DNA of 64,000 bases. Source: a plasmid. Location of the stretch: sequence record NZ_CP137560.1; one strand, 5' to 3'. The notes beneath the pieces were generated by a model that had not been told where the DNA came from, did not search any database, and was given only the letters and a program-made list of their open reading frames with translations. The number at the start of each line of letters is the position of its first letter. The first letter of the stretch is position 1. The position numbers and the translations under genes are program-made. Shown here in pieces: positions 1-64,000 of this stretch.

Positions 1-807
1 ATGGAGAATCAGTTGAAAATGATACTCGCCATCGTTAATAATAAAGGTGGTGTTGGCAAGACAACTACTGTGCAGAATTTAGCTGCTGGTATGCTTCGTA
101 AAAATAAGAAATTAAGGATCCTTGAGATAGATTTAGACCCTCAATGTAATCTTACATTGCTGAATCATGCACCAGAAGGTTGCGCTACGATTTTTGAGTC
201 TATGGTTGAATGCAAGGGCATGCCGATTTATAAATCAGATATAGGTATTTATTATGTACCTGGTGCTGCTAAGATGCAAGATATTGATCCATTCCTTCAG
301 AATACTGGTGCTCCTAGACAGGTTCTGGGAGCATGTATTAATAGCGATTGCGTAGATATGACAGGTGAAGGTATTAAAAATCCAATCGATTTTTTTGATT
401 ATATATTTATTGATTGCCCTCCTGCCCTATCCCAATCAACCTACAATGCTATGGTAGTGGCTAGTCATTTATTGGTTCCTGTACAGATGGAAGGTCTTTC
501 TGTTAATGGTTTAGCAGCAATATTGGATGCCATGGAGGAAGTCAAAAATGGGCGTTTTGCCTTGAATCACGACTTGGAACTGCTTGGCTTACTGCCTGTT
601 ATGGTAGATGAGCGTCCAAGAATTGTCCGTCAGGCGATACAATACCTTAAGGATACATATGGTAGAAAAGTTATTGAACATGGCATCCGTAGATGTATCA
701 AAGTGAATGAAGCTCAAACCGAAATGACCGATCTCTTTCATTATGCACCATATTGTACTGCTGCAAATGATTATTCAGAAGTTATTAAGGAAATTTTTGG
801 TATTTAA
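1..807 (+). CDS. ParA/MinD-family partition ATPase; may begin upstream of the window or at an internal Met (MKMILA...)
   Basis: Deviant Walker A KGGVGKTT at aa 15-22; ParA-like length of 268 aa; followed 44 bp downstream by a small basic protein. Confidence 0.85.
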   Translation: MENQLKMILAIVNNKGGVGKTTTVQNLAAGMLRKNKKLRILEIDLDPQCNLTLLNHAPEGCATIFESMVECKGMPIYKSDIGIYYVPGAAKMQDIDPFLQNTGAPRQVLGACINSDCVDMTGEGIKNPIDFFDYIFIDCPPALSQSTYNAMVVASHLLVPVQMEGLSVNGLAAILDAMEEVKNGRFALNHDLELLGLLPVMVDERPRIVRQAIQYLKDTYGRKVIEHGIRRCIKVNEAQTEMTDLFHYAPYCTAANDYSEVIKEIFGI

Positions 808-851
808 TTTATTATAGTAGTTCATCCTTTAAATTTTTAAATTTTGAAATT

Positions 852-1124
852 ATGGCAAAAGATTTTCGTGCAGCTTTCAGTAATATGAATCAAGCGGTTC
901 GTCCAGGTGGTGCAGGTAACGTTCAGCCGGCAGCTTCTCAACCAGCTGCTCCTGTCGAGAAAAAGATGACCGCTATTGAAAGAAGATCCAAATTGCATGG
1001 TGTGCAAACTTATCTCACTGATGAGGAATACGAAATGCTGATGATTGCAAAGATTAGAACCAAAAAGAAATTTGAGGAAATCTTGCATGACAGTTTGATT
1101 GAATATATTAAGAATTATCAATAA
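852..1124 (+). CDS. Small basic protein, possible ribbon-helix-helix (ParG-like) partner of the upstream ParA
   Basis: 90 aa, lysine-rich C-terminal half, directly downstream of ParA on the same strand; similarity judged by eye only. Confidence 0.4.
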   Translation: MAKDFRAAFSNMNQAVRPGGAGNVQPAASQPAAPVEKKMTAIERRSKLHGVQTYLTDEEYEMLMIAKIRTKKKFEEILHDSLIEYIKNYQ

Positions 1125-1142
1125 ATTTCTTACTTGCAAAAC

Positions 1143-1178
1143 CGAGAAGCCTTTTTCTCGGTTTTTATTTTATCCTTT
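1143..1178 (+). terminator. Rho-independent terminator after the ParA/partner operon
   Basis: CCGAGAA-gccttt-TTCTCGG hairpin followed by TTTTATTTT. Confidence 0.55.
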
Positions 1179-1179
1179 T

Positions 1180-1810
1180 ATGTGCAAACATGCACATTTG
1201 TTATAAACTTTGAAAGCAAACAACATATGGGTTTATTCCTACGCTTTTTTACCTGTTGTTTCTTTTGTATTTGTGAATGTTTGGTTGATGTTATGCAAAC
1301 ATGTTAAAATGAAGGAATGATATATTGATTACATGCTGGTTTAAGTACTTAATATACAGATACTTATATATTTTTTGTTTTCTGTTATAATAATCGTAAT
1401 GCAAACAAAATAACAAATCAACAATACGAAAAGATGATAAGAAATCAATAATGAATGTTTGGATAATAACTTAAAATATAGCCTACATGATTAGTTGTGT
1501 GCAAACTTTTATATTCTTTTTCATTCATGTATTCACTTGTTGTTAAATTTCTATTTCATAATTATGTCTAAATATTTTAGTTTCTAAATCTTGATAATTT
1601 GTTTGCTTTATAACATCCATACATGTTTTCCTGTAGGCATAATGGTAAAATTGCATTTTGATAATTGAATGTATGATTGCAAAATTGCATCTTTGCAAAA
1701 TTACATGACGACTTTAAATTAAATAGTGATGTAATTATGTATGAATGCAAAAATGATTGCAAGATAATATGCTGTAATGATTGCATGATATTTTGATAGC
1801 ATTTTATAGA
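1180..1810. repeat. AT-rich ORF-free spacer with 12 or more copies of a TGCAAA(C)/TTTGCA motif in both orientations
   Basis: Motif seen by eye, e.g. gtgcaaacatgcacatttg, atgcaaacatg, aatgcaaacaaaat, gtgcaaactttt, gattgcaaaattgcatctttgcaaaattac, gaatgcaaaaatgattgcaag. Confidence 0.5.
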
Positions 1811-2092
1811 TTCAATTTTCTTCCTTTCATGCCACCATCCACGGTCACAAAGAGTTTTCTGCGGATTTGGCCTTGCGGCCATTGGCTAACACCGAGCGTT
1901 CCTGCTTCAGGTTCAGGGATGTTGCCACGACCGTCTGGTCGAGTTTCCGTTTAATCAGAAGCATCTGTTTTTGAAAGTTTTTCCCAAAAAGGTTTGTGGT
2001 TTCAGGAATAATGGCTAATTTTGCGAGCTGGAATGCGTCGCCCTCCATGGGCAATGCTATATATAATAAGGTATATATATAATAAGGTGAAA

Positions 2093-3196
2093 ATGAATGG
2101 GAAAATTATTATAGCTTGCGACTCTTATAAGGGTTGCCTTACGAGCAGGGAGGTGAATGAGGCGATTGCTTCGGGAATAAAGGAATGGGATTCTGAAGAG
2201 ACTGCTTCTGGAATAGAAAAGTTGGATTCGAATGAAGCTTCTCCCGAAATCATTTGTCTCGAAATGAGTGATGGGGGAGAGGGAATGCTCGATGCCTTTC
2301 TCACGGCGATGAAAGGAGAGCGAGTGAGAATTCATGCCCATGATGCCCTGATGAGATGGATTGAGGCAGAGTATGGTATCGTGAATGATACGGCGATAAT
2401 TGAGATTGCACAGACTGCCGGACTGGCTTTGATAGAGCCTGAACAGCGCAATCCTCTGAAGGCTACTTCCTGGGGCGTGGGCGAGATGATGATGAATGCT
2501 TTTCGCCGGGGTGTGCGCCACTTTATCGTAGGATTGGGCGGAAGTGCTACATCCGATTGCGGTATCGGAATGCTCAAGGCAATGGGAGACGACTGGAAGA
2601 AAATCCGCAAGGAATGTACTTTTATGTTGGCTTCTGATGTTACCAATCCGCTTTGTGGTGAAAACGGGGCGGCTCATGTCTTTGCGCCTCAGAAGGGGGC
2701 TGATGCAGAGATGGTGGAAATGCTGGATGCTCGGGCAAGGAAGTTTGCTGAGGTGAGCGCCAAGCATTTCGGTTATGATAGGAGTGAGATGCCTGGTGCT
2801 GGGGCTGCCGGTGGTTTGGGCTATGCTTTCCTGCAATATTTTGGGGCAGAGATTTCTGCTGGAGCCGAACTTCTGTTGCGAGAAATCGGCTTTGATGAGA
2901 TGATTCAGGATGCTGATCTCGTGATAACGGGTGAAGGTCATAGCGACAGACAGACCTTGATGGGAAAGTTGCCACAGCGGATTTTGGAACATGTCTTGAA
3001 AAATAAAGCCACGACAGACCAGCAAATCTGGTTGGTATCTGGAGGAGTCAGCGAAAAGCAGGCGCTTCTTGATGCAGGATTTGATCAGGTTCTTGCCGTA
3101 TCTCCTCAGAATATGGATTTAGAGGAAGCGATGAATCCTGAAATTGCCAAAAGAAATATTGCGAACGCAATCAGAGGTTCCTTTGGAAATGCTTAG
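2093..3196 (+). CDS. Glycerate kinase (GlxK/GarK family)
   Basis: GGSATSDCGIGML and GAAGGLGYA motifs typical of the glycerate kinase family; ORF-track start 2021, probable true start at MNGKIIIACD (2093). Confidence 0.85.
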   Translation: MNGKIIIACDSYKGCLTSREVNEAIASGIKEWDSEETASGIEKLDSNEASPEIICLEMSDGGEGMLDAFLTAMKGERVRIHAHDALMRWIEAEYGIVNDTAIIEIAQTAGLALIEPEQRNPLKATSWGVGEMMMNAFRRGVRHFIVGLGGSATSDCGIGMLKAMGDDWKKIRKECTFMLASDVTNPLCGENGAAHVFAPQKGADAEMVEMLDARARKFAEVSAKHFGYDRSEMPGAGAAGGLGYAFLQYFGAEISAGAELLLREIGFDEMIQDADLVITGEGHSDRQTLMGKLPQRILEHVLKNKATTDQQIWLVSGGVSEKQALLDAGFDQVLAVSPQNMDLEEAMNPEIAKRNIANAIRGSFGNA

Positions 3197-3689
3197 ACCT
3201 CTTTTAAAGAATAATCCATGTTTTTGGGCCAATGATCAGGACTTTCTTTGCCATTCTTCGGTTTTTTCTTTTGAGGATCATAAATTTTTCTTTGGACATT
3301 TTCTCATTTTACAAATTCGTAAACGAGGATTTTCATATCAGAAGTATATGTAGCGTACTATTAAACAGTGAAATATATTAAAAATGTGTTATCTTGGCAG
3401 AAATTCTGCTGGGATAACACATTTTTTTGCTTAAATAATTTGGAGATAACTTATTTTTTTGTATTTTTGCAAACAGGGTAGTTGAAAAACTATGCCTATA
3501 AACATCATATAGGATCAACAAAAAGTGATAAAAACCTAATGACGATCTTCAATATACTTAAGATTTAAGGGCTTTTTAGTAGATTATGTACGTGTAATAT
3601 ATACTCTCTGTTTGTATGGCAATCAGATTGCGATGCGAATCCAAAAAATAGGTGATGAAAAATTATTGATTTAATGAAAGCTGTTCATT

Positions 3690-4808
3690 ATGGAGTTACT
3701 GGAAAAATATTTCGCAGAACTGATTCAGTGTGTCGGCGCCAGTTATCTGGTGATAGGCATTATCCTGGTGTTCCTGAGTGTACCGGATACTGCAGACTAT
3801 GCCCCTTATCGTAAGGCAAAATATTTCTTGGCATCAGCGTTTTTTGTTATGTTCATCAACCTGTTTCTCTGGTTGGAAATCTTTTCCTCGCAAGATTGGA
3901 AGGCGCTCAATTCCATCATTGCCTGTATGGACATCAGCCTGTTTTTCCTGACATGTATATGCTTTGCTTATTCGTTTGCCTCCCTGTTGGATTCACAATA
4001 TATCAATAAAAAGAGGATGCTGAAGGATTTCGGGTATTGGATATTGACGGTTTCCTTTTCCTGGATTACCCTTTTGGAGCCTTTTGCACCTTATGCCTAT
4101 TATCTGTATATCGTTTCCACCCTGATTTTCTGTAGCATCGTGGTAAGATACATGTTCCATTTTCAGTTTATCTATAGGAAGAAAAGGGAACAGTTGGATA
4201 ATTACTTCTCCGATGATAATATGCAGCGCTTCATGTTCTGGACGAAGAAAAGCCTCTTCTTTCTGTGCCTCTTGGGTGTCTTTGCCTATCTCACTCTCTT
4301 CTTCGGAATCTATTTCAACTTTGCTTATCAGGCGTATATTGTCTGTGTCAATCTCTATATCGTCATCTCTTTCATCAATTACCGCCCGTATTATGGCACG
4401 CTCAATTTAGCTTCGACGGTGAATGAGGAGATAGAATACTATTCCAACCAGGAACCGGAAACGTCCAAGTTGGAGAATTATGAGAACCTCTTCGGAGCAC
4501 GCTTGCAGCAATGGGTGGATGACAAGAAGTATCTTTCATCGCAGTTGACCATCGACAGTTTGGCTTCCGAAATGGGCACCAATAAGGTTTATCTTTCCCG
4601 TTATATCAACGGAAAACATGCCGTCAACTTCAGTACCTGGGTTACCACCTTGCGCATCAAGGAGGCACAGGTCTATATGTTGGCTCATCCCGGTGCCACA
4701 TTGGAAGAAGTAGCTTATCATGTCGGATTCTCTTCTGCCTCCTATTTCTCCCGAGTCTTCTCCCGCATCGTCAAGACGAGTCCTACAATATGGCGAAGTA
4801 ATATCTGA
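3690..4808 (+). CDS. AraC-family transcriptional regulator with N-terminal multi-pass membrane domain
   Basis: About 6 hydrophobic segments in the N-terminal 230 aa; C-terminal AraC-type HTH (…VAYHVGFSSASYFSRVFSRIVKTSP…). Confidence 0.75.
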   Translation: MELLEKYFAELIQCVGASYLVIGIILVFLSVPDTADYAPYRKAKYFLASAFFVMFINLFLWLEIFSSQDWKALNSIIACMDISLFFLTCICFAYSFASLLDSQYINKKRMLKDFGYWILTVSFSWITLLEPFAPYAYYLYIVSTLIFCSIVVRYMFHFQFIYRKKREQLDNYFSDDNMQRFMFWTKKSLFFLCLLGVFAYLTLFFGIYFNFAYQAYIVCVNLYIVISFINYRPYYGTLNLASTVNEEIEYYSNQEPETSKLENYENLFGARLQQWVDDKKYLSSQLTIDSLASEMGTNKVYLSRYINGKHAVNFSTWVTTLRIKEAQVYMLAHPGATLEEVAYHVGFSSASYFSRVFSRIVKTSPTIWRSNI

Positions 4809-4815
4809 AAATTGA

Positions 4816-6024
4816 TGGGAGGGTGTGTCATAAGCCTGTGACGCACCCTTTTTGTGTGTTTTTCTGTATATTTTAGTTGAATCGTAGTCTTTCTTTACAA
4901 GGGGAATCTTATTATATTGTATAGAAGCTTTACTTTTCTTGTTTTATCGATAACAAAACTGCGCAAAAGCTCACAAAAGGACATAATTGTCCCATGTGGT
5001 AAAACTGCCCAAATTGAGTTTTATCGTTTTATCCCTAAATGTTTCTTCAAATTGAATCCTATACCGAACAACCCTATGTCCATGTAAACCTTGTCCTTTC
5101 CGAAATGCCTGAATCGCTTGTAATGCATGTCTTCCTTCATCTGTCCAAACGCAGCTTCTGGCTCTATCGGTCTCTGACTCCTGTGCTTCATACCTTCCTC
5201 CTGGCGTCAACAGCAAAAATGCTTCCTTTTTATATGCATTCAACTTATGGTTTACATATATGGTTCTGTTACCCTTGGCTTTCTTGCAAAGACTCCCAAG
5301 TGGACAGCCTTCACATCGCTGCGCTCTATATAATGTAATGACAGACACATAGCCAGAGTCACTTTTCGTTTGCCGTTGTCCGCAAGGATTCATGTGTTGT
5401 CCCATGGGACAGACGTAATAGTCTTCGTCTTTATTATAGTAGAAATTTGCTTGGTTAAAGACATCTTCCTTGAAAGGTTTATGCTGTTCTTTGTGAAACC
5501 AGTTGTACTTTACATATCCCACCATCTCTTCCATCTCCATGTACTCATAGTTCTTCTCTGATCCGTATCCTGAGTCTGCGGTGACGCACTTGGATTGCTT
5601 TCCATGTCTTTTCCTGTACTTATCCAAGAAAGGCTTGAATGTCAGGCTGTCCGTTGGATTGTGATAAAGGGCGAAGTTCGTCCAGTATTGATTCTCCGTC
5701 GCAATTTGAAGGTTATAAGCAGGTTTGGTCTGCCCATTGTTCATGGCATCTTCCTTGAGTCGCATGAAGATACGCACTTTGCTGTCTTTTGGTACATAAT
5801 CATCAAAAGAGTTAGGAAAAAAACTTAATTCGTGCCGAGTTTCAGATTTTATTTGTATCTTTGCCATACTTTAAGAAGTTTTCTGCAAAGATATACTTTT
5901 TTGCGGAAAAACAAAGCCCGAGCTTGTGAAAGTTTTGGCTTTGTTGTAAATAAAAATGTTTTTTAAAGATTTCGTATCTGTGAAAAGGAAAGAAATAAAA
6001 AAGGGTGCGTCACAGACTTATGAC
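4816..6024. mobile_element. IS5/IS1182-like element or remnant bounded by 36-bp palindromic inverted repeats; right repeat split by the IS66 insertion, remainder at 8588-8599
   Basis: Left GAGGGTGTGTCATAAGCCTGTGACGCACCCTTTTT (4816-4851) versus the reverse complement of 5995-6024 plus 8588-8599 gives 35/36 identity; a transposase gene lies between them. Confidence 0.45.
4971..5867 (-). CDS. DDE transposase, IS5/IS1182 superfamily, probably N-terminally truncated
   Basis: ADSGYGSE (second catalytic Asp region), C-terminal R-x3-E-x5/6-K signature (RIQFEETFRDK) and Cys-rich CPMGQH…CEGCPLGSLC segment; 298 aa is short for IS1182-type enzymes. Confidence 0.65.
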   Translation of the reverse strand: MAKIQIKSETRHELSFFPNSFDDYVPKDSKVRIFMRLKEDAMNNGQTKPAYNLQIATENQYWTNFALYHNPTDSLTFKPFLDKYRKRHGKQSKCVTADSGYGSEKNYEYMEMEEMVGYVKYNWFHKEQHKPFKEDVFNQANFYYNKDEDYYVCPMGQHMNPCGQRQTKSDSGYVSVITLYRAQRCEGCPLGSLCKKAKGNRTIYVNHKLNAYKKEAFLLLTPGGRYEAQESETDRARSCVWTDEGRHALQAIQAFRKGQGLHGHRVVRYRIQFEETFRDKTIKLNLGSFTTWDNYVLL

Positions 6025-6091
6025 GTAAGCGGCTCCGCGTTTATACCTTGCATAATTGAAAAAAGCAGTAATAGCTGATTGAATAATGCTG

Positions 6092-7651
6092 TTACTGCTT
6101 TTTCCATCTGTCAGGAAGCAAGTCTCTGTATTTTTCCAATGGAGTATTTGGTTGCCATTCTACGGTCTTTTCTATGACGTCGCTAATGTATTCGAACAGA
6201 TTAATGCCATTCATTTTGCATGAGATGGCGATAGAATATAGGATAGCTCCTCGTCTTGCCCCTTCGTGCGAACCAAAGAATAATGAGTTTCTTCTCGACA
6301 GCGATATGTACCTCTGGATTCTCTCAATATAATTGTTGTCGAGAGCAGTATCACCTCTTTTAAAAATGTCACAAATGGCATTATACTCGTTAAGGGCATA
6401 GCCGACGGCTTGCGCCAAGGGCGATTTGGGCAGCAAATCCTTCCTGGAAGATAATTCCTCCAGTTTCTCTAATAAATCCTGCAAAATGTCCGGTGCGTAT
6501 GATTGCCGATAAGCCAGATGTTTCTCTATTGTCCATCCATTTACGCCAACCTTATGCTTTTTGTCTTCTTGATAAAATCTGTTGATGATGCCTGCTACTT
6601 CCTGTGCATCCTTGTCGTTCTTGCCACAGTCGATGAAGTTTCTCTTGACATGCTGCAGACAGGCAATTCTCATAATGTCCGGATAAGCATCCGACTCCAG
6701 CTTCCGGTAAGGAGCATATGCATCACTCTGTACTGTACCTTTATAATCCGAGAACACATCAAGTATGATCTGCTCAGAACGTGATCCAGCCTCATATACG
6801 AAGAACACAAGTCCCAGTTTAGGTGCGCTTACCGCCCACAGGTAACCTTTCTTCGAGCCATTGTCTGTAGGCTTTACCCTCGTCAGCAGTACTTTATGAT
6901 AAGTTTCATCTGCCGTAACATAATCCTGCTGTAACACCTTTTGGCAGATGGCTCTATAGATATTTTCCAGTACGTCTGCGCTTCTGGCAATCAGCTTGTT
7001 TGCCGTGGCTTTCCTTAGTGTGAACCCACTGTCGGCAAAGTATTTGACGATTCGCTCCACCGGCATGGAATAGATATACCGCAACTGCAGTAGACCTGCT
7101 GCAAAAGAAGATGTATAGGATGAGTTTAGCAGCAATGCTGGTGGGGTCTTTCCTGGATACAGGACATTTCCATCCGTATAAGTGTTGATGTGATATACGG
7201 TCTTGATGAACTTGATGGGCTCCATGCTGTAACGCACACAGGTGCGGGTGCCATAGATGCGCAGCGTCTTCAAAAGTTCCGCATCCATGTCTGGATTAAC
7301 CGTAACATGTTTCTCCTCCATCTCATAATGCATGTCACGCTTGGCCCCATTGTTTTTGCGCTCCTTTCTCTTTTCCGCCTGCTCTTTTTTCTTCCTGTCA
7401 AATTCTTCCTGAGTCATTGAGTCTTGCAGACACTTCTCCTGACGTTCGGACTTTTTGCCGGAAACGAGCTTGCCGAGCGCCCTGTTCTGACGATTCGCTT
7501 TGTCTATGGCGATTCCTTTCTGGACGAGTTGCTCTTCTAATGACTTTATACGTTCAATGAGTTCACCGACCTGTATGGTCAGCGAACTCACAGTATCGTT
7601 AGCAAGCTGAAGTTGCTCCTTCAAAAGTACTATGATTTCGTCCTTTGTCAT
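6092..7651 (-). CDS. tnpC: IS66-family transposase (TnpC / Orf3)
   Basis: 519 aa, N-terminal coiled coil, position within the IS66 element. Confidence 0.9.
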   Translation of the reverse strand: MTKDEIIVLLKEQLQLANDTVSSLTIQVGELIERIKSLEEQLVQKGIAIDKANRQNRALGKLVSGKKSERQEKCLQDSMTQEEFDRKKKEQAEKRKERKNNGAKRDMHYEMEEKHVTVNPDMDAELLKTLRIYGTRTCVRYSMEPIKFIKTVYHINTYTDGNVLYPGKTPPALLLNSSYTSSFAAGLLQLRYIYSMPVERIVKYFADSGFTLRKATANKLIARSADVLENIYRAICQKVLQQDYVTADETYHKVLLTRVKPTDNGSKKGYLWAVSAPKLGLVFFVYEAGSRSEQIILDVFSDYKGTVQSDAYAPYRKLESDAYPDIMRIACLQHVKRNFIDCGKNDKDAQEVAGIINRFYQEDKKHKVGVNGWTIEKHLAYRQSYAPDILQDLLEKLEELSSRKDLLPKSPLAQAVGYALNEYNAICDIFKRGDTALDNNYIERIQRYISLSRRNSLFFGSHEGARRGAILYSIAISCKMNGINLFEYISDVIEKTVEWQPNTPLEKYRDLLPDRWKKQ

Positions 7652-7752
7652 AGTGCAAAGGTACGAAAAAATATTGAGACATGCAAGTATTATTGGATAT
7701 TAATTTTATCTATTTTATTGATATACAGCACGTTATTGGCATTATAATACAG

Positions 7753-8100
7753 CTATAAGTTAAGCCTCTTTCTAAATCTCATACTTTTAAGGCAAATTCC
7801 GCTCATGATGGCAGACAGAGTCTTGTGCGGCATTTTGCATTGCTTGTTCTTAGGGTCAAAGAATGGCAATTCAAAGGTTCCTCGTTCCAGTCGCTTGTGA
7901 TATAGCAAGAAACCATCGCCGTCCCATTTTAGCAGTTTAACCTGCTGGCGATTCTTGGAGAAGAAGATGAAGACAGCACCGCCAAGTGGTGGCAGCTCCA
8001 TCTCCGTCCTTACTATCTGATACAAGCCATTAATACCCGTGTTCATTCGAACGTATCGCTGGCAGACATAGTATTGGGTGTTCTCATTTAATCCAAACAT
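7753..8100 (-). CDS. tnpB: IS66 Orf2 (TnpB) accessory protein
   Basis: 115 aa; …GAVFIFFSKNRQQVKLLKWDGDGFLLYHKRLERGTFELP matches the conserved IS66 Orf2 core. Confidence 0.85.
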   Translation of the reverse strand: MFGLNENTQYYVCQRYVRMNTGINGLYQIVRTEMELPPLGGAVFIFFSKNRQQVKLLKWDGDGFLLYHKRLERGTFELPFFDPKNKQCKMPHKTLSAIMSGICLKSMRFRKRLNL

Positions 8101-8498
8101 ACCGCATCCTCCTTCTCATAAAGTTTCATTAACGCCATAACAGACTTGGCGCATCCTTTTTTGATCGACACAACGGTTCCATTGGGAAAGGTTATGTTTA
8201 TGCCTTGAAGAAGATCCTCCATAGGAAGATCTATAGTTGGAGACTCCATAGGCACGAACATCACGCCGGTATTTGCAGTAGAGGCTTCTGCTCTTTCCTT
8301 ACGGGCTGCCTCCTGAACTTCGCGGATTTCATGCTTGGCACGCAGGACAGAATATCCCTTCTCGGACATCCAATTTTGCATGGTACGGTGATTTACATGC
8401 CTTTCCTTCAAGAAAGGAGTCAGGTGAGCCTTTGGATTTCGATTCAAATAGATTAAGAAGGAATTCCAAGCCTTCTCAAAACGTTCGTTTGTTGTCAT
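8088..8498 (-). CDS. tnpA: IS66 Orf1 (TnpA) accessory protein
   Basis: 136 aa, overlaps tnpB by 13 nt as usual for IS66. Confidence 0.8.
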   Translation of the reverse strand: MTTNERFEKAWNSFLIYLNRNPKAHLTPFLKERHVNHRTMQNWMSEKGYSVLRAKHEIREVQEAARKERAEASTANTGVMFVPMESPTIDLPMEDLLQGINITFPNGTVVSIKKGCAKSVMALMKLYEKEDAVCLD

Positions 8499-8664
8499 AA
8501 TTCATGCAATTAAAAAATTATGGTGCAAAGGTACGAACAAACGAGAAAGCTACAATGGTATAAACGCGGAGCCGCTTACCTTATGACACACCCTCCTCGT
8601 TTTAATTATTTTCCCGATGCTTATGAAATATCATCCAGAAAACGGGTTAGCACGTTATGAGTGA

Positions 8665-9105
8665 TTATTTCACCTCAATGTGCTTAACATCGTCTTTCTT
8701 TTCTTCCTTGGCTACCTTAGGTATCTCAATCTTTAAGACACCATCGCTGACCTCAGCAGAAATCTTCTCTTGATTGGCATCCTCTGGCAGAGCATAACTC
8801 TGAGAATAGTTGCTGTAAGAGAATTCACGACGCAAGTAATGCTCTTCCTTCTTTTCCTCCTTCTTCTCGTCCTTGTTCTCGATAGATACATTCAGATAAC
8901 CATCCTTGTCAATGTTCATCTTGACCATATCTTTCTTCAAACCAGGAGCTGCAATCTCCATCGTATAAGCGTTTTCATCTTCCTTGACATTAACTGCAGG
9001 AGCGGTGGCGTTCATATGTGGCATCAAGCTTGTATCAAAGAAATTGTCATTAAACCAATTGTTCAACCAATTTGAAACACTGTTATTTCTACGAGCTAAC
9101 AACAT
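8665..9105 (-). CDS. Hsp20/alpha-crystallin small heat-shock protein
   Basis: 146 aa; alpha-crystallin domain signature (…NAYTMEIAAPGLKKDMVKMNIDKDGYLNVSIE…GVLKIEIPK). Confidence 0.85.
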   Translation of the reverse strand: MLLARRNNSVSNWLNNWFNDNFFDTSLMPHMNATAPAVNVKEDENAYTMEIAAPGLKKDMVKMNIDKDGYLNVSIENKDEKKEEKKEEHYLRREFSYSNYSQSYALPEDANQEKISAEVSDGVLKIEIPKVAKEEKKDDVKHIEVK

Positions 9106-9464
9106 AATGAAAAACCTCCAAATTTTATTTTTCTCGTCCTCTCTTCGCCTCTCGGCTCTGTCGGGATTTCTAATTGTTTATTATATTTATCCTTTTAAAA
9201 TAATGATTGCTTCGGCTTTCGAGGCTCAAGGATTTCAAGAAACCCTCAAATGTCATTGCTTAGGGTTCTTATCGTTCCCCTTGCCCTTTCGGCTTCCGCT
9301 TTCACTCTATATATGAGCAAGTTATGTGCCAATTCAATCTGTCTGTTTGGAGTGAACAGATATTGACAAAAATGGCAAATGACGCTGCAAAACTGACATC
9401 AAAATATAATTAATTTAAACTTAGCAGTCAGAAATGACATGAAAGTATAATTCATTTTCACGCT

Positions 9465-10733
9465 TCATACTTCAACGCTTCTTTTCTGCGTATTCGGCAA
9501 GAATCCGGCAATGATGCCGAGCAGTGGCAGGAAGGCACTCACCTGGAAGATGAACTCGATGCTCGTCTTGTCGGCTAACCAGCCGAAGAAAGCAGAGCCC
9601 AAACCTCCCAAGCCAAACATCAGTCCGAAGAAAATGCCTGCTATCAATCCTACTTTATCTGGCATCAGGTCGGTGGCATATACCACGATGGAAGAGAATG
9701 CCGAGGCGATGATCAAGCCAGAAAGGAAGGTACAGATGATAGTCCACGTGAAGTTGACGAAAGGCATGGCAATAGCAAAAGGTGCTGCTCCCAGAATAGA
9801 GAACCAGATGACATACTTTCTGCCAAACTTGTCACCCAGCATACCTCCAGCTACAGTACCTATGGCAAAGGCGGCAAGGAATACGAAGAGGCACAGTTGC
9901 GAGGTCTGTACCGACACGCCGAACTTATCCATCAGGAAGAAGGTGAAGTAACTCGTGATGCACGCCGTATAGAAATACTTGGAGAACACGAGCATAATGA
10001 GGATGAACAGTGCCCAATACTTCACCCTTTTAGATAAATGGGTGTTGAGAAGGGGTTGTTTCTGCGGATGGTTCACCACGTAAGCCAGTCGTGCCTTATA
10101 CCAGACTCCCAATCTTACCATGATGATGGCGGCAAGCAGGGCTGCAAGGGCAAACCAGGAGATGGCATGCTGGCCAAAAGGCAAAATGATGATGGCGGCA
10201 AGCAGCGGTCCTATCGCCGATCCACCATTGCCGCCCACCTGAAAGATGGATTGTGCCAGACTCTTCTTGCCTCCCGATGCCATCTGTGCCACTCTCGAAG
10301 CAGTGGGATGAAACACGGAAGATCCCAGCCCTACGACGCTCACCGCCAGGAGAATCAGAAAATAATTTTCGGCGAAGGCCAGCAGGAGCAAACCCACCAA
10401 TGTGAAGCACATGCCGATGGAAAGAGCATAGGGACGGGGATGCTTGTCGGCATAAAGCCCTGTGAATGGTTGCAGGATAGAAGACGTCATCTGGAAGACC
10501 AGCGTGATGATACCTATCTGTGCAAACGAGAAGTCGAACTTATCCTTCACAATCGGATAGATGGAAGGGATAATCGACTGAATCATATCGTTCAAGAAAT
10601 GGGAAATGCTACAGATGATGAGCATGGAATACACCGTACCATCTACCATCGTAGGATTTCCCTTAATTTTACTGCCTATTGACTTGATGTTCATTTTTAG
10701 AGATATTATAATTTCATGGGATTTTATTGGCAC
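9465..10733 (-). CDS. MFS-family transporter (probable true start at Met14, coordinate 10694)
   Basis: 12 predicted TM helices; MFS-like loop motifs (GxLaDKxGRK: GDKFGRKYV). Confidence 0.8.
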   Translation of the reverse strand: MPIKSHEIIISLKMNIKSIGSKIKGNPTMVDGTVYSMLIICSISHFLNDMIQSIIPSIYPIVKDKFDFSFAQIGIITLVFQMTSSILQPFTGLYADKHPRPYALSIGMCFTLVGLLLLAFAENYFLILLAVSVVGLGSSVFHPTASRVAQMASGGKKSLAQSIFQVGGNGGSAIGPLLAAIIILPFGQHAISWFALAALLAAIIMVRLGVWYKARLAYVVNHPQKQPLLNTHLSKRVKYWALFILIMLVFSKYFYTACITSYFTFFLMDKFGVSVQTSQLCLFVFLAAFAIGTVAGGMLGDKFGRKYVIWFSILGAAPFAIAMPFVNFTWTIICTFLSGLIIASAFSSIVVYATDLMPDKVGLIAGIFFGLMFGLGGLGSAFFGWLADKTSIEFIFQVSAFLPLLGIIAGFLPNTQKRSVEV

Positions 10734-10828
10734 CTATCAGCTATGAAGGTTTTCATAAATATTATCCCAATAAGGGTTATTACGATAAATTATCTTTACG
10801 CTTTTCTTGTTATATCTTACCAATCGTC

Positions 10829-12181
10829 CTAAAGCAACACTTCATCTTCTGCCTGCTTTGGCTCTATACACATTATATAATAGATAGGCAGATAAGTTAT
10901 TCCATCCTTCACCTTCACCTGCTGAGTATTGGATAAAACGAAGGCTTGCTGGATGTTATATTCCTTGACTTGCAGGAACTTATCCAAGGCACTATGCACC
11001 TGATAATCCTTACCAGACTTGATTTCTAACGGAAGAACAGAAAGGTGCTCCATGTCATCTATCAGATAATCTACTTCCCCCGTCTTCTTGTTGTCGTAAT
11101 AATAAAGATTGAAGCCATGCGCCTTCAACTCCTGTGCCACCACCGTCTCATAAACGGAACCGAGATTAATACTTGCCACATCATCCATCACCGCCTTGAT
11201 GTTGGTGCCAAAGAAAATGCCGGTCAGAATACCCACATCGTTCATATAAAGCTTCAGCAGATTCTTACCACTATTCTCTATCAGAGGGAAACTTGGCTTA
11301 CTGATGGCCTTCACTTCCAAGGTAATGCCAGAAGAAATCAGATAATCAAATTCCTCTACATAATCACTCATTCGCTTTCCCTTCTTGTCCTCAATGTCCT
11401 TCACCACCACACGTTTTTTCTTGTTTTCCAAATTAGAAGGAACCATACTGTAGATGCGCTGAATCTTCAAGCGATTGTGCATCTCCTCATAACGTGCCGC
11501 ATCCACTCCATAGAGATGATGGATTTCATTCTGAATGGTACGAATGGTTGTGATATTCTTGGTTGCTAAGAATTCATTGACAGCATCAGGCAATCCACCT
11601 ACCAGGAGATATTTCTTGAACAAATCTAGAAGTTTGTTATGGATAGCTTCCGGCATCGACTCCCTTGCAGCAAACTTCTTGCGAATCGCATCAAGCACCA
11701 GTTGTCCGATTCCATTGGCTATCAGGAACTCTTCAAAGTCTAACGGATACATGTGACGGATAATGATACTGCCTAAAGGAATAGATGATGTTGTCTTAAG
11801 CGTAACACCCAGCAACGAACCACTGGCGATATAAGTAAACTTATTATCTTCACGCAGGAACTTAAGCAAAGTAAGCAAATGATCATAGGCTTGAATCTCA
11901 TCTATAAATACCAAAGTGTTATTCTTTTCCTTCATCCTATCACCTGCCACCGTACTCAAAGCCAAATAGAAATCATCCACCGTCTTAGCGTCAGCAAAAG
12001 TCCGGTCTCCAAGCTTATCTGTTTCCATATTCACCTCAATATAGTTGGGAAAAAGCTTCTTTCCGATTTCTCGGATAATGTACGACTTTCCGATTTGGCG
12101 TGCACCATCTACAATCAGAATCTTGTCAGACCCTGATTGTAAGTGACTTACGATATATTTTTCTATCTTTCTATACAGCAT
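10829..12181 (-). CDS. AAA+ ATPase with C-terminal DUF4143-like domain
   Basis: Walker A GARQIGKS, Walker B LVFIDEIQ; 450 aa architecture common in Bacteroidetes orphan ATPases. Confidence 0.75.
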   Translation of the reverse strand: MLYRKIEKYIVSHLQSGSDKILIVDGARQIGKSYIIREIGKKLFPNYIEVNMETDKLGDRTFADAKTVDDFYLALSTVAGDRMKEKNNTLVFIDEIQAYDHLLTLLKFLREDNKFTYIASGSLLGVTLKTTSSIPLGSIIIRHMYPLDFEEFLIANGIGQLVLDAIRKKFAARESMPEAIHNKLLDLFKKYLLVGGLPDAVNEFLATKNITTIRTIQNEIHHLYGVDAARYEEMHNRLKIQRIYSMVPSNLENKKKRVVVKDIEDKKGKRMSDYVEEFDYLISSGITLEVKAISKPSFPLIENSGKNLLKLYMNDVGILTGIFFGTNIKAVMDDVASINLGSVYETVVAQELKAHGFNLYYYDNKKTGEVDYLIDDMEHLSVLPLEIKSGKDYQVHSALDKFLQVKEYNIQQAFVLSNTQQVKVKDGITYLPIYYIMCIEPKQAEDEVLL

Positions 12182-12343
12182 AATTACACTTTTCTTATGA
12201 TTTTAACGGTGCAAATATACACTTTTCCTACGGAATAACCAAATAAAAAATACACTTTTCCTACGAATACGGGGGTCGAAAACCACACTTTTCTGAAAGA
12301 AACAGTTTTTTTTAAATAAAAATATGGATTTGTACACACACAT

Positions 12344-12632
12344 CACCCCTTTTTTATTAAAGGAGATTTATGGCAAATTGATAAATATTCACAACATGCT
12401 CAATCCTTGTTTTTTTCAGGCTTGAGTATATTTTTTCTTATCTACGCAGAAAGACTGCATACCCATGTTGTAACTTTGCATTCAAAAACAAGAAATATGG
12501 ATATTAGGAGGTCAAACGATGCTTACTTCATTAATGAATCGCTAGTACTGTTATAGTACTAGAGCTATGGGTACTCAGCATTGCAATTACCTCCATTTTT
12601 CATTACTTGAAGATAGTTTATGGCTGCGATAG
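12344..12632. repeat. Repeat C copy 1: about 289-bp promoter-containing module plus the first 10 nt of the tRNA-like gene, about 96% identical to 33121-33409
   Basis: Direct alignment by eye; contains the palindrome CTAGTACTGTTATAGTACTAG; ends with GGCTGCGATAG and then diverges. Confidence 0.85.
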
Positions 12633-12697
12633 ATTTGAAGACAAAGGTATAACTTTTTATTTAGAAAATCACTTTTTCTCATTTATTTTTCATACTT

Positions 12698-14149
12698 TTG
12701 CAAAATAAATCGACAAACAACTTAACAATGAAGAATAAAGCATTTATCGGAGTCATTGCAGCCTCGCTCGTGCCGGGGCAGGCAGCAATGGCACAAAACA
12801 AGGCTGTAAAGGCTACGGCCGACAGACCCAATATCATTTTCATCCTTGCCGATGATCTGGGATATGGCGACCTCTCCTGCTACGGCAGCAAGACTATCAA
12901 GACTCCAAACATTGATAAACTGGCTGCTATGGGTACTCGATTCAACCAGAGCTATGCCGGGTCAGGAATCAGTTCACCATCACGTTGTGCACTGATGACG
13001 GGTAAGAATACCGGCAATAGCCGTATACGTGATAATATGTGCACAGCTGGAGGCATGACAGGTCTGAAAATAACCCCTGAAGGTGACACGACCATCGTTC
13101 GCAGAACAAGTCTGCAGCCGCAGGATACAACCATCGCTACGGTATTGCACGCTGCCGGCTACAAAACCTGTCTTGTCAACAAATGGCATCTGGATGGCTA
13201 TGATCCAAAATCATCACCAATCTATCGTGGTTTTGACGAGTTCCACGGATGGCTGATCAGTACGGTAGAATCCAATTCACCTTACTATTATCCATACAAC
13301 CGTTTCGACAACGACAAGCTCATCCACATCAAGGCAAATGAGCACGATAAGCACATCAAGCACAATACGGATATTTCGACCGATGATGCCATCAATTTCA
13401 TCAAGCGAAACAAGAAGAATCCTTTCTTCCTCTATCTGGCTTTTGATGCGCCTCATGAACCCTACATCATCGACAACACCACATGGTATGATGATGAATC
13501 CTGGAGCATGAACGACAAGCGCTACGCTTCACTCGTAACCCACATGGATGCGGCAATAGGCAGACTGCTCACCTATCTGGAAAAGAACAACTTGCGCGAG
13601 AATACGCTCGTTATCTTTGCATCAGATAATGGTGCTGCCGTTCAGGCACCATTGAAACTGTTCAACTGCAACGCAGGATTCCGTGGCCGCAAGGCGCAGC
13701 TTTACGAAGGAGGTATCCGAGTACCATTCATCGTGAACCAGCCAGGAAAAGTACCGGTACAGTCGCTGAACAACATCATCTATTTCCCAGATGTAATGCC
13801 TACGCTGGCAGCTCTTACTGGAGGCACCCAATATCTGCCTCAGAACATCAACGGCATGAATATTCTGCCATTGTTCTATGGTAAGCAGATTGATACAGAC
13901 GACCGAGTTCTTTATTGGGAATTCCCAGGTAAGCAGCGTGCTGCGCGCCACGGTGACTGGAAGGCTGTTACCATCAAGCCAAACAAGCCTCTGGAACTCT
14001 ATAATCTGCGTGAAGACCCAGAAGAGAAGCATGATCTCGCCAAGAAGTATCCGGAAATGGTTATCGGCTTTGACAAGGTGATGAAGGAAATGCGAACTCC
14101 ATCAGAAAACTGGCCAATACCTGAAGATGCAGAAAGCGGGAAAAAGTAA
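12698..14149 (+). CDS. Sulfatase (Ser-type formylglycine motif), secreted; probable true start at 12728 (MKNKAFIGVIAASLV…)
   Basis: Signal peptide; ILADDLGYGDLSCYGS; sulfatase signature S-S-P-S-R-x4-TG (SSPSRCALMTG) with Ser at the FGly position. Confidence 0.85.
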   Translation: MQNKSTNNLTMKNKAFIGVIAASLVPGQAAMAQNKAVKATADRPNIIFILADDLGYGDLSCYGSKTIKTPNIDKLAAMGTRFNQSYAGSGISSPSRCALMTGKNTGNSRIRDNMCTAGGMTGLKITPEGDTTIVRRTSLQPQDTTIATVLHAAGYKTCLVNKWHLDGYDPKSSPIYRGFDEFHGWLISTVESNSPYYYPYNRFDNDKLIHIKANEHDKHIKHNTDISTDDAINFIKRNKKNPFFLYLAFDAPHEPYIIDNTTWYDDESWSMNDKRYASLVTHMDAAIGRLLTYLEKNNLRENTLVIFASDNGAAVQAPLKLFNCNAGFRGRKAQLYEGGIRVPFIVNQPGKVPVQSLNNIIYFPDVMPTLAALTGGTQYLPQNINGMNILPLFYGKQIDTDDRVLYWEFPGKQRAARHGDWKAVTIKPNKPLELYNLREDPEEKHDLAKKYPEMVIGFDKVMKEMRTPSENWPIPEDAESGKK

Positions 14150-14305
14150 TTGGCTTTGTAAGACTGAGGGTGTGTCATGGACTTATTAAACACACCTTAA
14201 AAACATTTTATAAAAATATCATAGCCTTCAAAGATGTTTTTAAGCTGTGCCGTTTTTTGGCACACCCTTGCACTACCTTTGCAATAAATTTTAAATGTTA
14301 AGTGT

Positions 14306-15145
14306 ATGAAACTGAAAGAACTTTTACTTAGTACGGATTTTGACGCATTGATACCTGCCTTGAAAAAAGAAGGATCTTTGACCATTAGACAGTATCGGGA
14401 AGCATACGACATCCTCTGCCACCTTACTCCTGTGGATAATTCTGATATAGAGAATCATAAGATTGAAGTCGAGTGGCACACTCCTGATGAAGCCTTTGAA
14501 GATGAGGAGTCATACATCGATGTTTGCAATTGCGAAGGTGACCTTTGGGAAAGCAATGTCGCCAAGGAGGTAGTTGTTGCTGATGACTGCAACCTCAGCA
14601 AGGAGGAAGTGCTAGCCAAGATTCTTTGGAGTTGTACTTTCTATGGCTATACGCCACAAACTACCCAAGAAACCTTTGAGGACAGAATCGAGCACAAGAT
14701 GCACACCTGTTATGGTACTATGGCAAGAAAGTTAGAACAAAAGTACAATCTCAATTATTTGCCCGGACATAAAAAGAGAGAGGTTCTCAAAACAATGAGA
14801 CTCGCATCTCTTGATAGTATATCCATGAGCATGGAAGACGGGGACTATTGCAACAAGAGAATCGCCAAAGCATCCAATATAAGAAAGAAGCGTGACTATC
14901 GTATGCAGAAGAGAATTGACTATCTAGACTATAGAGAAAAATATGAAGGTCTCCGAGATAAGTTCATGGGTGGAAAGGACATCACTTTTCATGACATGGA
15001 CTTCATCTATGATGGTTTCTCTATGTTGCTAACCCACATGGAGACTCATACTTATGGAGAAAGCAGCAGAGTGGATTATCTGAAGAAACTGATAAAGTAC
15101 ATCGAGATGGATTCAGACAATGAGTTTTGTACCATTACAGCATGA
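14306..15145 (+). CDS. Hypothetical protein
   Basis: 279-aa ORF with a clean coding look; no recognisable motif. Confidence 0.5.
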   Translation: MKLKELLLSTDFDALIPALKKEGSLTIRQYREAYDILCHLTPVDNSDIENHKIEVEWHTPDEAFEDEESYIDVCNCEGDLWESNVAKEVVVADDCNLSKEEVLAKILWSCTFYGYTPQTTQETFEDRIEHKMHTCYGTMARKLEQKYNLNYLPGHKKREVLKTMRLASLDSISMSMEDGDYCNKRIAKASNIRKKRDYRMQKRIDYLDYREKYEGLRDKFMGGKDITFHDMDFIYDGFSMLLTHMETHTYGESSRVDYLKKLIKYIEMDSDNEFCTITA

Positions 15146-15251
15146 TGATGCTTGAATGCTTCCTGCACTCTCTACTGCCATATCCTCCAGATCATCAAAA
15201 AGCTTTATCTTCTTCATTGTCATTCAAAAAGCAAAAAGCCTTTTTGTCCTT

Positions 15252-16989
15252 TTACTTTTTTACCTTTTTACTTTTTACCTTTAAAAGATGGATTGTCTGT
15301 GTTTTTTCCATGATGTTTGTTACCACGGCGATTCCGTTGTCACGAATCTCCACCTTCTCATATTTGGCATCCACAATCACCTTTCCTTTTAATGTCATAA
15401 CGCCCCAATGGTTAGGAATCTGTTCAAAGGCACAATAGGCACCGACAGGTTGCGCTATACTGTGGTAGAGAGGTGGCACGATAACTTTACCATCTACCTT
15501 CACACCCCATTTCTTTCCAGCTTGATATAATTCCACATGCCCAGTCTCTGACTTCTCATGCAAAAGAAGCAACTCGTTTGCTTCCATTTTCTTCTTTTGC
15601 AACATTGCCTCATGATAATATCTTTTGCCAAGTCGTGGCATTACATATTGTAAATCCTCCTCTTTGTTCTTTGGGTTATTGCATCCTATATATGTTTTTT
15701 TCAAATTAGAATCCACCAGATAGTAGTCTTCCTTACTGTCCATAACAACGATACCATCACCACAAAGATTGGCACACAGCCAATATACATGCTCATAATC
15801 ATTACGCAAGAAGCACACATCCTTACTCTCCGTATAATCCTTACGCATCAGACCGTCACCACCTTTATAATAGTACCATACTTGGCAACCACTGCCTACG
15901 GAAAAATCATTGTGGAATATCAAGTAATACCCACGATTCAACATGTCATTTTGTAAAGGACGATAAGGTAAAGCAAAGTCCTCGTAGGTACGAGACCTGA
16001 AGAGACCATTATATACAACGAACTCCCATTCATTGATGGTGATTACCTCGGGAGCATCCTTCGCGTGAATGTCCTCGTCGATGAGAACTCTCGCCAAAAG
16101 GTCATAATAACAAACAGTCTTTCTGCGAGGTCGATAGGATAAGATATTCCCTCGCAAGAACTTCATGTCATAATAGTTGCCAGGTTCTATCACCTGTTCG
16201 CCATGTCGATTTACCACCGTCCTCTTTACATCAGGCAGTTTGACGATAGCAAAATCATCATTGCAATCCACGAACTCCCGATACTGCAACGACCGCATCA
16301 GTTCCTCACGGCTCATCACCATCACCATTTCCGAGTCTTGCCCAACCGGCATCGTTTCTTGCTTTCCGTACATCAAGAAGAAATCCCTTCCCTTCAAAGT
16401 ATCCTTATTCTTTCCATATTTCAGTTTTCCTTCAAACGTAGCCTTCCAGTTCCATACTTGCGATGGCAATCCGAACACCCGATACAATCCCACGTTATCA
16501 ATAATCACACAGTTCTTCTTCCCCTTGGCTACCCGCAGTCCACGTCCCACCATCTGCAGATACTTGGCAAGCGAGAGAGTAGGACGCGCCAACTGCACAA
16601 ACTCCACATCCGGACAGTCAAATCCCTCCGAGAAAATATCCACATTCACCAGCACCTGGATATCACCTTTTCGGAAAGCCTCAATATCTGCTTGTCTTTC
16701 TATAGTAGGAGTCTTTGAGTTCAATGGCAACCACCTTGATGCCATGCTCTTGATACAGCTCCATAATTTTCTTTGCATGAGAAATATTAATAGCATACAC
16801 GATGCCCTTTCTATCTTTGCCATACTCCTCAAAGCTTTGGTAAAGCCTTTCGATGGAAGGTCTCTTGTTCAGCAACATATCCATTTCCTTGTTTTGATAG
16901 TCACCGTCAGCACCTCGCTTCAGCAAGGAGTCGATGAGCCGTTGCGTCACACCATCCGATTTGATGCTCACGAAATCGTATGTCGCCAA
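15252..16989 (-). pseudogene. Degraded superfamily-2 helicase: helicase C-terminal motifs IV-VI plus WG-repeat-like tail; frameshifted and lacking the ATPase N-domain
   Basis: Two overlapping frames (16681-16989 and 15252-16832) carry …GIVYAINISHAKKIMELYQEHGIKVVAI… and …DIFSEGFDCPDVEFVQ…QMVGRGLR; no motif I/II region upstream. Confidence 0.6.
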
Positions 16990-17147
16990 TCTTCCCTTAC
17001 TGATAAACTCAGGAAATACTTTAATTTAAATGGGTGAATTATTGTTTGCCATTTATTAAAGCATCGGCATGACCAAGTATATAATGTGTAAAAGTAGATG
17101 AAGTGAAGTGCTTTTGGTGATATTACCTATTATAGGTATAAACAATA

Positions 17148-17182
17148 AGAAGGGCTGAGTGTTTAGCTTTGCCCTTCTTCAA
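17148..17182. terminator. Hairpin terminator downstream of the S8 peptidase gene
   Basis: AAGAAGGGC-tgagtgtttagcttt-GCCCTTCTT. Confidence 0.5.
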
Positions 17183-17198
17183 TGTCTTATGGAGTATA

Positions 17199-19598
17199 TT
17201 ACACTTCTTGTGCAATAGGTACCCCTATACGATTGCTAATAGCTGTTTCTACAGCGTTGTATATGTCTGTCTCTTTGGTTTCTATTGAAACTATGAGAGA
17301 ATAGGGAACAGAATTGTCCACATTGTCCAGTTTCCTTTCTTTCCACCATCCTTGACCTGGAAATACTACTATCTTGTCCATTTCAGCCAAGTCTGCTGCA
17401 GTACATTCAATCCAGTCGGATTGTACAGTGCCTCTTTCTCGCTTTTGCTGTTTCACGTTCCATCTGGTTGCATCGTTTTGGGTGGTCTTTTCTCCTTCTT
17501 GCTTGTTCCTACGACACAGAAACTCTTCTTCTGTTTCTGTTGCTGTCTTTAGGTCAAAGTGCAATGTAGCAGATGGGTAGCGGTACTTGCTTGTCCTTCC
17601 GGCATAGCCAGGGGATGGCTTCACATAATATGATAATGTGATGCGGATTCTTACGTATTCGTCTCCCATATCTTCCAACAGTTCTTTTGGCCATGGCAAG
17701 TCGTAGTAGTGCATCTTGCCATATATGTTGCCACTGTCACCTTGTGTGTAGGGCTCCAGTTGATTCTCAAAAATATAAGTGGCGCATTTTTCGTTGCTAT
17801 ATACGGCTGCGTTCTCATCTGGAACGCCGTATCCACAGAGTGTCATACGCTCTTCAACATTATTTATACGCATCATTTCATCTGTCCATCGAGCAGAATG
17901 CACCATCAAGCCTCGGATGGAGAGCATTGACAGTTGCGGATTCTCCACTTTTATTTGTGCGGCAAGTCTTGCCGCCAATCCTGTAGCAGCACTTGTCGCA
18001 TTGAAAGGTTCCAATGGCTCTTCTTGCTCATTGCTGGTTGTTACAAGACTCAGGTCGCTATGTGAGGTTTCTCTGAGCAAGTCATGATAAGCTACATTTC
18101 CTCCTTCCATCACAATTTCTGGCTTATTGCGCTTCTCATGCCATGGGTATGAGCTACATGAATATGGCGATACACCACCTGGGGCTGCCAATGGCTTGAA
18201 ACTCTCATCGCCTACAAGAGTCTTTTCGGTATAGGCCCCTACAGTTAGGGCATTCCAAGCCTGTGCAGGGCTCTGCACTGCGTTTGCCTTACAGGATTCT
18301 ATATAGTTGTTATGGTCTACATCGGGTGTCTGTATGTTTCCTGCTGAAACCAAAACCAATCTGTCACATTGCCCCTGATGGTAGATGCTTTCATCAAGTG
18401 CTGCTGAACTGGAGGTGGCTATGCCGTTGTAGGCGCTTTCGTCTGTAATGGCCATGCATTGAATGGATGCACCCATATCCGAAGCTTTGCCGATGGCTTC
18501 TTCTATGACTGCTCCATAAAATTCCTTTGGTGTTTCATGCCCAGCCTCGTAAATTTTAACCGACGACAGTGCATGATGCACTGCTACTGGTGTTTCTCGT
18601 TGGTAGGCAATATTTGTCAAGTCACCAAGCAGGGCTAATCCTGCCATACCAGTACCGTGGTCTGTCTTGTCGGTTGCTTCCAGCACACCAATGGCTACAT
18701 CCATTCGCTCGTCTGGTAGTGCTGGCTTTAATAGTTCGTGTGCATTGTTCACTCCCGAATCCAATATGCCGACTATCACATCCGCATCTTGGTCGTAGGT
18801 GATTTCTCCTTTGATGAGTTCACTCCATTCTCTTTTCTCAGGGTTGCTGCTTGTCAGAATGGATGGCTTATGGTAGGGACGTATGCCTTCAATATATCCC
18901 AATGACAGTGGCAGGGTGCAGAGTTGTTGCTTGGTTGACTTAATCAACCATACATCAACACCATCAAAAAGCAAAGGCTCTGCCATCTTCTCTATACCCA
19001 GTTGATGCAAAGTGTTCTCTATGCGTTCTTGGCTGTTTTCTTTGCTATGGCTCATCCACAATTCGTAAATGTATGAGCCTTCTTCTGGTATTGTGTCAAA
19101 TTCTTCCGCTGACACGTAGAGTGTGCGAATGTCTGTTGCTTCTACACCATTGATAGGGGCGATCAACCTTTCATTGCATGGCTTTCCCTTTGCTGTATTC
19201 TTGGAAGAATAGTCGTCAACTTTATTTTTAAGCCAATCCTTCTTGTCCTTCTTTACATATACAGTAACGTCAACGTCATTTTCTTCTCCGTTGTCAGTTA
19301 CTTTCATGATGGTTGCTCCTTTTGGACTGTCTTGTTTGCCCAAAGAATCTGGTATGAAACTTTTGTCCATTTTCAAATCGACATAGATTCCGTTAGCCAC
19401 AGGCTGTCCTTGTTTTTCTCTTTCTTCCAAATGAGTAACAATCTGATTAACCACAGCTACGTATTGCTCCTTTACCATACTTGCTTGTGCAGCTCTGTCT
19501 TTTGAAGGAAGGGCATGACCGTCAAAGCCCTGTTTCTGTGGTGAAAAACCACGGGCTTCGGCTATATTGTTGCTTAAAAAGAAATGTTTCTTATGCAT
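17199..19598 (-). CDS. S8 (subtilisin-like) serine peptidase, no signal peptide
   Basis: Catalytic Asp (VGILDSGV), His (DHGTGMAG), oxyanion Asn (VSAGN) and Ser (NATSAATG); N-terminus MHKKHFFLSNNIAEARG is not hydrophobic. Confidence 0.85.
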   Translation of the reverse strand: MHKKHFFLSNNIAEARGFSPQKQGFDGHALPSKDRAAQASMVKEQYVAVVNQIVTHLEEREKQGQPVANGIYVDLKMDKSFIPDSLGKQDSPKGATIMKVTDNGEENDVDVTVYVKKDKKDWLKNKVDDYSSKNTAKGKPCNERLIAPINGVEATDIRTLYVSAEEFDTIPEEGSYIYELWMSHSKENSQERIENTLHQLGIEKMAEPLLFDGVDVWLIKSTKQQLCTLPLSLGYIEGIRPYHKPSILTSSNPEKREWSELIKGEITYDQDADVIVGILDSGVNNAHELLKPALPDERMDVAIGVLEATDKTDHGTGMAGLALLGDLTNIAYQRETPVAVHHALSSVKIYEAGHETPKEFYGAVIEEAIGKASDMGASIQCMAITDESAYNGIATSSSAALDESIYHQGQCDRLVLVSAGNIQTPDVDHNNYIESCKANAVQSPAQAWNALTVGAYTEKTLVGDESFKPLAAPGGVSPYSCSSYPWHEKRNKPEIVMEGGNVAYHDLLRETSHSDLSLVTTSNEQEEPLEPFNATSAATGLAARLAAQIKVENPQLSMLSIRGLMVHSARWTDEMMRINNVEERMTLCGYGVPDENAAVYSNEKCATYIFENQLEPYTQGDSGNIYGKMHYYDLPWPKELLEDMGDEYVRIRITLSYYVKPSPGYAGRTSKYRYPSATLHFDLKTATETEEEFLCRRNKQEGEKTTQNDATRWNVKQQKRERGTVQSDWIECTAADLAEMDKIVVFPGQGWWKERKLDNVDNSVPYSLIVSIETKETDIYNAVETAISNRIGVPIAQEV

Positions 19599-19611
19599 AA
19601 AGTTCCATTAT

Positions 19612-20571
19612 TTAGCAGGTTTGACGATTTAACTGCTGACGCATATTCACTATGGTCTGAACCAGTGGAAGGTCTATCTTCCTGTCATTAAGTAGGGATT
19701 CCTTAAATATGTCTGAACAAACCATCTTGATTTCGGCATGACTCATGCCATCAAACAAGGGCTCTACAGATGAGAAATCCAAGTCCTTTGCAGTATAGAG
19801 ATATTCACGAAGCAATGCTAATCGCTGTTCTCTATCTGGCAATTTATACTCTATGACATCATCAAAACGCCTAAACATGGCTTTATCTATGGATTCTATG
19901 CTATTGGTGGCAGCTATGATAAAACTGTCAGAATCATCTCGCTCCAACAGTTGTAGGAACGTATTGAGTATTCTTCGCTGTTCGCCAACTTCGTTGTCCA
20001 TTCCTCGCCGAGAACCGATGGCGTCAAATTCGTCAAACAGATATACTGCTGGTACTTCATTGATAAAATCAAAGATTCTACCTAGCTTCTGACCTGTTTC
20101 CCCCATGAACTTGGTCACAACTTTTTCAGTTCGCACAACAAAGAACGGCAAATTGAATTCTTTTGCAAGGGCACTGGCTGTCATCGTCTTTCCTGTTCCC
20201 GATGCTCCATACAATAGGAGCTTTCGGCGATTTGCCAATCCGTACTTACTTAGAGTTTCTTTCTTTAGATACTCTTTGATGACTCTGTCCAGTTTCTCTT
20301 TCAACTCCTGACTGAGTACCAGACTTGTCAAGTCATCATAGGTATCTACTTGCAGCAGCAAGTCATCTATATCCTTGTTTTTAGACACCAAACGTACCGT
20401 ACCCAAGGATGTTTTCTTTTGGTTGAGCAATTCTTGTATGGTACGTGCTACTATGGCATGACCACTCCTTGCCTCCACAGCGGAAATCTGCAGGGCAACC
20501 TTTCTGAATTGCGTATCATCGTTGTTCTGATGATTTCGTATCAGAGATAATATTTGATCAGCTGTAGCCAT
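19612..20571 (-). CDS. AAA-family ATPase (classic clade)
   Basis: Walker A GASGTGKT, Walker B YLFDEFD, arginine-finger region; 14 bp upstream of the S8 gene, so an operon. Confidence 0.85.
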   Translation of the reverse strand: MATADQILSLIRNHQNNDDTQFRKVALQISAVEARSGHAIVARTIQELLNQKKTSLGTVRLVSKNKDIDDLLLQVDTYDDLTSLVLSQELKEKLDRVIKEYLKKETLSKYGLANRRKLLLYGASGTGKTMTASALAKEFNLPFFVVRTEKVVTKFMGETGQKLGRIFDFINEVPAVYLFDEFDAIGSRRGMDNEVGEQRRILNTFLQLLERDDSDSFIIAATNSIESIDKAMFRRFDDVIEYKLPDREQRLALLREYLYTAKDLDFSSVEPLFDGMSHAEIKMVCSDIFKESLLNDRKIDLPLVQTIVNMRQQLNRQTC

Positions 20572-21070
20572 TTTTCTGTTTATTTACATTTTTTGCTTTG
20601 CAAAAATATGATTTTTTTTCCAAATTCACGAATTTTCACCTTACAAGGGACGTATATTTACGTTTTTTTATTACGTTTGTTGCAATTTTATTACAAATAG
20701 GCGCAATTTTGCTATATTTAGATGGGGTAGGTTATAACGATAAATGCAGCCTTTTCTGACTGCATTATATAAATCATTTGTGCCAACAGCTATATCACTG
20801 CCAAAAAATAAGAGAGTGGAATGCATCACAGAATTGATTGAAATGTTCAATCTCCCTTTTACTTGTAGGGATGGCTTTCTTATCCTTACAAGAACATCTT
20901 CAAAACATCCGTTGCAGGAAAAAAAAGGAGCAAGATAAAAAATCATGACCGACCTTGATGGGAAAAGCTATAGATGGTATCAATCATATGACGATAACTT
21001 AGGAGAAGATCTATATTTACTGATAGTAAAGTGGTTTGATAAGAAATGAGGTTGGTCTAGTTATGACTTC

Positions 21071-21646
21071 TCATTTCTTATTTCTAAGTTCATTAAACTG
21101 TGAGACATTGTAAAACTCCGTAAAGGCACCTCCCTTGCTTTGGTTTCCACAAGAATGAGCATGGCCAAAGACATGGAAACGAGGTTGAGAGCGATAAACC
21201 TCTAACAGTAGAGGAAGGCTTCCCCTACCCTCGTCAAGTATGCCTTCCGGTGGAATATGGGTAATCAAGAAGTCCATTTTGGTAGCAGATTGGACATTTT
21301 GCTCCTTACTTTGCAAGCTTCGCATGGATATATTCCCAAAACTTATCCCATCAAACTCAAAGGTGGAGTCATGAAGGAAAACTACTTTTTTAGGTAAAAG
21401 CGAAATTGTCTGCTCTAAGCAGTCTTCCAAGAACAGCTCATGATTACCTGCGACAAAAATATAAAGTTTGGCAGGATGGCTTAACAACCAGGAAAAGAAG
21501 TTCTCCATGCCATCCTTGCCAAAGTCAGACACTACATCGCCAGCACAAAGCAGGATGTCTGCTTCTTCAGGGATATGAAGCCGCTTGTGCATTCCATGAG
21601 AGTCAGAGAATGCAAAAATCCGATGTTCCTTATAGTTAAATAGCAT
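21071..21646 (-). CDS. Calcineurin-like metallophosphoesterase
   Basis: Motifs D-x-H (FSDSHG), GDxxD (AGDVVSD) and GNHE (AGNHELF). Confidence 0.8.
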   Translation of the reverse strand: MLFNYKEHRIFAFSDSHGMHKRLHIPEEADILLCAGDVVSDFGKDGMENFFSWLLSHPAKLYIFVAGNHELFLEDCLEQTISLLPKKVVFLHDSTFEFDGISFGNISMRSLQSKEQNVQSATKMDFLITHIPPEGILDEGRGSLPLLLEVYRSQPRFHVFGHAHSCGNQSKGGAFTEFYNVSQFNELRNKK

Positions 21647-21664
21647 TGATCTAATCTTATAAAG

Positions 21665-22198
21665 TTAATACTTCAATGGTGAATCTGGGCAGAATCTCTT
21701 CCGTCCGCATTTTTTGCATTGGCTTCCATTCCATACGAAGTCAAACTGGTTGATGGCTTGCTCCACAAAGGAAGGGGCATTGGTCAGGACACCGGCCTCG
21801 AAATTTCTGTTTCTCTCCCCCTTCATGCCGAGGCCTGCACCTGTGAGGTTGGCTGACCCAACATAGGCAGTCTCCAAGTCAAAGATGACCATCTTGAAAT
21901 GTACCCTTGGGCACAAGACTCTCTCCAATCGTTTGGCAAGAATCGAATAATCATCAAAGTCCTTGCGGAAATTAGGGCCAGGCTCCTTGGCATGGATTAA
22001 CCGAACCTCCACTCCACGCTCAATTAATCGAGAGATGACTTTGAGAAAGGGAACGGTCATGGAACTGCTTTTTACATACAAATCCTTGATGTCTGCAGTC
22101 CCTATCCAAAGATGATGTTTCACGTTCGCTATCTTGGCGATGACATCAGTATAGTGGGCACCATTGCTTATGTATTTATAATACGTAGTTTCTGACAT
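21665..22198 (-). CDS. Phospholipase-D-family (HKD) nuclease, Nuc-like, with C-terminal Cys cluster
   Basis: Perfect HKD motif HFKMVIFDLETAYVGSAN; 177 aa single-HKD architecture; C-terminal CKKCGRKRFC. Confidence 0.8.
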   Translation of the reverse strand: MSETTYYKYISNGAHYTDVIAKIANVKHHLWIGTADIKDLYVKSSSMTVPFLKVISRLIERGVEVRLIHAKEPGPNFRKDFDDYSILAKRLERVLCPRVHFKMVIFDLETAYVGSANLTGAGLGMKGERNRNFEAGVLTNAPSFVEQAINQFDFVWNGSQCKKCGRKRFCPDSPLKY

Positions 22199-22235
22199 TT
22201 TATTTCATTTTTTAAGTGATACGAAACCTGTTTCC

Positions 22236-22640
22236 TTATTTTTCCTGGAACACTTTATAAACATCAAACCATAAACCATGCAACATGTCAAGCAGTTTGA
22301 TTTTATCATCTGAAGATATGGGTAAGCCGGCAATGTCCTCTGGCTCGAAGCTGACGGATGAGACTTCATTTTTTAGCTCTAGTAAGAGCATATCCATTCG
22401 TTTCTCCAAGTATTGTTTCAACCAAGAGAGTTCGTCAAAATCACAAGTTGGAATTTTGATGTTTGATACACATTTTTGTTTCTTATCACCTGTCACTGAG
22501 TACAAATTCGCAAACCATATATCGCCAAAGCCAACACTCAAACTGAGTTCTATGCTATATGTCTTTCCCATATAGGAAAAAACAGTCTCACTTTGAGCTT
22601 CATCACCTGTGTCAAAGTCAACCCATTGATTCATCTTCAT
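22236..22640 (-). CDS. Hypothetical protein (operon partner of the PLD nuclease)
   Basis: 134-aa ORF, 38 bp upstream of the PLD gene, overlaps the next upstream ORF by 23 nt. Confidence 0.5.
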   Translation of the reverse strand: MKMNQWVDFDTGDEAQSETVFSYMGKTYSIELSLSVGFGDIWFANLYSVTGDKKQKCVSNIKIPTCDFDELSWLKQYLEKRMDMLLLELKNEVSSVSFEPEDIAGLPISSDDKIKLLDMLHGLWFDVYKVFQEK

Positions 22641-22938
22641 ATGCTTGAATGATTAACAATAGTTGTTCTTCACTTGTGCCCAATGTCTCCTGTACAAGAT
22701 CCACCTTTATTCTGTCCATAAATGATTGTGACACAGACATAAGTTGAACCAGTTCTCCCATCAGCAAAGGATATTTTACAGAGGTGACGATTCGCATAGA
22801 CACCTTATTATATTTTGCCCAATCCACCAGGGTGTATTGCCTAAAAGACCGGCAGATAGCCTCTGCCCTGCTTTCTCCTTTCATTGGAAAGGAATAGATA
22901 CGGCGTTTTACCGATATTCCGTGTTTAGTTTGTTCCAT
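22618..22938 (-). CDS. Hypothetical protein (first gene of the PLD/metallophosphoesterase operon)
   Basis: 106-aa ORF with a translationally coupled overlap onto the downstream gene. Confidence 0.45.
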   Translation of the reverse strand: MEQTKHGISVKRRIYSFPMKGESRAEAICRSFRQYTLVDWAKYNKVSMRIVTSVKYPLLMGELVQLMSVSQSFMDRIKVDLVQETLGTSEEQLLLIIQAYEDESMG

Positions 22939-23053
22939 TATTTCTTATTACTTTATATCTATGACACAAAGGTAGTCTGAAAATGGGAAAAATTACTGCA
23001 CACCTGAAAAATATTTTAGGTGTGACAACATTTTACACAGGAAATATTTACCT

Positions 23054-24622
23054 TTGCCACAAAATAAATATACAATGGAAAAGAAAGAGATAAAGCTACA
23101 AATGAAGGAACTCATCAAACTGATGAGTAAAGGAGTATGGGAAAAAGAGGACATCTTCTCCTTGACCTTGCTTAGCAGCATTGCTGGCGAAAGCATATTC
23201 TTGCTGGGGCCTCCCGGAACTGGCAAAAGTATGATTGCCAGAAGGCTCAAGGAAGTATTCGCCGAAAAGAAACAATTTGAATACTTGATGTCGCGTTTCT
23301 CTACCCCAGACGAGATCTTTGGACCAGTTTCCATATCCAAACTGAAAGACGAGGATACTTATGAAAGAAGAACTGAAGGGTATCTTCCATGGGCAAATGT
23401 GGTGTTTCTGGATGAAATCTGGAAAGCGGGACCTTCCATTCAAAATGCCTTGCTGACAGCCATCAATGAGAAAATCTACCAAAACGGAAATGAGACCATC
23501 AAGCTTCCTATGAAAGCACTCATTGCTGCATCCAATGAGTTACCTAAAGAGGATGAAGGGTTGGAAGCCCTTTGGGATAGATTCATATTACGAGTTGTCT
23601 CTAACCCCATAGCCAATGAACGTACATTCTACAAGATGCTAAAGGGGAAGAACAAGAGTAAAGTTGTCATTCCTGCCGAACTTCTCATAACAGACGAGCA
23701 ATACACACAAATCCTTGAAGAGGTGGAAGATATCGATATTCCTGACAATATACTCAAGGATATCACATTCATTCGCAAGAAGCTAAAAGAGACCGAGTCA
23801 CAGGATGAAGCCGCGAGTCCTCTAGACTATTATATATCAGACAGAAGATGGAAGAAAGCAGTACATCTGCTGCAAACATCGGCATTTCTAAATGGAAGAA
23901 AGGAGATAGACCTAACCGATCTTCCCATACTCTATCATGTGCTATGGAACAAGGTAGAGACCATTGAACCTGTCATGAAAATCGTTACAGAGTCATTATT
24001 CTGGAACATTGAGAATAAATGCTCAGTTGTGGAGAAAGAGTATGAAAAAGGGTTGAAAACGAAAGGCAATGCATTGGCAAACAGTAAAATAGCCAATATC
24101 AATTCTGAAGATTTCAACATCTATTTCTACTTCTATACCAAGCTTATGGGCACAAACTGGGGAGACACCTACTTCTTTCTCCAAGATTATGGATACCTGC
24201 TGATGGACATCGAGACGAAGGGTGTGCTCTATTTTGATAAGGATAAGAATGGATGGATTATCAGGAGAGTTCCTCAAGGTCCCTTCTCATCCAAGAAGTA
24301 TCCACAGCACCAAATCGTCAGTTTGAGAAGGGCGCAAGGTGGAATTATCGTAAATAATGCACTCTACATGATGGAACCATCAAAGATGGCTAGCAAGCCC
24401 ATTTTCCCTCCTACAGGGCAACAAAACTTGTTTTCTGAAGGAGACACACATCTCATTGAGGAGATGCAAAAAATAGGCAATGAACTTAACCAAAAGATGA
24501 GGTTGCTGGAAAAGGAAAATCTATTTGTGTCTTCAACTGACTTGAAGGTCATCCAAAAGTATGCCGACAACTTGCGAAAGAAATGTGAGGCGTTGGAAAT
24601 GAAGATAAAAACTAGCATATAA
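23054..24622 (+). CDS. MoxR/RavA-class AAA+ ATPase
   Basis: Walker A GPPGTGKS; MoxR-type Walker B/sensor block VVFLDEIWKAGPSIQNALLTAINEKIY. Confidence 0.85.
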   Translation: MPQNKYTMEKKEIKLQMKELIKLMSKGVWEKEDIFSLTLLSSIAGESIFLLGPPGTGKSMIARRLKEVFAEKKQFEYLMSRFSTPDEIFGPVSISKLKDEDTYERRTEGYLPWANVVFLDEIWKAGPSIQNALLTAINEKIYQNGNETIKLPMKALIAASNELPKEDEGLEALWDRFILRVVSNPIANERTFYKMLKGKNKSKVVIPAELLITDEQYTQILEEVEDIDIPDNILKDITFIRKKLKETESQDEAASPLDYYISDRRWKKAVHLLQTSAFLNGRKEIDLTDLPILYHVLWNKVETIEPVMKIVTESLFWNIENKCSVVEKEYEKGLKTKGNALANSKIANINSEDFNIYFYFYTKLMGTNWGDTYFFLQDYGYLLMDIETKGVLYFDKDKNGWIIRRVPQGPFSSKKYPQHQIVSLRRAQGGIIVNNALYMMEPSKMASKPIFPPTGQQNLFSEGDTHLIEEMQKIGNELNQKMRLLEKENLFVSSTDLKVIQKYADNLRKKCEALEMKIKTSI

Positions 24623-24630
24623 TTTTTAAT

Positions 24631-25977
24631 ATGGAAGATATAGACAAACGGATTGACGAATATTCTGGGCTTTTTGACCTCTACATCGAGGGGAAGCCCA
24701 TTCCTCCAGAGTACAAGGATGATCCTGTGGCAGGGTATATAGAAGAAATCTGCCAAGACTCAGGAAACAAGGAACTTTGCAGAAAAGAAGAGACATGGAA
24801 AGAAATTTTCAGAAAGGAAATTATTTCCATGTTGGAGGGTATATTGCCTGTCGTTTCCACAATAGAGAGGGAATATGAGGAAGAAATGAAGATATTATCC
24901 CACTTCTTTGCATCCAACATAGAGCAAAAACGCCTGGCATGGAACGGTATCGCCAAGCACTTGCACGATACTTTCGACTGCAGCATGTTCAATATACATG
25001 GATATATCCAGGAATTTGGAAAAAAACAGAAAACTACTGACGAAATTTTTGATGCCATGGAAGCTAATTGGAAAGAGGCTAGCAAGAAGAGGAAAGACCA
25101 GAAGATTGCGCAAGTACTTTCCAATAGTATGCAAAAAATTGAGCAAGAAATCATAACCTGTGGTGACATAGACTACAAGAAGGAACAGAAGAAGGCTCGT
25201 TTCTTCCACAAGTACCCTCAACTAAAGGAGATAGCCAAGAAGATGGGAAGGGAAAAAGAGAGAAGTGAAGAAATGGATGATGCCACCATGACTAGATACA
25301 TTCCTATATTACTCAAGCATTCCCATGACAGGCAAGACATAGATGGCGTATCCTTGGGAAATGACCTGGATAGCTTGCTTCCCACGGAGATTGCCATGAT
25401 GGACTCTCCCACCTTTTATGCAAAGTTTGCAAAAAGACAGCTGCAGCAATTTTCCTCAAAGGCTGCACAGAACAAGCGTGAAAAATCAACGGTTCATTAT
25501 AAGAAGCCTCGCCTTCTGCAAGGCCCCATGATTATTTGTATTGATACAAGTGGATCCATGAGTGGTAGACCTTTGGAAATCGCAAAGTCTCTATTGCAGC
25601 AACTCGCGGCTATAGCGAAAAAGGAAAAGAGAAGCTGTTTTCTCATCTCGTTCTCTATCAGAACAAAGACCTTGGACTTGGCAAGACCCAGTAATTATTA
25701 TAAGATAGATAAATTCTTCAAGGGCAGCTTTTCCGGGGGTACTAATGGGGAAAAAATGCTAATGGAAATTTTCAAGATGCTCGATTCTGAAAAATATTCC
25801 ATGGCCGATGCACTTATCATCAGCGACTTCTGTTTTCCTCTTCCTATAAAAAAAACAATGCAGAGACTGAAGGAAGAACAAGAAAAAGGAACTCGTCTCT
25901 ACGGACTTAATGTCCAAAGAAGAAATCCATACGCAAAGGACTACAAGGAAATTTTAGATAAGATGTGGAACTTATGA
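24631..25977 (+). CDS. VWA-domain protein (ViaA-like partner of the MoxR ATPase)
   Basis: C-terminal von Willebrand A domain with MIDAS D-x-S-x-S (ICIDTSGSMSG); 8 bp after the ATPase gene. Confidence 0.8.
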   Translation: MEDIDKRIDEYSGLFDLYIEGKPIPPEYKDDPVAGYIEEICQDSGNKELCRKEETWKEIFRKEIISMLEGILPVVSTIEREYEEEMKILSHFFASNIEQKRLAWNGIAKHLHDTFDCSMFNIHGYIQEFGKKQKTTDEIFDAMEANWKEASKKRKDQKIAQVLSNSMQKIEQEIITCGDIDYKKEQKKARFFHKYPQLKEIAKKMGREKERSEEMDDATMTRYIPILLKHSHDRQDIDGVSLGNDLDSLLPTEIAMMDSPTFYAKFAKRQLQQFSSKAAQNKREKSTVHYKKPRLLQGPMIICIDTSGSMSGRPLEIAKSLLQQLAAIAKKEKRSCFLISFSIRTKTLDLARPSNYYKIDKFFKGSFSGGTNGEKMLMEIFKMLDSEKYSMADALIISDFCFPLPIKKTMQRLKEEQEKGTRLYGLNVQRRNPYAKDYKEILDKMWNL

Positions 25978-26585
25978 CGACAAAATATACAATCAACCCT
26001 TCGCTCAGGTTATGCACATGGTGCCTTGTAGTAGGATGGCATGAGGTGAAAGACTCACTCTTGCAATCCGAAAGCATTTTTTCATGTGAAGGAAGAAGTA
26101 TCTATACCAAAGGAGACCGATGTATGATTATGGCGCAAGTAAACGAAAAGAGAATTGATTTTTATTACTGCCATGACACAAAATTCGACAACAGAAACAT
26201 TCAAAGTTGGCTAAGAAATATCATTAAGAATAAGATTCTAGACCTGGCAAACATTGAACTCCCCAAGAGATTGCATTATTGGGAAAAGGAGAAAAATCTA
26301 TATGCAAGACAAGTCATCATAAAAAAATTGAAGAGAAGGAACATATGGGGGCAATGTTCCATCTATAAACAGATTTTCTTGCCGCCAAAGATTGTGGTTT
26401 TCCCATTGGAATTGATTGACGAGATTATCCTACATGAAATGAGTCATCTCAAATTTATGCATCATAGGAAACAATTTTGGGAGTACTTTAGTTTCCTGCT
26501 AGGTAGAGATGCCAAACTATGCAAAATGAAGGAAAGTGTATTTTTCGCCAAATACGACGAAATGATAGAGTTCTTACTAAAATAA
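25965..26585 (+). CDS. DUF45/YgjP-like HExxH metal-dependent hydrolase
   Basis: HEMSHLKFMHHRKQFWEYF matches the YgjP/SprT-like H-E-x-x-H…H…FW signature; overlaps the VWA gene by 13 nt. Confidence 0.7.
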   Translation: MELMTTKYTINPSLRLCTWCLVVGWHEVKDSLLQSESIFSCEGRSIYTKGDRCMIMAQVNEKRIDFYYCHDTKFDNRNIQSWLRNIIKNKILDLANIELPKRLHYWEKEKNLYARQVIIKKLKRRNIWGQCSIYKQIFLPPKIVVFPLELIDEIILHEMSHLKFMHHRKQFWEYFSFLLGRDAKLCKMKESVFFAKYDEMIEFLLK

Positions 26586-26654
26586 TTGGCAACTGTGCAA
26601 CATTATTTCTCACTTTTTCATTATCTTTGTGCCAAAATTTAAAAGTTATAGAAT

Positions 26655-27560
26655 ATGGCTATCAATCAATTGAACAAATATGTCTGGCTCGTAGAGACCA
26701 TTCATCGAGCAAGGAACCGGGGTGGCATCACCTTGAAGGAGATTCAAAGCAGATGGTTGGATTCTGACATTAGTGAAGGAACGGAACTTTCTCGCCGTAC
26801 CTTCATCAATAATCTCCATGCCATCGAGGAACTGTTTGAGATTAATATCGAATGCGGCAGCGGATTCCGCTATCACATTGAGTATGGTGACTGTTTCGAG
26901 GAAGGAAGCGCCAGGAACTGGTTGCTCAACGCCTTCTCGCTCAATGCTATGGTAGGTAACAGCCGCAAGCTCAAGGAGAGGGTTCTCCTGGAGGACATGC
27001 CATCTGGCAGGAACTTCCTGGAGGATATCATCAAGGCGATGCGCGACAACCACGTCATATTCATCTCTTACTACAGTTACTATAACGAAAAGTATTATGA
27101 GTTTGACATCCATCCTTATTTCGTGAAGGCTTTCAAGAAACGTTGGTATGTGGTCGCATATAGTCCTGGCACGAACGATATCCGTTGCTATGCACTTGAC
27201 CGTATGGAGAATGTCATCATCTCCGAGGAAGTGTTCAAGATGCCTAAGAATCTGGAACCAGCTGAATACTTCAAGGATTGCTTTGGCATCATCAATAACA
27301 AGGATTCCGAAGTTCAAAAGGTAGTGCTAAAGGTTGATGCCTTCCAGAGTAACTACATACGCAATCTTCCTCTCCATGAGTCGCAAAAGGAAGCAGAGCG
27401 AACAGAAGAATACTCCATCTTTGAGTATCACTTGAAACCAGAATTTGATTTTGAACAGGAGATTTTCTCTAACATGGATACCGTGGAGGTGTTGGAACCT
27501 CTATGGCTAAGAGAAGAGGTGAAGGAAAGAATAAAAAATCTTGCAAGTAAGTATCTTTGA
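26655..27560 (+). CDS. WYL-domain transcriptional regulator (N-terminal HTH + WYL)
   Basis: WYL core KKRWYVVAYSPGTNDIRCYALDRM; 301 aa is a typical size. Confidence 0.8.
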   Translation: MAINQLNKYVWLVETIHRARNRGGITLKEIQSRWLDSDISEGTELSRRTFINNLHAIEELFEINIECGSGFRYHIEYGDCFEEGSARNWLLNAFSLNAMVGNSRKLKERVLLEDMPSGRNFLEDIIKAMRDNHVIFISYYSYYNEKYYEFDIHPYFVKAFKKRWYVVAYSPGTNDIRCYALDRMENVIISEEVFKMPKNLEPAEYFKDCFGIINNKDSEVQKVVLKVDAFQSNYIRNLPLHESQKEAERTEEYSIFEYHLKPEFDFEQEIFSNMDTVEVLEPLWLREEVKERIKNLASKYL

Positions 27561-27593
27561 AAGGCAACCCATCAATGTTCTTTTGTCAAGGGA

Positions 27594-28799
27594 CTAAATA
27601 TCCAGTCCCTTGACACAATCTATAGCTTCGTCAAACATTCTTGAGAAATCATTTAAAGTTTTACCGTTCAGCAAGTCTTTTATCCCAGAGGCATTATCCC
27701 AATATTGATTTCCATTAAAAATCTTCCAAATCCAATATTGGTCACTTTGGGAGGAATAATTCTTTTGAACATTTTCCCAGTCTTTTACATCTTCACGCTT
27801 GACTCCAGTTTTTGTGCGAAAGCCAAAGTATGGATCTCTCATTCCTCCGCAATTAAATCCAAATGCAAGTCTAAGATACTTCCAATGGTGATTATAAAAT
27901 GATGCTACTACATCCGATTTTTTCATCCAATTCTCTGTACAATCATCTCCCATAATCAACCCTTTGCTTTCTGCTAAATCCCTTAATTTAGGAATAAACA
28001 CTTCTTTTATAAATCTGTTTACAACAATATTTTTATTGTTTGCAATATCATAAATTGCATCTAAATTTTCTTCTTTACATAGAATATCTAATAGGTCCTT
28101 ATTATCTTCCATAACGTTATTTGTTAATATGTCAATAGTACTAATATATTGATTGATAGTTTCTCTCACGAGCGGAGTTCTTGAAGCCAACTCCACGCAA
28201 CGATCAAGCCATCCTCTAATATCACTCTTATAGGATAGGCAAACTATATCATTTTCCTTTAAGTCTTCACCCAAAGATTCTTTTGAAGGAGAGCAACCAT
28301 CCAATGTCAAGTAAATCAATACAAATGATTTTTCCGTATCGTCTCCTTTTTGTGACATTCCATAATTCCAGTATCTTAGCATCTGATGATATTGGTCAAC
28401 TGCATAGATTTTATTTTCTATGATAATACTATGCTTGCCATCAGTAAGATAAATATCTATTCTGCCGCCTTCACTATCAGTTTGCCTACCTATATATTTC
28501 TCTACTTCTACAGAAGCGATAGTCGTGTCTATTTCTAAACTATCTGCAGATATTGCAGGAAATGTTTTTTGCAGCATTTTCAAAAATGCCTCAAGGAATT
28601 TGCCTCTTTGTCCGTGACTTCCTTTTGGATTCAGCAGGTTTGCCAAAAACATAGAGTGTAGATGGACTTCATCTGACATGAAGCCCAAATCATTGAAAAT
28701 ATTATAATTTTCACCACGCTCAAACTTTTCTTTTCTTTGTTCTTTTATTTTTCGTGAAACTATTCGAACTTGGTTTAGAATATTGATTATATCATTCAT
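27594..28799 (-). CDS. PD-(D/E)xK nuclease-superfamily protein
   Basis: GRIDIYL…IIIENKIYA gives the D…E-x-K catalytic arrangement; last gene of the AAA-HAD operon. Confidence 0.55.
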   Translation of the reverse strand: MNDIINILNQVRIVSRKIKEQRKEKFERGENYNIFNDLGFMSDEVHLHSMFLANLLNPKGSHGQRGKFLEAFLKMLQKTFPAISADSLEIDTTIASVEVEKYIGRQTDSEGGRIDIYLTDGKHSIIIENKIYAVDQYHQMLRYWNYGMSQKGDDTEKSFVLIYLTLDGCSPSKESLGEDLKENDIVCLSYKSDIRGWLDRCVELASRTPLVRETINQYISTIDILTNNVMEDNKDLLDILCKEENLDAIYDIANNKNIVVNRFIKEVFIPKLRDLAESKGLIMGDDCTENWMKKSDVVASFYNHHWKYLRLAFGFNCGGMRDPYFGFRTKTGVKREDVKDWENVQKNYSSQSDQYWIWKIFNGNQYWDNASGIKDLLNGKTLNDFSRMFDEAIDCVKGLDI

Positions 28800-28863
28800 C
28801 GCATTATAAGCTATAATTGTTTACCTTAGAAACGAAATTCCATCTAATTTATTGTAGAAGTTA

Positions 28864-29505
28864 TTATTTTTGCCAATGAAAATGACTACGCAAACACTCT
28901 TTGTACATTAGGGCACGACGATTCATGTTGTTCATCTCTTTTTCTGGATACCAACAAAAATAAGCCATGAAAAGCATCACCATAAGGATATAGACCGCAA
29001 TAAATTTTAGGGCACCATAAAACCAACGTTTCATTTGACTGATCTCTTTGGTATTTAAAATTTGAATTGCTACTCTCACATCAGCCTTATCAAGACCTTT
29101 GCTACCTTCAACTTTCACCAGATGTTCTCGTTGAGAAAACAGAAAATCTTCCTCGTCATCAAGAATTATATAACGATAAGGCTCTTTGGCGTTCAATCTT
29201 AGCCATTCTGCAATCTCCAAGCCTTTACATCCATGTAAGCCTTGCCATTCCTCCACCCCATCTACATTGCTAAAGTTAACGGAATTGCAAGAAGGTGTCA
29301 AGCCTATGACTTCGCCTGGCATATGGTGTTCCTGCCACAACTTCTGTATGTACTTCATACCTTGCAATCGCCAAGTGGAAGAAATGATGATCTTGGCATC
29401 ACTTCTTTCCACCAAATGGAGCAAATTGGCTACAGCTTTCTTAGCAAATTTACCTTTTGGAGTATTGATTACTCCATCAAAATCTAAAAATATATACTTC
29501 TCCAT
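28864..29505 (-). CDS. HAD-superfamily phosphatase (HAD_SAK / polynucleotide-phosphatase-like) with C-terminal TM helix
   Basis: Motif I FLDFDGVINT (DxDGV); small cap-less HAD; 25 bp downstream of the AAA gene. Confidence 0.65.
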   Translation of the reverse strand: MEKYIFLDFDGVINTPKGKFAKKAVANLLHLVERSDAKIIISSTWRLQGMKYIQKLWQEHHMPGEVIGLTPSCNSVNFSNVDGVEEWQGLHGCKGLEIAEWLRLNAKEPYRYIILDDEEDFLFSQREHLVKVEGSKGLDKADVRVAIQILNTKEISQMKRWFYGALKFIAVYILMVMLFMAYFCWYPEKEMNNMNRRALMYKECLRSHFHWQK

Positions 29506-29529
29506 ACCTTTTTTGTTATATATCAGCCG

Positions 29530-31203
29530 TTAGAATCCAATTTTTCTCTTGGTACGACTCCCTTCCAGTCTTTCATTTTCACAAAACTCAACAAGGGATT
29601 TGGCCATGTTCTCTGGCTGGCCATGCAATATCGACTGGATGGTAAAATGACGGGCGATGTTCTCTATTTCACCACCGCTGAAATCATACTTGCCCGCCAG
29701 GTAACTGGCATCGGCATCATTCAAAGGCGGAATCATCGCTTGCCAAATCTGAGTACGGCAATTCAAGTCTGGCTTCTCAAACTGTATCTTATAGAGGAAA
29801 CGGCGCTCGAAGGCCTTGTCCATGTTCTCTGCGAGGTTGGTCGTGGCAATGAGGATGCCATCCAACTGTTCTATCTCCTGAAGGATGATATTCTGAATAC
29901 TGTTTTCCATCTTCTCAACGGCTCTTTCCGCCCCCACCTGACGCTTGCCGATGATGGCATCAGCCTCGTTGAAAAGCAAGATGGGTGCCTTGGCTAATTG
30001 TTTCACCTTCTTCTTATAATCATCGAAGATGCCCTTGATATTCTTTTCGCTCTCGCCTACCCACATGCTCTTAACCTCTGAAACGTTCACCTGAATCAAG
30101 TCACGGCCAGTCTTCTTGGCTATCTGAAGCACAGTCTCTGTCTTTCCTGTACCAGGCGCACCATAGAAAAGGCAGGCAAAGCCGCTTCTGAAGTTGGTTT
30201 CTTTCAATCGATTTTTGATACGCTGGAAATGCTCCTCATCCAAGAGGGAAGTTAACTCTTCCACTTGCCTTTGTTCCTTGCTATTGTAGAATAGTTGCTT
30301 GGGGCTGATGTCCTCAAAGGATAGCATGCCACCCTTCGGGCGAGAACCACGCATGGATGATAGGTTGAGTTCCGAGAAAAGCTGTTTCTTGGCATCATCC
30401 GTAATTTTGAACGACTCTCTATCCACAAAGCCATCATCATTGGTATATTCAATGAACTTCTCCACAAAAAACAAGTGATCACCTTGACTCAAGCCTCGCT
30501 TTTCGCATCGCCATTCTGCATCGCCTTCTTTATATATAAATTCCAAGTCGTGGTATCGGATGTCATCATCACCATTGACAACAAAGAGTGTACAAAACAA
30601 GACGAAAAGCGGGAAGTACAGATCATCCGCATCTACATCGTAGGAAGCCATCGCCTTGACAAAAGCCAACTTTTCGTTCTTGGCTACCAATGCCCTCAAT
30701 TTCCTTCTCAGCACTTGTTTGTCAATCTTTCTACGGCGACATTTCGTAAACAACTCATCGAACTTGTCAAATAGTTCTCTGGCTGTAAGTTCCTCCACAT
30801 CCATAGGATTATAACGCTCATTATGTTGGAACGCCTCCATCACCTCCATTGGGATGGTATAATAGAAACCTTCATCCCTATTGCGGCAGATATATTCCTT
30901 GTCAACAAGCTCTTGGATTTCATTGGCATATCGAAGCAAGCTAAGGATGCGGCAGCCCAAGAAATCCGTAAAGTCCGAGAACTGGATGTGACTGTCATCG
31001 CATCTGTCGGCAAACAAGGCCATGATGGCACTGGCACGCTTGGATATGTCCAGTTTATCGGAGACAAATCCAAGATATGAATCAGTCTCCTCATAGAACT
31101 TCTCACCCAGAGAAGAATTCTTTGCCTTATCTACGATTATTTCGAATGCTTGGAGCAAGTCCATCTGCTCCATATCTTTTTTACACGACGTTTGCATAAC
31201 CAT
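29530..31203 (-). CDS. AAA-family ATPase with about 330-aa N-terminal domain of unknown function
   Basis: Walker A GAPGTGKT, Walker B ILLFNEAD, sensor-1 and arginine-finger region in the C-terminal 230 aa. Confidence 0.85.
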   Translation of the reverse strand: MVMQTSCKKDMEQMDLLQAFEIIVDKAKNSSLGEKFYEETDSYLGFVSDKLDISKRASAIMALFADRCDDSHIQFSDFTDFLGCRILSLLRYANEIQELVDKEYICRNRDEGFYYTIPMEVMEAFQHNERYNPMDVEELTARELFDKFDELFTKCRRRKIDKQVLRRKLRALVAKNEKLAFVKAMASYDVDADDLYFPLFVLFCTLFVVNGDDDIRYHDLEFIYKEGDAEWRCEKRGLSQGDHLFFVEKFIEYTNDDGFVDRESFKITDDAKKQLFSELNLSSMRGSRPKGGMLSFEDISPKQLFYNSKEQRQVEELTSLLDEEHFQRIKNRLKETNFRSGFACLFYGAPGTGKTETVLQIAKKTGRDLIQVNVSEVKSMWVGESEKNIKGIFDDYKKKVKQLAKAPILLFNEADAIIGKRQVGAERAVEKMENSIQNIILQEIEQLDGILIATTNLAENMDKAFERRFLYKIQFEKPDLNCRTQIWQAMIPPLNDADASYLAGKYDFSGGEIENIARHFTIQSILHGQPENMAKSLVEFCENERLEGSRTKRKIGF

Positions 31204-31313
31204 AATAGCACTACATTAATACATACTATTTTCTCCATGAGGGAAAGACTTCTAAAATCCGTTCCTCCCAATATAGTTCTCAAATAAGATTTATTTTCCA
31301 TACTTGTCTATAT

Positions 31314-31631
31314 TTAGAAGGCGAAATCATCCTCTTCCTCATCCTCACCATTTGGGAACATGACGCTTCTCTCATACTCTGGATCATAGAATTCATACTC
31401 ATCCTTCACCTGTTTGATTTTCTTCTGGATGGAACAAATCTTCTCCAGTTCCGGAAATTGAAGATGTTCACGATTAAACTCCAATAGCTCGTTCAGGTCT
31501 CTCTCAAAGGAACAAACCTCTGATTGAAACTCATCCATGTCAAACTCAGGATCATAGAAGAGGTCATTATCTAAAGCCTCATTCAAACGGTTTTCCATCT
31601 TATCCAATTGCTCTTTTATAGTTTTGTCCAT
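31314..31631 (-). CDS. Small highly acidic protein
   Basis: 105 aa; D/E-rich including EDEEEDDFAF at the C-terminus; upstream of the AAA gene on the same strand. Confidence 0.45.
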   Translation of the reverse strand: MDKTIKEQLDKMENRLNEALDNDLFYDPEFDMDEFQSEVCSFERDLNELLEFNREHLQFPELEKICSIQKKIKQVKDEYEFYDPEYERSVMFPNGEDEEEDDFAF

Positions 31632-31692
31632 AATGCTTTATTTTTAAGTATATGTTCGATTTATGAAATAAGAATCTTACCTGATGAAAGAT

Positions 31693-32172
31693 TCATTTTT
31701 CGTAGGAGTCTGAGAGTAACAGGATTTGCTTCACCTTGGAAAGCAAATCTTTCTCTGTAACTTCTAAGTTCAAAGATGCCCCATTCCCTGTTATATTGAC
31801 ACCTAAAACACCTGCAAGTTTTATCAGATGTTTTGCACTTCCACTCTTTACAAAAAGACAAATAGACCATTCACCACAAATACAATAAAGGGTTATATAA
31901 ATGGGCCTGTTGTCATACATGATTTGATAACCATATTTTTCAACATATGGAATCTTGCCATCGAAGGTTTCCGCTATAAAGGAAGCTATCTCCTCGTGGA
32001 ACTTCTTCTTAAAAACGTTGGCGTATTCTTCGGAAATCTCATCCTTGGCACTGATAATCTGCTCTTGGGCATCTTCCAAATCATCAAGCAAATCGTCTAA
32101 AGCCGAGCATTTTTCGATAATGTTCAGTCCTTTTAACTTCGCCATTTCTTTATTAATATCAAACTTCTCCAT
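31693..32172 (-). CDS. Hypothetical protein; its promoter and 5' end are duplicated at about 35941-36010
   Basis: 159-aa ORF; the N-terminal codons MEKFDINKEMAKL recur as a fragment MEKFNINKEMAKLKKLN in repeat A copy 2. Confidence 0.5.
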   Translation of the reverse strand: MEKFDINKEMAKLKGLNIIEKCSALDDLLDDLEDAQEQIISAKDEISEEYANVFKKKFHEEIASFIAETFDGKIPYVEKYGYQIMYDNRPIYITLYCICGEWSICLFVKSGSAKHLIKLAGVLGVNITGNGASLNLEVTEKDLLSKVKQILLLSDSYEK

Positions 32173-32492
32173 TGTATATCAATTAAAAATTCTGATGCAA
32201 AGATAGCCCACACCTGTGTAAGTTCGTTTCACACAATAAAAAAATTTTTCATGCGCAATGATTTTTCTCACGATTCACCGAATTTTGCAGAAAAATGAAT
32301 GAGCAAACAATGGAAATGGAAAAAGAACAATTAAACGGCAAGATAATGGATAGGGAGGATATCAAACATACCTTCAAAACGAGGTATCTCAATAGTGATA
32401 AGGTAATCTTCTCTGAAAAGGGATGATTCGCAATTTAAATATAAAACACAGCATTCCGACAATAAAAGCAACTTTTATTTTGGTTTGTCCAA
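32118..32492. repeat. Repeat A copy 1 (about 375 bp; roughly 90% identical by eye to 35941-36337)
   Basis: Aligned by eye; includes the start of gene 31693-32172 and its upstream region. Confidence 0.85.
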
Positions 32493-32496
32493 GTAT

Positions 32497-33122
32497 ATCG
32501 AGAAAAATGATATTTATGAGCGGACAGGGCATCCTTGCAGACTGGTTGTTGAAAGGTTTGGTCAGTTTTGATAGGTTTGAGGGACAAACGTATCTCTGCA
32601 GTATTAGATATATATAAGAAATTACCAGAAGAAGCGGAGCTGCTCATTAGTCATTCTTTCCTTAATGACAAGATGAAAAGAACCTATATCCGAATCATCA
32701 AGGAAAGAATCGCTAGGTTCAATAGGCAGTCAGAATGGCTTCCTATAACTCCAAGTCGAGCCCATCATCAAACTCAACATTCTGGAATGTATGAATGCCG
32801 AGGTTTTCCGCAGCGACACAATTCTCCTGGAGGTCGTCAATAAACAACGATTCTTCAGGAACTATCGCTGCCTGTCTGATGACTTCCTCGTAGATTTTTG
32901 CATCCGGCTTGGAGAGATGGACGCCGCTGTGAAAGGAAGACATTTTCAAAATAGTCTTCCACATTATGCCCCTGATAGGGGAATAACTTCTCCACACAAT
33001 AATCCCAGTGAATGTCTATGGTGTTGCTCAATAGAAAGAGACGATAACCCTTAGCCTTGAGCTTTAAAAGCCTGCGTTTCTTCTCATCGGGAATAACAAC
33101 CAACATTCGATTGGCCGCTTCA
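32497..33122 (-). pseudogene. Repeat B copy 1: 3' two-thirds of a HAD hydrolase gene, frameshifted (copy of 38579-39200)
   Basis: About 93% nucleotide identity to the intact HAD gene region; coding split over two frames (32743-32997 and 32855-33106); N-terminal about 78 codons absent. Confidence 0.75.
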
Positions 33123-33409
33123 CCCCTTTTTTATTAAAGGAGATTTATGGCAAATTGATAAATATTCACAACATGCTCAATCCTTGTTTTTTTCAGGCTT
33201 GAGTATATTTTTTCTTATCTACGCAGAAAGACTGCATACCCATGTTGTAACTTTGCATCCGAAAACAAGAAATATGGATATTTGGAGGTCAAGCGATGCT
33301 TACTTCATTAATGAATCGCTAGTACTGTTGTAGTACTAGAGCTATGGGTACTCAGCATGGCTATTACCTCCAATTTTCATTGCTTGAAGATAGTTTATGG
33401 CTGCGATAG
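33121..33409. repeat. Repeat C copy 2 (promoter-containing module immediately upstream of the tRNA-like gene)
   Basis: About 96% identical to 12344-12632; contains TTG…(about 17 bp)…TAgtTTaTG, a Bacteroidetes-type -33/-7-like promoter, just before the RNA start. Confidence 0.8.
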
Positions 33410-33525
33410 CTCAGCTGGTAGAGCATAGTTTTGTGTGGGAATTACCATCATCAAGCTGGTCAACTCACACATACTGCTGCAATGAAAGCCTAGTGTCGCT
33501 GGTTCGATTCCAGCTTGCAGCCCCA
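33400..33525 (+). ncRNA. tRNA-like RNA gene with canonical acceptor stem, D-arm, T-arm and encoded CCA, but an about 70-nt structured insert in place of the anticodon arm
   Basis: 5' GCUGCGA-UA-GCUC-AGCUGGUA-GAGC-A, then 72 nt containing an 8-bp stem UGUGUGGG/CUCACACA around an ACCA…UGGU hairpin, then GCUGG-UUCGAUU-CCAGC, UUGCAGC-C-CCA; no 5-7-5 anticodon stem-loop can be drawn. Confidence 0.5.
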
Positions 33526-33624
33526 ATTATTAACATAGGTCAAGAGGGACTTACTACATGACATAAGATTGCAGTTCTTAATGGTTTGAAGTTCCTCTAT
33601 TACCTTATTATATAATAGATAATT

Positions 33625-35883
33625 ATGAACGATGAGAATTTATTGAAGGTTGCTTTGAGATACAAGGCTTTGTATCTTGATATTGAAAAAGAGGATATAG
33701 ACATGTCCTCAAAGATGACACCTGCTGTTTATTCCCTCACTGAACGCCTGAAAGAAAATGGCTTTTGTTTGAGCGAAGAACTTCTCCATGCACTAGACGA
33801 AGTACCTGTGGCGAAATTAGCAGATATAGTCTCTATCATAGAGGATGTGATGGGAGTTGGACTCAATTGGTCGTCTCTTGTCAAAGGATGGGACATGCCT
33901 ACAGGCGAGGGAGTCGCTGACCACTTTATAACCTGGGTTGCCAACATCATCAAGGGTGAACTGAATATCAAGGGAACTACCCTACCTTGTGGTCACTTGA
34001 TTCCAGATGGTACATTTCCACTGGAAAGATACAATGGATGCCCTTTCTGTGGAACACCGTTCAAAACAACAAATTATGTGTACAAGGGACAGGGAAGCAA
34101 GCTCAAGGAACTTAGGTTATTGAACAGAGAAGATTTGAAGGGAATATTTCTTTCGTTACTTACCTCTCCTACTCCTCTTGATATAACCCAAAAAGATTCA
34201 CTCAATCTGCTTTTGAATTGTTTTGAGGTTCCAGAAGGTACAGAAATTGGCATGAAGGAGACCATGATGCTGGTCATCAAACATTGGGTGTCAACAGGTC
34301 AAGCTGATAGAGCCATGGACTATTTCAAGACTCCAACAGACATCTTGAGATACCTATGGTTTGAGAAGACAGGGCACGTTCAGATCATCAAACCTTCAAC
34401 TCTTATGAATAATGCTCGAAGACTGGGAGCTCACATGAACTTTGTTTGTGACAAAGCCTTGACTTATCAAGAGCAGATGAAGCAGCAGCTCATGCTCAAG
34501 TATAGTCGTAAAAATTGCAAGACGGTGAGCAAATGGATAAACAATCTCCCGCTTTCGGCAATTAAGATGGCTGAGGACATGAACTCCAAGCGTGGTATGT
34601 GGGTAAGATTCATACGTGCCTTGCGTCTGGCGGAGTACGCCAAGAGAAAAGGTTATGAGAAGTTAGCTGATGTCATGGACATTTTCTATAAACAAAACTA
34701 CACCACGTGGCAGGGAAACTTAGATCAGGCTTCGAACAACAACCAGGCAGAAAAGGTTTTAGGCATGCTCAAGGAAAGACCAGGTTCATTTGCCAGATGT
34801 CTCTTTGCTACTATGTTGAGATTCGGTAGCTTAAGAACCTTGAAAGCATTTGGAGAGATTGCCGATGAGCTGCCAGCCAGACTACTCGTCTCCCTTGGCA
34901 ATGCAGCAGAAGGATATTTTGACATCGACTCCATCAGGTCAATCAAGACTATTACTGGAATCCAGAAGATCATCCCACACAACAAATTGCTTGCTCTATA
35001 CAGTAAGGTAGAACGAGAGAAAATGATTGAGGATGTGAATGGTATGTACAAGGACTCTATGTTCAGGCGTTTCAAGGCACAGGACACAGAGAGCAAGACC
35101 ATCTACATCGCCCCTGAGTTATATGACATACCTATTAGCGTCGGCGACCGATCAACAACCATACAGGATACCAGTTGTGCACTGATGGGAACTCGCTTCC
35201 ATATGGAAGGAGATGCGGTAAGGTTATTCTTGCAATGGGGAAAGGGGCTGCATGCCCAGCATTTGGACATGGACTTGAGCTGTCGCATCTCTTACGAGGA
35301 TAAGATAGAGGAATGTGCCTATTACAATCTTACCTGCACAGGTGCCAAGCATTCTGGTGACATACGTTCTATCCCTGAGATGGTGGGTACAGCAGAGTAC
35401 ATTGAACTGTCACTGCCAGAACTGGAGGCTGCAGAAGCTAAGTATGCCATCTTCACATGCAACGCCTACTCCTGTGGATCCTTATCTCCAAATCTTGTAG
35501 TTGGTTGGATGAACTCCGCCAACAAGATGAAAATATCAGAGAAAGATGGAGTAGCTTATGACCCTTCCTGTGTTCAGCACATGGTGAGGGTTGCCGACGA
35601 CAATCTCTCCAAAGGATTGGTATTCGGGGTTCTGGACATTGCCAAACGAGAAATCATCTGGTTGGAAATGCCTATCGCAGGACAGACATTGCGTTCGGCT
35701 AGAAGTAAGGATATAGAGGCTTTACTCATAAAATTACAAAGGAAACTCAAGATTGGTGAGCTTCTTAAGATGAAAGCCGAAGCACAGAGTCAGAAAATAG
35801 TAGGTTCTGCAGAACAGGCAGATGAAAGCTATACCCATGAGTGGGCATTTAATCCGGCAGAAGTAAGTAAGCTGTTATATTGA
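33625..35883 (+). CDS. Large orphan protein (752 aa) with a C-H-C-C zinc-ribbon-like motif
   Basis: Long clean ORF 99 bp downstream of the tRNA-like gene; CGHLIPDGTFPLERYNGCPFCG; no other recognisable catalytic motif. Confidence 0.55.
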   Translation: MNDENLLKVALRYKALYLDIEKEDIDMSSKMTPAVYSLTERLKENGFCLSEELLHALDEVPVAKLADIVSIIEDVMGVGLNWSSLVKGWDMPTGEGVADHFITWVANIIKGELNIKGTTLPCGHLIPDGTFPLERYNGCPFCGTPFKTTNYVYKGQGSKLKELRLLNREDLKGIFLSLLTSPTPLDITQKDSLNLLLNCFEVPEGTEIGMKETMMLVIKHWVSTGQADRAMDYFKTPTDILRYLWFEKTGHVQIIKPSTLMNNARRLGAHMNFVCDKALTYQEQMKQQLMLKYSRKNCKTVSKWINNLPLSAIKMAEDMNSKRGMWVRFIRALRLAEYAKRKGYEKLADVMDIFYKQNYTTWQGNLDQASNNNQAEKVLGMLKERPGSFARCLFATMLRFGSLRTLKAFGEIADELPARLLVSLGNAAEGYFDIDSIRSIKTITGIQKIIPHNKLLALYSKVEREKMIEDVNGMYKDSMFRRFKAQDTESKTIYIAPELYDIPISVGDRSTTIQDTSCALMGTRFHMEGDAVRLFLQWGKGLHAQHLDMDLSCRISYEDKIEECAYYNLTCTGAKHSGDIRSIPEMVGTAEYIELSLPELEAAEAKYAIFTCNAYSCGSLSPNLVVGWMNSANKMKISEKDGVAYDPSCVQHMVRVADDNLSKGLVFGVLDIAKREIIWLEMPIAGQTLRSARSKDIEALLIKLQRKLKIGELLKMKAEAQSQKIVGSAEQADESYTHEWAFNPAEVSKLLY

Positions 35884-35940
35884 ATTTATGAAGGAGACCT
35901 AAACAAGGCCTCCTTCATTCTTTTTGCCTAAATTTTGAAA

Positions 35941-36337
35941 ATCAGTCAATCTATGAAGACATAATGTTCAGTTTTTTCAACTTTGCCATTTCTTTATTAA
36001 TATTAAACTTCTCCATTGTATATCAATTAAAAATTCTGATGCAAAGATAGCCCACACCTGTGTAAGTTTGTTTAACACAACAAAAAGTTTTTTCATGCGC
36101 AATAATTTTTCTCACGATTCACTTAATTTTGCAGAAAAAATGAATGAGCAAACAATGGAAATGGAAAAAGAACAATTAAACGACAAGATAATGGATAGGG
36201 AGTATATCAAACATACCTTCAAAACGGGTATCTCAATAGTTATAAGGTGATCTTCTCAGAAAAGGGATGATTCACAATTTAAATATAAAACACAGCATTT
36301 CGACAATAAAAGCAACTTTTATTTTGGTTTGTCCAAG
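35941..36337. repeat. Repeat A copy 2 (contains a 5' fragment of a paralog of gene 31693-32172)
   Basis: Aligned by eye to 32118-32492. Confidence 0.85.
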
Positions 36338-36853
36338 ATTTGCATTAATTTTGCACATATGAAGAATTTTGCAGCTATAGATTTTGAGACAGCCAACCAG
36401 CAACACACAAGCGTATGCTCCGTTGGCATTGTGATAGTAATAGATGGTGAGATTGTGGATAGCTACTACAGTCTCATCAAGCCAGAGCCTGAGTATTACT
36501 CTTATTGGAACACAAGGGTGCATGGACTTACCATGGAGGATACCATGAATGCCAGGGTGTTTCCAGAGGTCTGGGCTGAGATTGAACCAAAGATCAAGGG
36601 ATTGCCATTGGTGGCACACAACTCACCCTTTGATGAGGGATGCCTGAAAGCTGTATTTCAAATGTACCAGATGGAGTATCACGACTATGAGTTTCATTGC
36701 ACCTGTCGTGCCTCCAGGAAAAAGTTGGGCTCTCTCCTACCCAACCACCAGCTACATACCGTTGCCGCCTATTGTGGATACGACCTTACTTTGCACCATA
36801 ATGCTCTAGCTGACGCAGAGGCATGCGCTTGGATTGCTAGGGAACTATTATAA
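36329..36853 (+). CDS. DEDDh 3'-5' exonuclease (DnaQ/PolIII-epsilon-like)
   Basis: Exo I AAIDFETAN, Exo II VAHNSPFDEGCL, Exo III HNALADAEA. Confidence 0.8.
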   Translation: MSKICINFAHMKNFAAIDFETANQQHTSVCSVGIVIVIDGEIVDSYYSLIKPEPEYYSYWNTRVHGLTMEDTMNARVFPEVWAEIEPKIKGLPLVAHNSPFDEGCLKAVFQMYQMEYHDYEFHCTCRASRKKLGSLLPNHQLHTVAAYCGYDLTLHHNALADAEACAWIARELL

Positions 36854-37393
36854 CTCTTCCAGCAAAGTATTAAATTGTGTCCAGAATGGATCTTGCCGCA
36901 TCGTATACTGAAGTTTGCGATCGAGCTTCAATTTGCCTAACACTTTGCCCGCATTTTCTGGATTACTTACCATCCAATAGATGCTGCAGACATTATTGCC
37001 CTCCACAAAACCAACAATCAGCGGATATGGCACATCCTTACATTTGATGCGAAGTGATAAATCGATGGAGCCTATCAAGTCCCCAAGGGCTTTTTTCTCC
37101 TTTTCCGTGGGCAGGCCCTGCTCGTCCATCTCTTCAATTGGAACTGTCACCTGACAGCACCACTTCAGTAAATTTCTCTTTTGGTAATTGCGCAGGCCAA
37201 CATTTACCTTGCCCTCATAAAGCTTGTCTCCTTTCGTGAAGGTATTCAAATCCTCAAGCTTTTTATTTGGACAAAGTTGATTGACTTGTTTCCAGCCATC
37301 CCTTATATAAGCTACAAAGCCTAACAACTTTTCCAAAAGTGCCAGGATACAGATGCCTGCACAAACGTATGTTATATATATCATAGAAATCAT
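36848..37393 (-). CDS. Hypothetical membrane-anchored protein
   Basis: 181-aa ORF with an N-terminal hydrophobic helix. Confidence 0.5.
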   Translation of the reverse strand: MISMIYITYVCAGICILALLEKLLGFVAYIRDGWKQVNQLCPNKKLEDLNTFTKGDKLYEGKVNVGLRNYQKRNLLKWCCQVTVPIEEMDEQGLPTEKEKKALGDLIGSIDLSLRIKCKDVPYPLIVGFVEGNNVCSIYWMVSNPENAGKVLGKLKLDRKLQYTMRQDPFWTQFNTLLEEL

Positions 37394-38028
37394 AAAATCG
37401 ACAAATGAGCCAGTTGCTCCTTTAAGTTATTACTACCAGTAAATAATATGCCTTGTATTCCTACTTGGTTGGCGCCATCCACATTGCGTTGTCTGTCATC
37501 TATAAAGACGCTTTCGGAAGCATTGAGGTTATATCGTCCAAGCAAGAGGTTGTAAATCTCCGGATTGGGTTTCACCATCTTCTCCTCGCCACTCACCACA
37601 ATGCCATCGAACAGTTCAAAGAGGCGTGCATGGACTTCCTTTACTATCGGGAAGGTCTCATGCGACCAGTTGGTCAGGCAATAAAGTTGATATCCCCTAT
37701 CCTTTAAATCCTTCATGACATCATAGATTCCTGGAATCTCACCGGCATCCATGTCCTTATAACAATACCAATATGCCACGATATAAGGAGCATACTTGGG
37801 ATAAGCCTGTTTGAGTTCGAAGATACATTCTTTGATAGGCTTGCCCAAGTCTGTCTGGTCATTCCAGGAGTTGGTGACGATGTTATCCACCATCCACTTA
37901 GCCTTATCCTTATCACCATGTAACAAGGTTGTGTAGAGGTTGATACGCATCCAATTAACCAGCACCGAACCTACATCAAATATAATATTTTTATATGTAC
38001 TCATTGAATATAAGTGTCTAAGAAGCAA
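37390..38028 (-). CDS. HAD-family hydrolase
   Basis: Motif I IIFDVGSVLV (DxG variant), KxxLxTN-like LYCLTNWSHE, motif IV FIDD. Confidence 0.7.
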   Translation of the reverse strand: MLLRHLYSMSTYKNIIFDVGSVLVNWMRINLYTTLLHGDKDKAKWMVDNIVTNSWNDQTDLGKPIKECIFELKQAYPKYAPYIVAYWYCYKDMDAGEIPGIYDVMKDLKDRGYQLYCLTNWSHETFPIVKEVHARLFELFDGIVVSGEEKMVKPNPEIYNLLLGRYNLNASESVFIDDRQRNVDGANQVGIQGILFTGSNNLKEQLAHLSIL

Positions 38029-38578
38029 AGCATGGGATAGTTCTGCTTCTGAAGGGAATAGGTCTTCAAAACTTCAACTTGAAGCTCCCAATTTAACAAA
38101 ATTCCAAAACTATCAGAATACGTTCCCATTTCATTTGCCATATATATATATAAATAATGTGCAAAAATACATCATTTAATTTAAATAGCGACTAAGAAAT
38201 GCAACTTTTTTAATAATAGTCTCGTTTTCTAGGAATTTTAGCAAGCTACTAAAGCAAATATTATATGGAATACGTTGCCTCGCTCCTTTGGAAAAACGAG
38301 CGATAAAAATGGAACTTACTTCAAGTATGATGCTTCTTTCAAGGATATGCCAGAATGATTAAGAAATTCATTCCTGCTTGGATGGTAGTCATGGAGAAGT
38401 TCTACAAGTTGGTGGTCTTCAACCATATCTATGCCAATGGCGATGACCACTTTGAAGAATTTTTCCGTCATTCAGATTGGTGATACCTATCAGCTTGTCC
38501 TTGGTTACAATCTGATGAATACTCCCCTGCACATTGAGGGTGATGACCTTGGACTAAATGGTGGTTTGTCGGAGCATA

Positions 38579-39200
38579 CCGAGAAAAGTGATATTTATGA
38601 GCGGACAGGGCATCCTTGCAGACTGGTTTTTGAAAGGTTTGGTCAGTTGATAGGTTTGAGGAACAAACGTATCTCTGCAGTATTGGATATACATAAGAAA
38701 TTACCAGAAGAAGCGGAGCTGCTCATTAGTCATTCTTTCCTCAATGACAAGATGAAAAGAAACTACATACGAATCGTCAAGGGAAGAATCGATAGGTTCA
38801 ATAGGCAGTCAGAATGGCTTCCTATAATTCCAAGTCGAGCCAATCATCAAACTCAACATTCTGGAATGTATGAATGCCGAGGTTTTCCGCAGCGACACAA
38901 TTCTCCTGAAGGTCGTCAATAAACAACGATTCTTCAGGAACTATCGCTGCTTGTCTGATGACTTCCTCGTAGATTCTTGCATCCGGCTTGGAGAGATGGA
39001 GCCGCTGTGAGAGGAAGACTTTTTCAAAATAGTCTTCCACATTATGCCCCTGATAGGGGAATAACTTCTCCACACAATAATCCCAGTGAATGTCTATGGT
39101 GTTGCTCAATAGAAAGAGACGATAGCCCTTAGCCTTGAGCTTTAAAAGCCTGCGTTTCTTCTCATCGGGGATAACAACCAACATTCGATTGGCCGCTTCA
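38579..39200. repeat. Repeat B copy 2 (intact parent of pseudogene fragment 32497-33122)
   Basis: Aligned by eye. Confidence 0.85.
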
Positions 39201-39433
39201 ATAATTTGGTGATTAGAAACTGTTGTCAGGGTCAAGTTCCTTGCCGCATCGCAAAACTGTTCCGTAGAGATCAGTCCTTCACCTAACTCACCCATGAGTC
39301 TCTTTGCCTCTGGGTTAGAGTCTATCAGTTTCTCCATTCCAAGTACCTTGAAAGCATTCATACATCCTAGAGAATTCAACTTCACAAGTACGTTCCCCAA
39401 ATCGAAAATGATATTTTTGTATTGCATCTTCAT
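38822..39433 (-). CDS. HAD-family hydrolase (intact paralog)
   Basis: Motif I IIFDLGNVLV, LLSNT, FIDD; 203 aa. Confidence 0.8.
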   Translation of the reverse strand: MKMQYKNIIFDLGNVLVKLNSLGCMNAFKVLGMEKLIDSNPEAKRLMGELGEGLISTEQFCDAARNLTLTTVSNHQIIEAANRMLVVIPDEKKRRLLKLKAKGYRLFLLSNTIDIHWDYCVEKLFPYQGHNVEDYFEKVFLSQRLHLSKPDARIYEEVIRQAAIVPEESLFIDDLQENCVAAENLGIHTFQNVEFDDWLDLEL

Positions 39434-39566
39434 TGTTGTTTAATAGAGAGGTTGAGCACTCTTCTGTTAAGTCAACTCCAATCACCTTCTCGTGGGCAAA
39501 GATGATTCAGAGAACTGCTTGTAGCTGAAGCTGGCTCATGTCGCATATCGTCTTTAAGGAAACCTG

Positions 39567-39857
39567 TTATTTCTCAAACTGAAATTGTTCCAGTTTCAAT
39601 CCATGCTTCGTCAAAGCCTCTATTTGAGGAACCAACGTGGTAAAGTGAGCAGACTCCATGTGAGTTTTCAGCACCTTAGCGTTCTGCCAAGTCTCACATA
39701 TCATCATCACGCCATCACGAGTACCACTAACGAAATAGTCATAGGCAATGTTGCCTTCGTCAGCCAATGACTTTTCCACTAACTCCTGACACAGGGCATT
39801 AAGTTGCTCCATATCCACTCCTTCTTTCACTTCAAAAAATACATTCAGTCTTATCAT
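39567..39857 (-). CDS. ABM (antibiotic-biosynthesis-monooxygenase-like) domain protein
   Basis: 96 aa, ferredoxin-like ABM pattern (FFEVKEG…ETWQNAKVLKTHMESAHF). Confidence 0.6.
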   Translation of the reverse strand: MIRLNVFFEVKEGVDMEQLNALCQELVEKSLADEGNIAYDYFVSGTRDGVMMICETWQNAKVLKTHMESAHFTTLVPQIEALTKHGLKLEQFQFEK

Positions 39858-40576
39858 GTCTGTAATATTTAAATTTTTACTATCAAAAACTTTCGGTGCA
39901 AAAGTACTGAATAATACTGAAAATCATCTATTTTTAAATGATTTTTTAATATCTTTTGCTCCATATAAGCAAAATGCCTAGCGAAAGAGCAACACTATAA
40001 TAAAGGCAATGATATAGCTGTTGGCATAGAAACAATATTTTATTTGTATAATGGAAAATCGCAAATGCTTTACTTTTCGTAAATTTGCTATATAATTTAG
40101 AAAAAAGTTCAGCATTATGCTTAATTTCAAGAAATTCAACAGCGTATGTCAGATACAGCATATACAACATCAACGTCACCACATAGTCGTGCATCCCTGC
40201 CATCTTTTCCTGCAACGACTCGGCTGCGTTCTTAGGCTTCTTTTTCTTGAAATCTTACTGATTGCTTATAAGATGCTGATATTCAATATATATTGTGTAG
40301 ACAGAATGGCGTAAGAAACAAATTAGGAACAATAAAAGCAAGAAACCATAAATTGAAAGCATGAGAATACAAAAATTAACACGGAAAACAATGGCAATTT
40401 TCCTATTTTGACATTTTACAAGTGTAGTCTATAAGGAAAAAATGGATCGCTCTTATTTTTTGTACTTCATAAAAGTGGGTATAACACAAAATATAATCTC
40501 ATAGGAAGTTAAATTAAATAAAGAATTTATGTTTTCTCGTTATATTTCTATATCTTTGCACCAATATATATATGAA

Positions 40577-40771
40577 TATATGGCTAATTTGAATAGGCTA
40601 AAAGCTGTGCTTGCGGAGCAAGATAAAACAGGAAAATGGCTTGCAGAACACAATCTTCAATGTGAGGTATATCCTGCTGAATGGAACAAGTATGAACGAG
40701 TAGCTGGACCTATCCGTAACAATCAAATGACAGAAGCTGCTGATGCTTTGATAGCATTTTGGGGACGGTAA
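40577..40771 (+). CDS. Possible small XRE-type HTH protein
   Basis: MANLNRLKAVLAEQDKTGKWLAE resembles an HTH_XRE helix-2/helix-3; short and isolated in a decayed region. Confidence 0.3.
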   Translation, partial: YMANLNRLKAVLAEQDKTGKWLAEHNLQCEVYPAEWNKYERVAGPIRNNQMTEAADALIAFWGR

Positions 40772-42129
40772 GAGTTTTGGCACAAAATCAATGATAAATA
40801 TTGCAAAATCAAAAAGATTGAGGGTTGCAGTAGTTAGAATTTATAAATCAGAATAATATGAAGACATTTCTTGATATAATGAAAATTCTTTTAACCAAAG
40901 ATGAGAATAGATTGATATTTGCTATATTATGTGCAGATGTAGTTGTTTTATTTTTTATCCGCTGTATCTTTGTATGGATAGTTCTTGTCTTTTGTTGTGC
41001 CTACCTTATTTGGGCTCTAATTATTTTTTGTTTCAACGATATAGAAGTTATAGTGAAAAAAAATATATAAGCGACAAAATACAAAGAAAGAAGCTGATGA
41101 TCGTGTCATGCGAAAAAAATTAGCTAAGGACTTATTTCATACGTTGGAGTACTTACCAAAACAATTACTGTGTTATGCAATATTAAAAGGGAAAAAAAGT
41201 TCTACATTTCAAAATGTTTGGATGTTTAATGATTTTAATGAACTCTATCCTATAGAGATAAATAAAATTGATTCCCTGAGAGTTCCGCATTATCCTCAAA
41301 TTGAATTTACTAAAATACAAACTAACTATAGACAAACATCTATAATGATTTTGCCAGAGTTAGTTGAACTTATTATGAATGAGATTACTAATAATCGGTA
41401 CACACTACAAAATGTGGTGAAAAACATTAATAAGTATTATGACATGATTAATGAATAAGTACTAAAATTGAGTTGCCAAAAATGGTTGTGTAAAAAGAAC
41501 AGTCACTGTACTGCTTACACAACCATTTTTTTATTAACCATAGTACCGTGGTGTTATCGCAATACTTATAATCCCAACAAACACACTAAATCCCAATATG
41601 AAGAAGAACCAAAAGAACCACTGTACATAGTACCCAAGGTAACAGCTGTCATATTCCTCACATTGTCGCCTCGCTTTTCCAAAGTCTTATACGATAGAAA
41701 GTCCATAAACCCCTCGAAGATGCAGCATCTGTCCTGCCCTCCAACTTGCTGTGAATGTATCAAGGACATGTCTTTCTCACCCAAACAACCTTTATAATAT
41801 GGGTTACGCAGTTCATAACCATTGGTTTCGGCTGAAGTTCACCTTGAACGATGGCTTTGTCTCCGCATGCAATGGCGACAGATAATAAGAGGTGGACTTG
41901 CTGCATCGTTTGGGCTGATGTCCAAATACGCTCAGATAGTCCGTGAGTTTGATTTCCTTTGCTTGTTGTATGTTCATCTTTCATTCATTTTTTGTTCATT
42001 CGTGCGCTTATTACATATACACCAGAGTGAATGAACGGTTTTGTGAAGTCATTTTCTCGTATATAGCAGATATTAAAAACAAGAATAGACTTAAGAGCCC
42101 CCTCGACAGAAAGAGCCTGCCGAGGGAAA

Positions 42130-42240
42130 GCGTTGGTGAAAATATCGTGGTTTGAACTGGAGCGTAGTGACCAACGATATGGGAAACTGCACTATGATGG
42201 CAGGAAATCCTGCCAAAATCATTAAAAGGCTATGCCGATA
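42130..42240 (+). pseudogene. 3' fragment of a hexapeptide-repeat acetyltransferase gene
   Basis: Translation …VTNDMGNCTMMAGNPAKIIKRL* matches the C-terminus of xenobiotic/maltose acetyltransferases; no upstream body. Confidence 0.35.
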
Positions 42241-42268
42241 ACGAGTTCTCTACCCAACGCTGTGTTCA

Positions 42269-42904
42269 TCAATCCTTCTCCATAACAACAAGTTCTCTGG
42301 GGAGGTTGATAATTTTCAACCTCTCAAACCAAAGCTTGGTTGAAGTGCTTTGATGACGCTTGATGTGACTATTGATAATGTAATAGTCTGCTTGATATTC
42401 ATCCATCAAGTCAGAGAATGCTGCTTTGATTCGAGAGCACTTCTCATTGATAGCATTGTCCAGGGGATTGGTCAGACGATTCACGGTCTCCACCATTTTG
42501 TCAGGGCCTACCCTATTTCCCACCTCATTATATATTGCGAGCAATTCCTCACGGTAATCTATCAAGTTCTTAAACTCGATACCTTCTGGATGATTCAAAA
42601 AAAGCATATATAGAGACTTGTGAATAGGGCTAAGCATCACTTCCTTGTTTCCATAGTTAGGTAAAATGAAACGAAAGTCCTTGGTAATGACCAAGGGACT
42701 GAGCGTTGCCCTTGCCGCCTCGATGCGAAGTTGCTCAAGAACAGGCACACTGATAGCCTTAAGCAAAAGGTCTGTCCTGCCCTCTGCCAAAAGATCGGTG
42801 GAAAGCAACTTCACTTGTGTTGCTTTCTCCTCTGCGGTCATATTTCTTGCCTCTTCTTGCTTCATGGTGCAAAAATACAAAAAGAATGGGAAAAATAATT
42901 TCAC
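42269..42904 (-). CDS. Hypothetical protein (probable start at MKQEEARNMT, 42862)
   Basis: 211-aa ORF. Confidence 0.5.
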   Translation of the reverse strand: MKLFFPFFLYFCTMKQEEARNMTAEEKATQVKLLSTDLLAEGRTDLLLKAISVPVLEQLRIEAARATLSPLVITKDFRFILPNYGNKEVMLSPIHKSLYMLFLNHPEGIEFKNLIDYREELLAIYNEVGNRVGPDKMVETVNRLTNPLDNAINEKCSRIKAAFSDLMDEYQADYYIINSHIKRHQSTSTKLWFERLKIINLPRELVVMEKD

Positions 42905-43005
42905 TCATTCCAAAAAATATCTTTTGCAAGGCTTGCGGACAAGAAAAACTTGCAATATTAATTTCTTTTATATATCTTTGCCCAAAAATTAAAAAATGAT
43001 ATGCA

Positions 43006-44373
43006 ATGAAAGAAGAATGGACTCCCATAGATTTCGGACAGACTGAGGATACCACCAAGAACATCATCAAGGTCATTGGTGTTGGCGGTGGTGGCTGCAA
43101 TGCTGTCAAGAACATGTACGCTGAGGGTATTGTCAATGTGAGCTTTGCCGTCTGCAACACGGATAGCCAGTCGCTGTCCAAGTCGCCTGTGCCAGTAAAG
43201 ATTATGCTGGGCAAGAGTGGCTTGGGAGCTGGTGCCAATCCAGAGGTGGGTAGAAGCGAGGCACAGAATACTCAGGAAGACATCAAACGGCTCTTGAATG
43301 ACGGCACCAAGATGGTTTTCGTCACGGCGGGTATGGGTGGTGGCACTGGAACTGGTGCTGCACCAGTTATCGCGGGTATAGCCAAGGGGATGGGCATTCT
43401 AACGGTAGGCATCATCACCATTCCTTTCTACTTTGAAAAAAGGAAAAAAATCGTAAAGGCTCTTCAAGGTGTGGAAGAGATGCGCAAGAACGTGGATGCT
43501 TTACTCATCGTCAACAACGAACGTCTTTGTGATGTATATGCAGACTCAGAAATTACCGTAAAGGATGCTTTCAAACTGGCAGACAAGGTATTGAGTGATG
43601 CCACTAAAAGTATATCGGAGCTAATTACTGTAGAGGGAACCATCAATCTTGACTTCCGTGACATCGAGACTACCATCAAAAGCGGTGGTGGAGCTATCAT
43701 GGCCATGGGCAGAGCCAGTGGTGAAAGCAGAGTTCAGAATGCCATCAAGAATGCCTTGGATTCTCCCCTACTCTATGGCAGCGACATCGGCAATGCCCAG
43801 CGCATCCTCTTCAATATTTACACTTCCAGCAAGCACCCTATCTTTGTTAGAGAAATGCGAGAGATTGATGCTTTCTTTGATGAACTCAACCCGGATATTA
43901 AGGTAATTTGGGGCCTTTCTGACGACGATAGTCTGGATGAAGATGCCAAAGTTACCATCCTGGCAACCGGTCTGAACAATGAGATAGCGGAAGAAGTACC
44001 GGAAAACTCCACTATATCCAAGGATGAGGAAGATTACCAAAGAATCATAGACAAACTCTATCATCCAATAAGAGACAGTTTCAAAGCACGAAAAGATAAA
44101 ACTATTCAGAAAGAAAATATAGATAACAATCATTTGGACAATACTAAGAAAGAGTCTAAAGATGAAGATTTTAAGGCTGAAGCTGTTGAAGAAATGACTA
44201 AGGTTTCAATAAAAGACAATTCACACCCAACAAATGTCTCTGAAGAAACTTCTGAAAAACCATCAGAAACAAAGCCAAAACCATTAACTATGAAAGGGAG
44301 AATCAAAAATGGTCTTATAAAAATAGCAAAAGACTTGGAAATCATCACATATGATGAAGAAAACTACAAATAG
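43006..44373 (+). CDS. FtsZ-like tubulin-family GTPase with a K/E/D-rich C-terminal tail
   Basis: [34 protein letters not shown] (tubulin signature); located in a plasmid-like replication/partition context, not a dcw cluster. Confidence 0.85.
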
Positions 44374-44456
44374 CTTCCCCCCTTCTTAAATGATATATCT
44401 GCAGTTATCTCTCTACCTTTAAGGTGTGAGTTAACTGCAGAATCAAAAACATTCCA

Positions 44457-44795
44457 TCAGTCAATGGCTATGCCAATCGTTAAGAAAGAAATATCAGAAA
44501 TTGCTTCCAAATGATGTTTACTTCCTGCTTTAACCAAGACATACGTATCCTTAGTAAATGGTATTTCCGAACCATCTACCCACAAAGTACCCTCACCAGA
44601 AAAACAAAGATAGTGTTCGTCCATTGTAAGATGTACATGATCCTCAACCACCTCCCCAGATAGAAGCTGCGTTTTAGCTATCTGAGTGACTGCTGAAGCG
44701 GTTTCATCATTGGCAAGTAATACTTGCTTCAGGCCTATTTGATGAGTCGTGGGAACAGGTACAATTTTCTGTAAATCTTTAATTACATATGCCAT
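44457..44795 (-). CDS. Cupin-domain protein
   Basis: 112 aa; beta-barrel cupin-like His pattern (HVHLTMDEHYLCFSGEGTLWVDG…KHH). Confidence 0.55.
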   Translation of the reverse strand: MAYVIKDLQKIVPVPTTHQIGLKQVLLANDETASAVTQIAKTQLLSGEVVEDHVHLTMDEHYLCFSGEGTLWVDGSEIPFTKDTYVLVKAGSKHHLEAISDISFLTIGIAID

Positions 44796-44962
44796 TTTTT
44801 TTATTCTAAATCAAAGATATTTATAATCAACTGATAATCAGTTAGTTAAAAGTTACATAGACATATATACATATAAACTCATTAATACGTTTACACTATT
44901 ACACGTTTACGCATTTATTCAAAATCAAAATAAAAGGAGAGTATTAAATACCCTCCCTATTT

Positions 44963-45481
44963 TTAGAATAATCCTTTTTTCTGTATTGCATTTTTTATCT
45001 CAGCCAATTCACTGGCATTTTTCTCAATAAAAGTTCTAAGAGCTGCACACAGAACCGTACGGATAGAAAATCTTGGGTCATAATCCTTCAGGATGGAAAA
45101 TGAATCTACTAATTCATCATTAAGCCATACAGCTCTTCCTCGCCCCGGTTGACCTGCATAATAATCAACATACTTATTGAAAATGTCCATTTCTGAATCT
45201 TTTTCACCTATTTCAATGGATCTTTCAGATAACTTTGTGGACTTCCTATATTTACCATATTGGGACTCCCCTACTTCCACGTCTGGTTGTTTTTTAACAG
45301 AAGAAGCAGCAACATGCGCAGAGACAGGCTCTTCTTTAGCAACCTCAGGGGTTTGTACTTGTTGGTCATTCTTATTTTCCTTACCTACGGTCTTTTGACC
45401 ATGCATATTCTGAACCATGCCCTCCAAATCAGGAGAAAGACCAATCAACTGATCAGCAGGAATCTGTTTATTACGAATCAT
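44963..45481 (-). CDS. DUF3408-like protein (TraB-like partner of the upstream ParA-family ATPase)
   Basis: 172 aa, immediately downstream (6 bp) of the ParA gene; C-terminal …AVWLNDELVDSFSILKDY…RTVLCAALRTFIEKN… resembles DUF3408; judged by eye. Confidence 0.45.
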   Translation of the reverse strand: MIRNKQIPADQLIGLSPDLEGMVQNMHGQKTVGKENKNDQQVQTPEVAKEEPVSAHVAASSVKKQPDVEVGESQYGKYRKSTKLSERSIEIGEKDSEMDIFNKYVDYYAGQPGRGRAVWLNDELVDSFSILKDYDPRFSIRTVLCAALRTFIEKNASELAEIKNAIQKKGLF

Positions 45482-45486
45482 AAGCT

Positions 45487-46173
45487 TTACTTGGATTTAG
45501 GATAGATAATTTTATTAATTGCTTTAAAAGTTGGCTCAACTGCCTTTTTCTGAGAAGGCAGCAATTGAAGTGTATTGTAACGTTGAATATCTGCCAAGGC
45601 ACGAATACTCTTAACTATCTTACCAAAACCGGCCAAGAGAGAATCTGTAGCCGACCAGGTAGAAAGTTCAGCCTTAGTTCCAATTCTGGTATCAATTCTG
45701 TTTGGAACAAGAATAATCTCTGGATTCATATCCTCATATGTGGCTTGAAGCATATTGATTACCTTCAAAAAAGTGGAAGTAGAACCAATACATCCCTTTT
45801 CATATTGATAAGGGGTTACAATGACATCGGCACCAACAAAAATTGGAACCAAACCCTCTTGGGCAATATTACCAGGAGCATCAATCAATACGGTACCAGG
45901 AATTTCTTTAGCCTTTTGAATCATTTTAGCCACATCCTTTGGATCCTTAATACTAAATGCCTGAACAGAGTAAGGTATTACATCATCCTCCTCCATCAGA
46001 TTATTCTCATCAAACTGACGAGTTTGAAAGATGGTCTGCTGCATATCACAATCTATAACACAAAGAGGATAACCCTGCTCATGTAAATAGTTTGCATATA
46101 AAATACAAAGAGTAGTTTTACCCACACCACCCTTTTGGTTTGCGAATACTATTATTTTATTTTGATTCTTCAT
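45487..46173 (-). CDS. ParA-family ATPase (conjugative-element TraA-like / plasmid partition type)
   Basis: Walker A QKGGVGKTT; 228 aa. Confidence 0.85.
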   Translation of the reverse strand: MKNQNKIIVFANQKGGVGKTTLCILYANYLHEQGYPLCVIDCDMQQTIFQTRQFDENNLMEEDDVIPYSVQAFSIKDPKDVAKMIQKAKEIPGTVLIDAPGNIAQEGLVPIFVGADVIVTPYQYEKGCIGSTSTFLKVINMLQATYEDMNPEIILVPNRIDTRIGTKAELSTWSATDSLLAGFGKIVKSIRALADIQRYNTLQLLPSQKKAVEPTFKAINKIIYPKSK

Positions 46174-46199
46174 ACTTGTATGACATTTTTAATATGGCA

Positions 46200-48680
46200 C
46201 AAAGATAAGCATAAAAATCTAAAGAACATCAAAGAAAGCTGAAAATAGATAGATTTTTATACTTATTTAATAAAAACATAGATATATAGACACATTTACA
46301 GCATTATATATCGATACATTTATGCGTTTACTTGTTTATACATTTATTTTTAAACGCCATTTTTTAAGCAAAATAGTGTTATTCATCTGTATTTCAACAC
46401 ATTTCACAATCAGAAGAAAACATTCAAATTACAAATATTACACGTTAACGTATTGACGTTTTTACATGTTTATCTAGAGAATTTATTTCAAAAAGCATTG
46501 ATTTTAAATAGAAATAATAGATACATTAACGTATTTATCCGTATATGTATTTATTTATAAATATATCTATCCGTAAATGTATTTACCCAGATCTTCACAG
46601 AACACTCCCCTACCCTAGAATTTAGGAACCACAGATTATACAGCAAAAAGTTATGCATTATCATCGACCACAAAAATAACGAGACCTTTATCCTTACCTG
46701 TAATTCGTGATACAGTATACAATAAGCACGTAGAATAGAAAAAACAACAGCTTACAACAACGGATAAAGTAGTTCTAAGAATATAAAGGTATACCATTAT
46801 CCTCTGGCGCTTATTAGCATACTTATAATTCGGAACTAATCAAAGAAAAAAAATCATTCCGGAAAAAACGACATAATTAAACACAAGACCAGAAGCACAA
46901 ATCAGGTTAACGCATATAGCTATATACATATTTACATGTTTACTTATCAACATTTTAAGCAATTTACTTCAAAAAAAAACAAATAGACAAAACGCTCAGA
47001 AAAAGAAATGATTCTCAAGACAATTTCAGAATTTATACAAAAGAAGATAAATAACACACGTTTACTTATTACTAAATTGACGGATATACATGTTTACACA
47101 TCCATAAGTTGATACGTATATTAATTAATATATTAACGCTTTGATGACATCGATACATAGACTCGTAAAAAAGTATAGACTTACAGATTAAGGCAGGTGA
47201 ATTGAGATTGAGATTGATCTACTATAAATTCAAGTTGCTGCAAGAAATCATATAAAAAAAGCACAAACGTATTTACACGTTGATTTATATATACATGGAC
47301 GTATTTATTTATTAATGTTATAACACGTATACATATTATCATATATACTTAACTAAAACCATTTTTATTGGTAAACTTATTAATGCCTAACATTCTCTTT
47401 GAGCGAATCAAAGCAAACTATGAAGCCAACAAAAAAAACGCAAATTTAAGATAAACCCAAAAGTTATATACCAGTTAAACAAAATCACCACAAAAGGTAG
47501 TGGGGGAGCATTTACTTATAAACACATTTACACATCTACATATAAATATCACATTAAAAGTAAAACATATATGGATTTATATATTGACGTGTAAATGTGT
47601 TAACAATTTAGAGATAAATTCCGATAAATCATTAAGAAACAGACATCTATAAGCAATAGACACATTTATGTATCAACGTGTAAATGTTTAAAAGCCAGAA
47701 AAAAGAGATAAAAACCAAGATAATGAGCAAATAAATGAAAAAAAATACAATTGACGTATTTACGTATAAACGTATAGATATATAAATCTATAAACAGATA
47801 ACTGTTACAGGTCATAGATGAATGACGAAAAAGCAAAAAGAAAGATCACCACTAATAAAAAAAGCAAAAATAACCATCTAAAAGACACAACACATAATTT
47901 TTTTGCCTTAAGGGAGACTTTGAAGAAGAATGGTACAAATCCACCTCAAAACAATAAAAAGAGCACAGAACGCAAATAAAAGCACAAGAACAGCATTTTT
48001 TTACGTTGATATTACAATTAGAGCAGTAATCTATTCTTTTTAAAAAGCATTTTTATTATCAAACCTAAATTCTAGAATCATTAAAAATAAAATTAAACTC
48101 TCAGAAGCTTCATAACAAAAAGCACAATAAAGCATTTATACGCTTACGTATTTACGCACATACGTGTTTACTTGTTTACCTGTTAACTTATTAACGTATA
48201 AATACATTAATAAAATAACTCATGAAAATAAACGAAGATTCAAGTAAGCAAAACCTAATACTATGAACAAAAAAGACGAAGTATCATGATAAAATAATGC
48301 AGAACATACTAAGTTTCATATGGAGTAGGAGGTAGATCGTCTCATAAAGCCAGATGATACAACCGTAATCAATAAACTTATAGACATATTAACGCGTTTA
48401 CTTGTTGATACATAAACTTATAAATCATCGGAAGAAAAAAAACAGAATTCAGGATTCCTCAGATCAAAGAACATACATAACAAACAGCAATGAACACATT
48501 TACACATTTACTTGTTGACGCTTTAACATATTAACGTATTAATTTAAAAAACATTTTTTCATAAGAAAATGAAATTTTAAGAGGAAAAATGAAAAAATCA
48601 AAATAAAAACATAAGTTTTTAATTGCACCTTTTGGATTTACAAAAAAAACATGTATCTTTGTAAGCGATTTAATTTTAAA
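46200..48680. repeat. 2.5-kb ORF-free AT-rich region with 35 or more dispersed copies of RYRTTTAC / GTAAAYRY and TTAACG/TTGACG motifs
   Basis: No ORF of 60 aa or longer on either strand across 2.5 kb; motif instances e.g. acgtttac, acatttac, gtatttac, gtgtttacttgtttacc, gtgtaaatgt. Confidence 0.6.
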
Positions 48681-48766
48681 CCTATCTAGCACACGATTCT
48701 GTTTGTATAATTGGTCTTAAATGGCTATATACCAGCCTATGAAGCATCTGGCAAGACAGAATCGTA

Positions 48767-50035
48767 TTGACTAGAGAACTTAACAAAAGGAGTAACAATA
48801 TGCCAGAAAATAAAAAAAATGAAATACAAAATTCAAGCGTGGGAGAGATTTGGATAAATACCCCATTCTCATTCACAAAAATAGACAAGCAATATACCCT
48901 TGCTCAACAACACGTTCTATTTTGCGTAAGTTCGCATTTACAGGAATACGTTACAAGATATTTCAATGAAAAGCGAGAAAAAGGAAATTTACGCTCAGAC
49001 TACATGTTTGAGGTGGACAAAGAACATGTGGCTATGAATGTGCCTAGGATAAGGATCAAATTAAGCGAATTAGGGATAGAATCAAGCCATTACAAAGATG
49101 CACGTAAAACATTGAAAGATCTATTGGACTTCAGTGTAAGAATAAAGATTGACGGAAAAGCAGTAATTCAGCACGTCTTTTCAAACATCACTGAGGACAT
49201 CGTAACCAATGGATACACAAAAGATGGCGTTTCCTATGACAGGTCTAAAGGTGAAGTAGAATTGAAGATTGACCCAGTTGTGGCAAAATACGCATTTGAC
49301 ATGAGCCAGGGTTTTATTCACCATATGGCCTTAATTGCTCGTTATGCTAGCAGACTGAACACGCCAAGAGTTTATCTCTTTCTTCTGCGGCAGATGGGAA
49401 TCAACAATAAAATGACGATAAAGATACCTTTCATGCAATTAAAGGAATATTTGGGAATGGCTAAAATTGCAGAAGACGGGACTGTAGAAGAAGAACAATA
49501 CCCAAAATTCTCTCAATTTAAGAAACAGGTACTTGACGCTGTTCAAAAAGATTTTGCAAAATTGAGCAAGGAAGACAAAATTGATATCATATTCACAGAT
49601 TGTACTCCAGTTTACAAAAGAGGAAAATCTCGGGGAAATCCAGAAGAACTGATATTCAAAATTAAGAGAACTGCACTGGGTAAAGCTCACATCAATGGAA
49701 AAACCATGGAAAAGAGGGACTCAACACCATCGAAGAAATCGAAGCAGCCTGAAATGGGTGACTTATTTGCCCATGTTGCTCAATCAGAAGATCAAAAAAT
49801 TAAAATAGAGCAGGGTGGGGAAGACAAATGGAAAGAATTCCTCTCGATGGTAATAGATCCTGCTCAACAAGCACTTTTAAAAAGAATAGAATTCCTGGGC
49901 ATGAAGAATCAGAGATTCTGTGTGAGAGCAACAGAGGAAGACTTTGATTTATTAAAGAAACTGGGAGTAGAAAAAGTAGCTCAGCAATATTTCAACTGTG
50001 TAGGTTCATACTCACCTACTTTTTATGCAGGTTAA
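48767..50035 (+). CDS. Putative replication initiator (Rep) protein
   Basis: 422-aa ORF directly upstream of an iteron-rich region; call is by context, protein family not verified. Confidence 0.55.
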   Translation: MTRELNKRSNNMPENKKNEIQNSSVGEIWINTPFSFTKIDKQYTLAQQHVLFCVSSHLQEYVTRYFNEKREKGNLRSDYMFEVDKEHVAMNVPRIRIKLSELGIESSHYKDARKTLKDLLDFSVRIKIDGKAVIQHVFSNITEDIVTNGYTKDGVSYDRSKGEVELKIDPVVAKYAFDMSQGFIHHMALIARYASRLNTPRVYLFLLRQMGINNKMTIKIPFMQLKEYLGMAKIAEDGTVEEEQYPKFSQFKKQVLDAVQKDFAKLSKEDKIDIIFTDCTPVYKRGKSRGNPEELIFKIKRTALGKAHINGKTMEKRDSTPSKKSKQPEMGDLFAHVAQSEDQKIKIEQGGEDKWKEFLSMVIDPAQQALLKRIEFLGMKNQRFCVRATEEDFDLLKKLGVEKVAQQYFNCVGSYSPTFYAG

Positions 50036-50739
50036 ATACGAATATAGCCGTAGATTATACCAGATAATCTATGGCTATATTTTTTATTTTTAAAACCAAA
50101 AATCAAAGCAAATATCTACGAATCTGTTTACCTCAAAAATGCTATCTTGTTGATATTCAATATGTTAACTTAATATTTATAGTTTTCAACAAAGCTTTTT
50201 GAAAAAAATGTATTTCACATAAAAAATTGCTATACGTCTGATTATCAGTAACTTACTACTCATGTGGTAAACGAATTCGTAGATATCAAAGATTACTTTT
50301 CATTATATTCTTGTATAAAACTACGAAACCATGTACCTAAAAATCTATAAATACCTGAGTTCTTGGACTTTAACTATTTAAGAAAAGCCAGCAAAAAAAA
50401 TAAAAAATATTCATAATATTCATGATTTAAACTCGTAACTATCTGATTTTCTGTTATTTACAAAACATAAAGTACATAGTTTCGTAGATAATAGACCGTG
50501 GCAAAATAGTTTCATGCTTGACTAGAAAATAAACAGAAAGCAATTATAATAATCTTTTTAAAAAAAATTCGAATATCTACGAAATCATTTACCATATATA
50601 TGCTAACTTGTTGTATATCAACTACTTAGAATATTAAATACTTAAAGTAAATTTCTTTTAAAAATTAGAATTAGATAGATTATTAATATTACGGACATTC
50701 TAATTGCTTGGTAATCAGATAGTTTGCTCGTTCTTTGTA

Positions 50740-50849
50740 CATGGTTTCGTAGATATAGGTACATAGTTTCGTAGATGTAGGTAAACAGTTTCGTAGTTTT
50801 AGGTACATAGTTTCGTAGTTTAAAGTAAACAGTTTCGTAGATGAAGCAA
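50740..50849 (+). repeat. Iteron cluster 1: five tandem 22-bp repeats (core AGTTTCGTAG)
   Basis: catggtttcgtagatataggta / catagtttcgtagatgtaggta / aacagtttcgtagttttaggta / catagtttcgtagtttaaagta / aacagtttcgtagatgaagcaa. Confidence 0.9.
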
Positions 50850-52090
50850 TTTTAGTTATAACAAAATTAGAAACTTTCATCATAGAGTAGGGGATTAAGA
50901 ATGTATTTTCTGTTGTGAGTCTTTTATCGTGGATCCGCACTCAGATGAATCCATTGTCTTTTACCTAATGCGGGCGTTTGGTTACTTAGCTTCAAGACAT
51001 TATAATCAAGATGGTGCGTATAGCTTGTACTATTTCTGGTCTAGTTTCCAATACCAATTGCATCTGCGGTTGGTTATATGCTCATACCGCCAGTTCAATT
51101 CCTTACGGATCAGCCCTCTATGAGGTTAAAAAGGGAGAGCTTATGATACTTCTTCTGGGTGGTAGAATGATAGTCTTTTGGAAGCAGGGTATGGCATTAC
51201 TCATCGTCATATACATCATTGCACTACACCAAGGCTATACCTATGAAAGCATCATTCCTTAGACATATCTTTACCTTGGTAATTAGTTTCTGTTGTCGGA
51301 CAAGAAAGAGGTGTATTTGGATTCTTAACAAACTCGATTTTTCTCATTAGAATTATATTGCATCAGGGCAAATAGCTTTTGGTCAATTCCTTTTATGTCA
51401 TTTTTACCATCCCAAAAAGAAGAAAAAACTACGAAAGTGTTTACTTTAATTGGTTTAAATGGTTGATTATTAGGGTATTAGCGTATATTTTTATTGCAAA
51501 AACACATCGTTTTTAGGAGTATTTAAAGTAAACTTGTTGTTTACAACTAATACATAACGTATTGATTTACAGGAATTTAGAGTATTTAAGGTAAACGGAT
51601 AAGAAATACAAGGTAAAATTCTATAATGAGCATATTTGATATCTACGAAATCATTTACCTGCTTTTTGTATCTGCTTGAAATAGTGTGAGTTACAGAGTA
51701 ACTAAAAAAAACAATAAAATCTCTATGGTTAAAGTAAAACATAGAAAAAATAGTGTAATGCGTTATATTTCAGATGTTTATAAAAACAAAGTAAATAGTT
51801 TCGTATATATATATTGTTTTTATCACGTATTGTTTTAAGGGCTCTTCTTATATTTGCAATCTATGCAAATGATTAGAATGAATACAATAGCCTTTGAACT
51901 TAAAGACTCATCCTTTCAATTCTTATCTACGAAACTATTTACCTTAAAATCTATAAGTAATTGATAATCAGACGATTATCTTGTTTCTTTAGTGAATAAA
52001 AATTATTTTTAAAGATTTAGATTACATCATTATATATATTTACATTTTGTCTAAGATATTGATATACAGATAGTTATGAGTTTTAAGGTA

Positions 52091-52200
52091 AACACTTTCG
52101 TAGATATAGGTAAATGATTTCGTAGATATAGGTACATAGTTTCGTAGATGTAGGTACATAGTTTCGTAGTTTAAAGTAAACAGTTTCGTAGATAGAGGGC
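52091..52200 (+). repeat. Iteron cluster 2: five tandem 22-bp repeats, same family and orientation as cluster 1
   Basis: aacactttcgtagatataggta / aatgatttcgtagatataggta / catagtttcgtagatgtaggta / catagtttcgtagtttaaagta / aacagtttcgtagatagagggc. Confidence 0.9.
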
Positions 52201-52601
52201 TTTGGTTTGCTATAAGAATTGTTGAGTCTAGAACTAAAGTTTTTCCTATCTTTATATCCTCATCATTTTTTATAGATGCTAATTATCATCTCATGGCTTT
52301 TTAACGTGCAAAATTATAATAGTGAAGACAGATACCAAACACCAATTCTTTATAAGTAGAGAATCTTTTTCAGCAGTCTTCCTGAATCATAGATTAAGGT
52401 ATTCTAAAAATGATTCTCTGCTGATTGTTTGGTTTTCTGTCTTTTGTCCCTAATATATTAAAAGCACGTAAAAAGGCTATGTGATGATGGTTATGCCGGA
52501 ATGAAAAAAAACTCGGATTTCAGATAAGATAAGTTCTAAAAAGGCTGTGAATCCAAAAATCCAGAATGATATTAATGTTAAACATTTAAATTGAAAAGAA
52601 C

Positions 52602-52940
52602 ATGAAAGAGAAAATTCAAATCATGATTCCTACGTGGAATATTGAAGCTATGACAGGTTACAGACCATGCACTACATTTTGGCAAGATTTCTCTATTGCT
52701 GATGTATTTGGTAAGGAAGCCGTAATGGATACTTTTCAGCGAGCATTTGAAGAGTGGAAAAACAATTATGTTTTCATTACGGAGCTTGTAATGGTTCTCA
52801 ATCACAAAATTGCTCAGTGGTATGAAAAAAATGTCGAACTAGCTAAACTCTATAACAGATATTATCATGCCGTAGCTTGTTACGCTGAGAACAACCTCAA
52901 GGGAGATAAGTTAGAATATTACTATCGGATTACTGATTAA
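52602..52940 (+). CDS. Hypothetical protein
   Basis: 112-aa ORF following the iteron region. Confidence 0.5.
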   Translation: MKEKIQIMIPTWNIEAMTGYRPCTTFWQDFSIADVFGKEAVMDTFQRAFEEWKNNYVFITELVMVLNHKIAQWYEKNVELAKLYNRYYHAVACYAENNLKGDKLEYYYRITD

Positions 52941-53041
52941 AGGAAAAAAAGGTGTACCATACTCAATATGTGGCACACCTTTTTTCCTTATTTTTAGATT
53001 ATTCTTTTAAAAAATGACCAGAGTAGCAGGATGACGGTATA

Positions 53042-56000
53042 TCATTTCATTTTGCAGTCCGGTAAAACTGCTAAGCAGCGTTTTCCTTCTACTGTTTTGA
53101 GGATGCATCCTATTGTTTTTCTTCCTATGTTGCGTAAGATAGGAACTTTATTGATAGCTATCACTTCCACATAGTGTACTCCCGAATTAGGTACGTCCAT
53201 TGGCAAGGTACCATCGCCCTGCATTTTGGATTGACCGAATCTTTCTACGTCATCGAAACGTACATAACGATTATTCTTGCCATCTATGAAACCTACACAG
53301 ACAGAGTCGGCATTGGTGGCGATGGATGCGAATATCAGTTTTTCGTCGGCATTGCGCTTAAACACTCTGCCTCTTTCTCGCTGCAAGAGTTCTTCTACCG
53401 ATACCTTGCACACCCTTCCGCTTTCGTAAACAAGAATCAGCCATCCTTCTTCTTCATCTTCATGTACAGCTAATTTCAGGCGGTAGTCTTGCCAGTCATC
53501 TTCATCGAGTACCTTGTATTCGTCGGTTCCCATTAGGCAGATGACGGCCGTTGATGGTCTCCAACCTTCCTCGTATTCGTGGAGGGCATTGTTGCGTATG
53601 CGTGAAGTCTGGATGAAATCAGTTACAGGTGCAGATTCCACAGGTTTTACGATTTCCTTTTCCGGTACAGTTTCTGGTATGAGGGAATCGGTTTTCGTAT
53701 CCTCTATATGAGGCGCAAGCTCTTGGGCTCTTTGCTGGCGGATGGCAAGGAACTTGTCACGATAGTTGTCGTTTACCTTTCGGGCCGATGTTCCCATGCG
53801 TTCAAAATACTCGTTGCCTACTGCTATTGGGGTAGGGCATGGGGCAACATCGATGATGAGCACTGCATTCTTCACGTCTTCATCGAAATGAGTATGGATG
53901 TAGTGAGCACCCGTTTGCCCCAGATAATAGACAATCTGATTATTTACATATACCTCATACTTATCGCGAGATCCTTTAAAGAGTTGATTCTTCAGATCCT
54001 CCTCCAATCCCATCTCATACCCAATGTCTGATACTCCCAAATACAGGTGTCCACCATCGGCATTGAGGAAAGCACACAATTCCTGCATGATCTTTTTAGT
54101 CTGAGCCTGAACATCTACCCGCATGGAATTCTCCGGATAGATGATAGAGGTTTTAAACTCGGTATGGAAATCTTCCTTTCCATAGTTTTTCTTATTGGAG
54201 GACGATTTCTGGAGTTTGAGAAGCGCTCTGATTTTATCCAAGATATCAACAGCTTGTGACAATAGTCCCGACTTTTTGACGAAATTATGAGAGAGAACGA
54301 GCGAGGCGAGTTGCTGCAGTTGCGGATCTTCATTGCAACAGCTCCACCGGTAAAGTTCTTCATAATGGTCTTCACAGTCGAGACAGCCGATGATGCGCAG
54401 TTGCATGAAATCGTGTCGCAGGATGGCATTTCTATCGAAGAGTTCCGGGTCTGTATCAGCGATATGCTGTATTTTGCTTGTATCCACTTTGTCTAATACG
54501 GCAAAATCGTTGAGAATCTCCAAGAGGGCCAATCGGCTGTCATAGTAGCTGATCCGCTCTTTGTTTTCCAGGATAATGGCCATCAGCCGGCAGAAATTCA
54601 GATAATTGTATGCCTTGAGATTGTCTTCTTCCAGGGTAGCTTTGGCTTCAATGATGCACATTAATTCACTCACATAGACGGGCTCAAGCGGGTGGGATGC
54701 TGCCCATTCATCTTTTTCTGCCAGCGGGTTGTATATTTCTTTTTTGCTATACCCCAGCATCAGCTGGTGAAAGGCTTCTGCTGCATTAAATCGGCTTTCA
54801 GGAGCCTCACGCACATAGGTGGCGTTCAAATAGCCATTTGTGCCTTTCGAGATATTTTCCACTTCTACGATCATTCCCTTTCTCAATTCCTCTACAGTCA
54901 TGTCCTGCGCAGGAGAGACAGAAACGGACAGACCTTCACTGCTGATGGCTGGTACTCGCCCGATATCGGCTCCACGATTATTGAGCAGGCAGGTGAGTCT
55001 GGAGTTATAGAAAATATCATTCACGCGCACCTCTTCTTCATAATCTTCAATCATTTCGCTCAAGGCAAACACGTATGTTCCATCTGGATTTATGTCTTTT
55101 ACATAGGCTCTGAGCACGAGTGGCTTGTCGAGATATTGGAAGGATTTAATGCTTACTTCGCCGGGATAGTATGGTACCACATCTTCCAGTACATTCAGAG
55201 TGCCTGTGCATTCATATCCCTCCTCAATAACTTGGCATTCGAACATGAGCTGTCCGGCTAATTGCTTAGTTATAATGATGCTTGTTTCGTCGTCTATATC
55301 GAGTTTTCTTCTCTTATTACTGCCGGATTTTCGCTTATTGGAAAAGAGTGATTGGTTGATATACATCCATAGTTGCTTGTAGTGCTCGATGGTAGTACCC
55401 ACTTTTCCTCTCAGGTTTACTGGCGGTTTCTCGTCCAGATGAATGCTGAGTCCGTGCCACAATCCCATTCTTGAAGGGAAAGGCAGATAGAGATTCTCTT
55501 TGTTGAGATTCTTCGGTTGTATGGCAATGGTTTGTTCATTGACAGTGAGAATGGTCTGTTCTCCTTCGAACTTAGCGGATTCGAAATTTTCTACCGGTTC
55601 ATTGTTTTCCTGCGAGCAGAGCATATTGGCGATGATGAATGCATCATCACAATTGAAGGGTAGGGTAGCATCAAATTCTGTTGCCGTGAAAAGTGATCGG
55701 AATGCTTTTTGCAGTGTTTTGTTAGGATCGCTCACGTTCATCAGAGATACCAGTCGGTACAGGAGTGCCTGGATGAGTTGAGAATCATATATCTTATGAG
55801 TAGAATGGTTACTGAGCATCAGTTCAGTCACCAATACCTGAATCATAGTCTCCTTTGTGGCAGGATCGCTGGTAAGTTTGTCGGTCTGCGCATAAGTAAA
55901 ATCCACGTAACTTTGTAGCAGTTTGAGCCATTGCATCTGGAATGGTGTACGTGTCCAGAGATATACTTCCTGCTTACGGAGTGTGGAAAGGATTTTGCCT

Positions 56001-56995
56001 ATCTGTTTTTCCATGATAGAGACATCAAGCATGAAAATACACTGCATGATGCAGAATTGCTTTCTTGGTTGGTAGATGTAGGCACAGTCAGCGAGTGTAG
56101 AGAGGATATGCTCGATGGTATCTTCTGCTTTTCCTTCCTTAAGAATTTGGATGGCCTGGATATAATAAGACAGCAGCTCGATAACATCTGTAAATCTTTG
56201 CTCTAATAATATGCGTTCTGCTTCTTTGCACCGGGGCAGTAGTAAGTTACTCTGCAGGGTACAGAGACAATGATAGCGTATGTTTTGGAGTAAAGCTTGA
56301 AGTTGGTTCTGGGAAATATTTTGGGAGATATTTGAAATCCAGCGATGACATTCCACATCGAACATATCAGATGGAGTATCACCCAACATCAGTTTTCTGA
56401 AATTCTCTGTATTCCAGCTGGCAATATCTGTTCCTTCTTGTTTTTTATCGTTTTCTGAATTTGTGTCTGATTCATCAGTTCCTTCCTTTTTCTGCGTATC
56501 TTCTTGCAGAATTTTCTGGTGGATGGCTTCAAATATTTCCTGCAGATCATTTTCTGAGAGTGAGAATTCTGATTTCTCAGCTCCCAGCACTTCAACGAGT
56601 TTTACCTCCATATAGTTTTGTCTGAACTTCATGATCCTGCATCTTACTCTTGGTGTAAGAGCGGCATTGATATTAGTTTCACGGTCCATCATTGCCGTAA
56701 AACCATATTGATCTTCCAACTGGTATTTGTCGGTAAGAGTCAGTTTGATTTTAAAATCCACTTCCTCATTTTCATGGTAATAGCTTCTCATGAGGAGGTC
56801 GATATTTTGCGAGATAAAGATTTTGCCACTTGACGTTGTCAGCAGCTTGCAGTCAAGGAAATCGGGTAGGGGTAGCCTCCTTTGAAATGCAAGTTGGGCT
56901 ATCTTATAAATTTTACCTTCCCATTCGATGATAAACTTGTGCTCCTCTTCATCGGAGCGCAAGACTTTTGCTTTGATGTATTTATAATTATCCAT
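53042..56995 (-). CDS. Very large protein (1317 aa) with a Schlafen/AlbA_2-like domain in the C-terminal third
   Basis: …EFKTSIIYPEN…IMQELCAFLNADGGHLYLGVSDIG… matches the AlbA_2 (Schlafen-like) core; the N-terminal 900 aa are unrecognised. Confidence 0.7.
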   Translation of the reverse strand: MDNYKYIKAKVLRSDEEEHKFIIEWEGKIYKIAQLAFQRRLPLPDFLDCKLLTTSSGKIFISQNIDLLMRSYYHENEEVDFKIKLTLTDKYQLEDQYGFTAMMDRETNINAALTPRVRCRIMKFRQNYMEVKLVEVLGAEKSEFSLSENDLQEIFEAIHQKILQEDTQKKEGTDESDTNSENDKKQEGTDIASWNTENFRKLMLGDTPSDMFDVECHRWISNISQNISQNQLQALLQNIRYHCLCTLQSNLLLPRCKEAERILLEQRFTDVIELLSYYIQAIQILKEGKAEDTIEHILSTLADCAYIYQPRKQFCIMQCIFMLDVSIMEKQIGKILSTLRKQEVYLWTRTPFQMQWLKLLQSYVDFTYAQTDKLTSDPATKETMIQVLVTELMLSNHSTHKIYDSQLIQALLYRLVSLMNVSDPNKTLQKAFRSLFTATEFDATLPFNCDDAFIIANMLCSQENNEPVENFESAKFEGEQTILTVNEQTIAIQPKNLNKENLYLPFPSRMGLWHGLSIHLDEKPPVNLRGKVGTTIEHYKQLWMYINQSLFSNKRKSGSNKRRKLDIDDETSIIITKQLAGQLMFECQVIEEGYECTGTLNVLEDVVPYYPGEVSIKSFQYLDKPLVLRAYVKDINPDGTYVFALSEMIEDYEEEVRVNDIFYNSRLTCLLNNRGADIGRVPAISSEGLSVSVSPAQDMTVEELRKGMIVEVENISKGTNGYLNATYVREAPESRFNAAEAFHQLMLGYSKKEIYNPLAEKDEWAASHPLEPVYVSELMCIIEAKATLEEDNLKAYNYLNFCRLMAIILENKERISYYDSRLALLEILNDFAVLDKVDTSKIQHIADTDPELFDRNAILRHDFMQLRIIGCLDCEDHYEELYRWSCCNEDPQLQQLASLVLSHNFVKKSGLLSQAVDILDKIRALLKLQKSSSNKKNYGKEDFHTEFKTSIIYPENSMRVDVQAQTKKIMQELCAFLNADGGHLYLGVSDIGYEMGLEEDLKNQLFKGSRDKYEVYVNNQIVYYLGQTGAHYIHTHFDEDVKNAVLIIDVAPCPTPIAVGNEYFERMGTSARKVNDNYRDKFLAIRQQRAQELAPHIEDTKTDSLIPETVPEKEIVKPVESAPVTDFIQTSRIRNNALHEYEEGWRPSTAVICLMGTDEYKVLDEDDWQDYRLKLAVHEDEEEGWLILVYESGRVCKVSVEELLQRERGRVFKRNADEKLIFASIATNADSVCVGFIDGKNNRYVRFDDVERFGQSKMQGDGTLPMDVPNSGVHYVEVIAINKVPILRNIGRKTIGCILKTVEGKRCLAVLPDCKMK

Positions 56996-57222
56996 TTTAT
57001 ATAATAATTTTAATTCGTTTTCAATTACTGCGCTAAATTACTAAAAAAAATCTGATATGTATTAAAAATGAGCGAAAAAATCATTTTTCTTCTATTGTAA
57101 TATGTTATATAGTTCCAATGGCGACGGTATGAGTGGACAGAAAAAGGAAGTAGGAGGATAATAAAGATAGTTTTCCTTCTACTTCCTTTCATGTTTATGA
57201 TTTTACGTATTTCTTGTGTACT

Positions 57223-58740
57223 TTAGAACGGCAAAGAGCCATCAGATCCGATAGGAGGTGGTGGAACCTGATTTCCTCCATTCATACGTGAACCAATGAT
57301 TTCCCCACCGCCATCAGCTGCTGCCGGTGATGAAGTTGCTGCCTCAGTAGGATCCTGGAAACGGGTAAACTCGCCACGGAAGTTGAGCAACACGTCACCC
57401 GTAGAACCCTTACGGTGCTTGGCGATAATGATCTGTGCCATACCATGAAGGTCGTTTCCCTTTTCATCCTGATAGATGTGATAATACTCCGGGCGGTGTA
57501 CGAAGAGTACCATATCGGCATCCTGCTCGATGGCTCCAGACTCACGGAGGTCACTCAGCTGTGGGCGTTTTCCTTCAAGTCCCTCACGGTTTTCTACGTT
57601 ACGGCTCAACTGAGACAAAGCCAAGACAGGAATATCCAGTTCTTTGGCAAGTCCCTTGAGAGAACGGGAAATGGTAGAGACCTCCTCCTGGCGGCTGCCG
57701 AATTTCATACCGTTGGCATTCATCAGCTGCAGGTAGTCGATCATGATAATCTTGACACCTTTTTCGCGCACCAGTCGGCGGGCCTTGGTTCTCAATTCAA
57801 ACACAGAGAGGCCCGGTGTATCGTCCACATAGATAGGAGCATCGGTCAATCTGCCGATTCTCTTGTCCAGTCGTTCCCAGTCAGAAGGGTCCAGCTGACC
57901 ATTCAGAATCTTACGTCCAGAGACCTCACATACATTACTGATAAGACGGTTGACCAGCTGGACGTTGTTCATTTCAAGAGAGAAGAAGCCGATAGGAACC
58001 CCATAGTCTACAGCCACATTCTTGGCAATACTTAGTGCAAAGGAAGTTTTACCCATGGCAGGACGTCCTGCGATAATCACCAGATCGGAAGCCTGCCATC
58101 CGGAAGTGATCTCATCCATTCCAACATAACCGGTAGGAATACCGGTAAGACCACCCTTGTTGCTGGCAGCTCGCTGCAGAATTTCCACAGCATTCTTTAC
58201 CACAGGAGCCACCTGCGTAAAGTCTTGCTTCATGTTGTTCTGAGAAATCTGGAACAAGGATCCTTCCGCCTGCTGCATCAGTTCATCCACATCCACACTG
58301 CTGTCATAGGCTTTCGTTTCTATGTCACCAGCAAAATGAATCAGCTGTCGCTGCATATATTTCTCCGCCAGGATACGGGCATGAGATTCCACATGGGCAG
58401 CAGAAGCCACCTGTGAAGAAATCTCCATCAGATAGTCCACACCACCCACTTTGTCAATTTCGCCCATCTTGGAGAGTTCATCATTCAGCGTCATAATATC
58501 CACAGGACGTTCGTCCATGTTCATATTACGGATAGCCTCGTATATCTTCTGATGGCGAGGTTCGTAGAAAGTTTCGGGTTTGAGCAGCTCCGATACCACA
58601 GAAAAGGCATCAGAGTCAACCATCAAAGCACCGAGCACCACCCTCTCGATTTCTACAGCCTGCGGCTGAACATGTGCGAAATTAGGATCAATCGGGGAAG
58701 CTCCTTTTTTTCCATTATTTCTTTGTCTATTATCTGTCAT
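57223..58740 (-). CDS. dnaB: Replicative DNA helicase DnaB
   Basis: Walker A AGRPAMGKTSFAL, H3/H4 motifs (IMIDYLQLM, LSQLSR), N-terminal DnaB domain; Gly/Pro-rich C-terminal tail. Confidence 0.9.
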   Translation of the reverse strand: MTDNRQRNNGKKGASPIDPNFAHVQPQAVEIERVVLGALMVDSDAFSVVSELLKPETFYEPRHQKIYEAIRNMNMDERPVDIMTLNDELSKMGEIDKVGGVDYLMEISSQVASAAHVESHARILAEKYMQRQLIHFAGDIETKAYDSSVDVDELMQQAEGSLFQISQNNMKQDFTQVAPVVKNAVEILQRAASNKGGLTGIPTGYVGMDEITSGWQASDLVIIAGRPAMGKTSFALSIAKNVAVDYGVPIGFFSLEMNNVQLVNRLISNVCEVSGRKILNGQLDPSDWERLDKRIGRLTDAPIYVDDTPGLSVFELRTKARRLVREKGVKIIMIDYLQLMNANGMKFGSRQEEVSTISRSLKGLAKELDIPVLALSQLSRNVENREGLEGKRPQLSDLRESGAIEQDADMVLFVHRPEYYHIYQDEKGNDLHGMAQIIIAKHRKGSTGDVLLNFRGEFTRFQDPTEAATSSPAAADGGGEIIGSRMNGGNQVPPPPIGSDGSLPF

Positions 58741-58837
58741 AATGACTTCGCTTTCTTATTTACTCTTTGTTTATTACTTTAATAAGCAAGTGCAAAGTTA
58801 CTAAAAGTTTTTGTATTGTAGGAAGTGTTTTCTTACT

Positions 58838-59266
58838 TTAACCAAACAGCCAATCGCACAGTTTATTCATTGAAGATTTACTTTTTATTCTTTCGTAGTC
58901 AGTCAGATCTATAGTAGGCGTAATATGGAAATCATTGCTCTCATTAAGTTTGTCAGCCATATCCATGAAAATCTTATCATGGTTGGCTGTATTTAAATGA
59001 TAGACTGCTGACAAGTAGTAATGAAGCATTTCATGTATCAAGATACTGAGCAGCTGATACATGGTGTATCTGTATCTCCCGCTGATTTCTATGACAATGG
59101 AATTGTCATTCTGCCCTATATACTCATATCTGAAGTTACCAATTATTGTCTTGGAGTTGTTGATTATGAATGTTGGAGTCTCAAGTGAGAAATCAAACAA
59201 TTGCATATTGTATAGATTGAAGAGATTCTCCAATATATTTGCATTAGGCGTTATTCTTTCTTCCAT
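58838..59266 (-). CDS. SprT-like HExxH zinc metallopeptidase-like protein
   Basis: LSILIHEMLHYY (HEMLH) in a 142-aa protein. Confidence 0.5.
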   Translation of the reverse strand: MEERITPNANILENLFNLYNMQLFDFSLETPTFIINNSKTIIGNFRYEYIGQNDNSIVIEISGRYRYTMYQLLSILIHEMLHYYLSAVYHLNTANHDKIFMDMADKLNESNDFHITPTIDLTDYERIKSKSSMNKLCDWLFG

Positions 59267-59507
59267 ATTTTTTTAGAAAATTGCAATAAAGTCAACCAGC
59301 AGCTTCCAAAGTATGCTGCACAGTTCGAAAAAGTCTTCATTACTTACTCCTAAAATAGGTACGAAGAATATATACGCACCAATAAACATGCTGATTGGAG
59401 TTACAATTATCATTGCAAGTATATTCAACGGTGTCATCTCCCATTCTCCGTATGAACCGTCTGACATTGGAAAAAATGTTCTCATCTGTTCTTCTATTTT
59501 TTGGTTT

Positions 59508-60119
59508 CTAAAACAGTTTTCCTTTCATAGCAGCTTTTAAAAGCTCTGCCCCTGATAGCTCTTCATCATTGTCAGCTTCCAGTTGGTCAATGTTCACTTT
59601 ATATTGCTGAGGATAGCGTTTGAATTCCTCGGCCATACGCATGATTCCCTGATAGCAGCAGTAAGCAGGTGTATTGGACCATTTAGCAGACATGGATGGT
59701 ACTGCAGGATCAAACTTTTCATCTATTACTGTAATGCCGAACATCTCTTTAATGACCTCTTTAGTGAGATTGATGAAGTAGGGGATACGTATCACCTTGA
59801 ACCCTTCGCCTTCATAGATGGCCTGGTTCTTACGGTCTTTTCTGATGTTCGCTGGATTTGTATAGTGCTGGAGTCCGTCAAACTCTATGATGATCTTTTC
59901 TTCTTCACATAGGTAGTCCGGACGGATTCGGTAGCTCTTTCCGCTGCGTTTTCCGAATGGTTTATCGTGAATCCAGGTTTTACCGGGATACAGGGTAGGT
60001 AAATATTCATCCAGTCCAATGAAATTGCATTCCGGATTCTTCTTTGCGGCATTTTCTGCCATCTCTCTGGTTTCTCTGATGTATGTACCTTTCGGATTTT
60101 TTTGAAGTTTATCATTCAT
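59508..60119 (-). CDS. Endonuclease-like protein (DUF559 / restriction-endonuclease-fold candidate)
   Basis: …KIIIEFDGLQHYTNPANIRKDRKNQAIYEGEGFKVIRIP… resembles the DUF559 / Vsr-like core; weak. Confidence 0.4.
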   Translation of the reverse strand: MNDKLQKNPKGTYIRETREMAENAAKKNPECNFIGLDEYLPTLYPGKTWIHDKPFGKRSGKSYRIRPDYLCEEEKIIIEFDGLQHYTNPANIRKDRKNQAIYEGEGFKVIRIPYFINLTKEVIKEMFGITVIDEKFDPAVPSMSAKWSNTPAYCCYQGIMRMAEEFKRYPQQYKVNIDQLEADNDEELSGAELLKAAMKGKLF

Positions 60120-60120
60120 A

Positions 60121-61723
60121 ACTGAAGTTTCGCAAGTGAATAAATATCAACTTGCTTGTTTATAAATATACATATTACGTAGCGTATGGGCAACAGGATT
60201 ACTTTCGATGAAATCTGCCAGCAACTCTGTAGCATCTATAGAGTAACGCTCTGCTGCTTCCAGAACGAAGTCCAAAATGATAGCCCATATCTTGTCCGTT
60301 ACGGACAACTCGAGAGTGTCATTGGTAACCTCTGTAAAGAGACCACCGATGGTTTCATACGCTTCAAATCTCTTCACTGTACACAAGATGTTATACTGCA
60401 TCATTGTCAAAGTGAAGCTAGCAATTTGAGCGGCAAAATGTACAGACTGGCATTTACCAAAGTTCAGCAAGGTCTTGCAATCCTTGTATGCAACTTCGGT
60501 AGCCCATCGTCTGGCATAAATACGATACGCTTCAAGGAAGCTAAGAGAAAGGTCTGTGGTCAACAACCCATTCCAGTTTCCCTTGCGTCCTCGTTTGCAA
60601 AAGAACAAACGGACTGGCACACCATCCAACTTAACGTCCATTGTACAATAGGTACAGCGAAGTATTTTGTTGTGTTTGCATGCCTTCTCCTTTTGCAGGT
60701 GCTTGATGATTTGCTTGGCATTCATCTTGCCATGCTTCGTTGCATAGTTGGTTTTGCCCAGTTTAATCATGCCCAACAGGTGACACTTGATATGTCTGCT
60801 GGAAATGAAACGCACAAGCTTAGTGTTTGTAAACCAGCTATCTACGAGCAAGTAATCAAAGCGAACACCTCGCTTGATGGCATACTTGACCATATCTATG
60901 GCCTTGTCTGTCTTCTTCATCAGATATTCATCCACACGATCTTTTACCGCTTGCCCTTCGTGGTCCTCGGTATAGCGAGCTTTGCGTTGCTTAGCAGTAA
61001 GTCCCTGAACCTTTTGCTTGTCCTTTCCCTCCTCACCATGAAGAGAAAAATCGAGAAAGAGCTGGCTAACGCCATCGGACAACATCATGGTCAGACACTT
61101 ATAACCAAGGATGCTCTTTTGATGAACATGAGACCAGATTCTTCCTATGAGTTCGGTCGTCATACCAGTCTTAGGTGCATCAGTATCATCAATAATCAAA
61201 CAAACCGGCTTGTCATGATGAACAGTTGTGCTGCTTGATATCTTCTTTATCAGCTGAAGATTCATTGCATATAGTAACTTGCGCCACTTGACGTTGCCAT
61301 CATTCATAAAACGATAGAACATGTCTTTATCACAATTGAACAATTTACTCAAGGACGAGTTGGAGTATCGACTCGCATTCTTGACTACGAAGAACGGGAA
61401 GAGCATGAGGAGGTTGAGTACCTGCAAAGTGGTGAACTTGCAGTTCTCTTTCTTCTCTACTCCAATCTGGCTGGAGCGTATATTTATATGTTCCATCACA
61501 CCCATAATGCACTTAATTGCACGATTATCGTCATTTTTTGCGAAAAAGCTTCGCAGATCTGAAATAATTTTTGTATATTTGCTCACGGCTTTGAAGTTTT
61601 ATCTTTATTGTTTAGCGATTATAAAGATACTCATTTTCTGTGAGTTATACAAACTTCAGAGCCTTTTTTATTCCAAAATTACGTTAAATCACGCTTGTGA
61701 ATTTTCACTTGCGAAACTTTAGT
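60121..61723 (-). mobile_element. IS4-family insertion sequence (about 1.6 kb) with 18-bp terminal inverted repeats
   Basis: Left ACTGAAGTTTCGCAAGTG (60121-60138) versus the reverse complement of 61706-61723 (ACTAAAGTTTCGCAAGTG) gives 17/18 identity; encloses the transposase gene. Confidence 0.7.
60147..61586 (-). CDS. IS4-family DDE transposase
   Basis: 479 aa; DDE region …CLIIDDTDAPK… / …LLVDSWFTN… / …YARRWATEVAYKDCK (E and K/R signature). Confidence 0.85.
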   Translation of the reverse strand: MSKYTKIISDLRSFFAKNDDNRAIKCIMGVMEHINIRSSQIGVEKKENCKFTTLQVLNLLMLFPFFVVKNASRYSNSSLSKLFNCDKDMFYRFMNDGNVKWRKLLYAMNLQLIKKISSSTTVHHDKPVCLIIDDTDAPKTGMTTELIGRIWSHVHQKSILGYKCLTMMLSDGVSQLFLDFSLHGEEGKDKQKVQGLTAKQRKARYTEDHEGQAVKDRVDEYLMKKTDKAIDMVKYAIKRGVRFDYLLVDSWFTNTKLVRFISSRHIKCHLLGMIKLGKTNYATKHGKMNAKQIIKHLQKEKACKHNKILRCTYCTMDVKLDGVPVRLFFCKRGRKGNWNGLLTTDLSLSFLEAYRIYARRWATEVAYKDCKTLLNFGKCQSVHFAAQIASFTLTMMQYNILCTVKRFEAYETIGGLFTEVTNDTLELSVTDKIWAIILDFVLEAAERYSIDATELLADFIESNPVAHTLRNMYIYKQAS

Positions 61724-61748
61724 AAAATATGAACTAAAACATTTTAGT

Positions 61749-62321
61749 ATGAAGCATTTATTGACATCTTTGCTGCTTTTCTTTGCAGTTGGCATTTGTT
61801 CTGCACAGTCTGAGCACATGAAATTCAAAGGGATACCAATGGAAGGTTCCCTGAATAGTTTCGTTGATAAACTCAAAAGTAAAGGGTATACTTATCTAGG
61901 ACAACAAGAAGGTATTGCTCTTCTTCAAGGTGAGTTCGCTGCTACCAAAAATTGTATCATAAGTGTCGTTCGTTTTTCAGATAAGGATCAAGTAAATATG
62001 GTAGTTGTATTATTGCCTGGTCAGAAATCATGGTCTAGTATTATAAGTGATTATAATACGTTTAAGAATCTCCTTACTGAGAAGTATGGAATACCAAACG
62101 TAACAGAAAGCTTTTCAAACCAAGAACCTACTTCAGACTTTTTGAAGTTCTATGCACTATTAAATGATGAATGCCATTATCTTTCTGAGTTTACGACAGA
62201 AAATGGTAGAATACAGCTGACAATGGGCAAGAAAGATTATGATGAAGCTTCTATAATCTTAAAATACATTGATAATGCGAATGTTTCTGAGACTCGCAAG
62301 AAAATAATGGATGATCTTTAA
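61749..62321 (+). CDS. Secreted hypothetical protein
   Basis: Signal peptide MKHLLTSLLLFFAVGICSAQ; 190 aa. Confidence 0.55.
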   Translation: MKHLLTSLLLFFAVGICSAQSEHMKFKGIPMEGSLNSFVDKLKSKGYTYLGQQEGIALLQGEFAATKNCIISVVRFSDKDQVNMVVVLLPGQKSWSSIISDYNTFKNLLTEKYGIPNVTESFSNQEPTSDFLKFYALLNDECHYLSEFTTENGRIQLTMGKKDYDEASIILKYIDNANVSETRKKIMDDL

Positions 62322-62372
62322 AATCTGTATATTTTCAAAGTTGGGAACTATAAAGTATAAAAAACTATTATC

Positions 62373-64000
62373 ATGAGTAGTAATAAAATAAATTTAGGTG
62401 AATACATTAGAAATCGCACCATAGAGATTCCATGTTATCAACGTGGATATATTTGGGGTAAGAAACATGATGGTAGCAGGGATTCTGTTACTTATATGCT
62501 TGACACTCTTAAAAAAGGTTTTGATAACAATAAAAAAGATATTTTTGTTCAAGGAATAACCATAGGAAATTCCCTTGATAGCCCTGTGTATAATGTCATT
62601 GATGGACAGCAAAGAAGTACATTCTTTTATCTGTTACTTAAAACTTTAGGTGATAGTGCTTTTAACATTAAATATGAAAGTACTAGAGGTGCAGAATTAG
62701 AGGTTAGTGAGTCACCTCAAAAATGGCTCGATGAATTTTCCGCAGATACTAATTGTGATGAAAATCAGAAGGAACCAACTCAAGATGTGTTTTTTTTCAA
62801 GAAGACGGTTAGATTAATAAAAAGTCATGAACTTTTTAATGACAAGCATCATGATGTTATAGAGTATTTGTATGACCATATTTTCTTCTTAATAATTCCT
62901 ATTCAAGAAAAATTGGCTGTATCTACATTTACTATGATGAATGGTAATAAGGCAAATATGGCTGATTATGAATTAATTAAAGCTGATTTGCTCCGTCGTG
63001 CTTCATTGGGTACTGGTGGTTATACAAATAAGATGGCAAGTGAATGGGACAATATTTCTTTACGAAGCCGTTACGCCCATGAATGGGATAGATGGCTTCA
63101 TTGGTGGAATCAGAAAGAAGTACAGCAAATGTATAACTGCAGTAATCCAATGGGTTGGCTGTTGAAAACTGTCTTTGATGTTAAAAATGAGTCTGACAAT
63201 CTCTTCCGTGCTTATGAAAACTATCTTGATTCAACTAAAAATGTAGCCAAAGCTGCCAAAAACTTGTTCGGACAGTTACGAGATTGCCAACATCGTTTCG
63301 AAATAGCTTATACAGATGCTGTTCAATATAATCAATTTGGAATCATCATGCGCTTTATAGATCGACCTGAAGATAAGATAAAGTTTATAAAGAATCAGTT
63401 TGCTTCATCGACAGTGCCTGATGTTGAAGTTAAAGACTTGCATACGTTATATAATTTGCTTTTGCTTGGATTTACATATACTATGATTTCTAAGAATGAT
63501 TTAGACCAGGATTATGTTGGTAAATATTTAAAGGCAATTACTGATGGCAACCTTTATCATACAGGAAGCGAGTTGGCCTACCGTTATCTGTTAGTTCGTA
63601 ATGTTGAAAGGGATTCGGAATTAGATAGAAAATTCGATTTTTCTATTTGGAGTAACCGTTCTCTGGAACATGTATATCCCAAATCCAAGGTTTTACATGT
63701 TGAGAATAATGAAATTCTAGGTGGTGATGGTAAATTGCATCCTGAGTTTGAGGGACTTAAAATAACAAAAAAGGGAGAATTTATTCAAACTTCAAGTATT
63801 GAGAAATCTTATCAGATGGACACATTTATATCAAGGGCTTCTATAGAAAATGCTTGGAATACTTATCAAGCTGAATTTGGTCAATATGAAAATGTACAAG
63901 TAGATAGCATATCAGAACATAGCTTAGGAAATTTGTTGCTCCTTTATAAAAACAACAATTCTTCTTTTGGTAATAAGATGCCAGAAGATAAAAGAAAGAG
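62373..64000 (+). CDS. GmrSD-type type IV restriction enzyme (DUF262 N-domain + DUF1524 His-Me nuclease), 3'-partial; runs off the window end and is not in the ORF track
   Basis: Open frame from ATG 62373 to the window end; DUF262 motif VIDGQQRSTFFY; C-terminal region with LEHVYPKS…LGNLLLL (DUF1524-like). Confidence 0.75.
   Translation, partial: MSSNKINLGEYIRNRTIEIPCYQRGYIWGKKHDGSRDSVTYMLDTLKKGFDNNKKDIFVQGITIGNSLDSPVYNVIDGQQRSTFFYLLLKTLGDSAFNIKYESTRGAELEVSESPQKWLDEFSADTNCDENQKEPTQDVFFFKKTVRLIKSHELFNDKHHDVIEYLYDHIFFLIIPIQEKLAVSTFTMMNGNKANMADYELIKADLLRRASLGTGGYTNKMASEWDNISLRSRYAHEWDRWLHWWNQKEVQQMYNCSNPMGWLLKTVFDVKNESDNLFRAYENYLDSTKNVAKAAKNLFGQLRDCQHRFEIAYTDAVQYNQFGIIMRFIDRPEDKIKFIKNQFASSTVPDVEVKDLHTLYNLLLLGFTYTMISKNDLDQDYVGKYLKAITDGNLYHTGSELAYRYLLVRNVERDSELDRKFDFSIWSNRSLEHVYPKSKVLHVENNEILGGDGKLHPEFEGLKITKKGEFIQTSSIEKSYQMDTFISRASIENAWNTYQAEFGQYENVQVDSISEHSLGNLLLLYKNNNSSFGNKMPEDKRK

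What the first reader, a model, noticed from the sequence alone, without database searches (positions are those of the whole stretch)
17199..32172. 15-kb defence-island-like cluster of four unrelated NTPase + effector operons
Four adjacent operons each pair an NTPase with a hydrolytic effector:
- AAA ATPase + S8 subtilase
- two small proteins + HKD nuclease + metallophosphoesterase
- MoxR + VWA + DUF45 hydrolase + WYL regulator
- two small proteins + AAA + HAD phosphatase + PD-(D/E)xK nuclease

They are flanked by insertion sequences, a decayed helicase and segmental duplications. This is the gene-content signature of an anti-phage/anti-plasmid island. I recognise none of the four as a characterised named defence system in this exact composition.
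Basis: partly seen in the sequence, partly recalled or inferred. Interest (0 to 1): 0.8.

Follow-up and report, generated by a model that had tools for sequence, protein, structure and literature searches.

The report
Strain-variable defence island in Segatella copri
This 15-kb stretch of a gut Segatella (Prevotella) copri chromosome is a real, strain-variable defence island: one operon is the known IetAS anti-phage system, and the other three are not independent but draw on a set of genes that recurs together across Bacteroidales.

Summary

Two parts of the interpretation fail.
- Operon 1 (AAA ATPase + S8 subtilase) is a divergent member of the named system IetAS.
- The operons are not "unrelated". 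In 77 AAA557-centred genome loci and 13 dereplicated vWA lineages from other Bacteroidales, the same families recur in varying order. These are the MoxR-vWA pair overlapping a YgjP/WLM metallopeptidase gene, a Nuc-like HKD nuclease, DUF6557-family small proteins, a WYL regulator, a winged-helix AAA+ ATPase, a HAD_SAK_2 phosphatase, PDDEXK_4 and a metallophosphoesterase. One contig carries seven homologues of the window's genes in a single codirectional array.
- RNA-repair genes (RtcB, a PrfH-like protein, a DEDD exonuclease) belong to the same set.

In the window, an identical 22-nt motif sits at the MoxR promoter and at the AAA+ operon promoter.

S. copri strains differ here. One allele has a microhomology deletion of MoxR-vWA-YgjP. 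Another lacks the IetAS block.

The MoxR-vWA-YgjP core matches no PADLOC model. I found no description of it in the papers I could search.

Verdict: a genuine conflict island, part known and part an undescribed recurrent gene set. The mechanisms are inferred, not shown.

The parts
10829..12181 (-). AAA_14/DUF4143 ATPase, a PADLOC candidate single-gene system (PDC-S01). Left flank, outside the finding.
   Evidence: Pfam. PADLOC PDC-S01 at 8e-179, full length.
14306..15145 (+). DUF6557-family gene (279 aa). Its C-terminus was cut off by the IetAS block; the intact allele in other strains is 353 aa.
   Evidence: junction read directly. The family recurs upstream of MoxR in other loci.
15252..17100 (-). 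Decayed SF2 helicase with WG_beta_rep repeats. Only the Helicase_C lobe remains; it is frameshifted and 5'-truncated. It resembles type IV restriction and PbeA helicases.
   Evidence: Pfam, frame reading, PADLOC mREase_IV/PbeA partial hits.
17199..19598 (-). IetS, an S8 subtilase (799 aa). Catalytic triad D280, H314 and S536.
   Evidence: Pfam 6.7e-46. PADLOC IetS 2e-36. NCBIfam IteS 75.6 bits, below the 900-bit cutoff. Motifs.
19612..20571 (-). IetA, an AAA+ ATPase (319 aa). Walker A is GASGTGKT and Walker B is LFDE. It has its own TAnnTTTG -7 box (TATTTTTG) 30 nt upstream of its ATG at 20571.
   Evidence: PADLOC IetA 9.7e-66 over residues 2-301. NCBIfam IteA 186 bits, below the 510-bit cutoff..
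21071..21646 (-). Calcineurin-like metallophosphoesterase (191 aa), PADLOC candidate PDC-S10.
   Evidence: Pfam. PADLOC 1.1e-39. Motifs DSH, GD, GNHE and GHAH.
21665..22198 (-). Single-domain HKD (PLD-family) protein of 177 aa, Nuc-like in size, with an intact HxK(x4)D..GSxN motif.
   Evidence: Pfam PLDc_2 1e-13. Only weak partial DrmC hits. Homologues at 1e-67 to 1e-76 lie downstream of YgjP in other loci.
22236..22640 (-). Acidic small protein s134 (pI 4.5). No homologue was found outside S. copri.
22618..22938 (-). Small protein s106, a short member of the DUF6557 family. Its relatives sit directly upstream of MoxR in other lineages.
   Evidence: Iterated HMM search. Loci L150, L175 and the d3 cluster.
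22999..23041 (.). Divergent promoter region. It holds the palindrome CACACCT-N12-AGGTGTG and the 22-nt motif GTGTGA-N8-TACACAGG just upstream of the MoxR -7 box. This is a candidate operator.
   Evidence: (3 matches against 0.2 expected).
23075..24622 (+). MoxR-family AAA+ ATPase (515 aa). The AAA+ module is RavA-like. The C-terminal ~200 residues match nothing known.
   Evidence: Pfam bpMoxR 7e-54. NCBIfam RavA 339 bits, below the 681-bit cutoff. PDB RavA 1.8e-81 over residues 12-301.
24631..25977 (+). vWA protein (448 aa), ViaA-like, with an intact MIDAS motif (DTSGS..GGT..SD). The N-terminal ~180 residues match nothing known.
   Evidence: (ViaA 150 bits, below the 500-bit cutoff).
25974..26585 (+). 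YgjP/DUF45 (WLM-like) zinc metallopeptidase (203 aa). HEMSH..HH is invariant in the family. Its start overlaps the vWA stop codon.
   Evidence: Pfam 2.2e-19. Alignment. 262 clusters in the family. It overlaps vWA in 9 of 13 lineages.
26655..27560 (+). WYL + WCX transcription-regulator-like protein (301 aa) with its own -7 box at 26622.
   Evidence: Pfam. PADLOC WYL 2.5e-30.. WYL genes lie near 28 of 77 AAA557 loci.
27594..28799 (-). PD-(D/E)xK nuclease of family PDDEXK_4 (401 aa), PADLOC candidate PDC-S26.
   Evidence: Pfam 1.6e-38. PADLOC 6e-99, full length. Absent or replaced in some strains (L006).
28864..29505 (-). HAD_SAK_2 phosphatase (213 aa) with a DFDG motif and a C-terminal hydrophobic helix at residues 166-184.
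   Evidence: Pfam 1.6e-26..
29530..31203 (-). AAA557 (557 aa): two winged-helix modules followed by a classical-clade AAA+ domain that resembles IetA. Walker B reads N-E, and that Asn is invariant in the family alignment.
   Evidence: IetA 1.2e-31; 2015 representatives at E<1e-30.
31314..31631 (-). Very acidic small protein s105 (pI 4.1). It is conserved upstream of AAA557 within Segatella.
31693..32172 (-). Small protein s159, the first gene of the AAA557 operon.
32213..32234 (-). Second exact copy of the 22-nt motif, directly upstream of the s159 -7 box (TATCTTTG).
32117..33409 (.). Mosaic of three segmental duplications: copies of 35961-36337, 38562-39200 and 12343-12632.
36329..36853 (+). 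RNase_T / Rv2179c-like DEDD exonuclease. Its family is usually paired with WYL in related loci. Outside the finding.
   Evidence: Pfam. PADLOC PDC-S48/DEDDh..

Best explanation
The region is a strain-variable biological-conflict (defence) island in the chromosome of a Segatella copri-complex bacterium. It has two layers.

Layer 1: an inserted 6-kb block carrying a divergent IetAS system and a dead helicase.
- By analogy with published IetAS, the IetA AAA+ ATPase restrains the IetS subtilase toxin until infection releases it.

Layer 2: an older, rearranged copy of a gene set that recurs across Bacteroidales.
- The fixed core is a RavA/ViaA-like MoxR ATPase and a vWA (MIDAS) protein. Their genes overlap that of a YgjP/WLM-type zinc protease.
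- Around the core shuffle a Nuc-like HKD nuclease, DUF6557-family small proteins, a WYL regulator, and a winged-helix AAA+ ATPase (AAA557) with an RNA-end-healing HAD phosphatase.
- Free-standing PD-(D/E)xK and metallophosphoesterase genes also take part. In other genomes so do RtcB, a PrfH-like protein and a DEDD exonuclease.

Proposed mechanism (inferred):
1. The WYL protein and/or the winged-helix ATPase keep the divergent promoters shut through the shared 22-nt site until a nucleic-acid-derived signal appears.
2. The vWA MIDAS site then captures a target protein.
3. MoxR uses ATP to remodel that protein.
4. The coupled protease cleaves it, or cleaves an inhibitor.
5. The HKD and PD-(D/E)xK nucleases attack invading DNA.
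6. The phosphatase, phosphoesterase and exonuclease genes heal RNA ends damaged during the conflict.

Shown: gene content, intact motifs, polymorphism, recurrence of the gene set, and the shared motif.
Inferred: every biochemical step and the anti-phage phenotype.

The confidence of 0.55 is for the statement as a whole. It is about 0.85 that this is a genuine conflict island containing IetAS, about 0.5 that the non-IetAS modules are functionally linked, and 0.2 or less for the specific mechanism.
For: Defence character:
- PADLOC hits to IetA, IetS, PDC-S10, PDC-S26, WYL, PDC-S01 and PDC-S48.
- Neighbours in related loci are GmrSD, DarT and RhuM-Fic genes.

Polymorphism in S. copri metagenomes:
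- The IetAS block (15129-21080) is present or absent.
- MoxR-vWA-YgjP is removed by an in-frame deletion across the 11-nt microhomology AAATGAAGGAA. Four contigs share the identical junction.
- PDDEXK and WYL are replaced in L006.

Linkage of the operons:
- Among 13 vWA lineages below 80% identity, MoxR occurs in 11, YgjP in 9 (overlapping vWA by 4-19 nt), AAA557 in 5, and WYL, PLD and RtcB in 4 each.
- Among 77 species-level AAA557 loci, WYL occurs in 28, PDDEXK_4 in 12, RNase_T in 11, RtcB in 10, PLD in 8, MoxR in 6, the metallophosphoesterase in 6 and HAD_SAK_2 in 4.
- L175 carries GmrSD, PLD, FtsK-like, s106-like, MoxR, vWA, YgjP, AAA557, RhuM/Fic and HAD_SAK_2 genes, followed by an uncharacterised gene (cluster d36), all codirectional with gaps of 85 nt or less.
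- L030 carries AAA557, MoxR, vWA, YgjP and PLD with gaps of 34 nt or less.

Shared motif:
- It is exact at the MoxR and s159 promoters, and the only other match is a duplicated copy. Expectation from shuffles is 0.2.
- Both sites are kept, with one mismatch each, in a lineage whose vWA is 88% identical while the flanking bases differ.

Other points:
- Catalytic motifs are intact.
- The IetAS toxin-antitoxin behaviour comes from PMC13069673.
- These are host genes: the vWA query hit 2 of 2.9 million viral contigs and full-length AAA557 hit none.
Against: - No experiment shows that any of these genes protects against phage.
- The co-occurrence counts lack a background control. Defence genes crowd together in any case, so recurrence alone does not prove that the modules work together.
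- Apart from MoxR-vWA(-YgjP), IetA-IetS, RtcB with the PrfH-like gene, and s105-AAA557, no gene order is fixed.
- AAA557's immediate neighbours are hypervariable. Most AAA557 loci (71 of 77) have no MoxR.
- The 22-nt motif was not found in distant lineages or in other Segatella species that carry AAA557 without MoxR.
- The MoxR AAA+ module is closest to E. coli RavA, whose known roles are not in defence.
- IetA and IetS score far below the NCBIfam equivalog cutoffs.
Confidence: 0.55

Rival explanations
1. Simple crowding. The island is a hotspot where independent one- or two-gene defence modules accumulate: IetAS, MoxR-vWA-YgjP, PLD, the metallophosphoesterase, PDDEXK_4, AAA557 and WYL. Their recurrence together elsewhere only reflects that all are common residents of Bacteroidales defence islands. 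There is no multi-operon system.
For: - Gene order and partners vary greatly between loci.
- PADLOC already treats the metallophosphoesterase, PDDEXK_4 and AAA_14 proteins as single-gene candidates.
- 71 of 77 AAA557 loci lack MoxR.
- S. copri strains lose MoxR-vWA-YgjP while keeping everything else.
Against: - Tight codirectional arrays combine the same families in lineages with only ~38% vWA identity (L030, L150, L172, L175).
- AAA557 is present in 5 of 13 vWA lineages.
- The 22-nt motif is shared by two promoters and conserved in a diverged relative.
Confidence: 0.3
2. RNA-damage response. The core of the non-IetAS part is an RNA-repair and ribosome-rescue gene set. It heals RNA cut by ribotoxins from competitors, phages or the cell's own abortive-infection nucleases. 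It does not carry effectors that kill phage.
For: - The HAD protein belongs to the 'Swiss Army Knife RNA repair' HAD family.
- RtcB ligase, a PrfH-like RF-1 protein and Rv2179c-like 3'-5' exoribonucleases are frequent neighbours of both AAA557 and MoxR-vWA-YgjP.
- RtcB directly precedes MoxR in L116 and L117.
- Calcineurin-type phosphoesterases serve as RNA end-healing enzymes in Pnkp (my own knowledge).
- A tRNA-like RNA lies in the island.
Against: - The window itself has no RNA ligase.
- HKD and PD-(D/E)xK proteins are typically DNases.
- The MoxR-vWA-protease triad has no known role in RNA repair.
- I could not read the key comparative paper (Burroughs and Aravind 2016), which is not held.
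Confidence: 0.2
3. Addiction or maintenance cargo. The modules act as toxin-antitoxin-like stabilisers of a mobile or plasmid-derived segment rather than as immunity.
For: - IetAS was first described as a plasmid-stabilising toxin-antitoxin pair (PMC13069673).
- A ParA/Rep3/iteron replicon remnant lies 13-20 kb to the right.
- Transposases and segmental duplications are nearby.
Against: - The island lies between chromosomal genes (sulfatase, MFS transporter, HAD) that are conserved in all strains.
- Homologues sit on 3-Mb chromosomal contigs.
- No integrase or conjugation genes were found among the window ORFs scanned against Pfam.
- Natural deletions of the modules are tolerated.
Confidence: 0.08
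4. Housekeeping chaperone. The MoxR-vWA pair is an orthologue of RavA-ViaA that matures respiratory or metabolic complexes, and the other genes are unrelated metabolic hydrolases.
For: The AAA+ module matches RavA at 1.8e-81 and the vWA protein matches ViaA.
Against: - Both score below the NCBIfam equivalog cutoffs, and the RavA C-terminal (LARA) region is not matched.
- The triad is deleted in many conspecific strains.
- Its neighbours everywhere are nucleases, GmrSD, WYL and RtcB genes.
Confidence: 0.03

Closest known systems
IetAS (Gao et al. 2020; the ietHAS variant in PMC13069673)
   Same: A classical AAA+ ATPase gene sits directly upstream of an S8 subtilase gene on the same strand. Both match PADLOC IetA/IetS models. 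A helicase gene is attached, as in ietHAS.
   Different: Both proteins fall far below the NCBIfam equivalog cutoffs, so this is a divergent Bacteroidales branch. The attached helicase lies downstream, is not detectably SNF2, and is dead (truncated and frameshifted).
RavA-ViaA of Enterobacteria
   Same: The MoxR AAA+ module aligns with RavA residues 13-295 (1.8e-81). The partner is a ViaA-like vWA protein with a MIDAS motif. The gene order is the same.
   Different: The C-terminal region does not match RavA's LARA domain. A metallopeptidase gene overlaps the vWA gene. The context is a variable island, with strain-level deletion.
MoxR-vWA 'ternary' conflict systems predicted by Kaur, Burroughs, Iyer and Aravind (eLife 2020)
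   Same: The ATPase hits the Pfam bpMoxR model built from those systems. The logic is a MoxR-vWA pair linked to a peptidase effector in a conflict context.
   Different: There is no beta-propeller, VMAP or inactive-STAND third component. The peptidase is a separate YgjP/WLM-type gene, not a trypsin or caspase domain fused to vWA. The host is a unicellular gut Bacteroidales, not a multicellular bacterium.
BrxR/CapW-type WYL regulators of defence systems
   Same: WYL plus the WCX C-terminal extension, a size of about 300 aa, location next to defence genes and its own promoter.
   Different: Pfam did not detect the N-terminal HTH. The operator and ligand are unknown. In related loci it usually pairs with a DEDD exonuclease.
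PADLOC candidate systems PDC-S10, PDC-S26, PDC-S01 and PDC-S48
   Same: Full-length or near full-length HMM matches for the metallophosphoesterase, PDDEXK_4, AAA_14/DUF4143 and DEDD exonuclease proteins.
   Different: To my knowledge these are computational candidates without published activity. Here they are embedded in a recurrent multi-family neighbourhood rather than standing alone.
RtcB-PrfH and 'Swiss Army Knife' RNA-repair systems
   Same: A HAD_SAK_2 phosphatase is present. RtcB, PrfH-like and DEDD exoribonuclease genes are frequent neighbours of the same AAA557 and MoxR-vWA families.
   Different: The window has no RNA ligase. The association with MoxR-vWA-YgjP and an HKD nuclease is not part of the described RtcB-PrfH module.

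Membership tests
IetAS | AAA+ ATPase (IetA) with Walker A and Walker B motifs | tested here: met
   PADLOC IetA 9.7e-66 covering residues 2-301 of 319. GASGTGKT and LFDE present.
IetAS | S8 subtilase (IetS) with an Asp-His-Ser triad | tested here: met
   Pfam Peptidase_S8 6.7e-46. PADLOC IetS 2e-36. D280, H314 and S536 present.
IetAS | The two genes are adjacent on one strand, with ietA first | tested here: met
   The ietA stop is at 19612 and the ietS start at 19598, a 13-nt gap.
IetAS | NCBIfam equivalog cutoffs for IteA and IteS | tested here: not met
   186 bits against a 510 cutoff, and 75.6 bits against a 900 cutoff. This makes it a divergent branch, not the E. coli-type orthologue.
IetAS | Anti-phage activity that depends on the protease, with toxin-antitoxin behaviour | not testable with these tools
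   Known only from the literature (PMC13069673).
RavA-ViaA | RavA-type AAA+ module | tested here: met
   PDB RavA 1.8e-81 over residues 12-301.
RavA-ViaA | Full-length orthology, including the C-terminal LARA region | tested here: not met
   NCBIfam RavA 339 bits against a 681 cutoff, matching only model positions 10-296 of 498. Nothing matches beyond residue ~311.
RavA-ViaA | ViaA-like vWA partner with a MIDAS motif | tested here: met
   NCBIfam ViaA 150 bits (below the 500 cutoff) over residues 181-428. DTSGS, GGT and SD are invariant.
MoxR-vWA-beta-propeller ternary systems (Kaur 2020) | bpMoxR-type ATPase plus a vWA protein | tested here: met
   PF20030 7e-54. VWA_2 and VWA_CoxE hits.
MoxR-vWA-beta-propeller ternary systems (Kaur 2020) | A third sensor component (beta-propeller/VMAP or inactive STAND) | tested here: not met
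   No such domain in any island ORF or in the related-locus proteins scanned against Pfam.
BrxR/CapW-type WYL regulators | WYL domain followed by the WCX extension | tested here: met
   PF13280 4.7e-16 and PF25583 3.5e-9. PADLOC WYL 2.5e-30.
BrxR/CapW-type WYL regulators | N-terminal winged HTH that binds an operator at the regulated promoter | tested here: inconclusive
   Pfam reports no HTH for residues 1-118. A candidate operator exists, but nothing links it to this protein.
DISARM (DrmC) | A PLD nuclease encoded together with DrmA/B and a methylase | tested here: not met
   Only the HKD motif region matches DrmC: 39 bits against a 133 cutoff and E about 1e-7. There are no Drm helicase or methylase genes in the island.
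PADLOC PDC-S26 / PDC-S10 / PDC-S01 | Match to the candidate's HMM | tested here: met
   6e-99, 1e-39 and 8e-179.
RtcB-type RNA repair systems | An RNA ligase (RtcB or ATP-grasp) in the locus | tested here: not met
   No RtcB among the window ORFs scanned against Pfam. RtcB is present in related loci only.

The most novel reading that the evidence does not exclude
Bacteroidales carry an undescribed, modular multi-operon immune system. A RavA/ViaA-type MoxR-vWA chaperone pair drives a translationally coupled WLM/YgjP protease and an HKD nuclease. This would be a prokaryotic parallel to Cdc48 working with Wss1/SprT proteases on DNA-bound proteins. The system is co-regulated, through a shared operator, with a winged-helix AAA+ ATPase and RNA-repair enzymes (HAD phosphatase, RtcB, a PrfH-like protein, a DEDD exonuclease). 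Attack on the invader and repair of collateral RNA damage would then be encoded as one regulon.
Probability: 0.2. Interest if true: 0.8.

Novelty: new variant of a known kind. Interest (0 to 1): 0.55.

Why it matters
Segatella copri is among the most abundant human gut bacteria, and its phage defences are almost unstudied.

If the recurrent MoxR-vWA-YgjP gene set is a working system, three things follow:
- It would give a defence or conflict role to the RavA/ViaA branch of MoxR ATPases, whose physiological function is, to my knowledge, still debated.
- It would add a protease-centred mechanism to the known defence repertoire.
- It would link DNA-targeting effectors to RNA repair within one regulon.

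The natural deletion alleles are ready-made isogenic comparisons for phage-susceptibility studies in gut isolates.

Tried and rejected
- Sigma-70 promoter and terminator scan. Counts equalled the shuffled expectation, so it was uninformative. I used the Bacteroidetes -7 box TAnnTTTG instead.
- The 22-nt motif and looser TGTG..CACA palindromes in distant loci. No enrichment, so the operator claim is limited to the S. copri lineage.
- Remote homology of s134, s159, s105 and the 91-aa ORF to 17 neighbour families, using iterated HMMs and hhalign. Nothing above 40% probability. Only s106 joined a family (DUF6557).
- Viral-contig scans for vWA and AAA557. Essentially absent, so these are not phage genes.
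- PDB sequence searches for the 752-aa protein and the vWA profile. No hits.
I redid it with substrings of accepted proteins.
- A single-sequence search with YgjP reached only 17 proteins. The profile search reached 262.
- I first read the strains lacking MoxR-vWA-YgjP as showing a cassette insertion in the window and an independent WYL gene. Reading the junction showed a microhomology deletion instead, so that inference was dropped.
- The canonical-looking FtsZ at 43006-44373 is not the tubulin-like protein found in MoxR loci: 26% identity, E 9e-4.
- Burroughs and Aravind 2016 (RNA repair systems) is not held in the library. Statements about it rest on my memory.

Full report
**Observation**

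- Minus strand: an AAA ATPase (19612-20571) and an S8 subtilase (17199-19598).
- Minus strand: two small ORFs (22618-22938 and 22236-22640), a single-domain HKD/PLD protein (21665-22198) and a calcineurin-like metallophosphoesterase (21071-21646).
- Plus strand: a MoxR ATPase (23075-24622), a vWA protein (24631-25977), a YgjP/DUF45 metallopeptidase (25974-26585) and a WYL+WCX protein (26655-27560).
- Minus strand: two small ORFs (31693-32172 and 31314-31631), a 557-aa AAA protein (29530-31203), a HAD_SAK_2 phosphatase (28864-29505) and a PDDEXK_4 nuclease (27594-28799).

All catalytic signatures are intact.
- The Walker motifs, the S8 triad, the MIDAS motif DTSGS, HEMSH..HH, HxK(x4)D..GSxN, the four metallophosphoesterase motifs, the HAD DFDG motif and a D..ExK motif are all present.
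- One oddity: the 557-aa ATPase family has N-E instead of D-E in Walker B. That Asn is invariant in the 26-sequence family alignment.

The 91-aa ORF at 20671-20946 has no support and is probably not a gene.

**Origin and polymorphism**

Close homologues are named Segatella copri, and relatives lie on 3-Mb chromosomal contigs. Exact-protein look-ups returned many human-gut metagenome contigs with the same island. Aligning them to the window shows at least three haplotypes.

First, a 5.95-kb block (15129-21080) is absent from L002-L006.
- The block carries ietA, ietS and a dead helicase.
- Where it is absent, a DUF6557-family gene is intact at 353 aa.
- In the window the block has replaced that gene's last 74 codons and the last codons of the metallophosphoesterase gene.

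Second, MoxR-vWA-YgjP is missing from L002, L003, L005 and L006.
- Reading the junction shows a deletion, not an empty site.
- The first 12 codons of MoxR are fused in frame to the last ~18 codons of YgjP across the 11-nt repeat AAATGAAGGAA. All four contigs share the same junction.

Third, the right edge is a mosaic of duplications.
- 32117-33409 is made of copies of 35961-36337, 38562-39200 and 12343-12632.
- A 6-kb segment is variably present. It holds a 752-aa gene, a tRNA-like element and a DEDD exonuclease.

The helicase remnant retains only the Helicase_C lobe, is frameshifted, and resembles type IV restriction and PbeA helicases.

Transposase genes exist but are 8-10 kb to the left and 28 kb to the right.

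**What is already known**

- PADLOC assigns operon 1 to IetAS: IetA 9.7e-66 and IetS 2e-36. NCBIfam names the same families but far below its equivalog cutoffs, so this is a divergent member.
- A 2026 paper describes IetA as the antitoxin-like ATPase and IetS as the protease toxin. It also describes a validated variant with an added helicase (PMC13069673).
- The metallophosphoesterase is PADLOC candidate PDC-S10 (1e-39). The PDDEXK_4 protein is PDC-S26 (6e-99). The flanking AAA_14/DUF4143 gene is PDC-S01 (8e-179). The DEDD exonuclease at 36329-36853 hits PDC-S48/DEDDh.
- The HKD protein matches DrmC only around the HKD motif, and no other DISARM genes are present.
- MoxR, vWA and YgjP hit no PADLOC system.
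- The MoxR AAA+ module is RavA-like (PDB 1.8e-81 over residues 12-301), but its C-terminal 200 residues match nothing. The vWA protein is ViaA-like only over residues 181-428.

**The operons are not unrelated**

I searched one genome per species for relatives of the 557-aa ATPase (AAA557).
- The family is very large: 2015 representative clusters at E<1e-30, with full-length matches at 36-48% identity.
- In 77 Bacteroidales loci its immediate neighbours are hypervariable.
- The same families as in the window keep appearing within 7 kb. WYL occurs in 28 loci, PDDEXK_4 in 12, RNase_T in 11, RtcB in 10, PLD in 8, MoxR in 6, the metallophosphoesterase in 6 and HAD_SAK_2 in 4.

I then searched metagenomes with a vWA profile and analysed the 62 more distant loci (L116-L177, vWA ~38% identical to the window). 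Sixty of them yielded a vWA ORF.
- MoxR and vWA overlap by 4 nt.
- In most loci a YgjP gene overlaps vWA by 13-19 nt.
- After dereplication at 80% vWA identity there are 13 lineages. MoxR occurs in 11, YgjP in 9, AAA557 in 5, and WYL, PLD and RtcB in 4 each.

The commonest arrangement is codirectional:
WYL, DEDD exonuclease, small proteins, DUF6557, a DUF6557-like 245-aa protein, an 83-aa protein, MoxR, vWA, YgjP, an optional 278-aa protein, then PLD. GmrSD genes lie beside it.

Further points:
- An iterated HMM search shows that the window's s106 belongs to the DUF6557 family. Its relatives sit directly upstream of MoxR in L150 and L175.
- L175 strings GmrSD, PLD, FtsK-like, s106-like, MoxR, vWA, YgjP, AAA557, RhuM/Fic, HAD_SAK_2 and an uncharacterised gene (cluster d36) on one strand, with gaps of 85 nt or less. 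That array holds seven homologues of the window's genes, taken from its operons 2, 3 and 4.
- L030 has AAA557, MoxR, vWA, YgjP and PLD with gaps of 34 nt or less.
- The window therefore looks like a rearranged copy of one recurrent gene set, with IetAS inserted into it.

**Regulation**

Bacteroidetes-type -7 boxes (TAnnTTTG) precede DUF6557, ietA, s106, MoxR, WYL and s159.
- The 22-nt sequence GTGTGA-N8-TACACAGG occurs exactly at the MoxR promoter (23020-23041) and at the s159/AAA557 operon promoter (32213-32234). The only other match lies in the duplicated copy of the latter. Shuffles give an expectation of 0.2.
- In L109, whose vWA is 88% identical, both sites persist with one mismatch each while the neighbouring bases differ.
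- The motif overlaps a perfect palindrome, CACACCT-N12-AGGTGTG, in the divergent s106/MoxR region.
- The motif was not found in distant lineages.
- I read it as a candidate shared operator. Both the WYL protein and the AAA557 N-terminus are plausible binders. Which one binds is untested.

**The AAA557 protein**

- AlphaFold models are confident: mean pLDDT 85 for both the full-length protein and residues 1-296.
- The C-terminal domain is a classical-clade AAA+ domain: VCP/p97 at about 1e-33 and PADLOC IetA at 1e-31.
- A very acidic 105-aa protein (pI 4.1) always precedes it within Segatella.

**An RNA-repair thread**

- Pfam places the HAD protein in the 'Swiss Army Knife RNA repair' HAD family.
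- RtcB ligase, a PrfH-like RF-1 protein and Rv2179c-like exoribonucleases are recurrent neighbours of both AAA557 and MoxR-vWA-YgjP.
- RtcB directly precedes MoxR in L116 and L117. A WYL gene, RtcB and the PrfH-like gene directly precede AAA557 in four species.
- The window itself has no RNA ligase.
- The HAD phosphatase, the metallophosphoesterase and the DEDD exonuclease may therefore be healing enzymes rather than effectors.

**Mechanism (inferred)**

- IetAS probably works as published: the ATPase restrains the protease until infection.
- For the core triad I propose the following. The vWA MIDAS site binds a target protein. MoxR remodels it with ATP. The translationally coupled WLM/YgjP protease cleaves it or an inhibitor. 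DNA attack by the HKD and PD-(D/E)xK nucleases follows. RNA-end healing limits self-damage. WYL and/or AAA557 gate transcription.
- My confidence that this is a genuine conflict island is about 0.85.
- My confidence that the non-IetAS modules are functionally linked is about 0.5.
- My confidence in the specific mechanism is 0.2 or less.

**Novelty**

- Defence islands, IetAS, WYL regulators and the PDC candidates are known.
- MoxR-vWA conflict systems have been predicted (PMC7159879). Those have beta-propeller or STAND sensors and peptidases fused to vWA, and neither feature is present here.
- I found no description of a MoxR-vWA-YgjP (with or without PLD, AAA557 or RtcB) gene set in the searchable literature.
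- I could not query the newest DefenseFinder models or read Burroughs and Aravind 2016.
- I rate it a new variant of a known kind, of moderate interest.

Noticed in passing
window 33400-33522 (+): A tRNA-like element matches the Rfam tRNA model at 43 bits. About 50 extra nt sit in place of the anticodon loop and fold into a GUGUGGG...CUCACAC hairpin. ARAGORN does not call it. It lies 100 nt upstream of the 752-aa gene. Its upstream 290 nt plus its first 11 nt are duplicated at 12343-12632.
   Followed up: partly
window 33625-35883 (+): A 752-aa protein has no Pfam family above threshold (a weak Prok-RING_4 hit at 3.8e-5), no PADLOC hit and no PDB hit. It is variably present between strains, together with the tRNA-like element.
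   Followed up: partly
window 45487-52237: A plasmid-like replicon remnant lies in a low-GC (0.27-0.31) stretch. It has a ParA gene (45487-46173), a Rep3-like initiator (48767-50035) and two arrays of 22-nt iteron-like repeats (50679-50886 and 52052-52237).
   Followed up: partly
window 53042-56995 (-): A 1317-aa protein carries a Schlafen/AlbA_2 domain next to dnaB. It has no PADLOC hit and could be another defence-type gene.
   Followed up: no
window 12343-12632 and 33120-33409: A 290-nt direct repeat (97% identical) brackets 20.8 kb. That span holds the sulfatase gene, the truncated DUF6557 gene, the IetAS block and all the other operons.
   Followed up: partly
window 29530-31203 (-), residue 412: The whole AAA557 family has Asn instead of Asp in Walker B (FNEAD). 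The Asn is invariant in the 26 sequences aligned.
   Followed up: partly
L131 3678-4361 and L172 9002-9733: A short tubulin/FtsZ-like GTPase-domain protein (227-243 aa) sits inside MoxR-vWA-YgjP clusters of other Bacteroidales. It is not the same as the canonical-looking FtsZ at window 43006-44373 (26% identity).
   Followed up: partly
window 58838-59266 (-) and 59508-60119 (-): A SprT-like metalloprotease gene and a DUF559 gene lie between dnaB and a DDE_5 transposase gene.
   Followed up: no
window 28864-29505 (-), residues 166-184: The HAD_SAK_2 phosphatase ends in a strongly hydrophobic helix (LKFIAVYILMVMLFMAYFC). This suggests membrane anchoring, which is unexpected for an RNA-end-healing enzyme.
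   Followed up: no
L002 7602-8801 vs window 26524-27725: The WYL gene region is only 90% identical between haplotypes whose flanks are 97-99% identical. This suggests allelic replacement or faster evolution of the regulator.
   Followed up: no

Follow-up and report, generated by a model that had tools for sequence, protein, structure and literature searches.

A PLD-family protein and a PDC-S10 metallophosphoesterase in a candidate cargo operon of a WYL-anchored defence island from human-gut Prevotellaceae

Nucleases of the PLD superfamily are able to serve as single-gene defences, as is the case for the END nucleases (PMC12191111). CapW-type WYL repressors are reported to govern defence operons and to sense ssDNA (PMC9122588, PMC11662680). 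Three components make up the MoxR-vWA ternary system: a bpMoxR protein, a vWA protein carrying a β-propeller at its C-terminus, and a TPR/β-propeller component (Kaur et al., 2020, PMC7159879). For MoxR-vWA and GTPase conflict systems, calcineurin-type phosphodiesterases are listed among the effector domains directed at nucleotides (Kaur et al., 2020, PMC7159879). In the literature, we found neither a paper that joins PLD proteins, metallophosphoesterases, and defence islands nor a functional study of PDC-S10. Prevotellaceae are dominant bacteria of the human gut, and their phage defences have received little study. Here, we analyzed an operon from a 64,000-nucleotide stretch of DNA (the window), in which a PLD protein and a PDC-S10 phosphoesterase are encoded next to a MoxR-vWA cassette and a WYL regulator.

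As had been predicted originally, the minus strand carries four co-directional, tightly packed genes, and the ORF list agrees with their coordinates. The transcription unit begins with s106 (22618-22938, minus strand), which encodes a small conserved α/β protein of 106 amino acids (aa). This gene is followed by s134 (22236-22640, minus strand; 134 aa), a small lineage-restricted protein whose ORF begins within s106, with the 23-nt overlap noted earlier, by PLD177 (21665-22198, minus strand; 177 aa), a single-HKD member of the PLD superfamily, and by the last gene MPE191 (21071-21646, minus strand; 191 aa), which encodes a calcineurin-like, MPPED2-like metallophosphoesterase of the PADLOC PDC-S10 family. 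The two gaps had been given as 38 and 19 bp; the short spacing stands, whereas each gap is one base smaller in the ORF list, namely 37 nt between s134 and PLD177 (22199-22235) and 18 nt between PLD177 and MPE191 (21647-21664). The proposed 115 bp between the start codons of s106 and the divergent MoxR gene applies if MoxR starts at the TTG at 23054. However, this TTG falls within a Bacteroidetes-type -7 box (TACCTTTG, 23049-23056), and the conserved MoxR N-terminus MEKKEI begins at the ATG at 23075, so that the spacing is probably 136 bp. Judged from sequence comparison, all four ORFs are real coding genes. Against orthologues, dN/dS was 0.07-0.25 for s106, 0.07-0.09 for PLD177, and 0.09 for MPE191; the value of 0.34 for s134 comes from a comparison with a lineage that has s134 as a pseudogene. 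All four genes are under purifying selection.

The region between s106 and MoxR (22939-23074) is conserved and is predicted to act as a bidirectional promoter. It harbors a -7 box TACCTTTG for s106 on the minus strand (22967-22974) and the above-mentioned box for MoxR on the plus strand, and between the two lies the inverted repeat CACACCT-N12-AGGTGTG (22999-23024) as a candidate operator. The latter is short, with 7-nt arms, and more distant loci keep its CACA...TGTG core only; it was missed by the repeat finder and confirmed by direct pattern search. A sigma-70 promoter and terminator scan stayed at shuffle level, whereby the sigma-70 consensus is inapplicable to Bacteroidetes. Promoter and dyad are conserved wherever cargo faces the WYL gene: the promoter region of ∼110 bp is kept upstream of s106 in three relatives (L114, L098, and L092), and in L138 it is located directly upstream of the PLD gene, facing the WYL gene. 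Upstream of PLD, the operator pattern was absent in all 78 other species loci examined and is thus specific to this lineage. The putative regulator is a wHTH-WYL-WCX protein (26655-27560, plus strand; Pfam WYL 5e-16, WCX 3.5e-9; PADLOC WYL 2.5e-30), which presumably acts as repressor of the divergent cargo operon. Its gene lies 3.6 kb from the promoter in the window, with the MoxR-vWA-YgjP cassette in between. In L114-L126, the WYL gene directly adjoins the s106 promoter, and of MoxR and YgjP just remnants are left (aa 1-19 and aa 186-206, respectively).

The divergent cassette (23075-26585, plus strand) encodes a MoxR protein of the bpMoxR type (Pfam, 182 bits, 7e-54), a vWA protein of 448 aa, and a YgjP-like metallopeptidase (2e-19). 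The vWA protein matches VWA_2 and VWA_CoxE, both below the Pfam gathering cut-offs, and has no propeller. With this and a YgjP-like metallopeptidase as third gene, the MoxR-vWA β-propeller ternary system was ruled out. The setting is a defence island: IetA (1e-65) and IetS (2e-36) are adjacent, and PDC-S26 (6e-99), MoxR-vWA, and the WYL regulator are nearby. Comparison with close relatives revealed a flux of cassettes: IetAS is an insertion relative to them, and MoxR-vWA-YgjP has been cleanly deleted in many relatives that retain all four genes.

Sequence analysis of PLD177 upheld the HKD motif named in the original prediction. The motif (HFKMVIFDLETAYVGSAN, residues 100-117) follows the pattern HxK(x)4D(x)6GSxN (H100-F-K102...D107...G114-S115-A-N117) and is invariant in 24 homologues, as is the predicted cysteine cluster (C96, C161, C164, and C170), which probably constitutes a Zn site. 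The protein matches the Pfam models PLDc_2 (51.6 bits, cut-off 27; 1e-13) and PLDc (29.9 bits, cut-off 21.9). The call of a nuclease-like single-HKD domain also holds: there is one HKD domain, and a match to a recognised lipid enzyme, which had been named as a finding that would speak against the call, did not occur in the NCBIfam scan. With one HKD domain instead of the two of such synthases, and with the curated cardiolipin synthase models far below their cut-offs (ClsB 13 bits, cut-off 281; bac_cardiolipin 11.8 bits, cut-off 290), identity as a cardiolipin/phosphatidylserine synthase was ruled out. The names "cardiolipin synthase-like" that JGI gives to PLD homologues are generic source annotations. 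Judged by eye, the N-terminus has no secretion signal. The best weak matches are DrmC, NucT, DpdK, PLD3, and Nuc. Since a single-sequence search of the PDB gave a weak phospholipase match only, a family profile was used, which matched the poxvirus nicking-joining enzyme (8e-4), PLD3 (3e-3), and Nuc (1byr, 0.11). We predict that PLD177 is a Nuc-like homodimeric nuclease; with a single HKD motif in a small protein, the active site would have to form by dimerisation. The family comprises >8000 clusters, occurs at 63-70% identity in at least 573 species genomes from Bacteroidales and Fibrobacter, and has its own conserved motifs, WIGTADIKD and HAKEPGP. Being so widespread and unusually conserved, it merits biochemistry in its own right. 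Some homologues adjoin housekeeping genes, e.g., those for TrmD or glutathione peroxidase, and the family may therefore have a non-defence role.

In MPE191 all metallophosphoesterase motifs that had been recognised are intact and conserved across the family: DxH (D15/H17), GD (D37), GNHE (N68/H69), H130, and GHxH (H162/H164). Going by these residues, MPE191 is a catalytically intact calcineurin-like phosphoesterase. It matches Pfam Metallophos (37.8 bits, cut-off 21.5; 3e-9) and PADLOC PDC-S10 (PDLC04908; 134 bits, 1.1e-39, profile positions 8-204 of 223). The earlier statement that no named system could be recognised is thus right for the four-gene set, which matches none, but not for the phosphoesterase, which is already catalogued as the PDC-S10 candidate. 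In the PDB, the sole match of the family profile is MPPED2 (3rl4, 3.6e-21). The gene is almost always the terminal one of a multi-gene unit and rarely lone, as in L141, where it is located alone beside WYL. Its upstream partners vary and include PLD, an NDT-like protein (PF05014), a 296-aa protein together with a 715-aa Sel1-repeat protein, and a pair of unknowns of 378 and 238 aa; a fusion to DUF6557 also occurs among the relatives. In phages, distant MPE homologues with <34% identity were found, and DNA and protein searches for the operon or PLD in plasmids and phages gave no match.

Neither of the small proteins yielded a significant match in Pfam, NCBIfam, PHROG, or PADLOC, the top scores being at chance level (Lsr2 0.039, PgaD 0.025, phrog_13688 0.21). 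A reading of s106 as a helix-turn-helix protein, guessed from its sequence, obtained no support from the model. A single gene, split into s106 and s134 by a frameshift, was also rejected, because relatives conserve each frame as an ORF of its own and s106 occurs alone elsewhere. In relatives, s106 is the resident gene at the conserved bidirectional promoter, across which it is usually divergent from the WYL regulator, and in hundreds of contigs it is found alone next to WYL. The s134 protein, on the other hand, is nearly an orphan and lineage-restricted. Its sole diverged relative is found in L101, where the gene context is uninformative.

Tight same-strand adjacency of PLD and MPE is observed not only in the clade of the window, with 18 nt, but also in a second MPE clade with 42-45% identity, where the gaps are 14 nt in L030 and L193 and where start and stop codons overlap in L189. 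These distant pairs are found without s106 and s134. The recurrence in two distant MPE clades suggests a facultative module of these two enzymes, which would probably be under WYL control, and this recurrent, tightly spaced pair is what may be new. In the co-occurrence check suggested originally, a phosphoesterase is located near PLD in 3 of 81 species-level PLD loci. Neither enzyme needs the other, because PLD is solitary in the remaining 78 loci and 7 of 11 complete relatives with a PLD deletion retain an intact MPE. The other four have a premature stop at codon 166 or 171, which traces back to two independent events only, and there are no stops in PLD-intact relatives. Compared to the L086 lineage, dS amounts to 0.31-0.36 for s106, s134, and PLD, 0.84 for MPE, and 1.17 for MoxR and WYL. 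These unequal values indicate that the locus is a recombination mosaic, and from the 2.4-fold difference between PLD and MPE it follows that these two recombine apart.

In a reading that builds on the original prediction, the four genes are taken as an obligate defence system, with the small proteins as sensor or adaptor, PLD177 as effector, and the phosphoesterase processing a signal or nucleic-acid ends. Tight packing, with the 23-nt overlap and the short gaps, agrees with this, as does purifying selection on all genes, and all four genes are present intact, encoding proteins 92-100% identical to those of the window, in at least seven independent human-gut contigs. However, the set is confined to such near-identical human-gut strains, and synteny, which had been named as the decisive point, is lost at any larger distance: s106 or s134 is found in 0 of the 81 species-level loci. 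Close relatives show almost every gene combination, that is, all four genes, PLD deleted, small ORFs pseudogenised, PLD with MPE, MPE only, or s106 with PLD. In the L086/L132 lineage, s106 has a nonsense mutation at codon 62 and s134 a frameshift, while PLD and MPE are intact; L138 and L139 have PLD and MPE with the small genes absent; L098 has s106 and PLD only; many relatives keep s106, s134, and MPE after PLD loss; and s106 stands alone beside WYL. Gene distribution thus largely refutes an obligate four-component system, which we regard as improbable, and it is plausible to narrow the idea to the PLD-MPE pair. The same distribution bears on a toxin-antitoxin or immunity arrangement, in which PLD177 would be a toxic nuclease that is neutralised by s134 and/or s106. 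The small genes directly precede the gene of a cytoplasmic nuclease that may be toxic, in L098 s106 shares 31 nt with the start of PLD, and frequent natural PLD deletions would fit a costly toxin. But PLD is mostly solitary, with no conserved small upstream gene, it stays intact where the small ORFs are pseudogenised (L086 lineage) or absent (L138 and L139), and s134 and s106 outlast its loss, whereby s106 also occurs without any PLD. Strict pairing of a small gene with PLD was therefore not found, a type II toxin-antitoxin pair was rejected, and we consider this arrangement quite improbable.

A more serious competitor is that PLD177, MPE191, and the small proteins do not interact at all and are independent single-gene elements, which share a promoter in one WYL-linked insertion slot. 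This would readily accommodate the solitary PLD genes with their heterogeneous neighbours (no Pfam family occurs in more than 7 of 139 flanking genes scanned), the modeling of PDC-S10 as a single-gene candidate in PADLOC, MPE alone by WYL in L141 and elsewhere behind unrelated partners, its survival in PLD-deleted relatives, the unequal dS, and the evident cassette flux. It fits less well that PLD-MPE gaps of 0-18 nt recur in two MPE clades, so that chance co-insertion is not a ready explanation, that MPE is terminal in multi-gene units, and that its truncations are seen only where PLD was lost. Overall, independent elements have a real chance of being the right explanation, albeit clearly below an even one. 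MPE191 might also be a cyclic- or oligonucleotide-degrading regulator of the divergent MoxR-vWA-YgjP cassette or of another signalling system, with PLD as its effector. The sole solved relative, MPPED2, is a member of a family of the cyclic-nucleotide phosphodiesterase type according to the enzymology of MPPED1/2. The occurrence of calcineurin-type phosphodiesterases among MoxR-vWA effector domains (Kaur et al., 2020, PMC7159879) would be in line with such a role, and PLD or PLD-MPE adjoins diverged MoxR-vWA genes in L071, L046, and L189. However, a domain scan of operon and cassette yielded no nucleotide cyclase or signal-binding domain, the cassette is cleanly deleted in many four-gene relatives, and MoxR is near PLD in just 2 of the 81 species loci. 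We thus hold a regulatory role of MPE191 to be very improbable.

Our favored explanation, which we put forward tentatively and with somewhat less than even confidence, is that a WYL-anchored defence island of human-gut Prevotellaceae (Prevotella/Segatella-like) carries the four genes as a cargo operon, composed of separable modules instead of an obligate four-part system, with PLD-MPE as a facultative module. According to this cargo-operon model, s106 would be resident in the slot as its first gene, sharing the bidirectional promoter and the dyad operator with the WYL-WCX side, and s134 would be a young lineage-specific accessory gene. By analogy, PLD177 would be an autonomous, metal-independent Nuc-like nuclease that acts as a homodimer via a phospho-histidine intermediate and is stabilised by its four cysteines, whereas MPE191 would be a binuclear-metal phosphodiesterase and the habitual last gene behind changing partners. 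The WYL repressor would hold the unit off until phage-induced DNA damage or ssDNA lifts the repression; PLD177 might then cleave nucleic acid, and MPE191 might hydrolyse nucleotide phosphodiesters or phosphorylated ends that arise in the attack. It is conceivable, though rather unlikely, that PLD177 and the PDC-S10 phosphoesterase constitute an undescribed two-enzyme anti-phage module, in which the MPPED2-like enzyme is a promiscuous helper of interchangeable effectors against nucleic acids or nucleotides (a PLD nuclease, an NDT-like nucleotide hydrolase, or a Sel1-repeat protein), all of them wired to a WYL repressor via the conserved bidirectional promoter, and that s106 is a new widespread regulator partner in gut Prevotellaceae. 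If the PLD-MPE pairing is functional, it would provide a first mechanistic handle on PDC-S10 as a terminal helper behind several partners, and it would delineate a small nuclease-based module for Prevotellaceae. At present, what the locus shows above all is how cassettes turn over in a WYL-anchored island, which is helpful as context but would not surprise specialists.

Compared to described systems, the layout is similar to that of CapW/BrxR-type WYL-WCX operons, in which the regulator likewise lies beside defence cargo and a conserved promoter with a dyad is present, although binding is putative here and the cargo of the CBASS and BREX operons differs from s106, PLD, and MPE. Like PLD177, Nuc from Salmonella pKM101 (PDB 1byr) and NucT from H. 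pylori have one HKD motif in ∼155-180 aa. The PLD family profile aligns with Nuc over the whole domain (query 49-155 to chain 42-146) at a marginal E of 0.11, and NucT is among the NCBIfam matches, but with 18.9 bits against a cut-off of 297. The invariant four cysteines, WIGTADIKD, and HAKEPGP set PLD177 apart from both. Nuc is a periplasmic protein. The best PADLOC/NCBIfam matches to the PLD domain come from defence contexts, namely DISARM DrmC (1.6e-7; DISARM_DrmC_I 4.7e-10), Mokosh MkoB/C (MkoB 9e-7), and DpdK. However, the matches are limited to the motif region of ∼50 residues, with DrmC reaching 39.4 bits against an equivalog cut-off of 133, and partner genes of DISARM, Mokosh, or Dpd were not found among the neighbouring ORFs scanned. 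With the cut-off missed and no drmA/drmB/methylase neighbourhood in these ORFs, membership in DISARM was ruled out. BfiI, SauUSI, and the END nucleases likewise employ a PLD catalytic domain as nuclease against phages, in part as single-gene systems (PMC12191111), but these proteins have a C-terminal DNA- or modification-recognition domain, whereas PLD177 consists of just the catalytic domain and a short Cys-rich tail, and its locus has no methyltransferase partner. MPPED2 and MPPED1 (239FB/AB), which are kin to class III cNMP phosphodiesterases, share the metal-binding motifs with MPE191, but MPPED2 is a 296-aa mammalian protein and its match to the MPE family profile is split into two stretches. 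PDC-S10 itself is matched by MPE191 nearly end to end and, as here, in a defence island; in PADLOC it is a single-gene computational candidate, whereas in the loci described here its members nearly always close a multi-gene unit with changing partners.

The operon comprises four tightly packed, co-directional minus-strand genes, as the original prediction had proposed, namely s106 (22618-22938), s134 (22236-22640), the PLD gene PLD177 (21665-22198), and the metallophosphoesterase (MPE) gene MPE191 (21071-21646), each named for its ORF length in aa. The end of s106 and the start of s134 share 23 nt, and the subsequent gaps are 37 and 18 nt. All four genes evolve as proteins, with dN/dS values of 0.07-0.25 for s106, 0.07-0.09 for PLD, 0.09 for MPE, and 0.34 for s134, whereby the comparison lineage for the latter carries an s134 pseudogene. 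Neither s106 nor s134 matched a family in Pfam, NCBIfam, PHROGs, and PADLOC scans. An exhaustive HMMER search revealed s134 to be a near-orphan with one diverged full-length relative, and its model was poor and uninformative. The predicted divergent MoxR gene is present upstream, but the TTG listed as its start (23054) lies inside a Bacteroidetes-type -7 box, so that translation more likely begins at the conserved ATG (23075; MEKKEI...).

PLD177 scores above the Pfam cut-offs for both PLDc_2 and PLDc. The HKD motif is located at residues 100-117 (HFKMVIFDLETAYVGSAN), and the expected Cys cluster was found as well, since C96, C161, C164, and C170 are invariant in the family besides the HKD motif, as are the motifs WIGTADIKD and HAKEPGP. 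Curated cardiolipin-synthase models yielded 12-13 bits against cut-offs of 281-290, which rules out a recognized lipid enzyme, and the best weak matches were nuclease-type PLDs (DrmC, NucT, DpdK, MkoB, poxvirus nicking-joining enzyme, PLD3, and Nuc). Thus, PLD177 is a single-HKD protein that is probably Nuc-like, and its reading as a nuclease-like PLD survived the check. The family is very widespread and uncharacterized, with more than 8000 clusters (clustering at 90% identity) and a uniform identity of 63-70% in at least 573 species-representative genomes (Bacteroidales, Fibrobacter). No conserved partner was found across 81 species loci: neither s106 nor s134 occurs near PLD in any of them, a WYL regulator lies within 6 kb in 15, and the commonest Pfam family accounts for at most 7 of 139 flanking genes in a Pfam scan. 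The flanks mix defence/mobile-type genes (WYL/WCX, McrBC, PDDEXK, Fic, AAA_21) with some housekeeping genes (TrmD, glutathione peroxidase). Since a conserved partner is missing and the flanks are heterogeneous, the family behaves as an autonomous single gene, and we favour PLD177 as a putatively self-sufficient nuclease-type gene.

MPE191 passes the Pfam Metallophos cut-off, and the metallophosphoesterase motifs seen originally extend to all five catalytic motifs. The PADLOC phage-defence candidate PDC-S10 matches it almost end to end (1.1e-39), and MPE191 is a member of this already catalogued family. At 115 clusters, the MPE family is far smaller than that of PLD, and the MPE profile matched solely MPPED2 in the PDB (3.6e-21). 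Its members are nearly always the terminal gene of a short unit, whereby the preceding partners vary: PLD, a PF05014 nucleoside-deoxyribosyltransferase-like protein (L082-85; MPE 81% identical), a 296-aa protein together with a Sel1-repeat protein of 715 aa (some 20 loci), or, where a Bacteroides integrative element ends, unknowns of 378 aa and 238 aa. In L168-L181 and L180-L188, MPE is fused C-terminally either to DUF6557, giving proteins of 346 aa, or to a different domain of ~220 aa (409-418 aa). Free DUF6557 genes recur beside unfused MPEs, and together with the fusions they hint at a possible MPE-DUF6557 functional link. WYL regulators are also recurrent close to MPE relatives. We favour the PDC-S10 phosphoesterase as a promiscuous terminal partner.

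The proposal that the four genes form one system failed on synteny, as close relatives show every combination. All four genes are intact in L114-116, L118, L119, L121, and L126, with the WYL regulator directly adjacent and MoxR/YgjP remnants between. In the window-like loci with the MoxR cassette, L120 and L122, PLD is deleted except for its last 20 codons. PLD is also deleted in L123-125, L127-131, L133, L134, and L136, which retain s134 and MPE together with an s106 that is either full-length or shortened to codons 65-106, depending on the locus. L086-091 and L132 carry a TAA at s106 codon 62 and a frameshifted s134 next to intact PLD (93%) and MPE (86-87%), L138 and L139 carry WYL and PLD-MPE without small genes, and L141 WYL and MPE alone. 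Thus, an obligate four-part system, as which the compact operon had been read, is very unlikely, and a toxin-antitoxin arrangement among genes that occur in all these combinations is highly improbable. Against the L086 lineage, dS is 0.31-0.36 for s106/s134/PLD, 0.84 for MPE, and 1.17 for MoxR/WYL, and these unequal values indicate a recombination mosaic. Two natural chimeric ORFs, P0356 (following PLD deletion, s134 reads on into the Cys tail of the PLD C-terminus) and P0005 (~130 PLD residues joined to ~100 MPE residues), are further signs of deletion turnover. Overall, we favour the operon as modular cargo rather than a four-component machine, with s106 as part of the slot framework and s134 as a lineage-specific addition.

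The suggested coupling of PLD and phosphoesterase stood in part: it recurs in two MPE clades, but MPE lies near PLD in only 3 of the 81 species loci (L030, L010, L002). The PLD-linked copies form two clades in an NJ tree built from MPE sequences, the window clade and L030/L189/L193, with only 42-45% identity between them, and the PLD-MPE gaps in the latter clade are 14 nt in L030 and L193 and -1 nt in L189. Of the 11 complete loci that have lost PLD, 4 (L122, L133, L134, L136; two events) carry a premature MPE stop (codon 171 or 166, just past the GHxH motif), and no PLD-intact locus does, which is weak evidence of dependence. Truncated MPE clusters are abundant in the protein database (P0125, 170 aa; P0129, 176 aa). 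We tentatively prefer a facultative PLD-MPE enzyme pair, a reading that falls somewhat short of probable. The main rival, in which both are independent genes that are merely co-transcribed, accords with the few shared loci and is itself quite possible. Two leads merit experimental work, namely the PLD-MPE pairing, which recurs, and the linkage of s106 to WYL.

The operon sits within a defence island. Directly downstream are IetA (19612-20571; PADLOC 1e-65) and IetS (17199-19598; PADLOC 2e-36), and a truncated helicase_C/WG-repeat ORF (15252-16832) has restriction-enzyme-like PADLOC matches. Relative to L121, IetAS and the helicase fragment (15252-20571) are inserted between MPE and a DUF6557 gene, which in L121 immediately follows MPE and is 99% identical to window positions 14306-15145. 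The strand opposite the operon carries the MoxR(bpMoxR)-vWA-YgjP-like peptidase cassette (23075-26585) and the wHTH-WYL-WCX regulator. The cassette is cleanly absent in many near-identical relatives among L114-L126, where only MoxR aa 1-19 and YgjP aa 186-206 remain, and the L086 lineage has a split vWA and a truncated YgjP; thus, either decay or loss of the cassette is under way. The least likely alternative is signal degradation in connection with MoxR-vWA, which is divergent here; MoxR lies near PLD in 2 of the 81 loci. On the minus strand (27594-31203), a PDDEXK_4 gene that matches PDC-S26 (PADLOC 6e-99) precedes HAD_SAK_2 and an IetA-like AAA ATPase of 557 aa, and the AAA-HAD_SAK_2-WYL trio recurs in relatives (L092-97, L086) as a fixed island framework. 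The plus-strand 752-aa Prok-RING_4 protein (33625-35883; weak match in the window copy) lies 11 kb from the PLD/MPE unit, but in the relatives L086 (8792-11056) and L098 (6986-9244) this protein (752-754 aa) recurs within 2 kb of that unit. At the island edge, just ahead of this gene, Rfam detected a full-length plus-strand tRNA (33400-33522; 123 nt, 43.2 bits) with canonical-looking 5' and 3' halves and ~45 extra nt in the middle; ARAGORN called none by default and, once introns were allowed, solely a tRNA-Val(cac) interrupted by an intron-like insertion. Positions 46000-53000 have a GC content of 27-31% compared to about 40-45% elsewhere and may be a separately acquired segment. Homologue source names (Prevotella sp., Segatella sinensis) and near-identical contigs from human gut indicate gut Prevotellaceae.

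The window, L114, L098, and L092 share a conserved region of about 110 bp upstream of s106, and in L138 the region is likewise conserved directly upstream of PLD. This region contains opposed -7 boxes (TACCTTTG; 22967-22974, minus, and 23049-23056, plus) and the dyad CACACCT-N12-AGGTGTG (22999-23024), and none of the 78 other species loci inspected has this motif upstream of its PLD gene. Across it, most relatives carry the WYL-WCX regulator, for which CapW-type repressors (PMC9122588, PMC11662680) provide an analogue; by this analogy, the operon might be repressed, and repression might be lifted upon DNA damage or infection. As cargo of a defence island, the locus represents a variation on types already known. 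Kaur et al. 2020 (PMC7159879) count calcineurin-type phosphodiesterases among the effector domains directed at nucleotides in related conflict systems, and PLD nucleases are known single-gene defences (PMC12191111), so that each part has precedent.

Follow-up and report, generated by a model that had tools for sequence, protein, structure and literature searches.

Organization of the locus

The DNA analyzed here, hereafter the window, is a 64,000-nt stretch of a plasmid (NZ_CP137560.1) in which genes for a MoxR-class ATPase, a VWA protein, a DUF45 peptidase and a WYL protein follow one another. All four open reading frames were found on the plus strand at the places given in a preliminary description of this DNA, apart from refined start codons, and the domain assignments made there were right, as seen from Pfam, NCBIfam and PDB matches for MoxR, VWA, DUF45 and WYL. 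Its account of the gene junctions also held: the VWA gene begins at 24631, 8 bp past the MoxR stop, and the ATG of the DUF45 gene overlaps the VWA stop as ATGA. The features are as follows.

21665–22198, minus strand: Nuc-like single-HKD PLD nuclease (Pfam PLDc_2, 1.1e-13; HKD motif intact)
23017–26578, plus strand: presence/absence polymorphism that covers the three-gene cassette (comparison replicon, Segatella copri DSM 18205)
23048–23055, plus strand: Bacteroides-type −7 promoter box, TACCTTTG, 20 nt 5′ of the MoxR ATG (consensus TAnnTTTG)
23075–24622, plus strand: RavA-like MoxR-class AAA+ ATPase, 515 aa (Pfam, NCBIfam RavA, PDB RavA 3nbx)
24631–25977, plus strand: ViaA-like VWA adaptor, 448 aa (NCBIfam ViaA, weak Pfam VWA_2/VWA_CoxE, MIDAS alignment)
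25974–26585, plus strand: dedicated YgjP/DUF45 zinc metallopeptidase, 203 aa (start overlaps the VWA stop)
26621–26628, plus strand: separate −7 box for the WYL gene, TATCTTTG (TAnnTTTG read in the sequence)
26655–27560, plus strand: WYL-WCX protein, a putative ligand-sensing regulator outside the cassette (Pfam WYL and WCX; PADLOC WYL)

The cassette proteins

Catalytic motifs are intact in all three cassette proteins (Walker A and B, MIDAS, and HExxH...H). The mechanical reading frame of the MoxR gene spans 23054–24622; its true start is likely the ATG at 23075, because homologues align only from residue ~12–16 onward and a −7 box lies at 23048–23055. From the known Bacteroides promoter consensus, this box would be the MoxR promoter element, and a TAnnTTTG-type box occurs within 130 nt 5′ of 21 of 64 MoxR homologues, most commonly 31–40 nt before the start. 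The ATPase matches bpMoxR (PF20030; 7e-54, 182.5 bits against a cut-off of 27), AAA_5 (1.5e-26) and AAA_lid_8 (2.3e-23), as well as PDB RavA 3nbx over residues 19–308 (1.8e-81) and the NCBIfam RavA profile (5e-101), the latter only at profile positions 10–296 of 498. Walker A (G45–S52, GPPGTGKS) and Walker B (D113/E114) are both conserved, and conservation runs at 0.8–0.94 across the core and 0.25–0.55 past residue 300. The last ~210 aa vary and are specific to the family; no Pfam domain was found past residue 311.

The VWA protein combines an N-terminal helical domain (residues ~1–206), low-confidence linkers at 211–240 and 275–290, and a C-terminal VWA domain (AF2 model, pLDDT 78). Residues 181–428 match NCBIfam ViaA at 1.2e-43, the Pfam VWA_2 and VWA_CoxE matches are weak, and Foldseek searches with the model returned VWA domains only. 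The intact MIDAS motif of the preliminary description was confirmed in an 18-sequence alignment, where D305, S307, S309 and D399 never vary and T371 is almost invariant. Relatives of segment 1–175 are confined to the protein's own small family, and the AF2 secondary structure revealed no domain beyond the VWA fold up to the end of the protein at residue 448.

The DUF45 gene ends at 26585 and starts at either GTG 25965 or ATG 25974, the latter being more likely. Its product matches Pfam YgjP-like (PF01863) at 2e-19 and has the features of that zincin family, namely HExxH, a downstream third histidine and the zincin catalytic fold; H154, E155, H158, H164, F168 and W169 are invariant in the homologue alignment. 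The structural model (pLDDT 92) matches minigluzincins, Wss1 and SprT/Spartan peptidases, and the protein is a predicted zinc peptidase of the minigluzincin/Wss1/SprT fold. It may be the effector of the cassette.

Linkage and strain variability

In 64 of 65 related loci a MoxR gene stands directly before the VWA gene, and 42 of these show a −4 overlap. DUF45 lies directly 3′ of the VWA gene in 47 of 77 loci, in most cases with an overlap (−13, −4, −16 or −19), and two loci (L060, L068) carry decayed DUF45 remnants. Reciprocally, all full-length DUF45 relatives at ≥35% identity with upstream room have VWA and MoxR genes before them, and relatives at ≤34% identity do not. The earlier proposal of DUF45 as a co-conserved third component is borne out by these counts and by the reciprocal linkage. 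A small DUF45 gene is not adjacent in 30 of the 77 loci, and the peptidase is therefore not obligatory. Dozens of divergent loci, with proteins 35–50% identical, share the gene order, far more than chance would allow, and the three cassette genes form one conserved unit. In total, 507 cassette-related loci were detected in 185,579 species genomes; cassette hosts are gut Bacteroidales, including Segatella, Prevotella, Muribaculaceae and Bacteroides.

The cassette varies between strains and is found on plasmid-like replicons. In blastn synteny comparisons, the flanks 22715–23016 and 26579–27541 abut in a contig that lacks the cassette (L001), and at least six distinct deletion alleles occur at this one site among near-identical Segatella contigs, those other than L001's having different end points. 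The WYL and PLD genes are intact in the cassette-deleted Segatella contigs, and a frameshifted cassette copy was found in another locus (L082).

The WYL neighbor and promoters

The WYL protein has WYL ligand-binding and WCX domains (Pfam WYL 4.7e-16, WCX 3.5e-9; PADLOC WYL 2.5e-30), as do WYL regulators of defense loci of the BrxR/CapW type; no HTH family was detected by Pfam in residues 1–115 at E ≤ 0.01. The preliminary description had joined this gene to the other three in a four-gene operon that WYL would repress from the promoter region 22939–23053. The genes share a strand and a gap of just 69 nt past the DUF45 stop (given as 70 bp before), with no terminator-like site found between DUF45 and WYL; 30 of 80 loci have a WYL-cluster gene no more than 10 kb away (a cluster that, in these neighbor counts, also contains the RNase T-like exonuclease family), and an 11–12 nt motif, TGTG(A)CAACATT, is common to both promoters, 15–16 nt from the −7 box. 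However, WYL has its own −7 box at 26621–26628, as do 20 of 26 homologues (TAnnTTTG-type, nearly all 21–40 nt before the start), and the gene and its promoter persist in every cassette-deleted allele. In other families WYL lies upstream, downstream or on the opposite strand of the cassette. The promoter similarity does not exceed that of shuffled or genomic controls (its score of 17, against a mean of 15.1 with sd 2.5, was reached by 478 of 2000 shuffles), and the motif is not enriched in the window; no shared operator of the MoxR and WYL promoters was demonstrable in the window against shuffled and genomic controls. The four-gene operon is therefore very improbable: because of its own box, its retention in cassette-deleted contigs and its variable position and strand elsewhere, the WYL gene is predicted to be a separately transcribed neighbor, not an operon member. 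It may co-regulate the island.

Genomic context

Defense-type neighbors flanking the cassette in the window include IetA/IetS, PDC-S10, PDC-S26, the PLD nuclease and an IetA-like AAA protein with HAD_SAK_2, and the islands that hold the cassette include Iet, PDC-S10, PDC-S26 and DUF262 pairs. At least one recurrent defense-type neighbor was present in 38 of the 59 loci of at least 12 kb. The defense context proposed earlier holds here and in about two thirds of these longer loci, and confinement to metabolic neighbors was not what we found. Such neighbors were absent from 17 of the 59 (about 29%), and PADLOC found almost nothing among the 101 neighbor proteins of these 17 loci.

Downstream of the cassette on the same strand, the PLD nuclease gene is at most three genes away in 21 of 77 loci; 33 of 80 loci have it at any position. 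In the window it belongs to a divergent h106-h134-PLD-metallophosphatase unit, and an identical PLD protein is present in contigs without the cassette; it is a frequent yet separable neighbor.

Some of these neighbors might point instead to an RNA-damage or RNA-repair response, in which VWA-MoxR would remodel a damaged ribonucleoprotein together with RtcB ligase, an RNase T-like exonuclease and HAD_SAK phosphoesterases, the set being controlled by the WYL sensor. The vWA domain of Ro60 and midasin offer parallels for a vWA link to ribonucleoproteins. Muribaculaceae-type loci have the co-directional order RtcB, WYL, RNase T-like exonuclease, c7, c17, MoxR, VWA, DUF45, PLD with short gaps; among the 59 longer loci, RtcB occurs in 14, HAD_SAK in 7 and the WYL/exonuclease cluster in 28, and HAD_SAK_2 and an RNase T-like exonuclease are nearby in the window. 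Nevertheless, RtcB is absent from the window and from most loci, the neighbors vary in presence and order like island cargo, the DUF45 subfamily is tied to MoxR-VWA only and not to RtcB or WYL, and an RNA-binding domain was detected in none of the three proteins. We consider this explanation quite unlikely.

Comparison with RavA-ViaA

To our knowledge, RavA and ViaA, the closest characterized homologues of the cassette pair, are not immune proteins. The cassette shares with them a homologous MoxR-class AAA+ core and AAA_lid_8 lid, the ViaA middle region and MIDAS-bearing VWA domain, and the gene order of ATPase then VWA. In contrast, the scores fall below the equivalog cut-offs (MoxR, 339 bits against 681 for NF010054; VWA, 150 bits against 500 for NF008230), and the C-terminal half of RavA, with its triple-helix and LARA domain, is unmatched in the cassette MoxR. 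VWA residues 1–175 lack relatives outside their own small family, the pair comes with its own coupled peptidase gene, and the cassette is strain-variable and island-linked whereas RavA-ViaA form a core enterobacterial operon. No genes for the RavA-ViaA partners (LdcI cage, fumarate reductase, Nuo) were linked in the loci examined.

This kinship raises the alternative of a housekeeping-type chaperone-protease module for the maturation, cofactor insertion or quality control of a host complex, with DUF45 processing the client and no role in conflict. It would fit the strong similarity to RavA and ViaA, the longer loci without recognizable defense neighbors, the lack of a toxic effector domain in the cassette, and the fact that all characterized MoxR-VWA pairs are maturation or insertion chaperones (PMC7159879). 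In addition, the three DUF45-less loci checked (L008, L070, L078) have housekeeping-type genes as immediate neighbors, and two of these loci are near the base of the VWA tree. However, presence or absence at one Segatella site with at least six independent deletion alleles, residence on plasmid-like replicons and in islands with Iet, PDC-S10, PDC-S26 and DUF262 pairs, and the low count of 507 loci in the species genomes all argue against it, as do the undetected LARA-type C-terminus and the lack of a conserved candidate client gene linked to the cassette. On balance, a housekeeping role seems unlikely.

Comparison with conflict systems

MoxR-vWA pairs have been described as threshold-setting cores of conflict systems (Kaur et al. 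2020, eLife, PMC7159879), with four ternary types: VMAP, iSTAND, FtsH and beta-propeller (Kaur, Burroughs, Iyer, Aravind 2020, PMC7159879). Like these, the cassette joins neighboring MoxR and vWA genes to a third component that is conserved (64/65 and 47/77 loci), and its MoxR passes the bpMoxR PF20030 threshold; the long N-terminal alpha-helical vWA region resembles that of 62% of beta-propeller-type vWA proteins, and the FtsH type likewise joins a MoxR-vWA couple to a metallopeptidase. The cassette pair, however, resembles RavA/ViaA more closely than it does any of the four systems, and its third component, a 203-aa YgjP/DUF45 peptidase, is none of those described. No TPR/propeller, VMAP, iSTAND or FtsH proteins belong to the cassette; in particular, no beta-propeller follows its VWA domain, and the third component of the beta-propeller system (variable N-terminus, transmembrane segment, TPR repeats and beta-propeller) is not that of the cassette. 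The P-loop is canonical GPPGTGKS rather than GxxxTAKS, the hosts are unicellular gut Bacteroidales, and the cassette has no recognized toxic effector or hypervariable module; no known effector domain was detected in its vWA protein or third component. No system-specific model of PADLOC-DB v2.0.0 matches MoxR, VWA or DUF45, the MoxR protein having weak generic AAA matches only (RtcR, DolB, TRIP13) and the other two none, and the triad was not found described in the literature searched.

A jumbo-phage module likewise brings a metallopeptidase together with a MoxR ATPase and its vWA co-chaperone, the vWA protein carrying the metallopeptidase as an N-terminal fusion (Iyer et al. 2021, Viruses, PMC7824862). 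That module is phage-encoded and has a proposed role in virion assembly, whereas in the cassette, which resides on bacterial replicons, the peptidase has a gene of its own downstream of the pair. HExxH was absent from the vWA protein of the distant jumbo-size viral contig examined (L170).

Proposed function

Our best reading is that the cassette is a new form of MoxR-vWA ternary conflict system whose third member is a peptidase. The explanation as a whole, to which we give an even chance, takes positions 23017–26585 as a self-contained, translationally coupled cassette of ATPase, VWA adaptor and DUF45 peptidase, and this cassette as an accessory, strain-variable module of gut Bacteroidales that resides mostly in defense islands. 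From its gene content and surroundings we infer a defense function, and a new immune module is plausible.

In such a module, the ATPase would form a hexamer, as known MoxR proteins do, and the VWA protein would capture a client peptide via its MIDAS site, with specificity set by the family-specific helical N-domain. ATP-driven remodeling could then hand the client to the peptidase, or release and activate the peptidase, and the output would be proteolysis of an invader protein or a host target, limiting phages or other mobile elements. This mechanism can be likened to the pairing of Cdc48/p97 with Wss1/SPRTN and to the MoxR-vWA-FtsH ternary conflict systems. In eukaryotes, Cdc48/p97 acts with the Wss1 or SPRTN metalloproteases in the repair of DNA-protein crosslinks. 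The cassette ATPase, however, comes from another AAA+ clade, a VWA adaptor stands in place of ubiquitin/SUMO adaptors, and no DNA-binding domain was detected in the cassette; we draw no more than an analogy here and do not propose that the two pairings are homologous. More tentatively, the triad might be a previously unrecognized stand-alone immune system of gut Bacteroidales, a possible but doubtful reading in which the AAA+-VWA machine would recognize an invader protein, for instance one made by a phage, or a relaxase or terminal protein bound to DNA, and license the Wss1/SprT-like peptidase. If so, prokaryotes would have a counterpart of the Cdc48-Wss1/SPRTN partnership in this triad, and the long-enigmatic RavA-ViaA class would gain a concrete proteolysis-coupled function.

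Should the cassette protect against phages or plasmids, it would represent a new protease-coupled branch of MoxR-vWA conflict systems, located in highly abundant bacteria of the human and animal gut (Segatella, Prevotella, Muribaculaceae and Bacteroides). Because strains differ in whether they carry it, the cassette could influence how susceptible they are to phages, and the natural deletion alleles of Segatella are potential near-isogenic controls. With its three genes, the cassette would also be a tractable system for studying how RavA/ViaA-type machines capture clients for subsequent proteolysis, the role of the E. coli pair having long been enigmatic.

Gene content and motifs of the cassette

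The preliminary description placed four open reading frames on one strand, and all four are present.

The cassette genes and the adjoining WYL gene, with coordinates in the window.
Mechanical ORF from TTG 23054, likely start ATG 23075; + strand; MoxR, 515 aa
Start 8 bases past the MoxR stop; + strand; VWA protein, 448 aa
Most likely start ATG 25974; + strand; YgjP-like/DUF45 protein (PF01863, 2.2e-19)
26655-27560; + strand; WYL protein with WYL and WCX domains, 69 nt past the DUF45 stop

The 8-bp spacing between MoxR and VWA had been noted correctly, as had the overlap of the next two genes, in which the likely DUF45 ATG overlaps the VWA stop as ATGA. The likely start of MoxR is ATG 23075, because homologues at related loci align by tblastn from residue ~12-16 only and a -7 box of the Bacteroides type, TACCTTTG, lies just 5' of this codon at 23048-23055. 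RefSeq annotation of the cassette genes is generic.

The first product is a MoxR-class AAA+ ATPase (Pfam bpMoxR 7e-54, AAA_5, AAA_lid_8) that matches the NCBIfam RavA profile at 5e-101, over profile positions 10-296 of 498 only, and E. coli RavA structures with residues 19-308 (1.8e-81). Strong conservation of the core extends to Walker A (G45-S52) and Walker B (D113/E114). Variable sequence makes up the C-terminal ~210 residues, for which Pfam and related searches gave no known match. VWA residues 181-428 match ViaA (NCBIfam, 1.2e-43), and the MIDAS motif is intact as first described, with D305, S307, S309 and D399 invariant and T371 nearly so among 18 relatives. In the DUF45 protein, H154, E155, H158, H164, F168 and W169 are invariant in alignments of 21 and 40 sequences.

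In the AlphaFold model of the VWA protein (pLDDT 78), the N-domain is helical, two linkers are of low confidence, and the VWA fold at the C-terminus closes the chain, with nothing after it; a Foldseek search with this model recognised the VWA part alone and yielded nothing on the N-domain. Residues 1-290, used as the query of an exhaustive HMMER search, recovered 113 cluster representatives among 1.84 billion. Since proteins of 480-530 aa in this search match at residues ~176-285 only, the first ~175 residues are family-specific, and the middle segment is common to other, longer proteins.

Linkage of the three genes across related loci

A large protein database contains 659 relatives of the VWA protein, nearly all about 445 aa in length, and a GTDB profile scan that took a single genome for each species gave 507 loci, overwhelmingly Bacteroidales, the best 80 of which were analysed by tblastn, ORF clustering and counting. 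Among these best 80, MoxR lies immediately 5' of VWA in 64 of the 65 loci with room for it, with a 4-nt overlap in 42 loci, and a small DUF45 gene follows VWA directly and co-directionally in 47 of 77. The VWA-DUF45 overlaps of -13, -4, -16 or -19 nt suggest translational coupling. By tblastn, DUF45 was additionally found at loci L003 and L018, and decayed remnants of it at L060 and L068. DUF45-positive loci run through most clades of the VWA tree and absences are scattered; the deepest branches are without DUF45.

A reciprocal test was anchored on DUF45 in metagenome contigs. All full-length relatives with at least 35% identity and available upstream sequence are preceded by VWA and MoxR; at 34% identity or less, the catalytic half alone matches and the pair is not upstream. 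Given this division, the DUF45 subfamily, which has its own conserved N-terminus (INPxxRL), is dedicated to this ATPase-adaptor pair. Together with the 47 of 77 loci, the reciprocal test indicates that DUF45 is co-conserved with MoxR-VWA, a point on which the preliminary description had staked its proposal. Members of ~580 aa in the DUF45 cluster proved to be DUF262-type proteins joined by single linkage.

Variants at other loci and in viruses

Muribaculaceae-type loci (L017, L022, L024, L029, L036, L068 and L071) carry a long run of closely spaced genes in one direction, in the order RtcB, WYL, RNase T-like exonuclease, c7, c17, MoxR, VWA, DUF45, (c29) and PLD, which may be a larger composite system. 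The c7 product (~240 aa) has no Pfam match, and an FtsZ-like identity for it was likewise unsupported by Pfam; c17 encodes a hydrophobic protein of ~75 aa. The triad of the Prevotella sp. E2-28 plasmid (L173) is flanked by a ZapA gene and a dnaE-like gene. Loci L029, L114, L119, L140 and L169 have a second MoxR-VWA pair, paralogous and shorter, which lies a few kb off the main triad or adjoins a WYL gene; the VWA protein of this pair matches at residues 196-431 only (~30% identity), and the MoxR of the pair shares ~50% identity over the core. A 3.9-kb contig binned in a Spirochaetales MAG (L002, JALFCJ010000205.1) is 99% identical to the window cassette, which probably reflects mis-binning of a Segatella contig and not lateral transfer.

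A viral origin was rejected: 2.9 million viral contigs gave seven weak or partial relatives, none with the DUF45 gene. Three IMG/VR contigs of jumbo-phage size (L170-L172, 208-218 kb) encode a distant MoxR with the P-loop variant GPPGTAKS and a vWA protein of 578 aa, with HAD_SAK-like genes close by. The vWA protein of L170 was considered as a Rosetta-stone vWA-peptidase fusion and discarded, as it is without HExxH.

The WYL gene and repeated loss of the cassette

The preliminary description included WYL in a four-gene operon, possibly repressed by WYL itself. WYL is not a member of the operon, and a four-gene operon autoregulated by WYL is very improbable: WYL has its own TAnnTTTG box, TATCTTTG, at 26621-26628, and such a box is present in 20 of 26 WYL homologues; the gene is kept without the cassette; and its position and strand vary, with upstream, downstream or opposite-strand placements in other families. 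A WYL gene is nevertheless a common neighbour in those families. The cluster that holds WYL occurs in 30 of 80 loci; it is labelled WYL/exonuclease here, as the ORFs named 'WYL162' in it proved to be RNase T-like exonucleases. This variability fits an island-level regulator, not an operon member. A MAFFT alignment had hinted at a shared WYL operator, or paralogous promoters, 5' of MoxR and WYL, and the idea failed its controls: the local alignment score of 17 was reached by 478 of 2000 shuffles (mean 15.1, sd 2.5) and by 125 of 659 genomic controls. The candidate promoter motif TGTGCAACAT showed no enrichment, with 7 matches in the window and 6.1 expected.

On the 167-kb replicon of Segatella copri DSM 18205, the segment corresponding to 23017-26578 is missing and WYL adjoins the small gene h106. 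Among contigs encoding a PLD protein identical to that of the window, L176 and L177 have the triad and L174, L175, L178 and L179 do not; WYL is kept in all six. A blastn comparison of the cassette with these and other Segatella contigs resolved six or more distinct deletion alleles, all at one site.

Window segments removed by the deletion alleles (blastn, Segatella contigs).
23078-26328
23111-26523
23065-26450
23018-26375, with an insert
23013-26649
23017-26578

A 3' remnant of DUF45 persists in several alleles, and one contig has a MoxR fragment joined to the DUF45 3' end. As at least six alleles exist and WYL is always kept, the cassette was ancestrally present at this Segatella site and was lost repeatedly, with WYL and the h106-h134-PLD-metallophosphatase unit surviving.

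Genomic neighbourhood

The 15-37 kb portion of the window is a defence island.

Genes flanking the cassette in the island.
17199-20571; - strand; complete Iet-type pair, IetS and IetA (PADLOC 2e-36 and about 1e-65)
21071-22938; - strand; divergent four-gene unit with gaps of 18-37 nt: h106, h134, Nuc-like PLD, PDC-S10 metallophosphatase (1e-39)
27594-31203; - strand; PDC-S26 PD-(D/E)XK (6e-99), HAD_SAK_2 (213 aa), IetA-like AAA (557 aa)

IetS is a subtilase of 799 aa and IetA an AAA ATPase of 319 aa (9.7e-66); the pair is present in L176 and replaced in L174 and L177, among otherwise syntenic Segatella contigs. The HAD_SAK_2 and IetA-like AAA genes are kept on the replicon of S. copri DSM 18205, where two ATP-binding proteins occupy the PDC-S26 position, which looks like a swappable slot. 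Also in the island, a 752-aa protein (33625-35883, + strand) has a weak, below cut-off Prok-RING_4 match (3.8e-5) and no PADLOC match. In cassette-less strains, the h106-h134-PLD-PDC-S10 unit is transcribed divergently from WYL, an arrangement that would be typical of a regulator and its target.

The PLD gene is the commonest neighbour of the cassette, which it follows immediately in 21 of 77 loci, and is highly conserved in sequence; the window protein has an intact HKD motif and a C-terminal Cys cluster, and in the assembly collection 6,483 blocks list an identical protein. It was rejected as an obligatory fourth component, being intact in cassette-less contigs and missing beside the cassette at L082, and is a frequent but separable neighbour.

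Recurrent cargo, in shuffled order, comprises PLD, DUF262 pairs, IetA-like AAA, HAD_SAK, PDC-S10, PDC-S26, RtcB, WYL and the RNase T-like exonuclease. Among loci of at least 12 kb, 38 of 59 have at least one recurrent defence-type gene and 17 of 59 have none; PADLOC recognised almost nothing among the 101 neighbour proteins of those 17. The DUF45-less loci L008, L070 and L078 have neighbours of housekeeping type. The proposed defence role of the cassette is probable, at about even confidence, and a housekeeping chaperone-protease is unlikely. A role in the response to RNA damage, together with the RtcB, exonuclease and HAD_SAK genes of the shared cargo, is a doubtful reading, slimmer in its chances.

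Genes of replicon type are spread over the window, which also carries IS elements.

Replicon-type genes in the window.
1-807, 43006-44373, 45487-46173, 48767-50035 and 57223-58740; two ParA, an FtsZ-like protein of the tubulin family, a Rep3-type initiator and DnaB

Such gene content suggests that the window belongs to a plasmid or secondary replicon, apparently from a Segatella/Prevotella strain. GC content is 28-33% over 46-52 kb, around the Rep gene. Schlafen/AlbA_2 is the sole domain detected in a 1317-aa protein (53042-56995, - strand), and a separate SprT-like metallopeptidase of 142 aa lies at 58838-59266 (- strand).

Comparison with known systems and putative function

The cassette resembles RavA-ViaA, without full membership: both scores fall below the equivalog cut-offs, no LARA-type C-terminus was detected in its MoxR, and the VWA N-domain is unrelated. 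Membership also failed for the beta-propeller ternary system, which names the Pfam family matched by MoxR, since the cassette VWA protein has no propeller after its VWA domain, the third component differs, and its ATPase has a canonical P-loop. In general layout the cassette fits MoxR-vWA-centred ternary systems, with a third component outside the four described. The cassette is similar to the FtsH-type ternary systems, to a MoxR-vWA pair of jumbo phages that includes a fused metallopeptidase (PMC7824862) and, by analogy only, to Cdc48 with Wss1 or SPRTN. No PADLOC model matched the triad, and literature searched for MoxR/RavA/ViaA/DUF45 with defence terms did not describe it.

The best-supported interpretation is a self-contained three-gene accessory cassette, in which a RavA/ViaA-type ATPase-adaptor pair is combined with a dedicated zinc peptidase; its linkage, catalytic-motif integrity, repeated loss and island context are documented here at the level of sequence. 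Because MoxR-VWA pairs act by MIDAS-mediated capture of client peptides followed by ATP-driven remodelling (PMC7159879), the VWA MIDAS would capture a client peptide, ATP-driven remodelling would come after capture, and either the client would then pass to the DUF45 peptidase or the complex would license that peptidase. The cassette is a solid candidate of putative function, widely distributed and provided with natural knock-out alleles.
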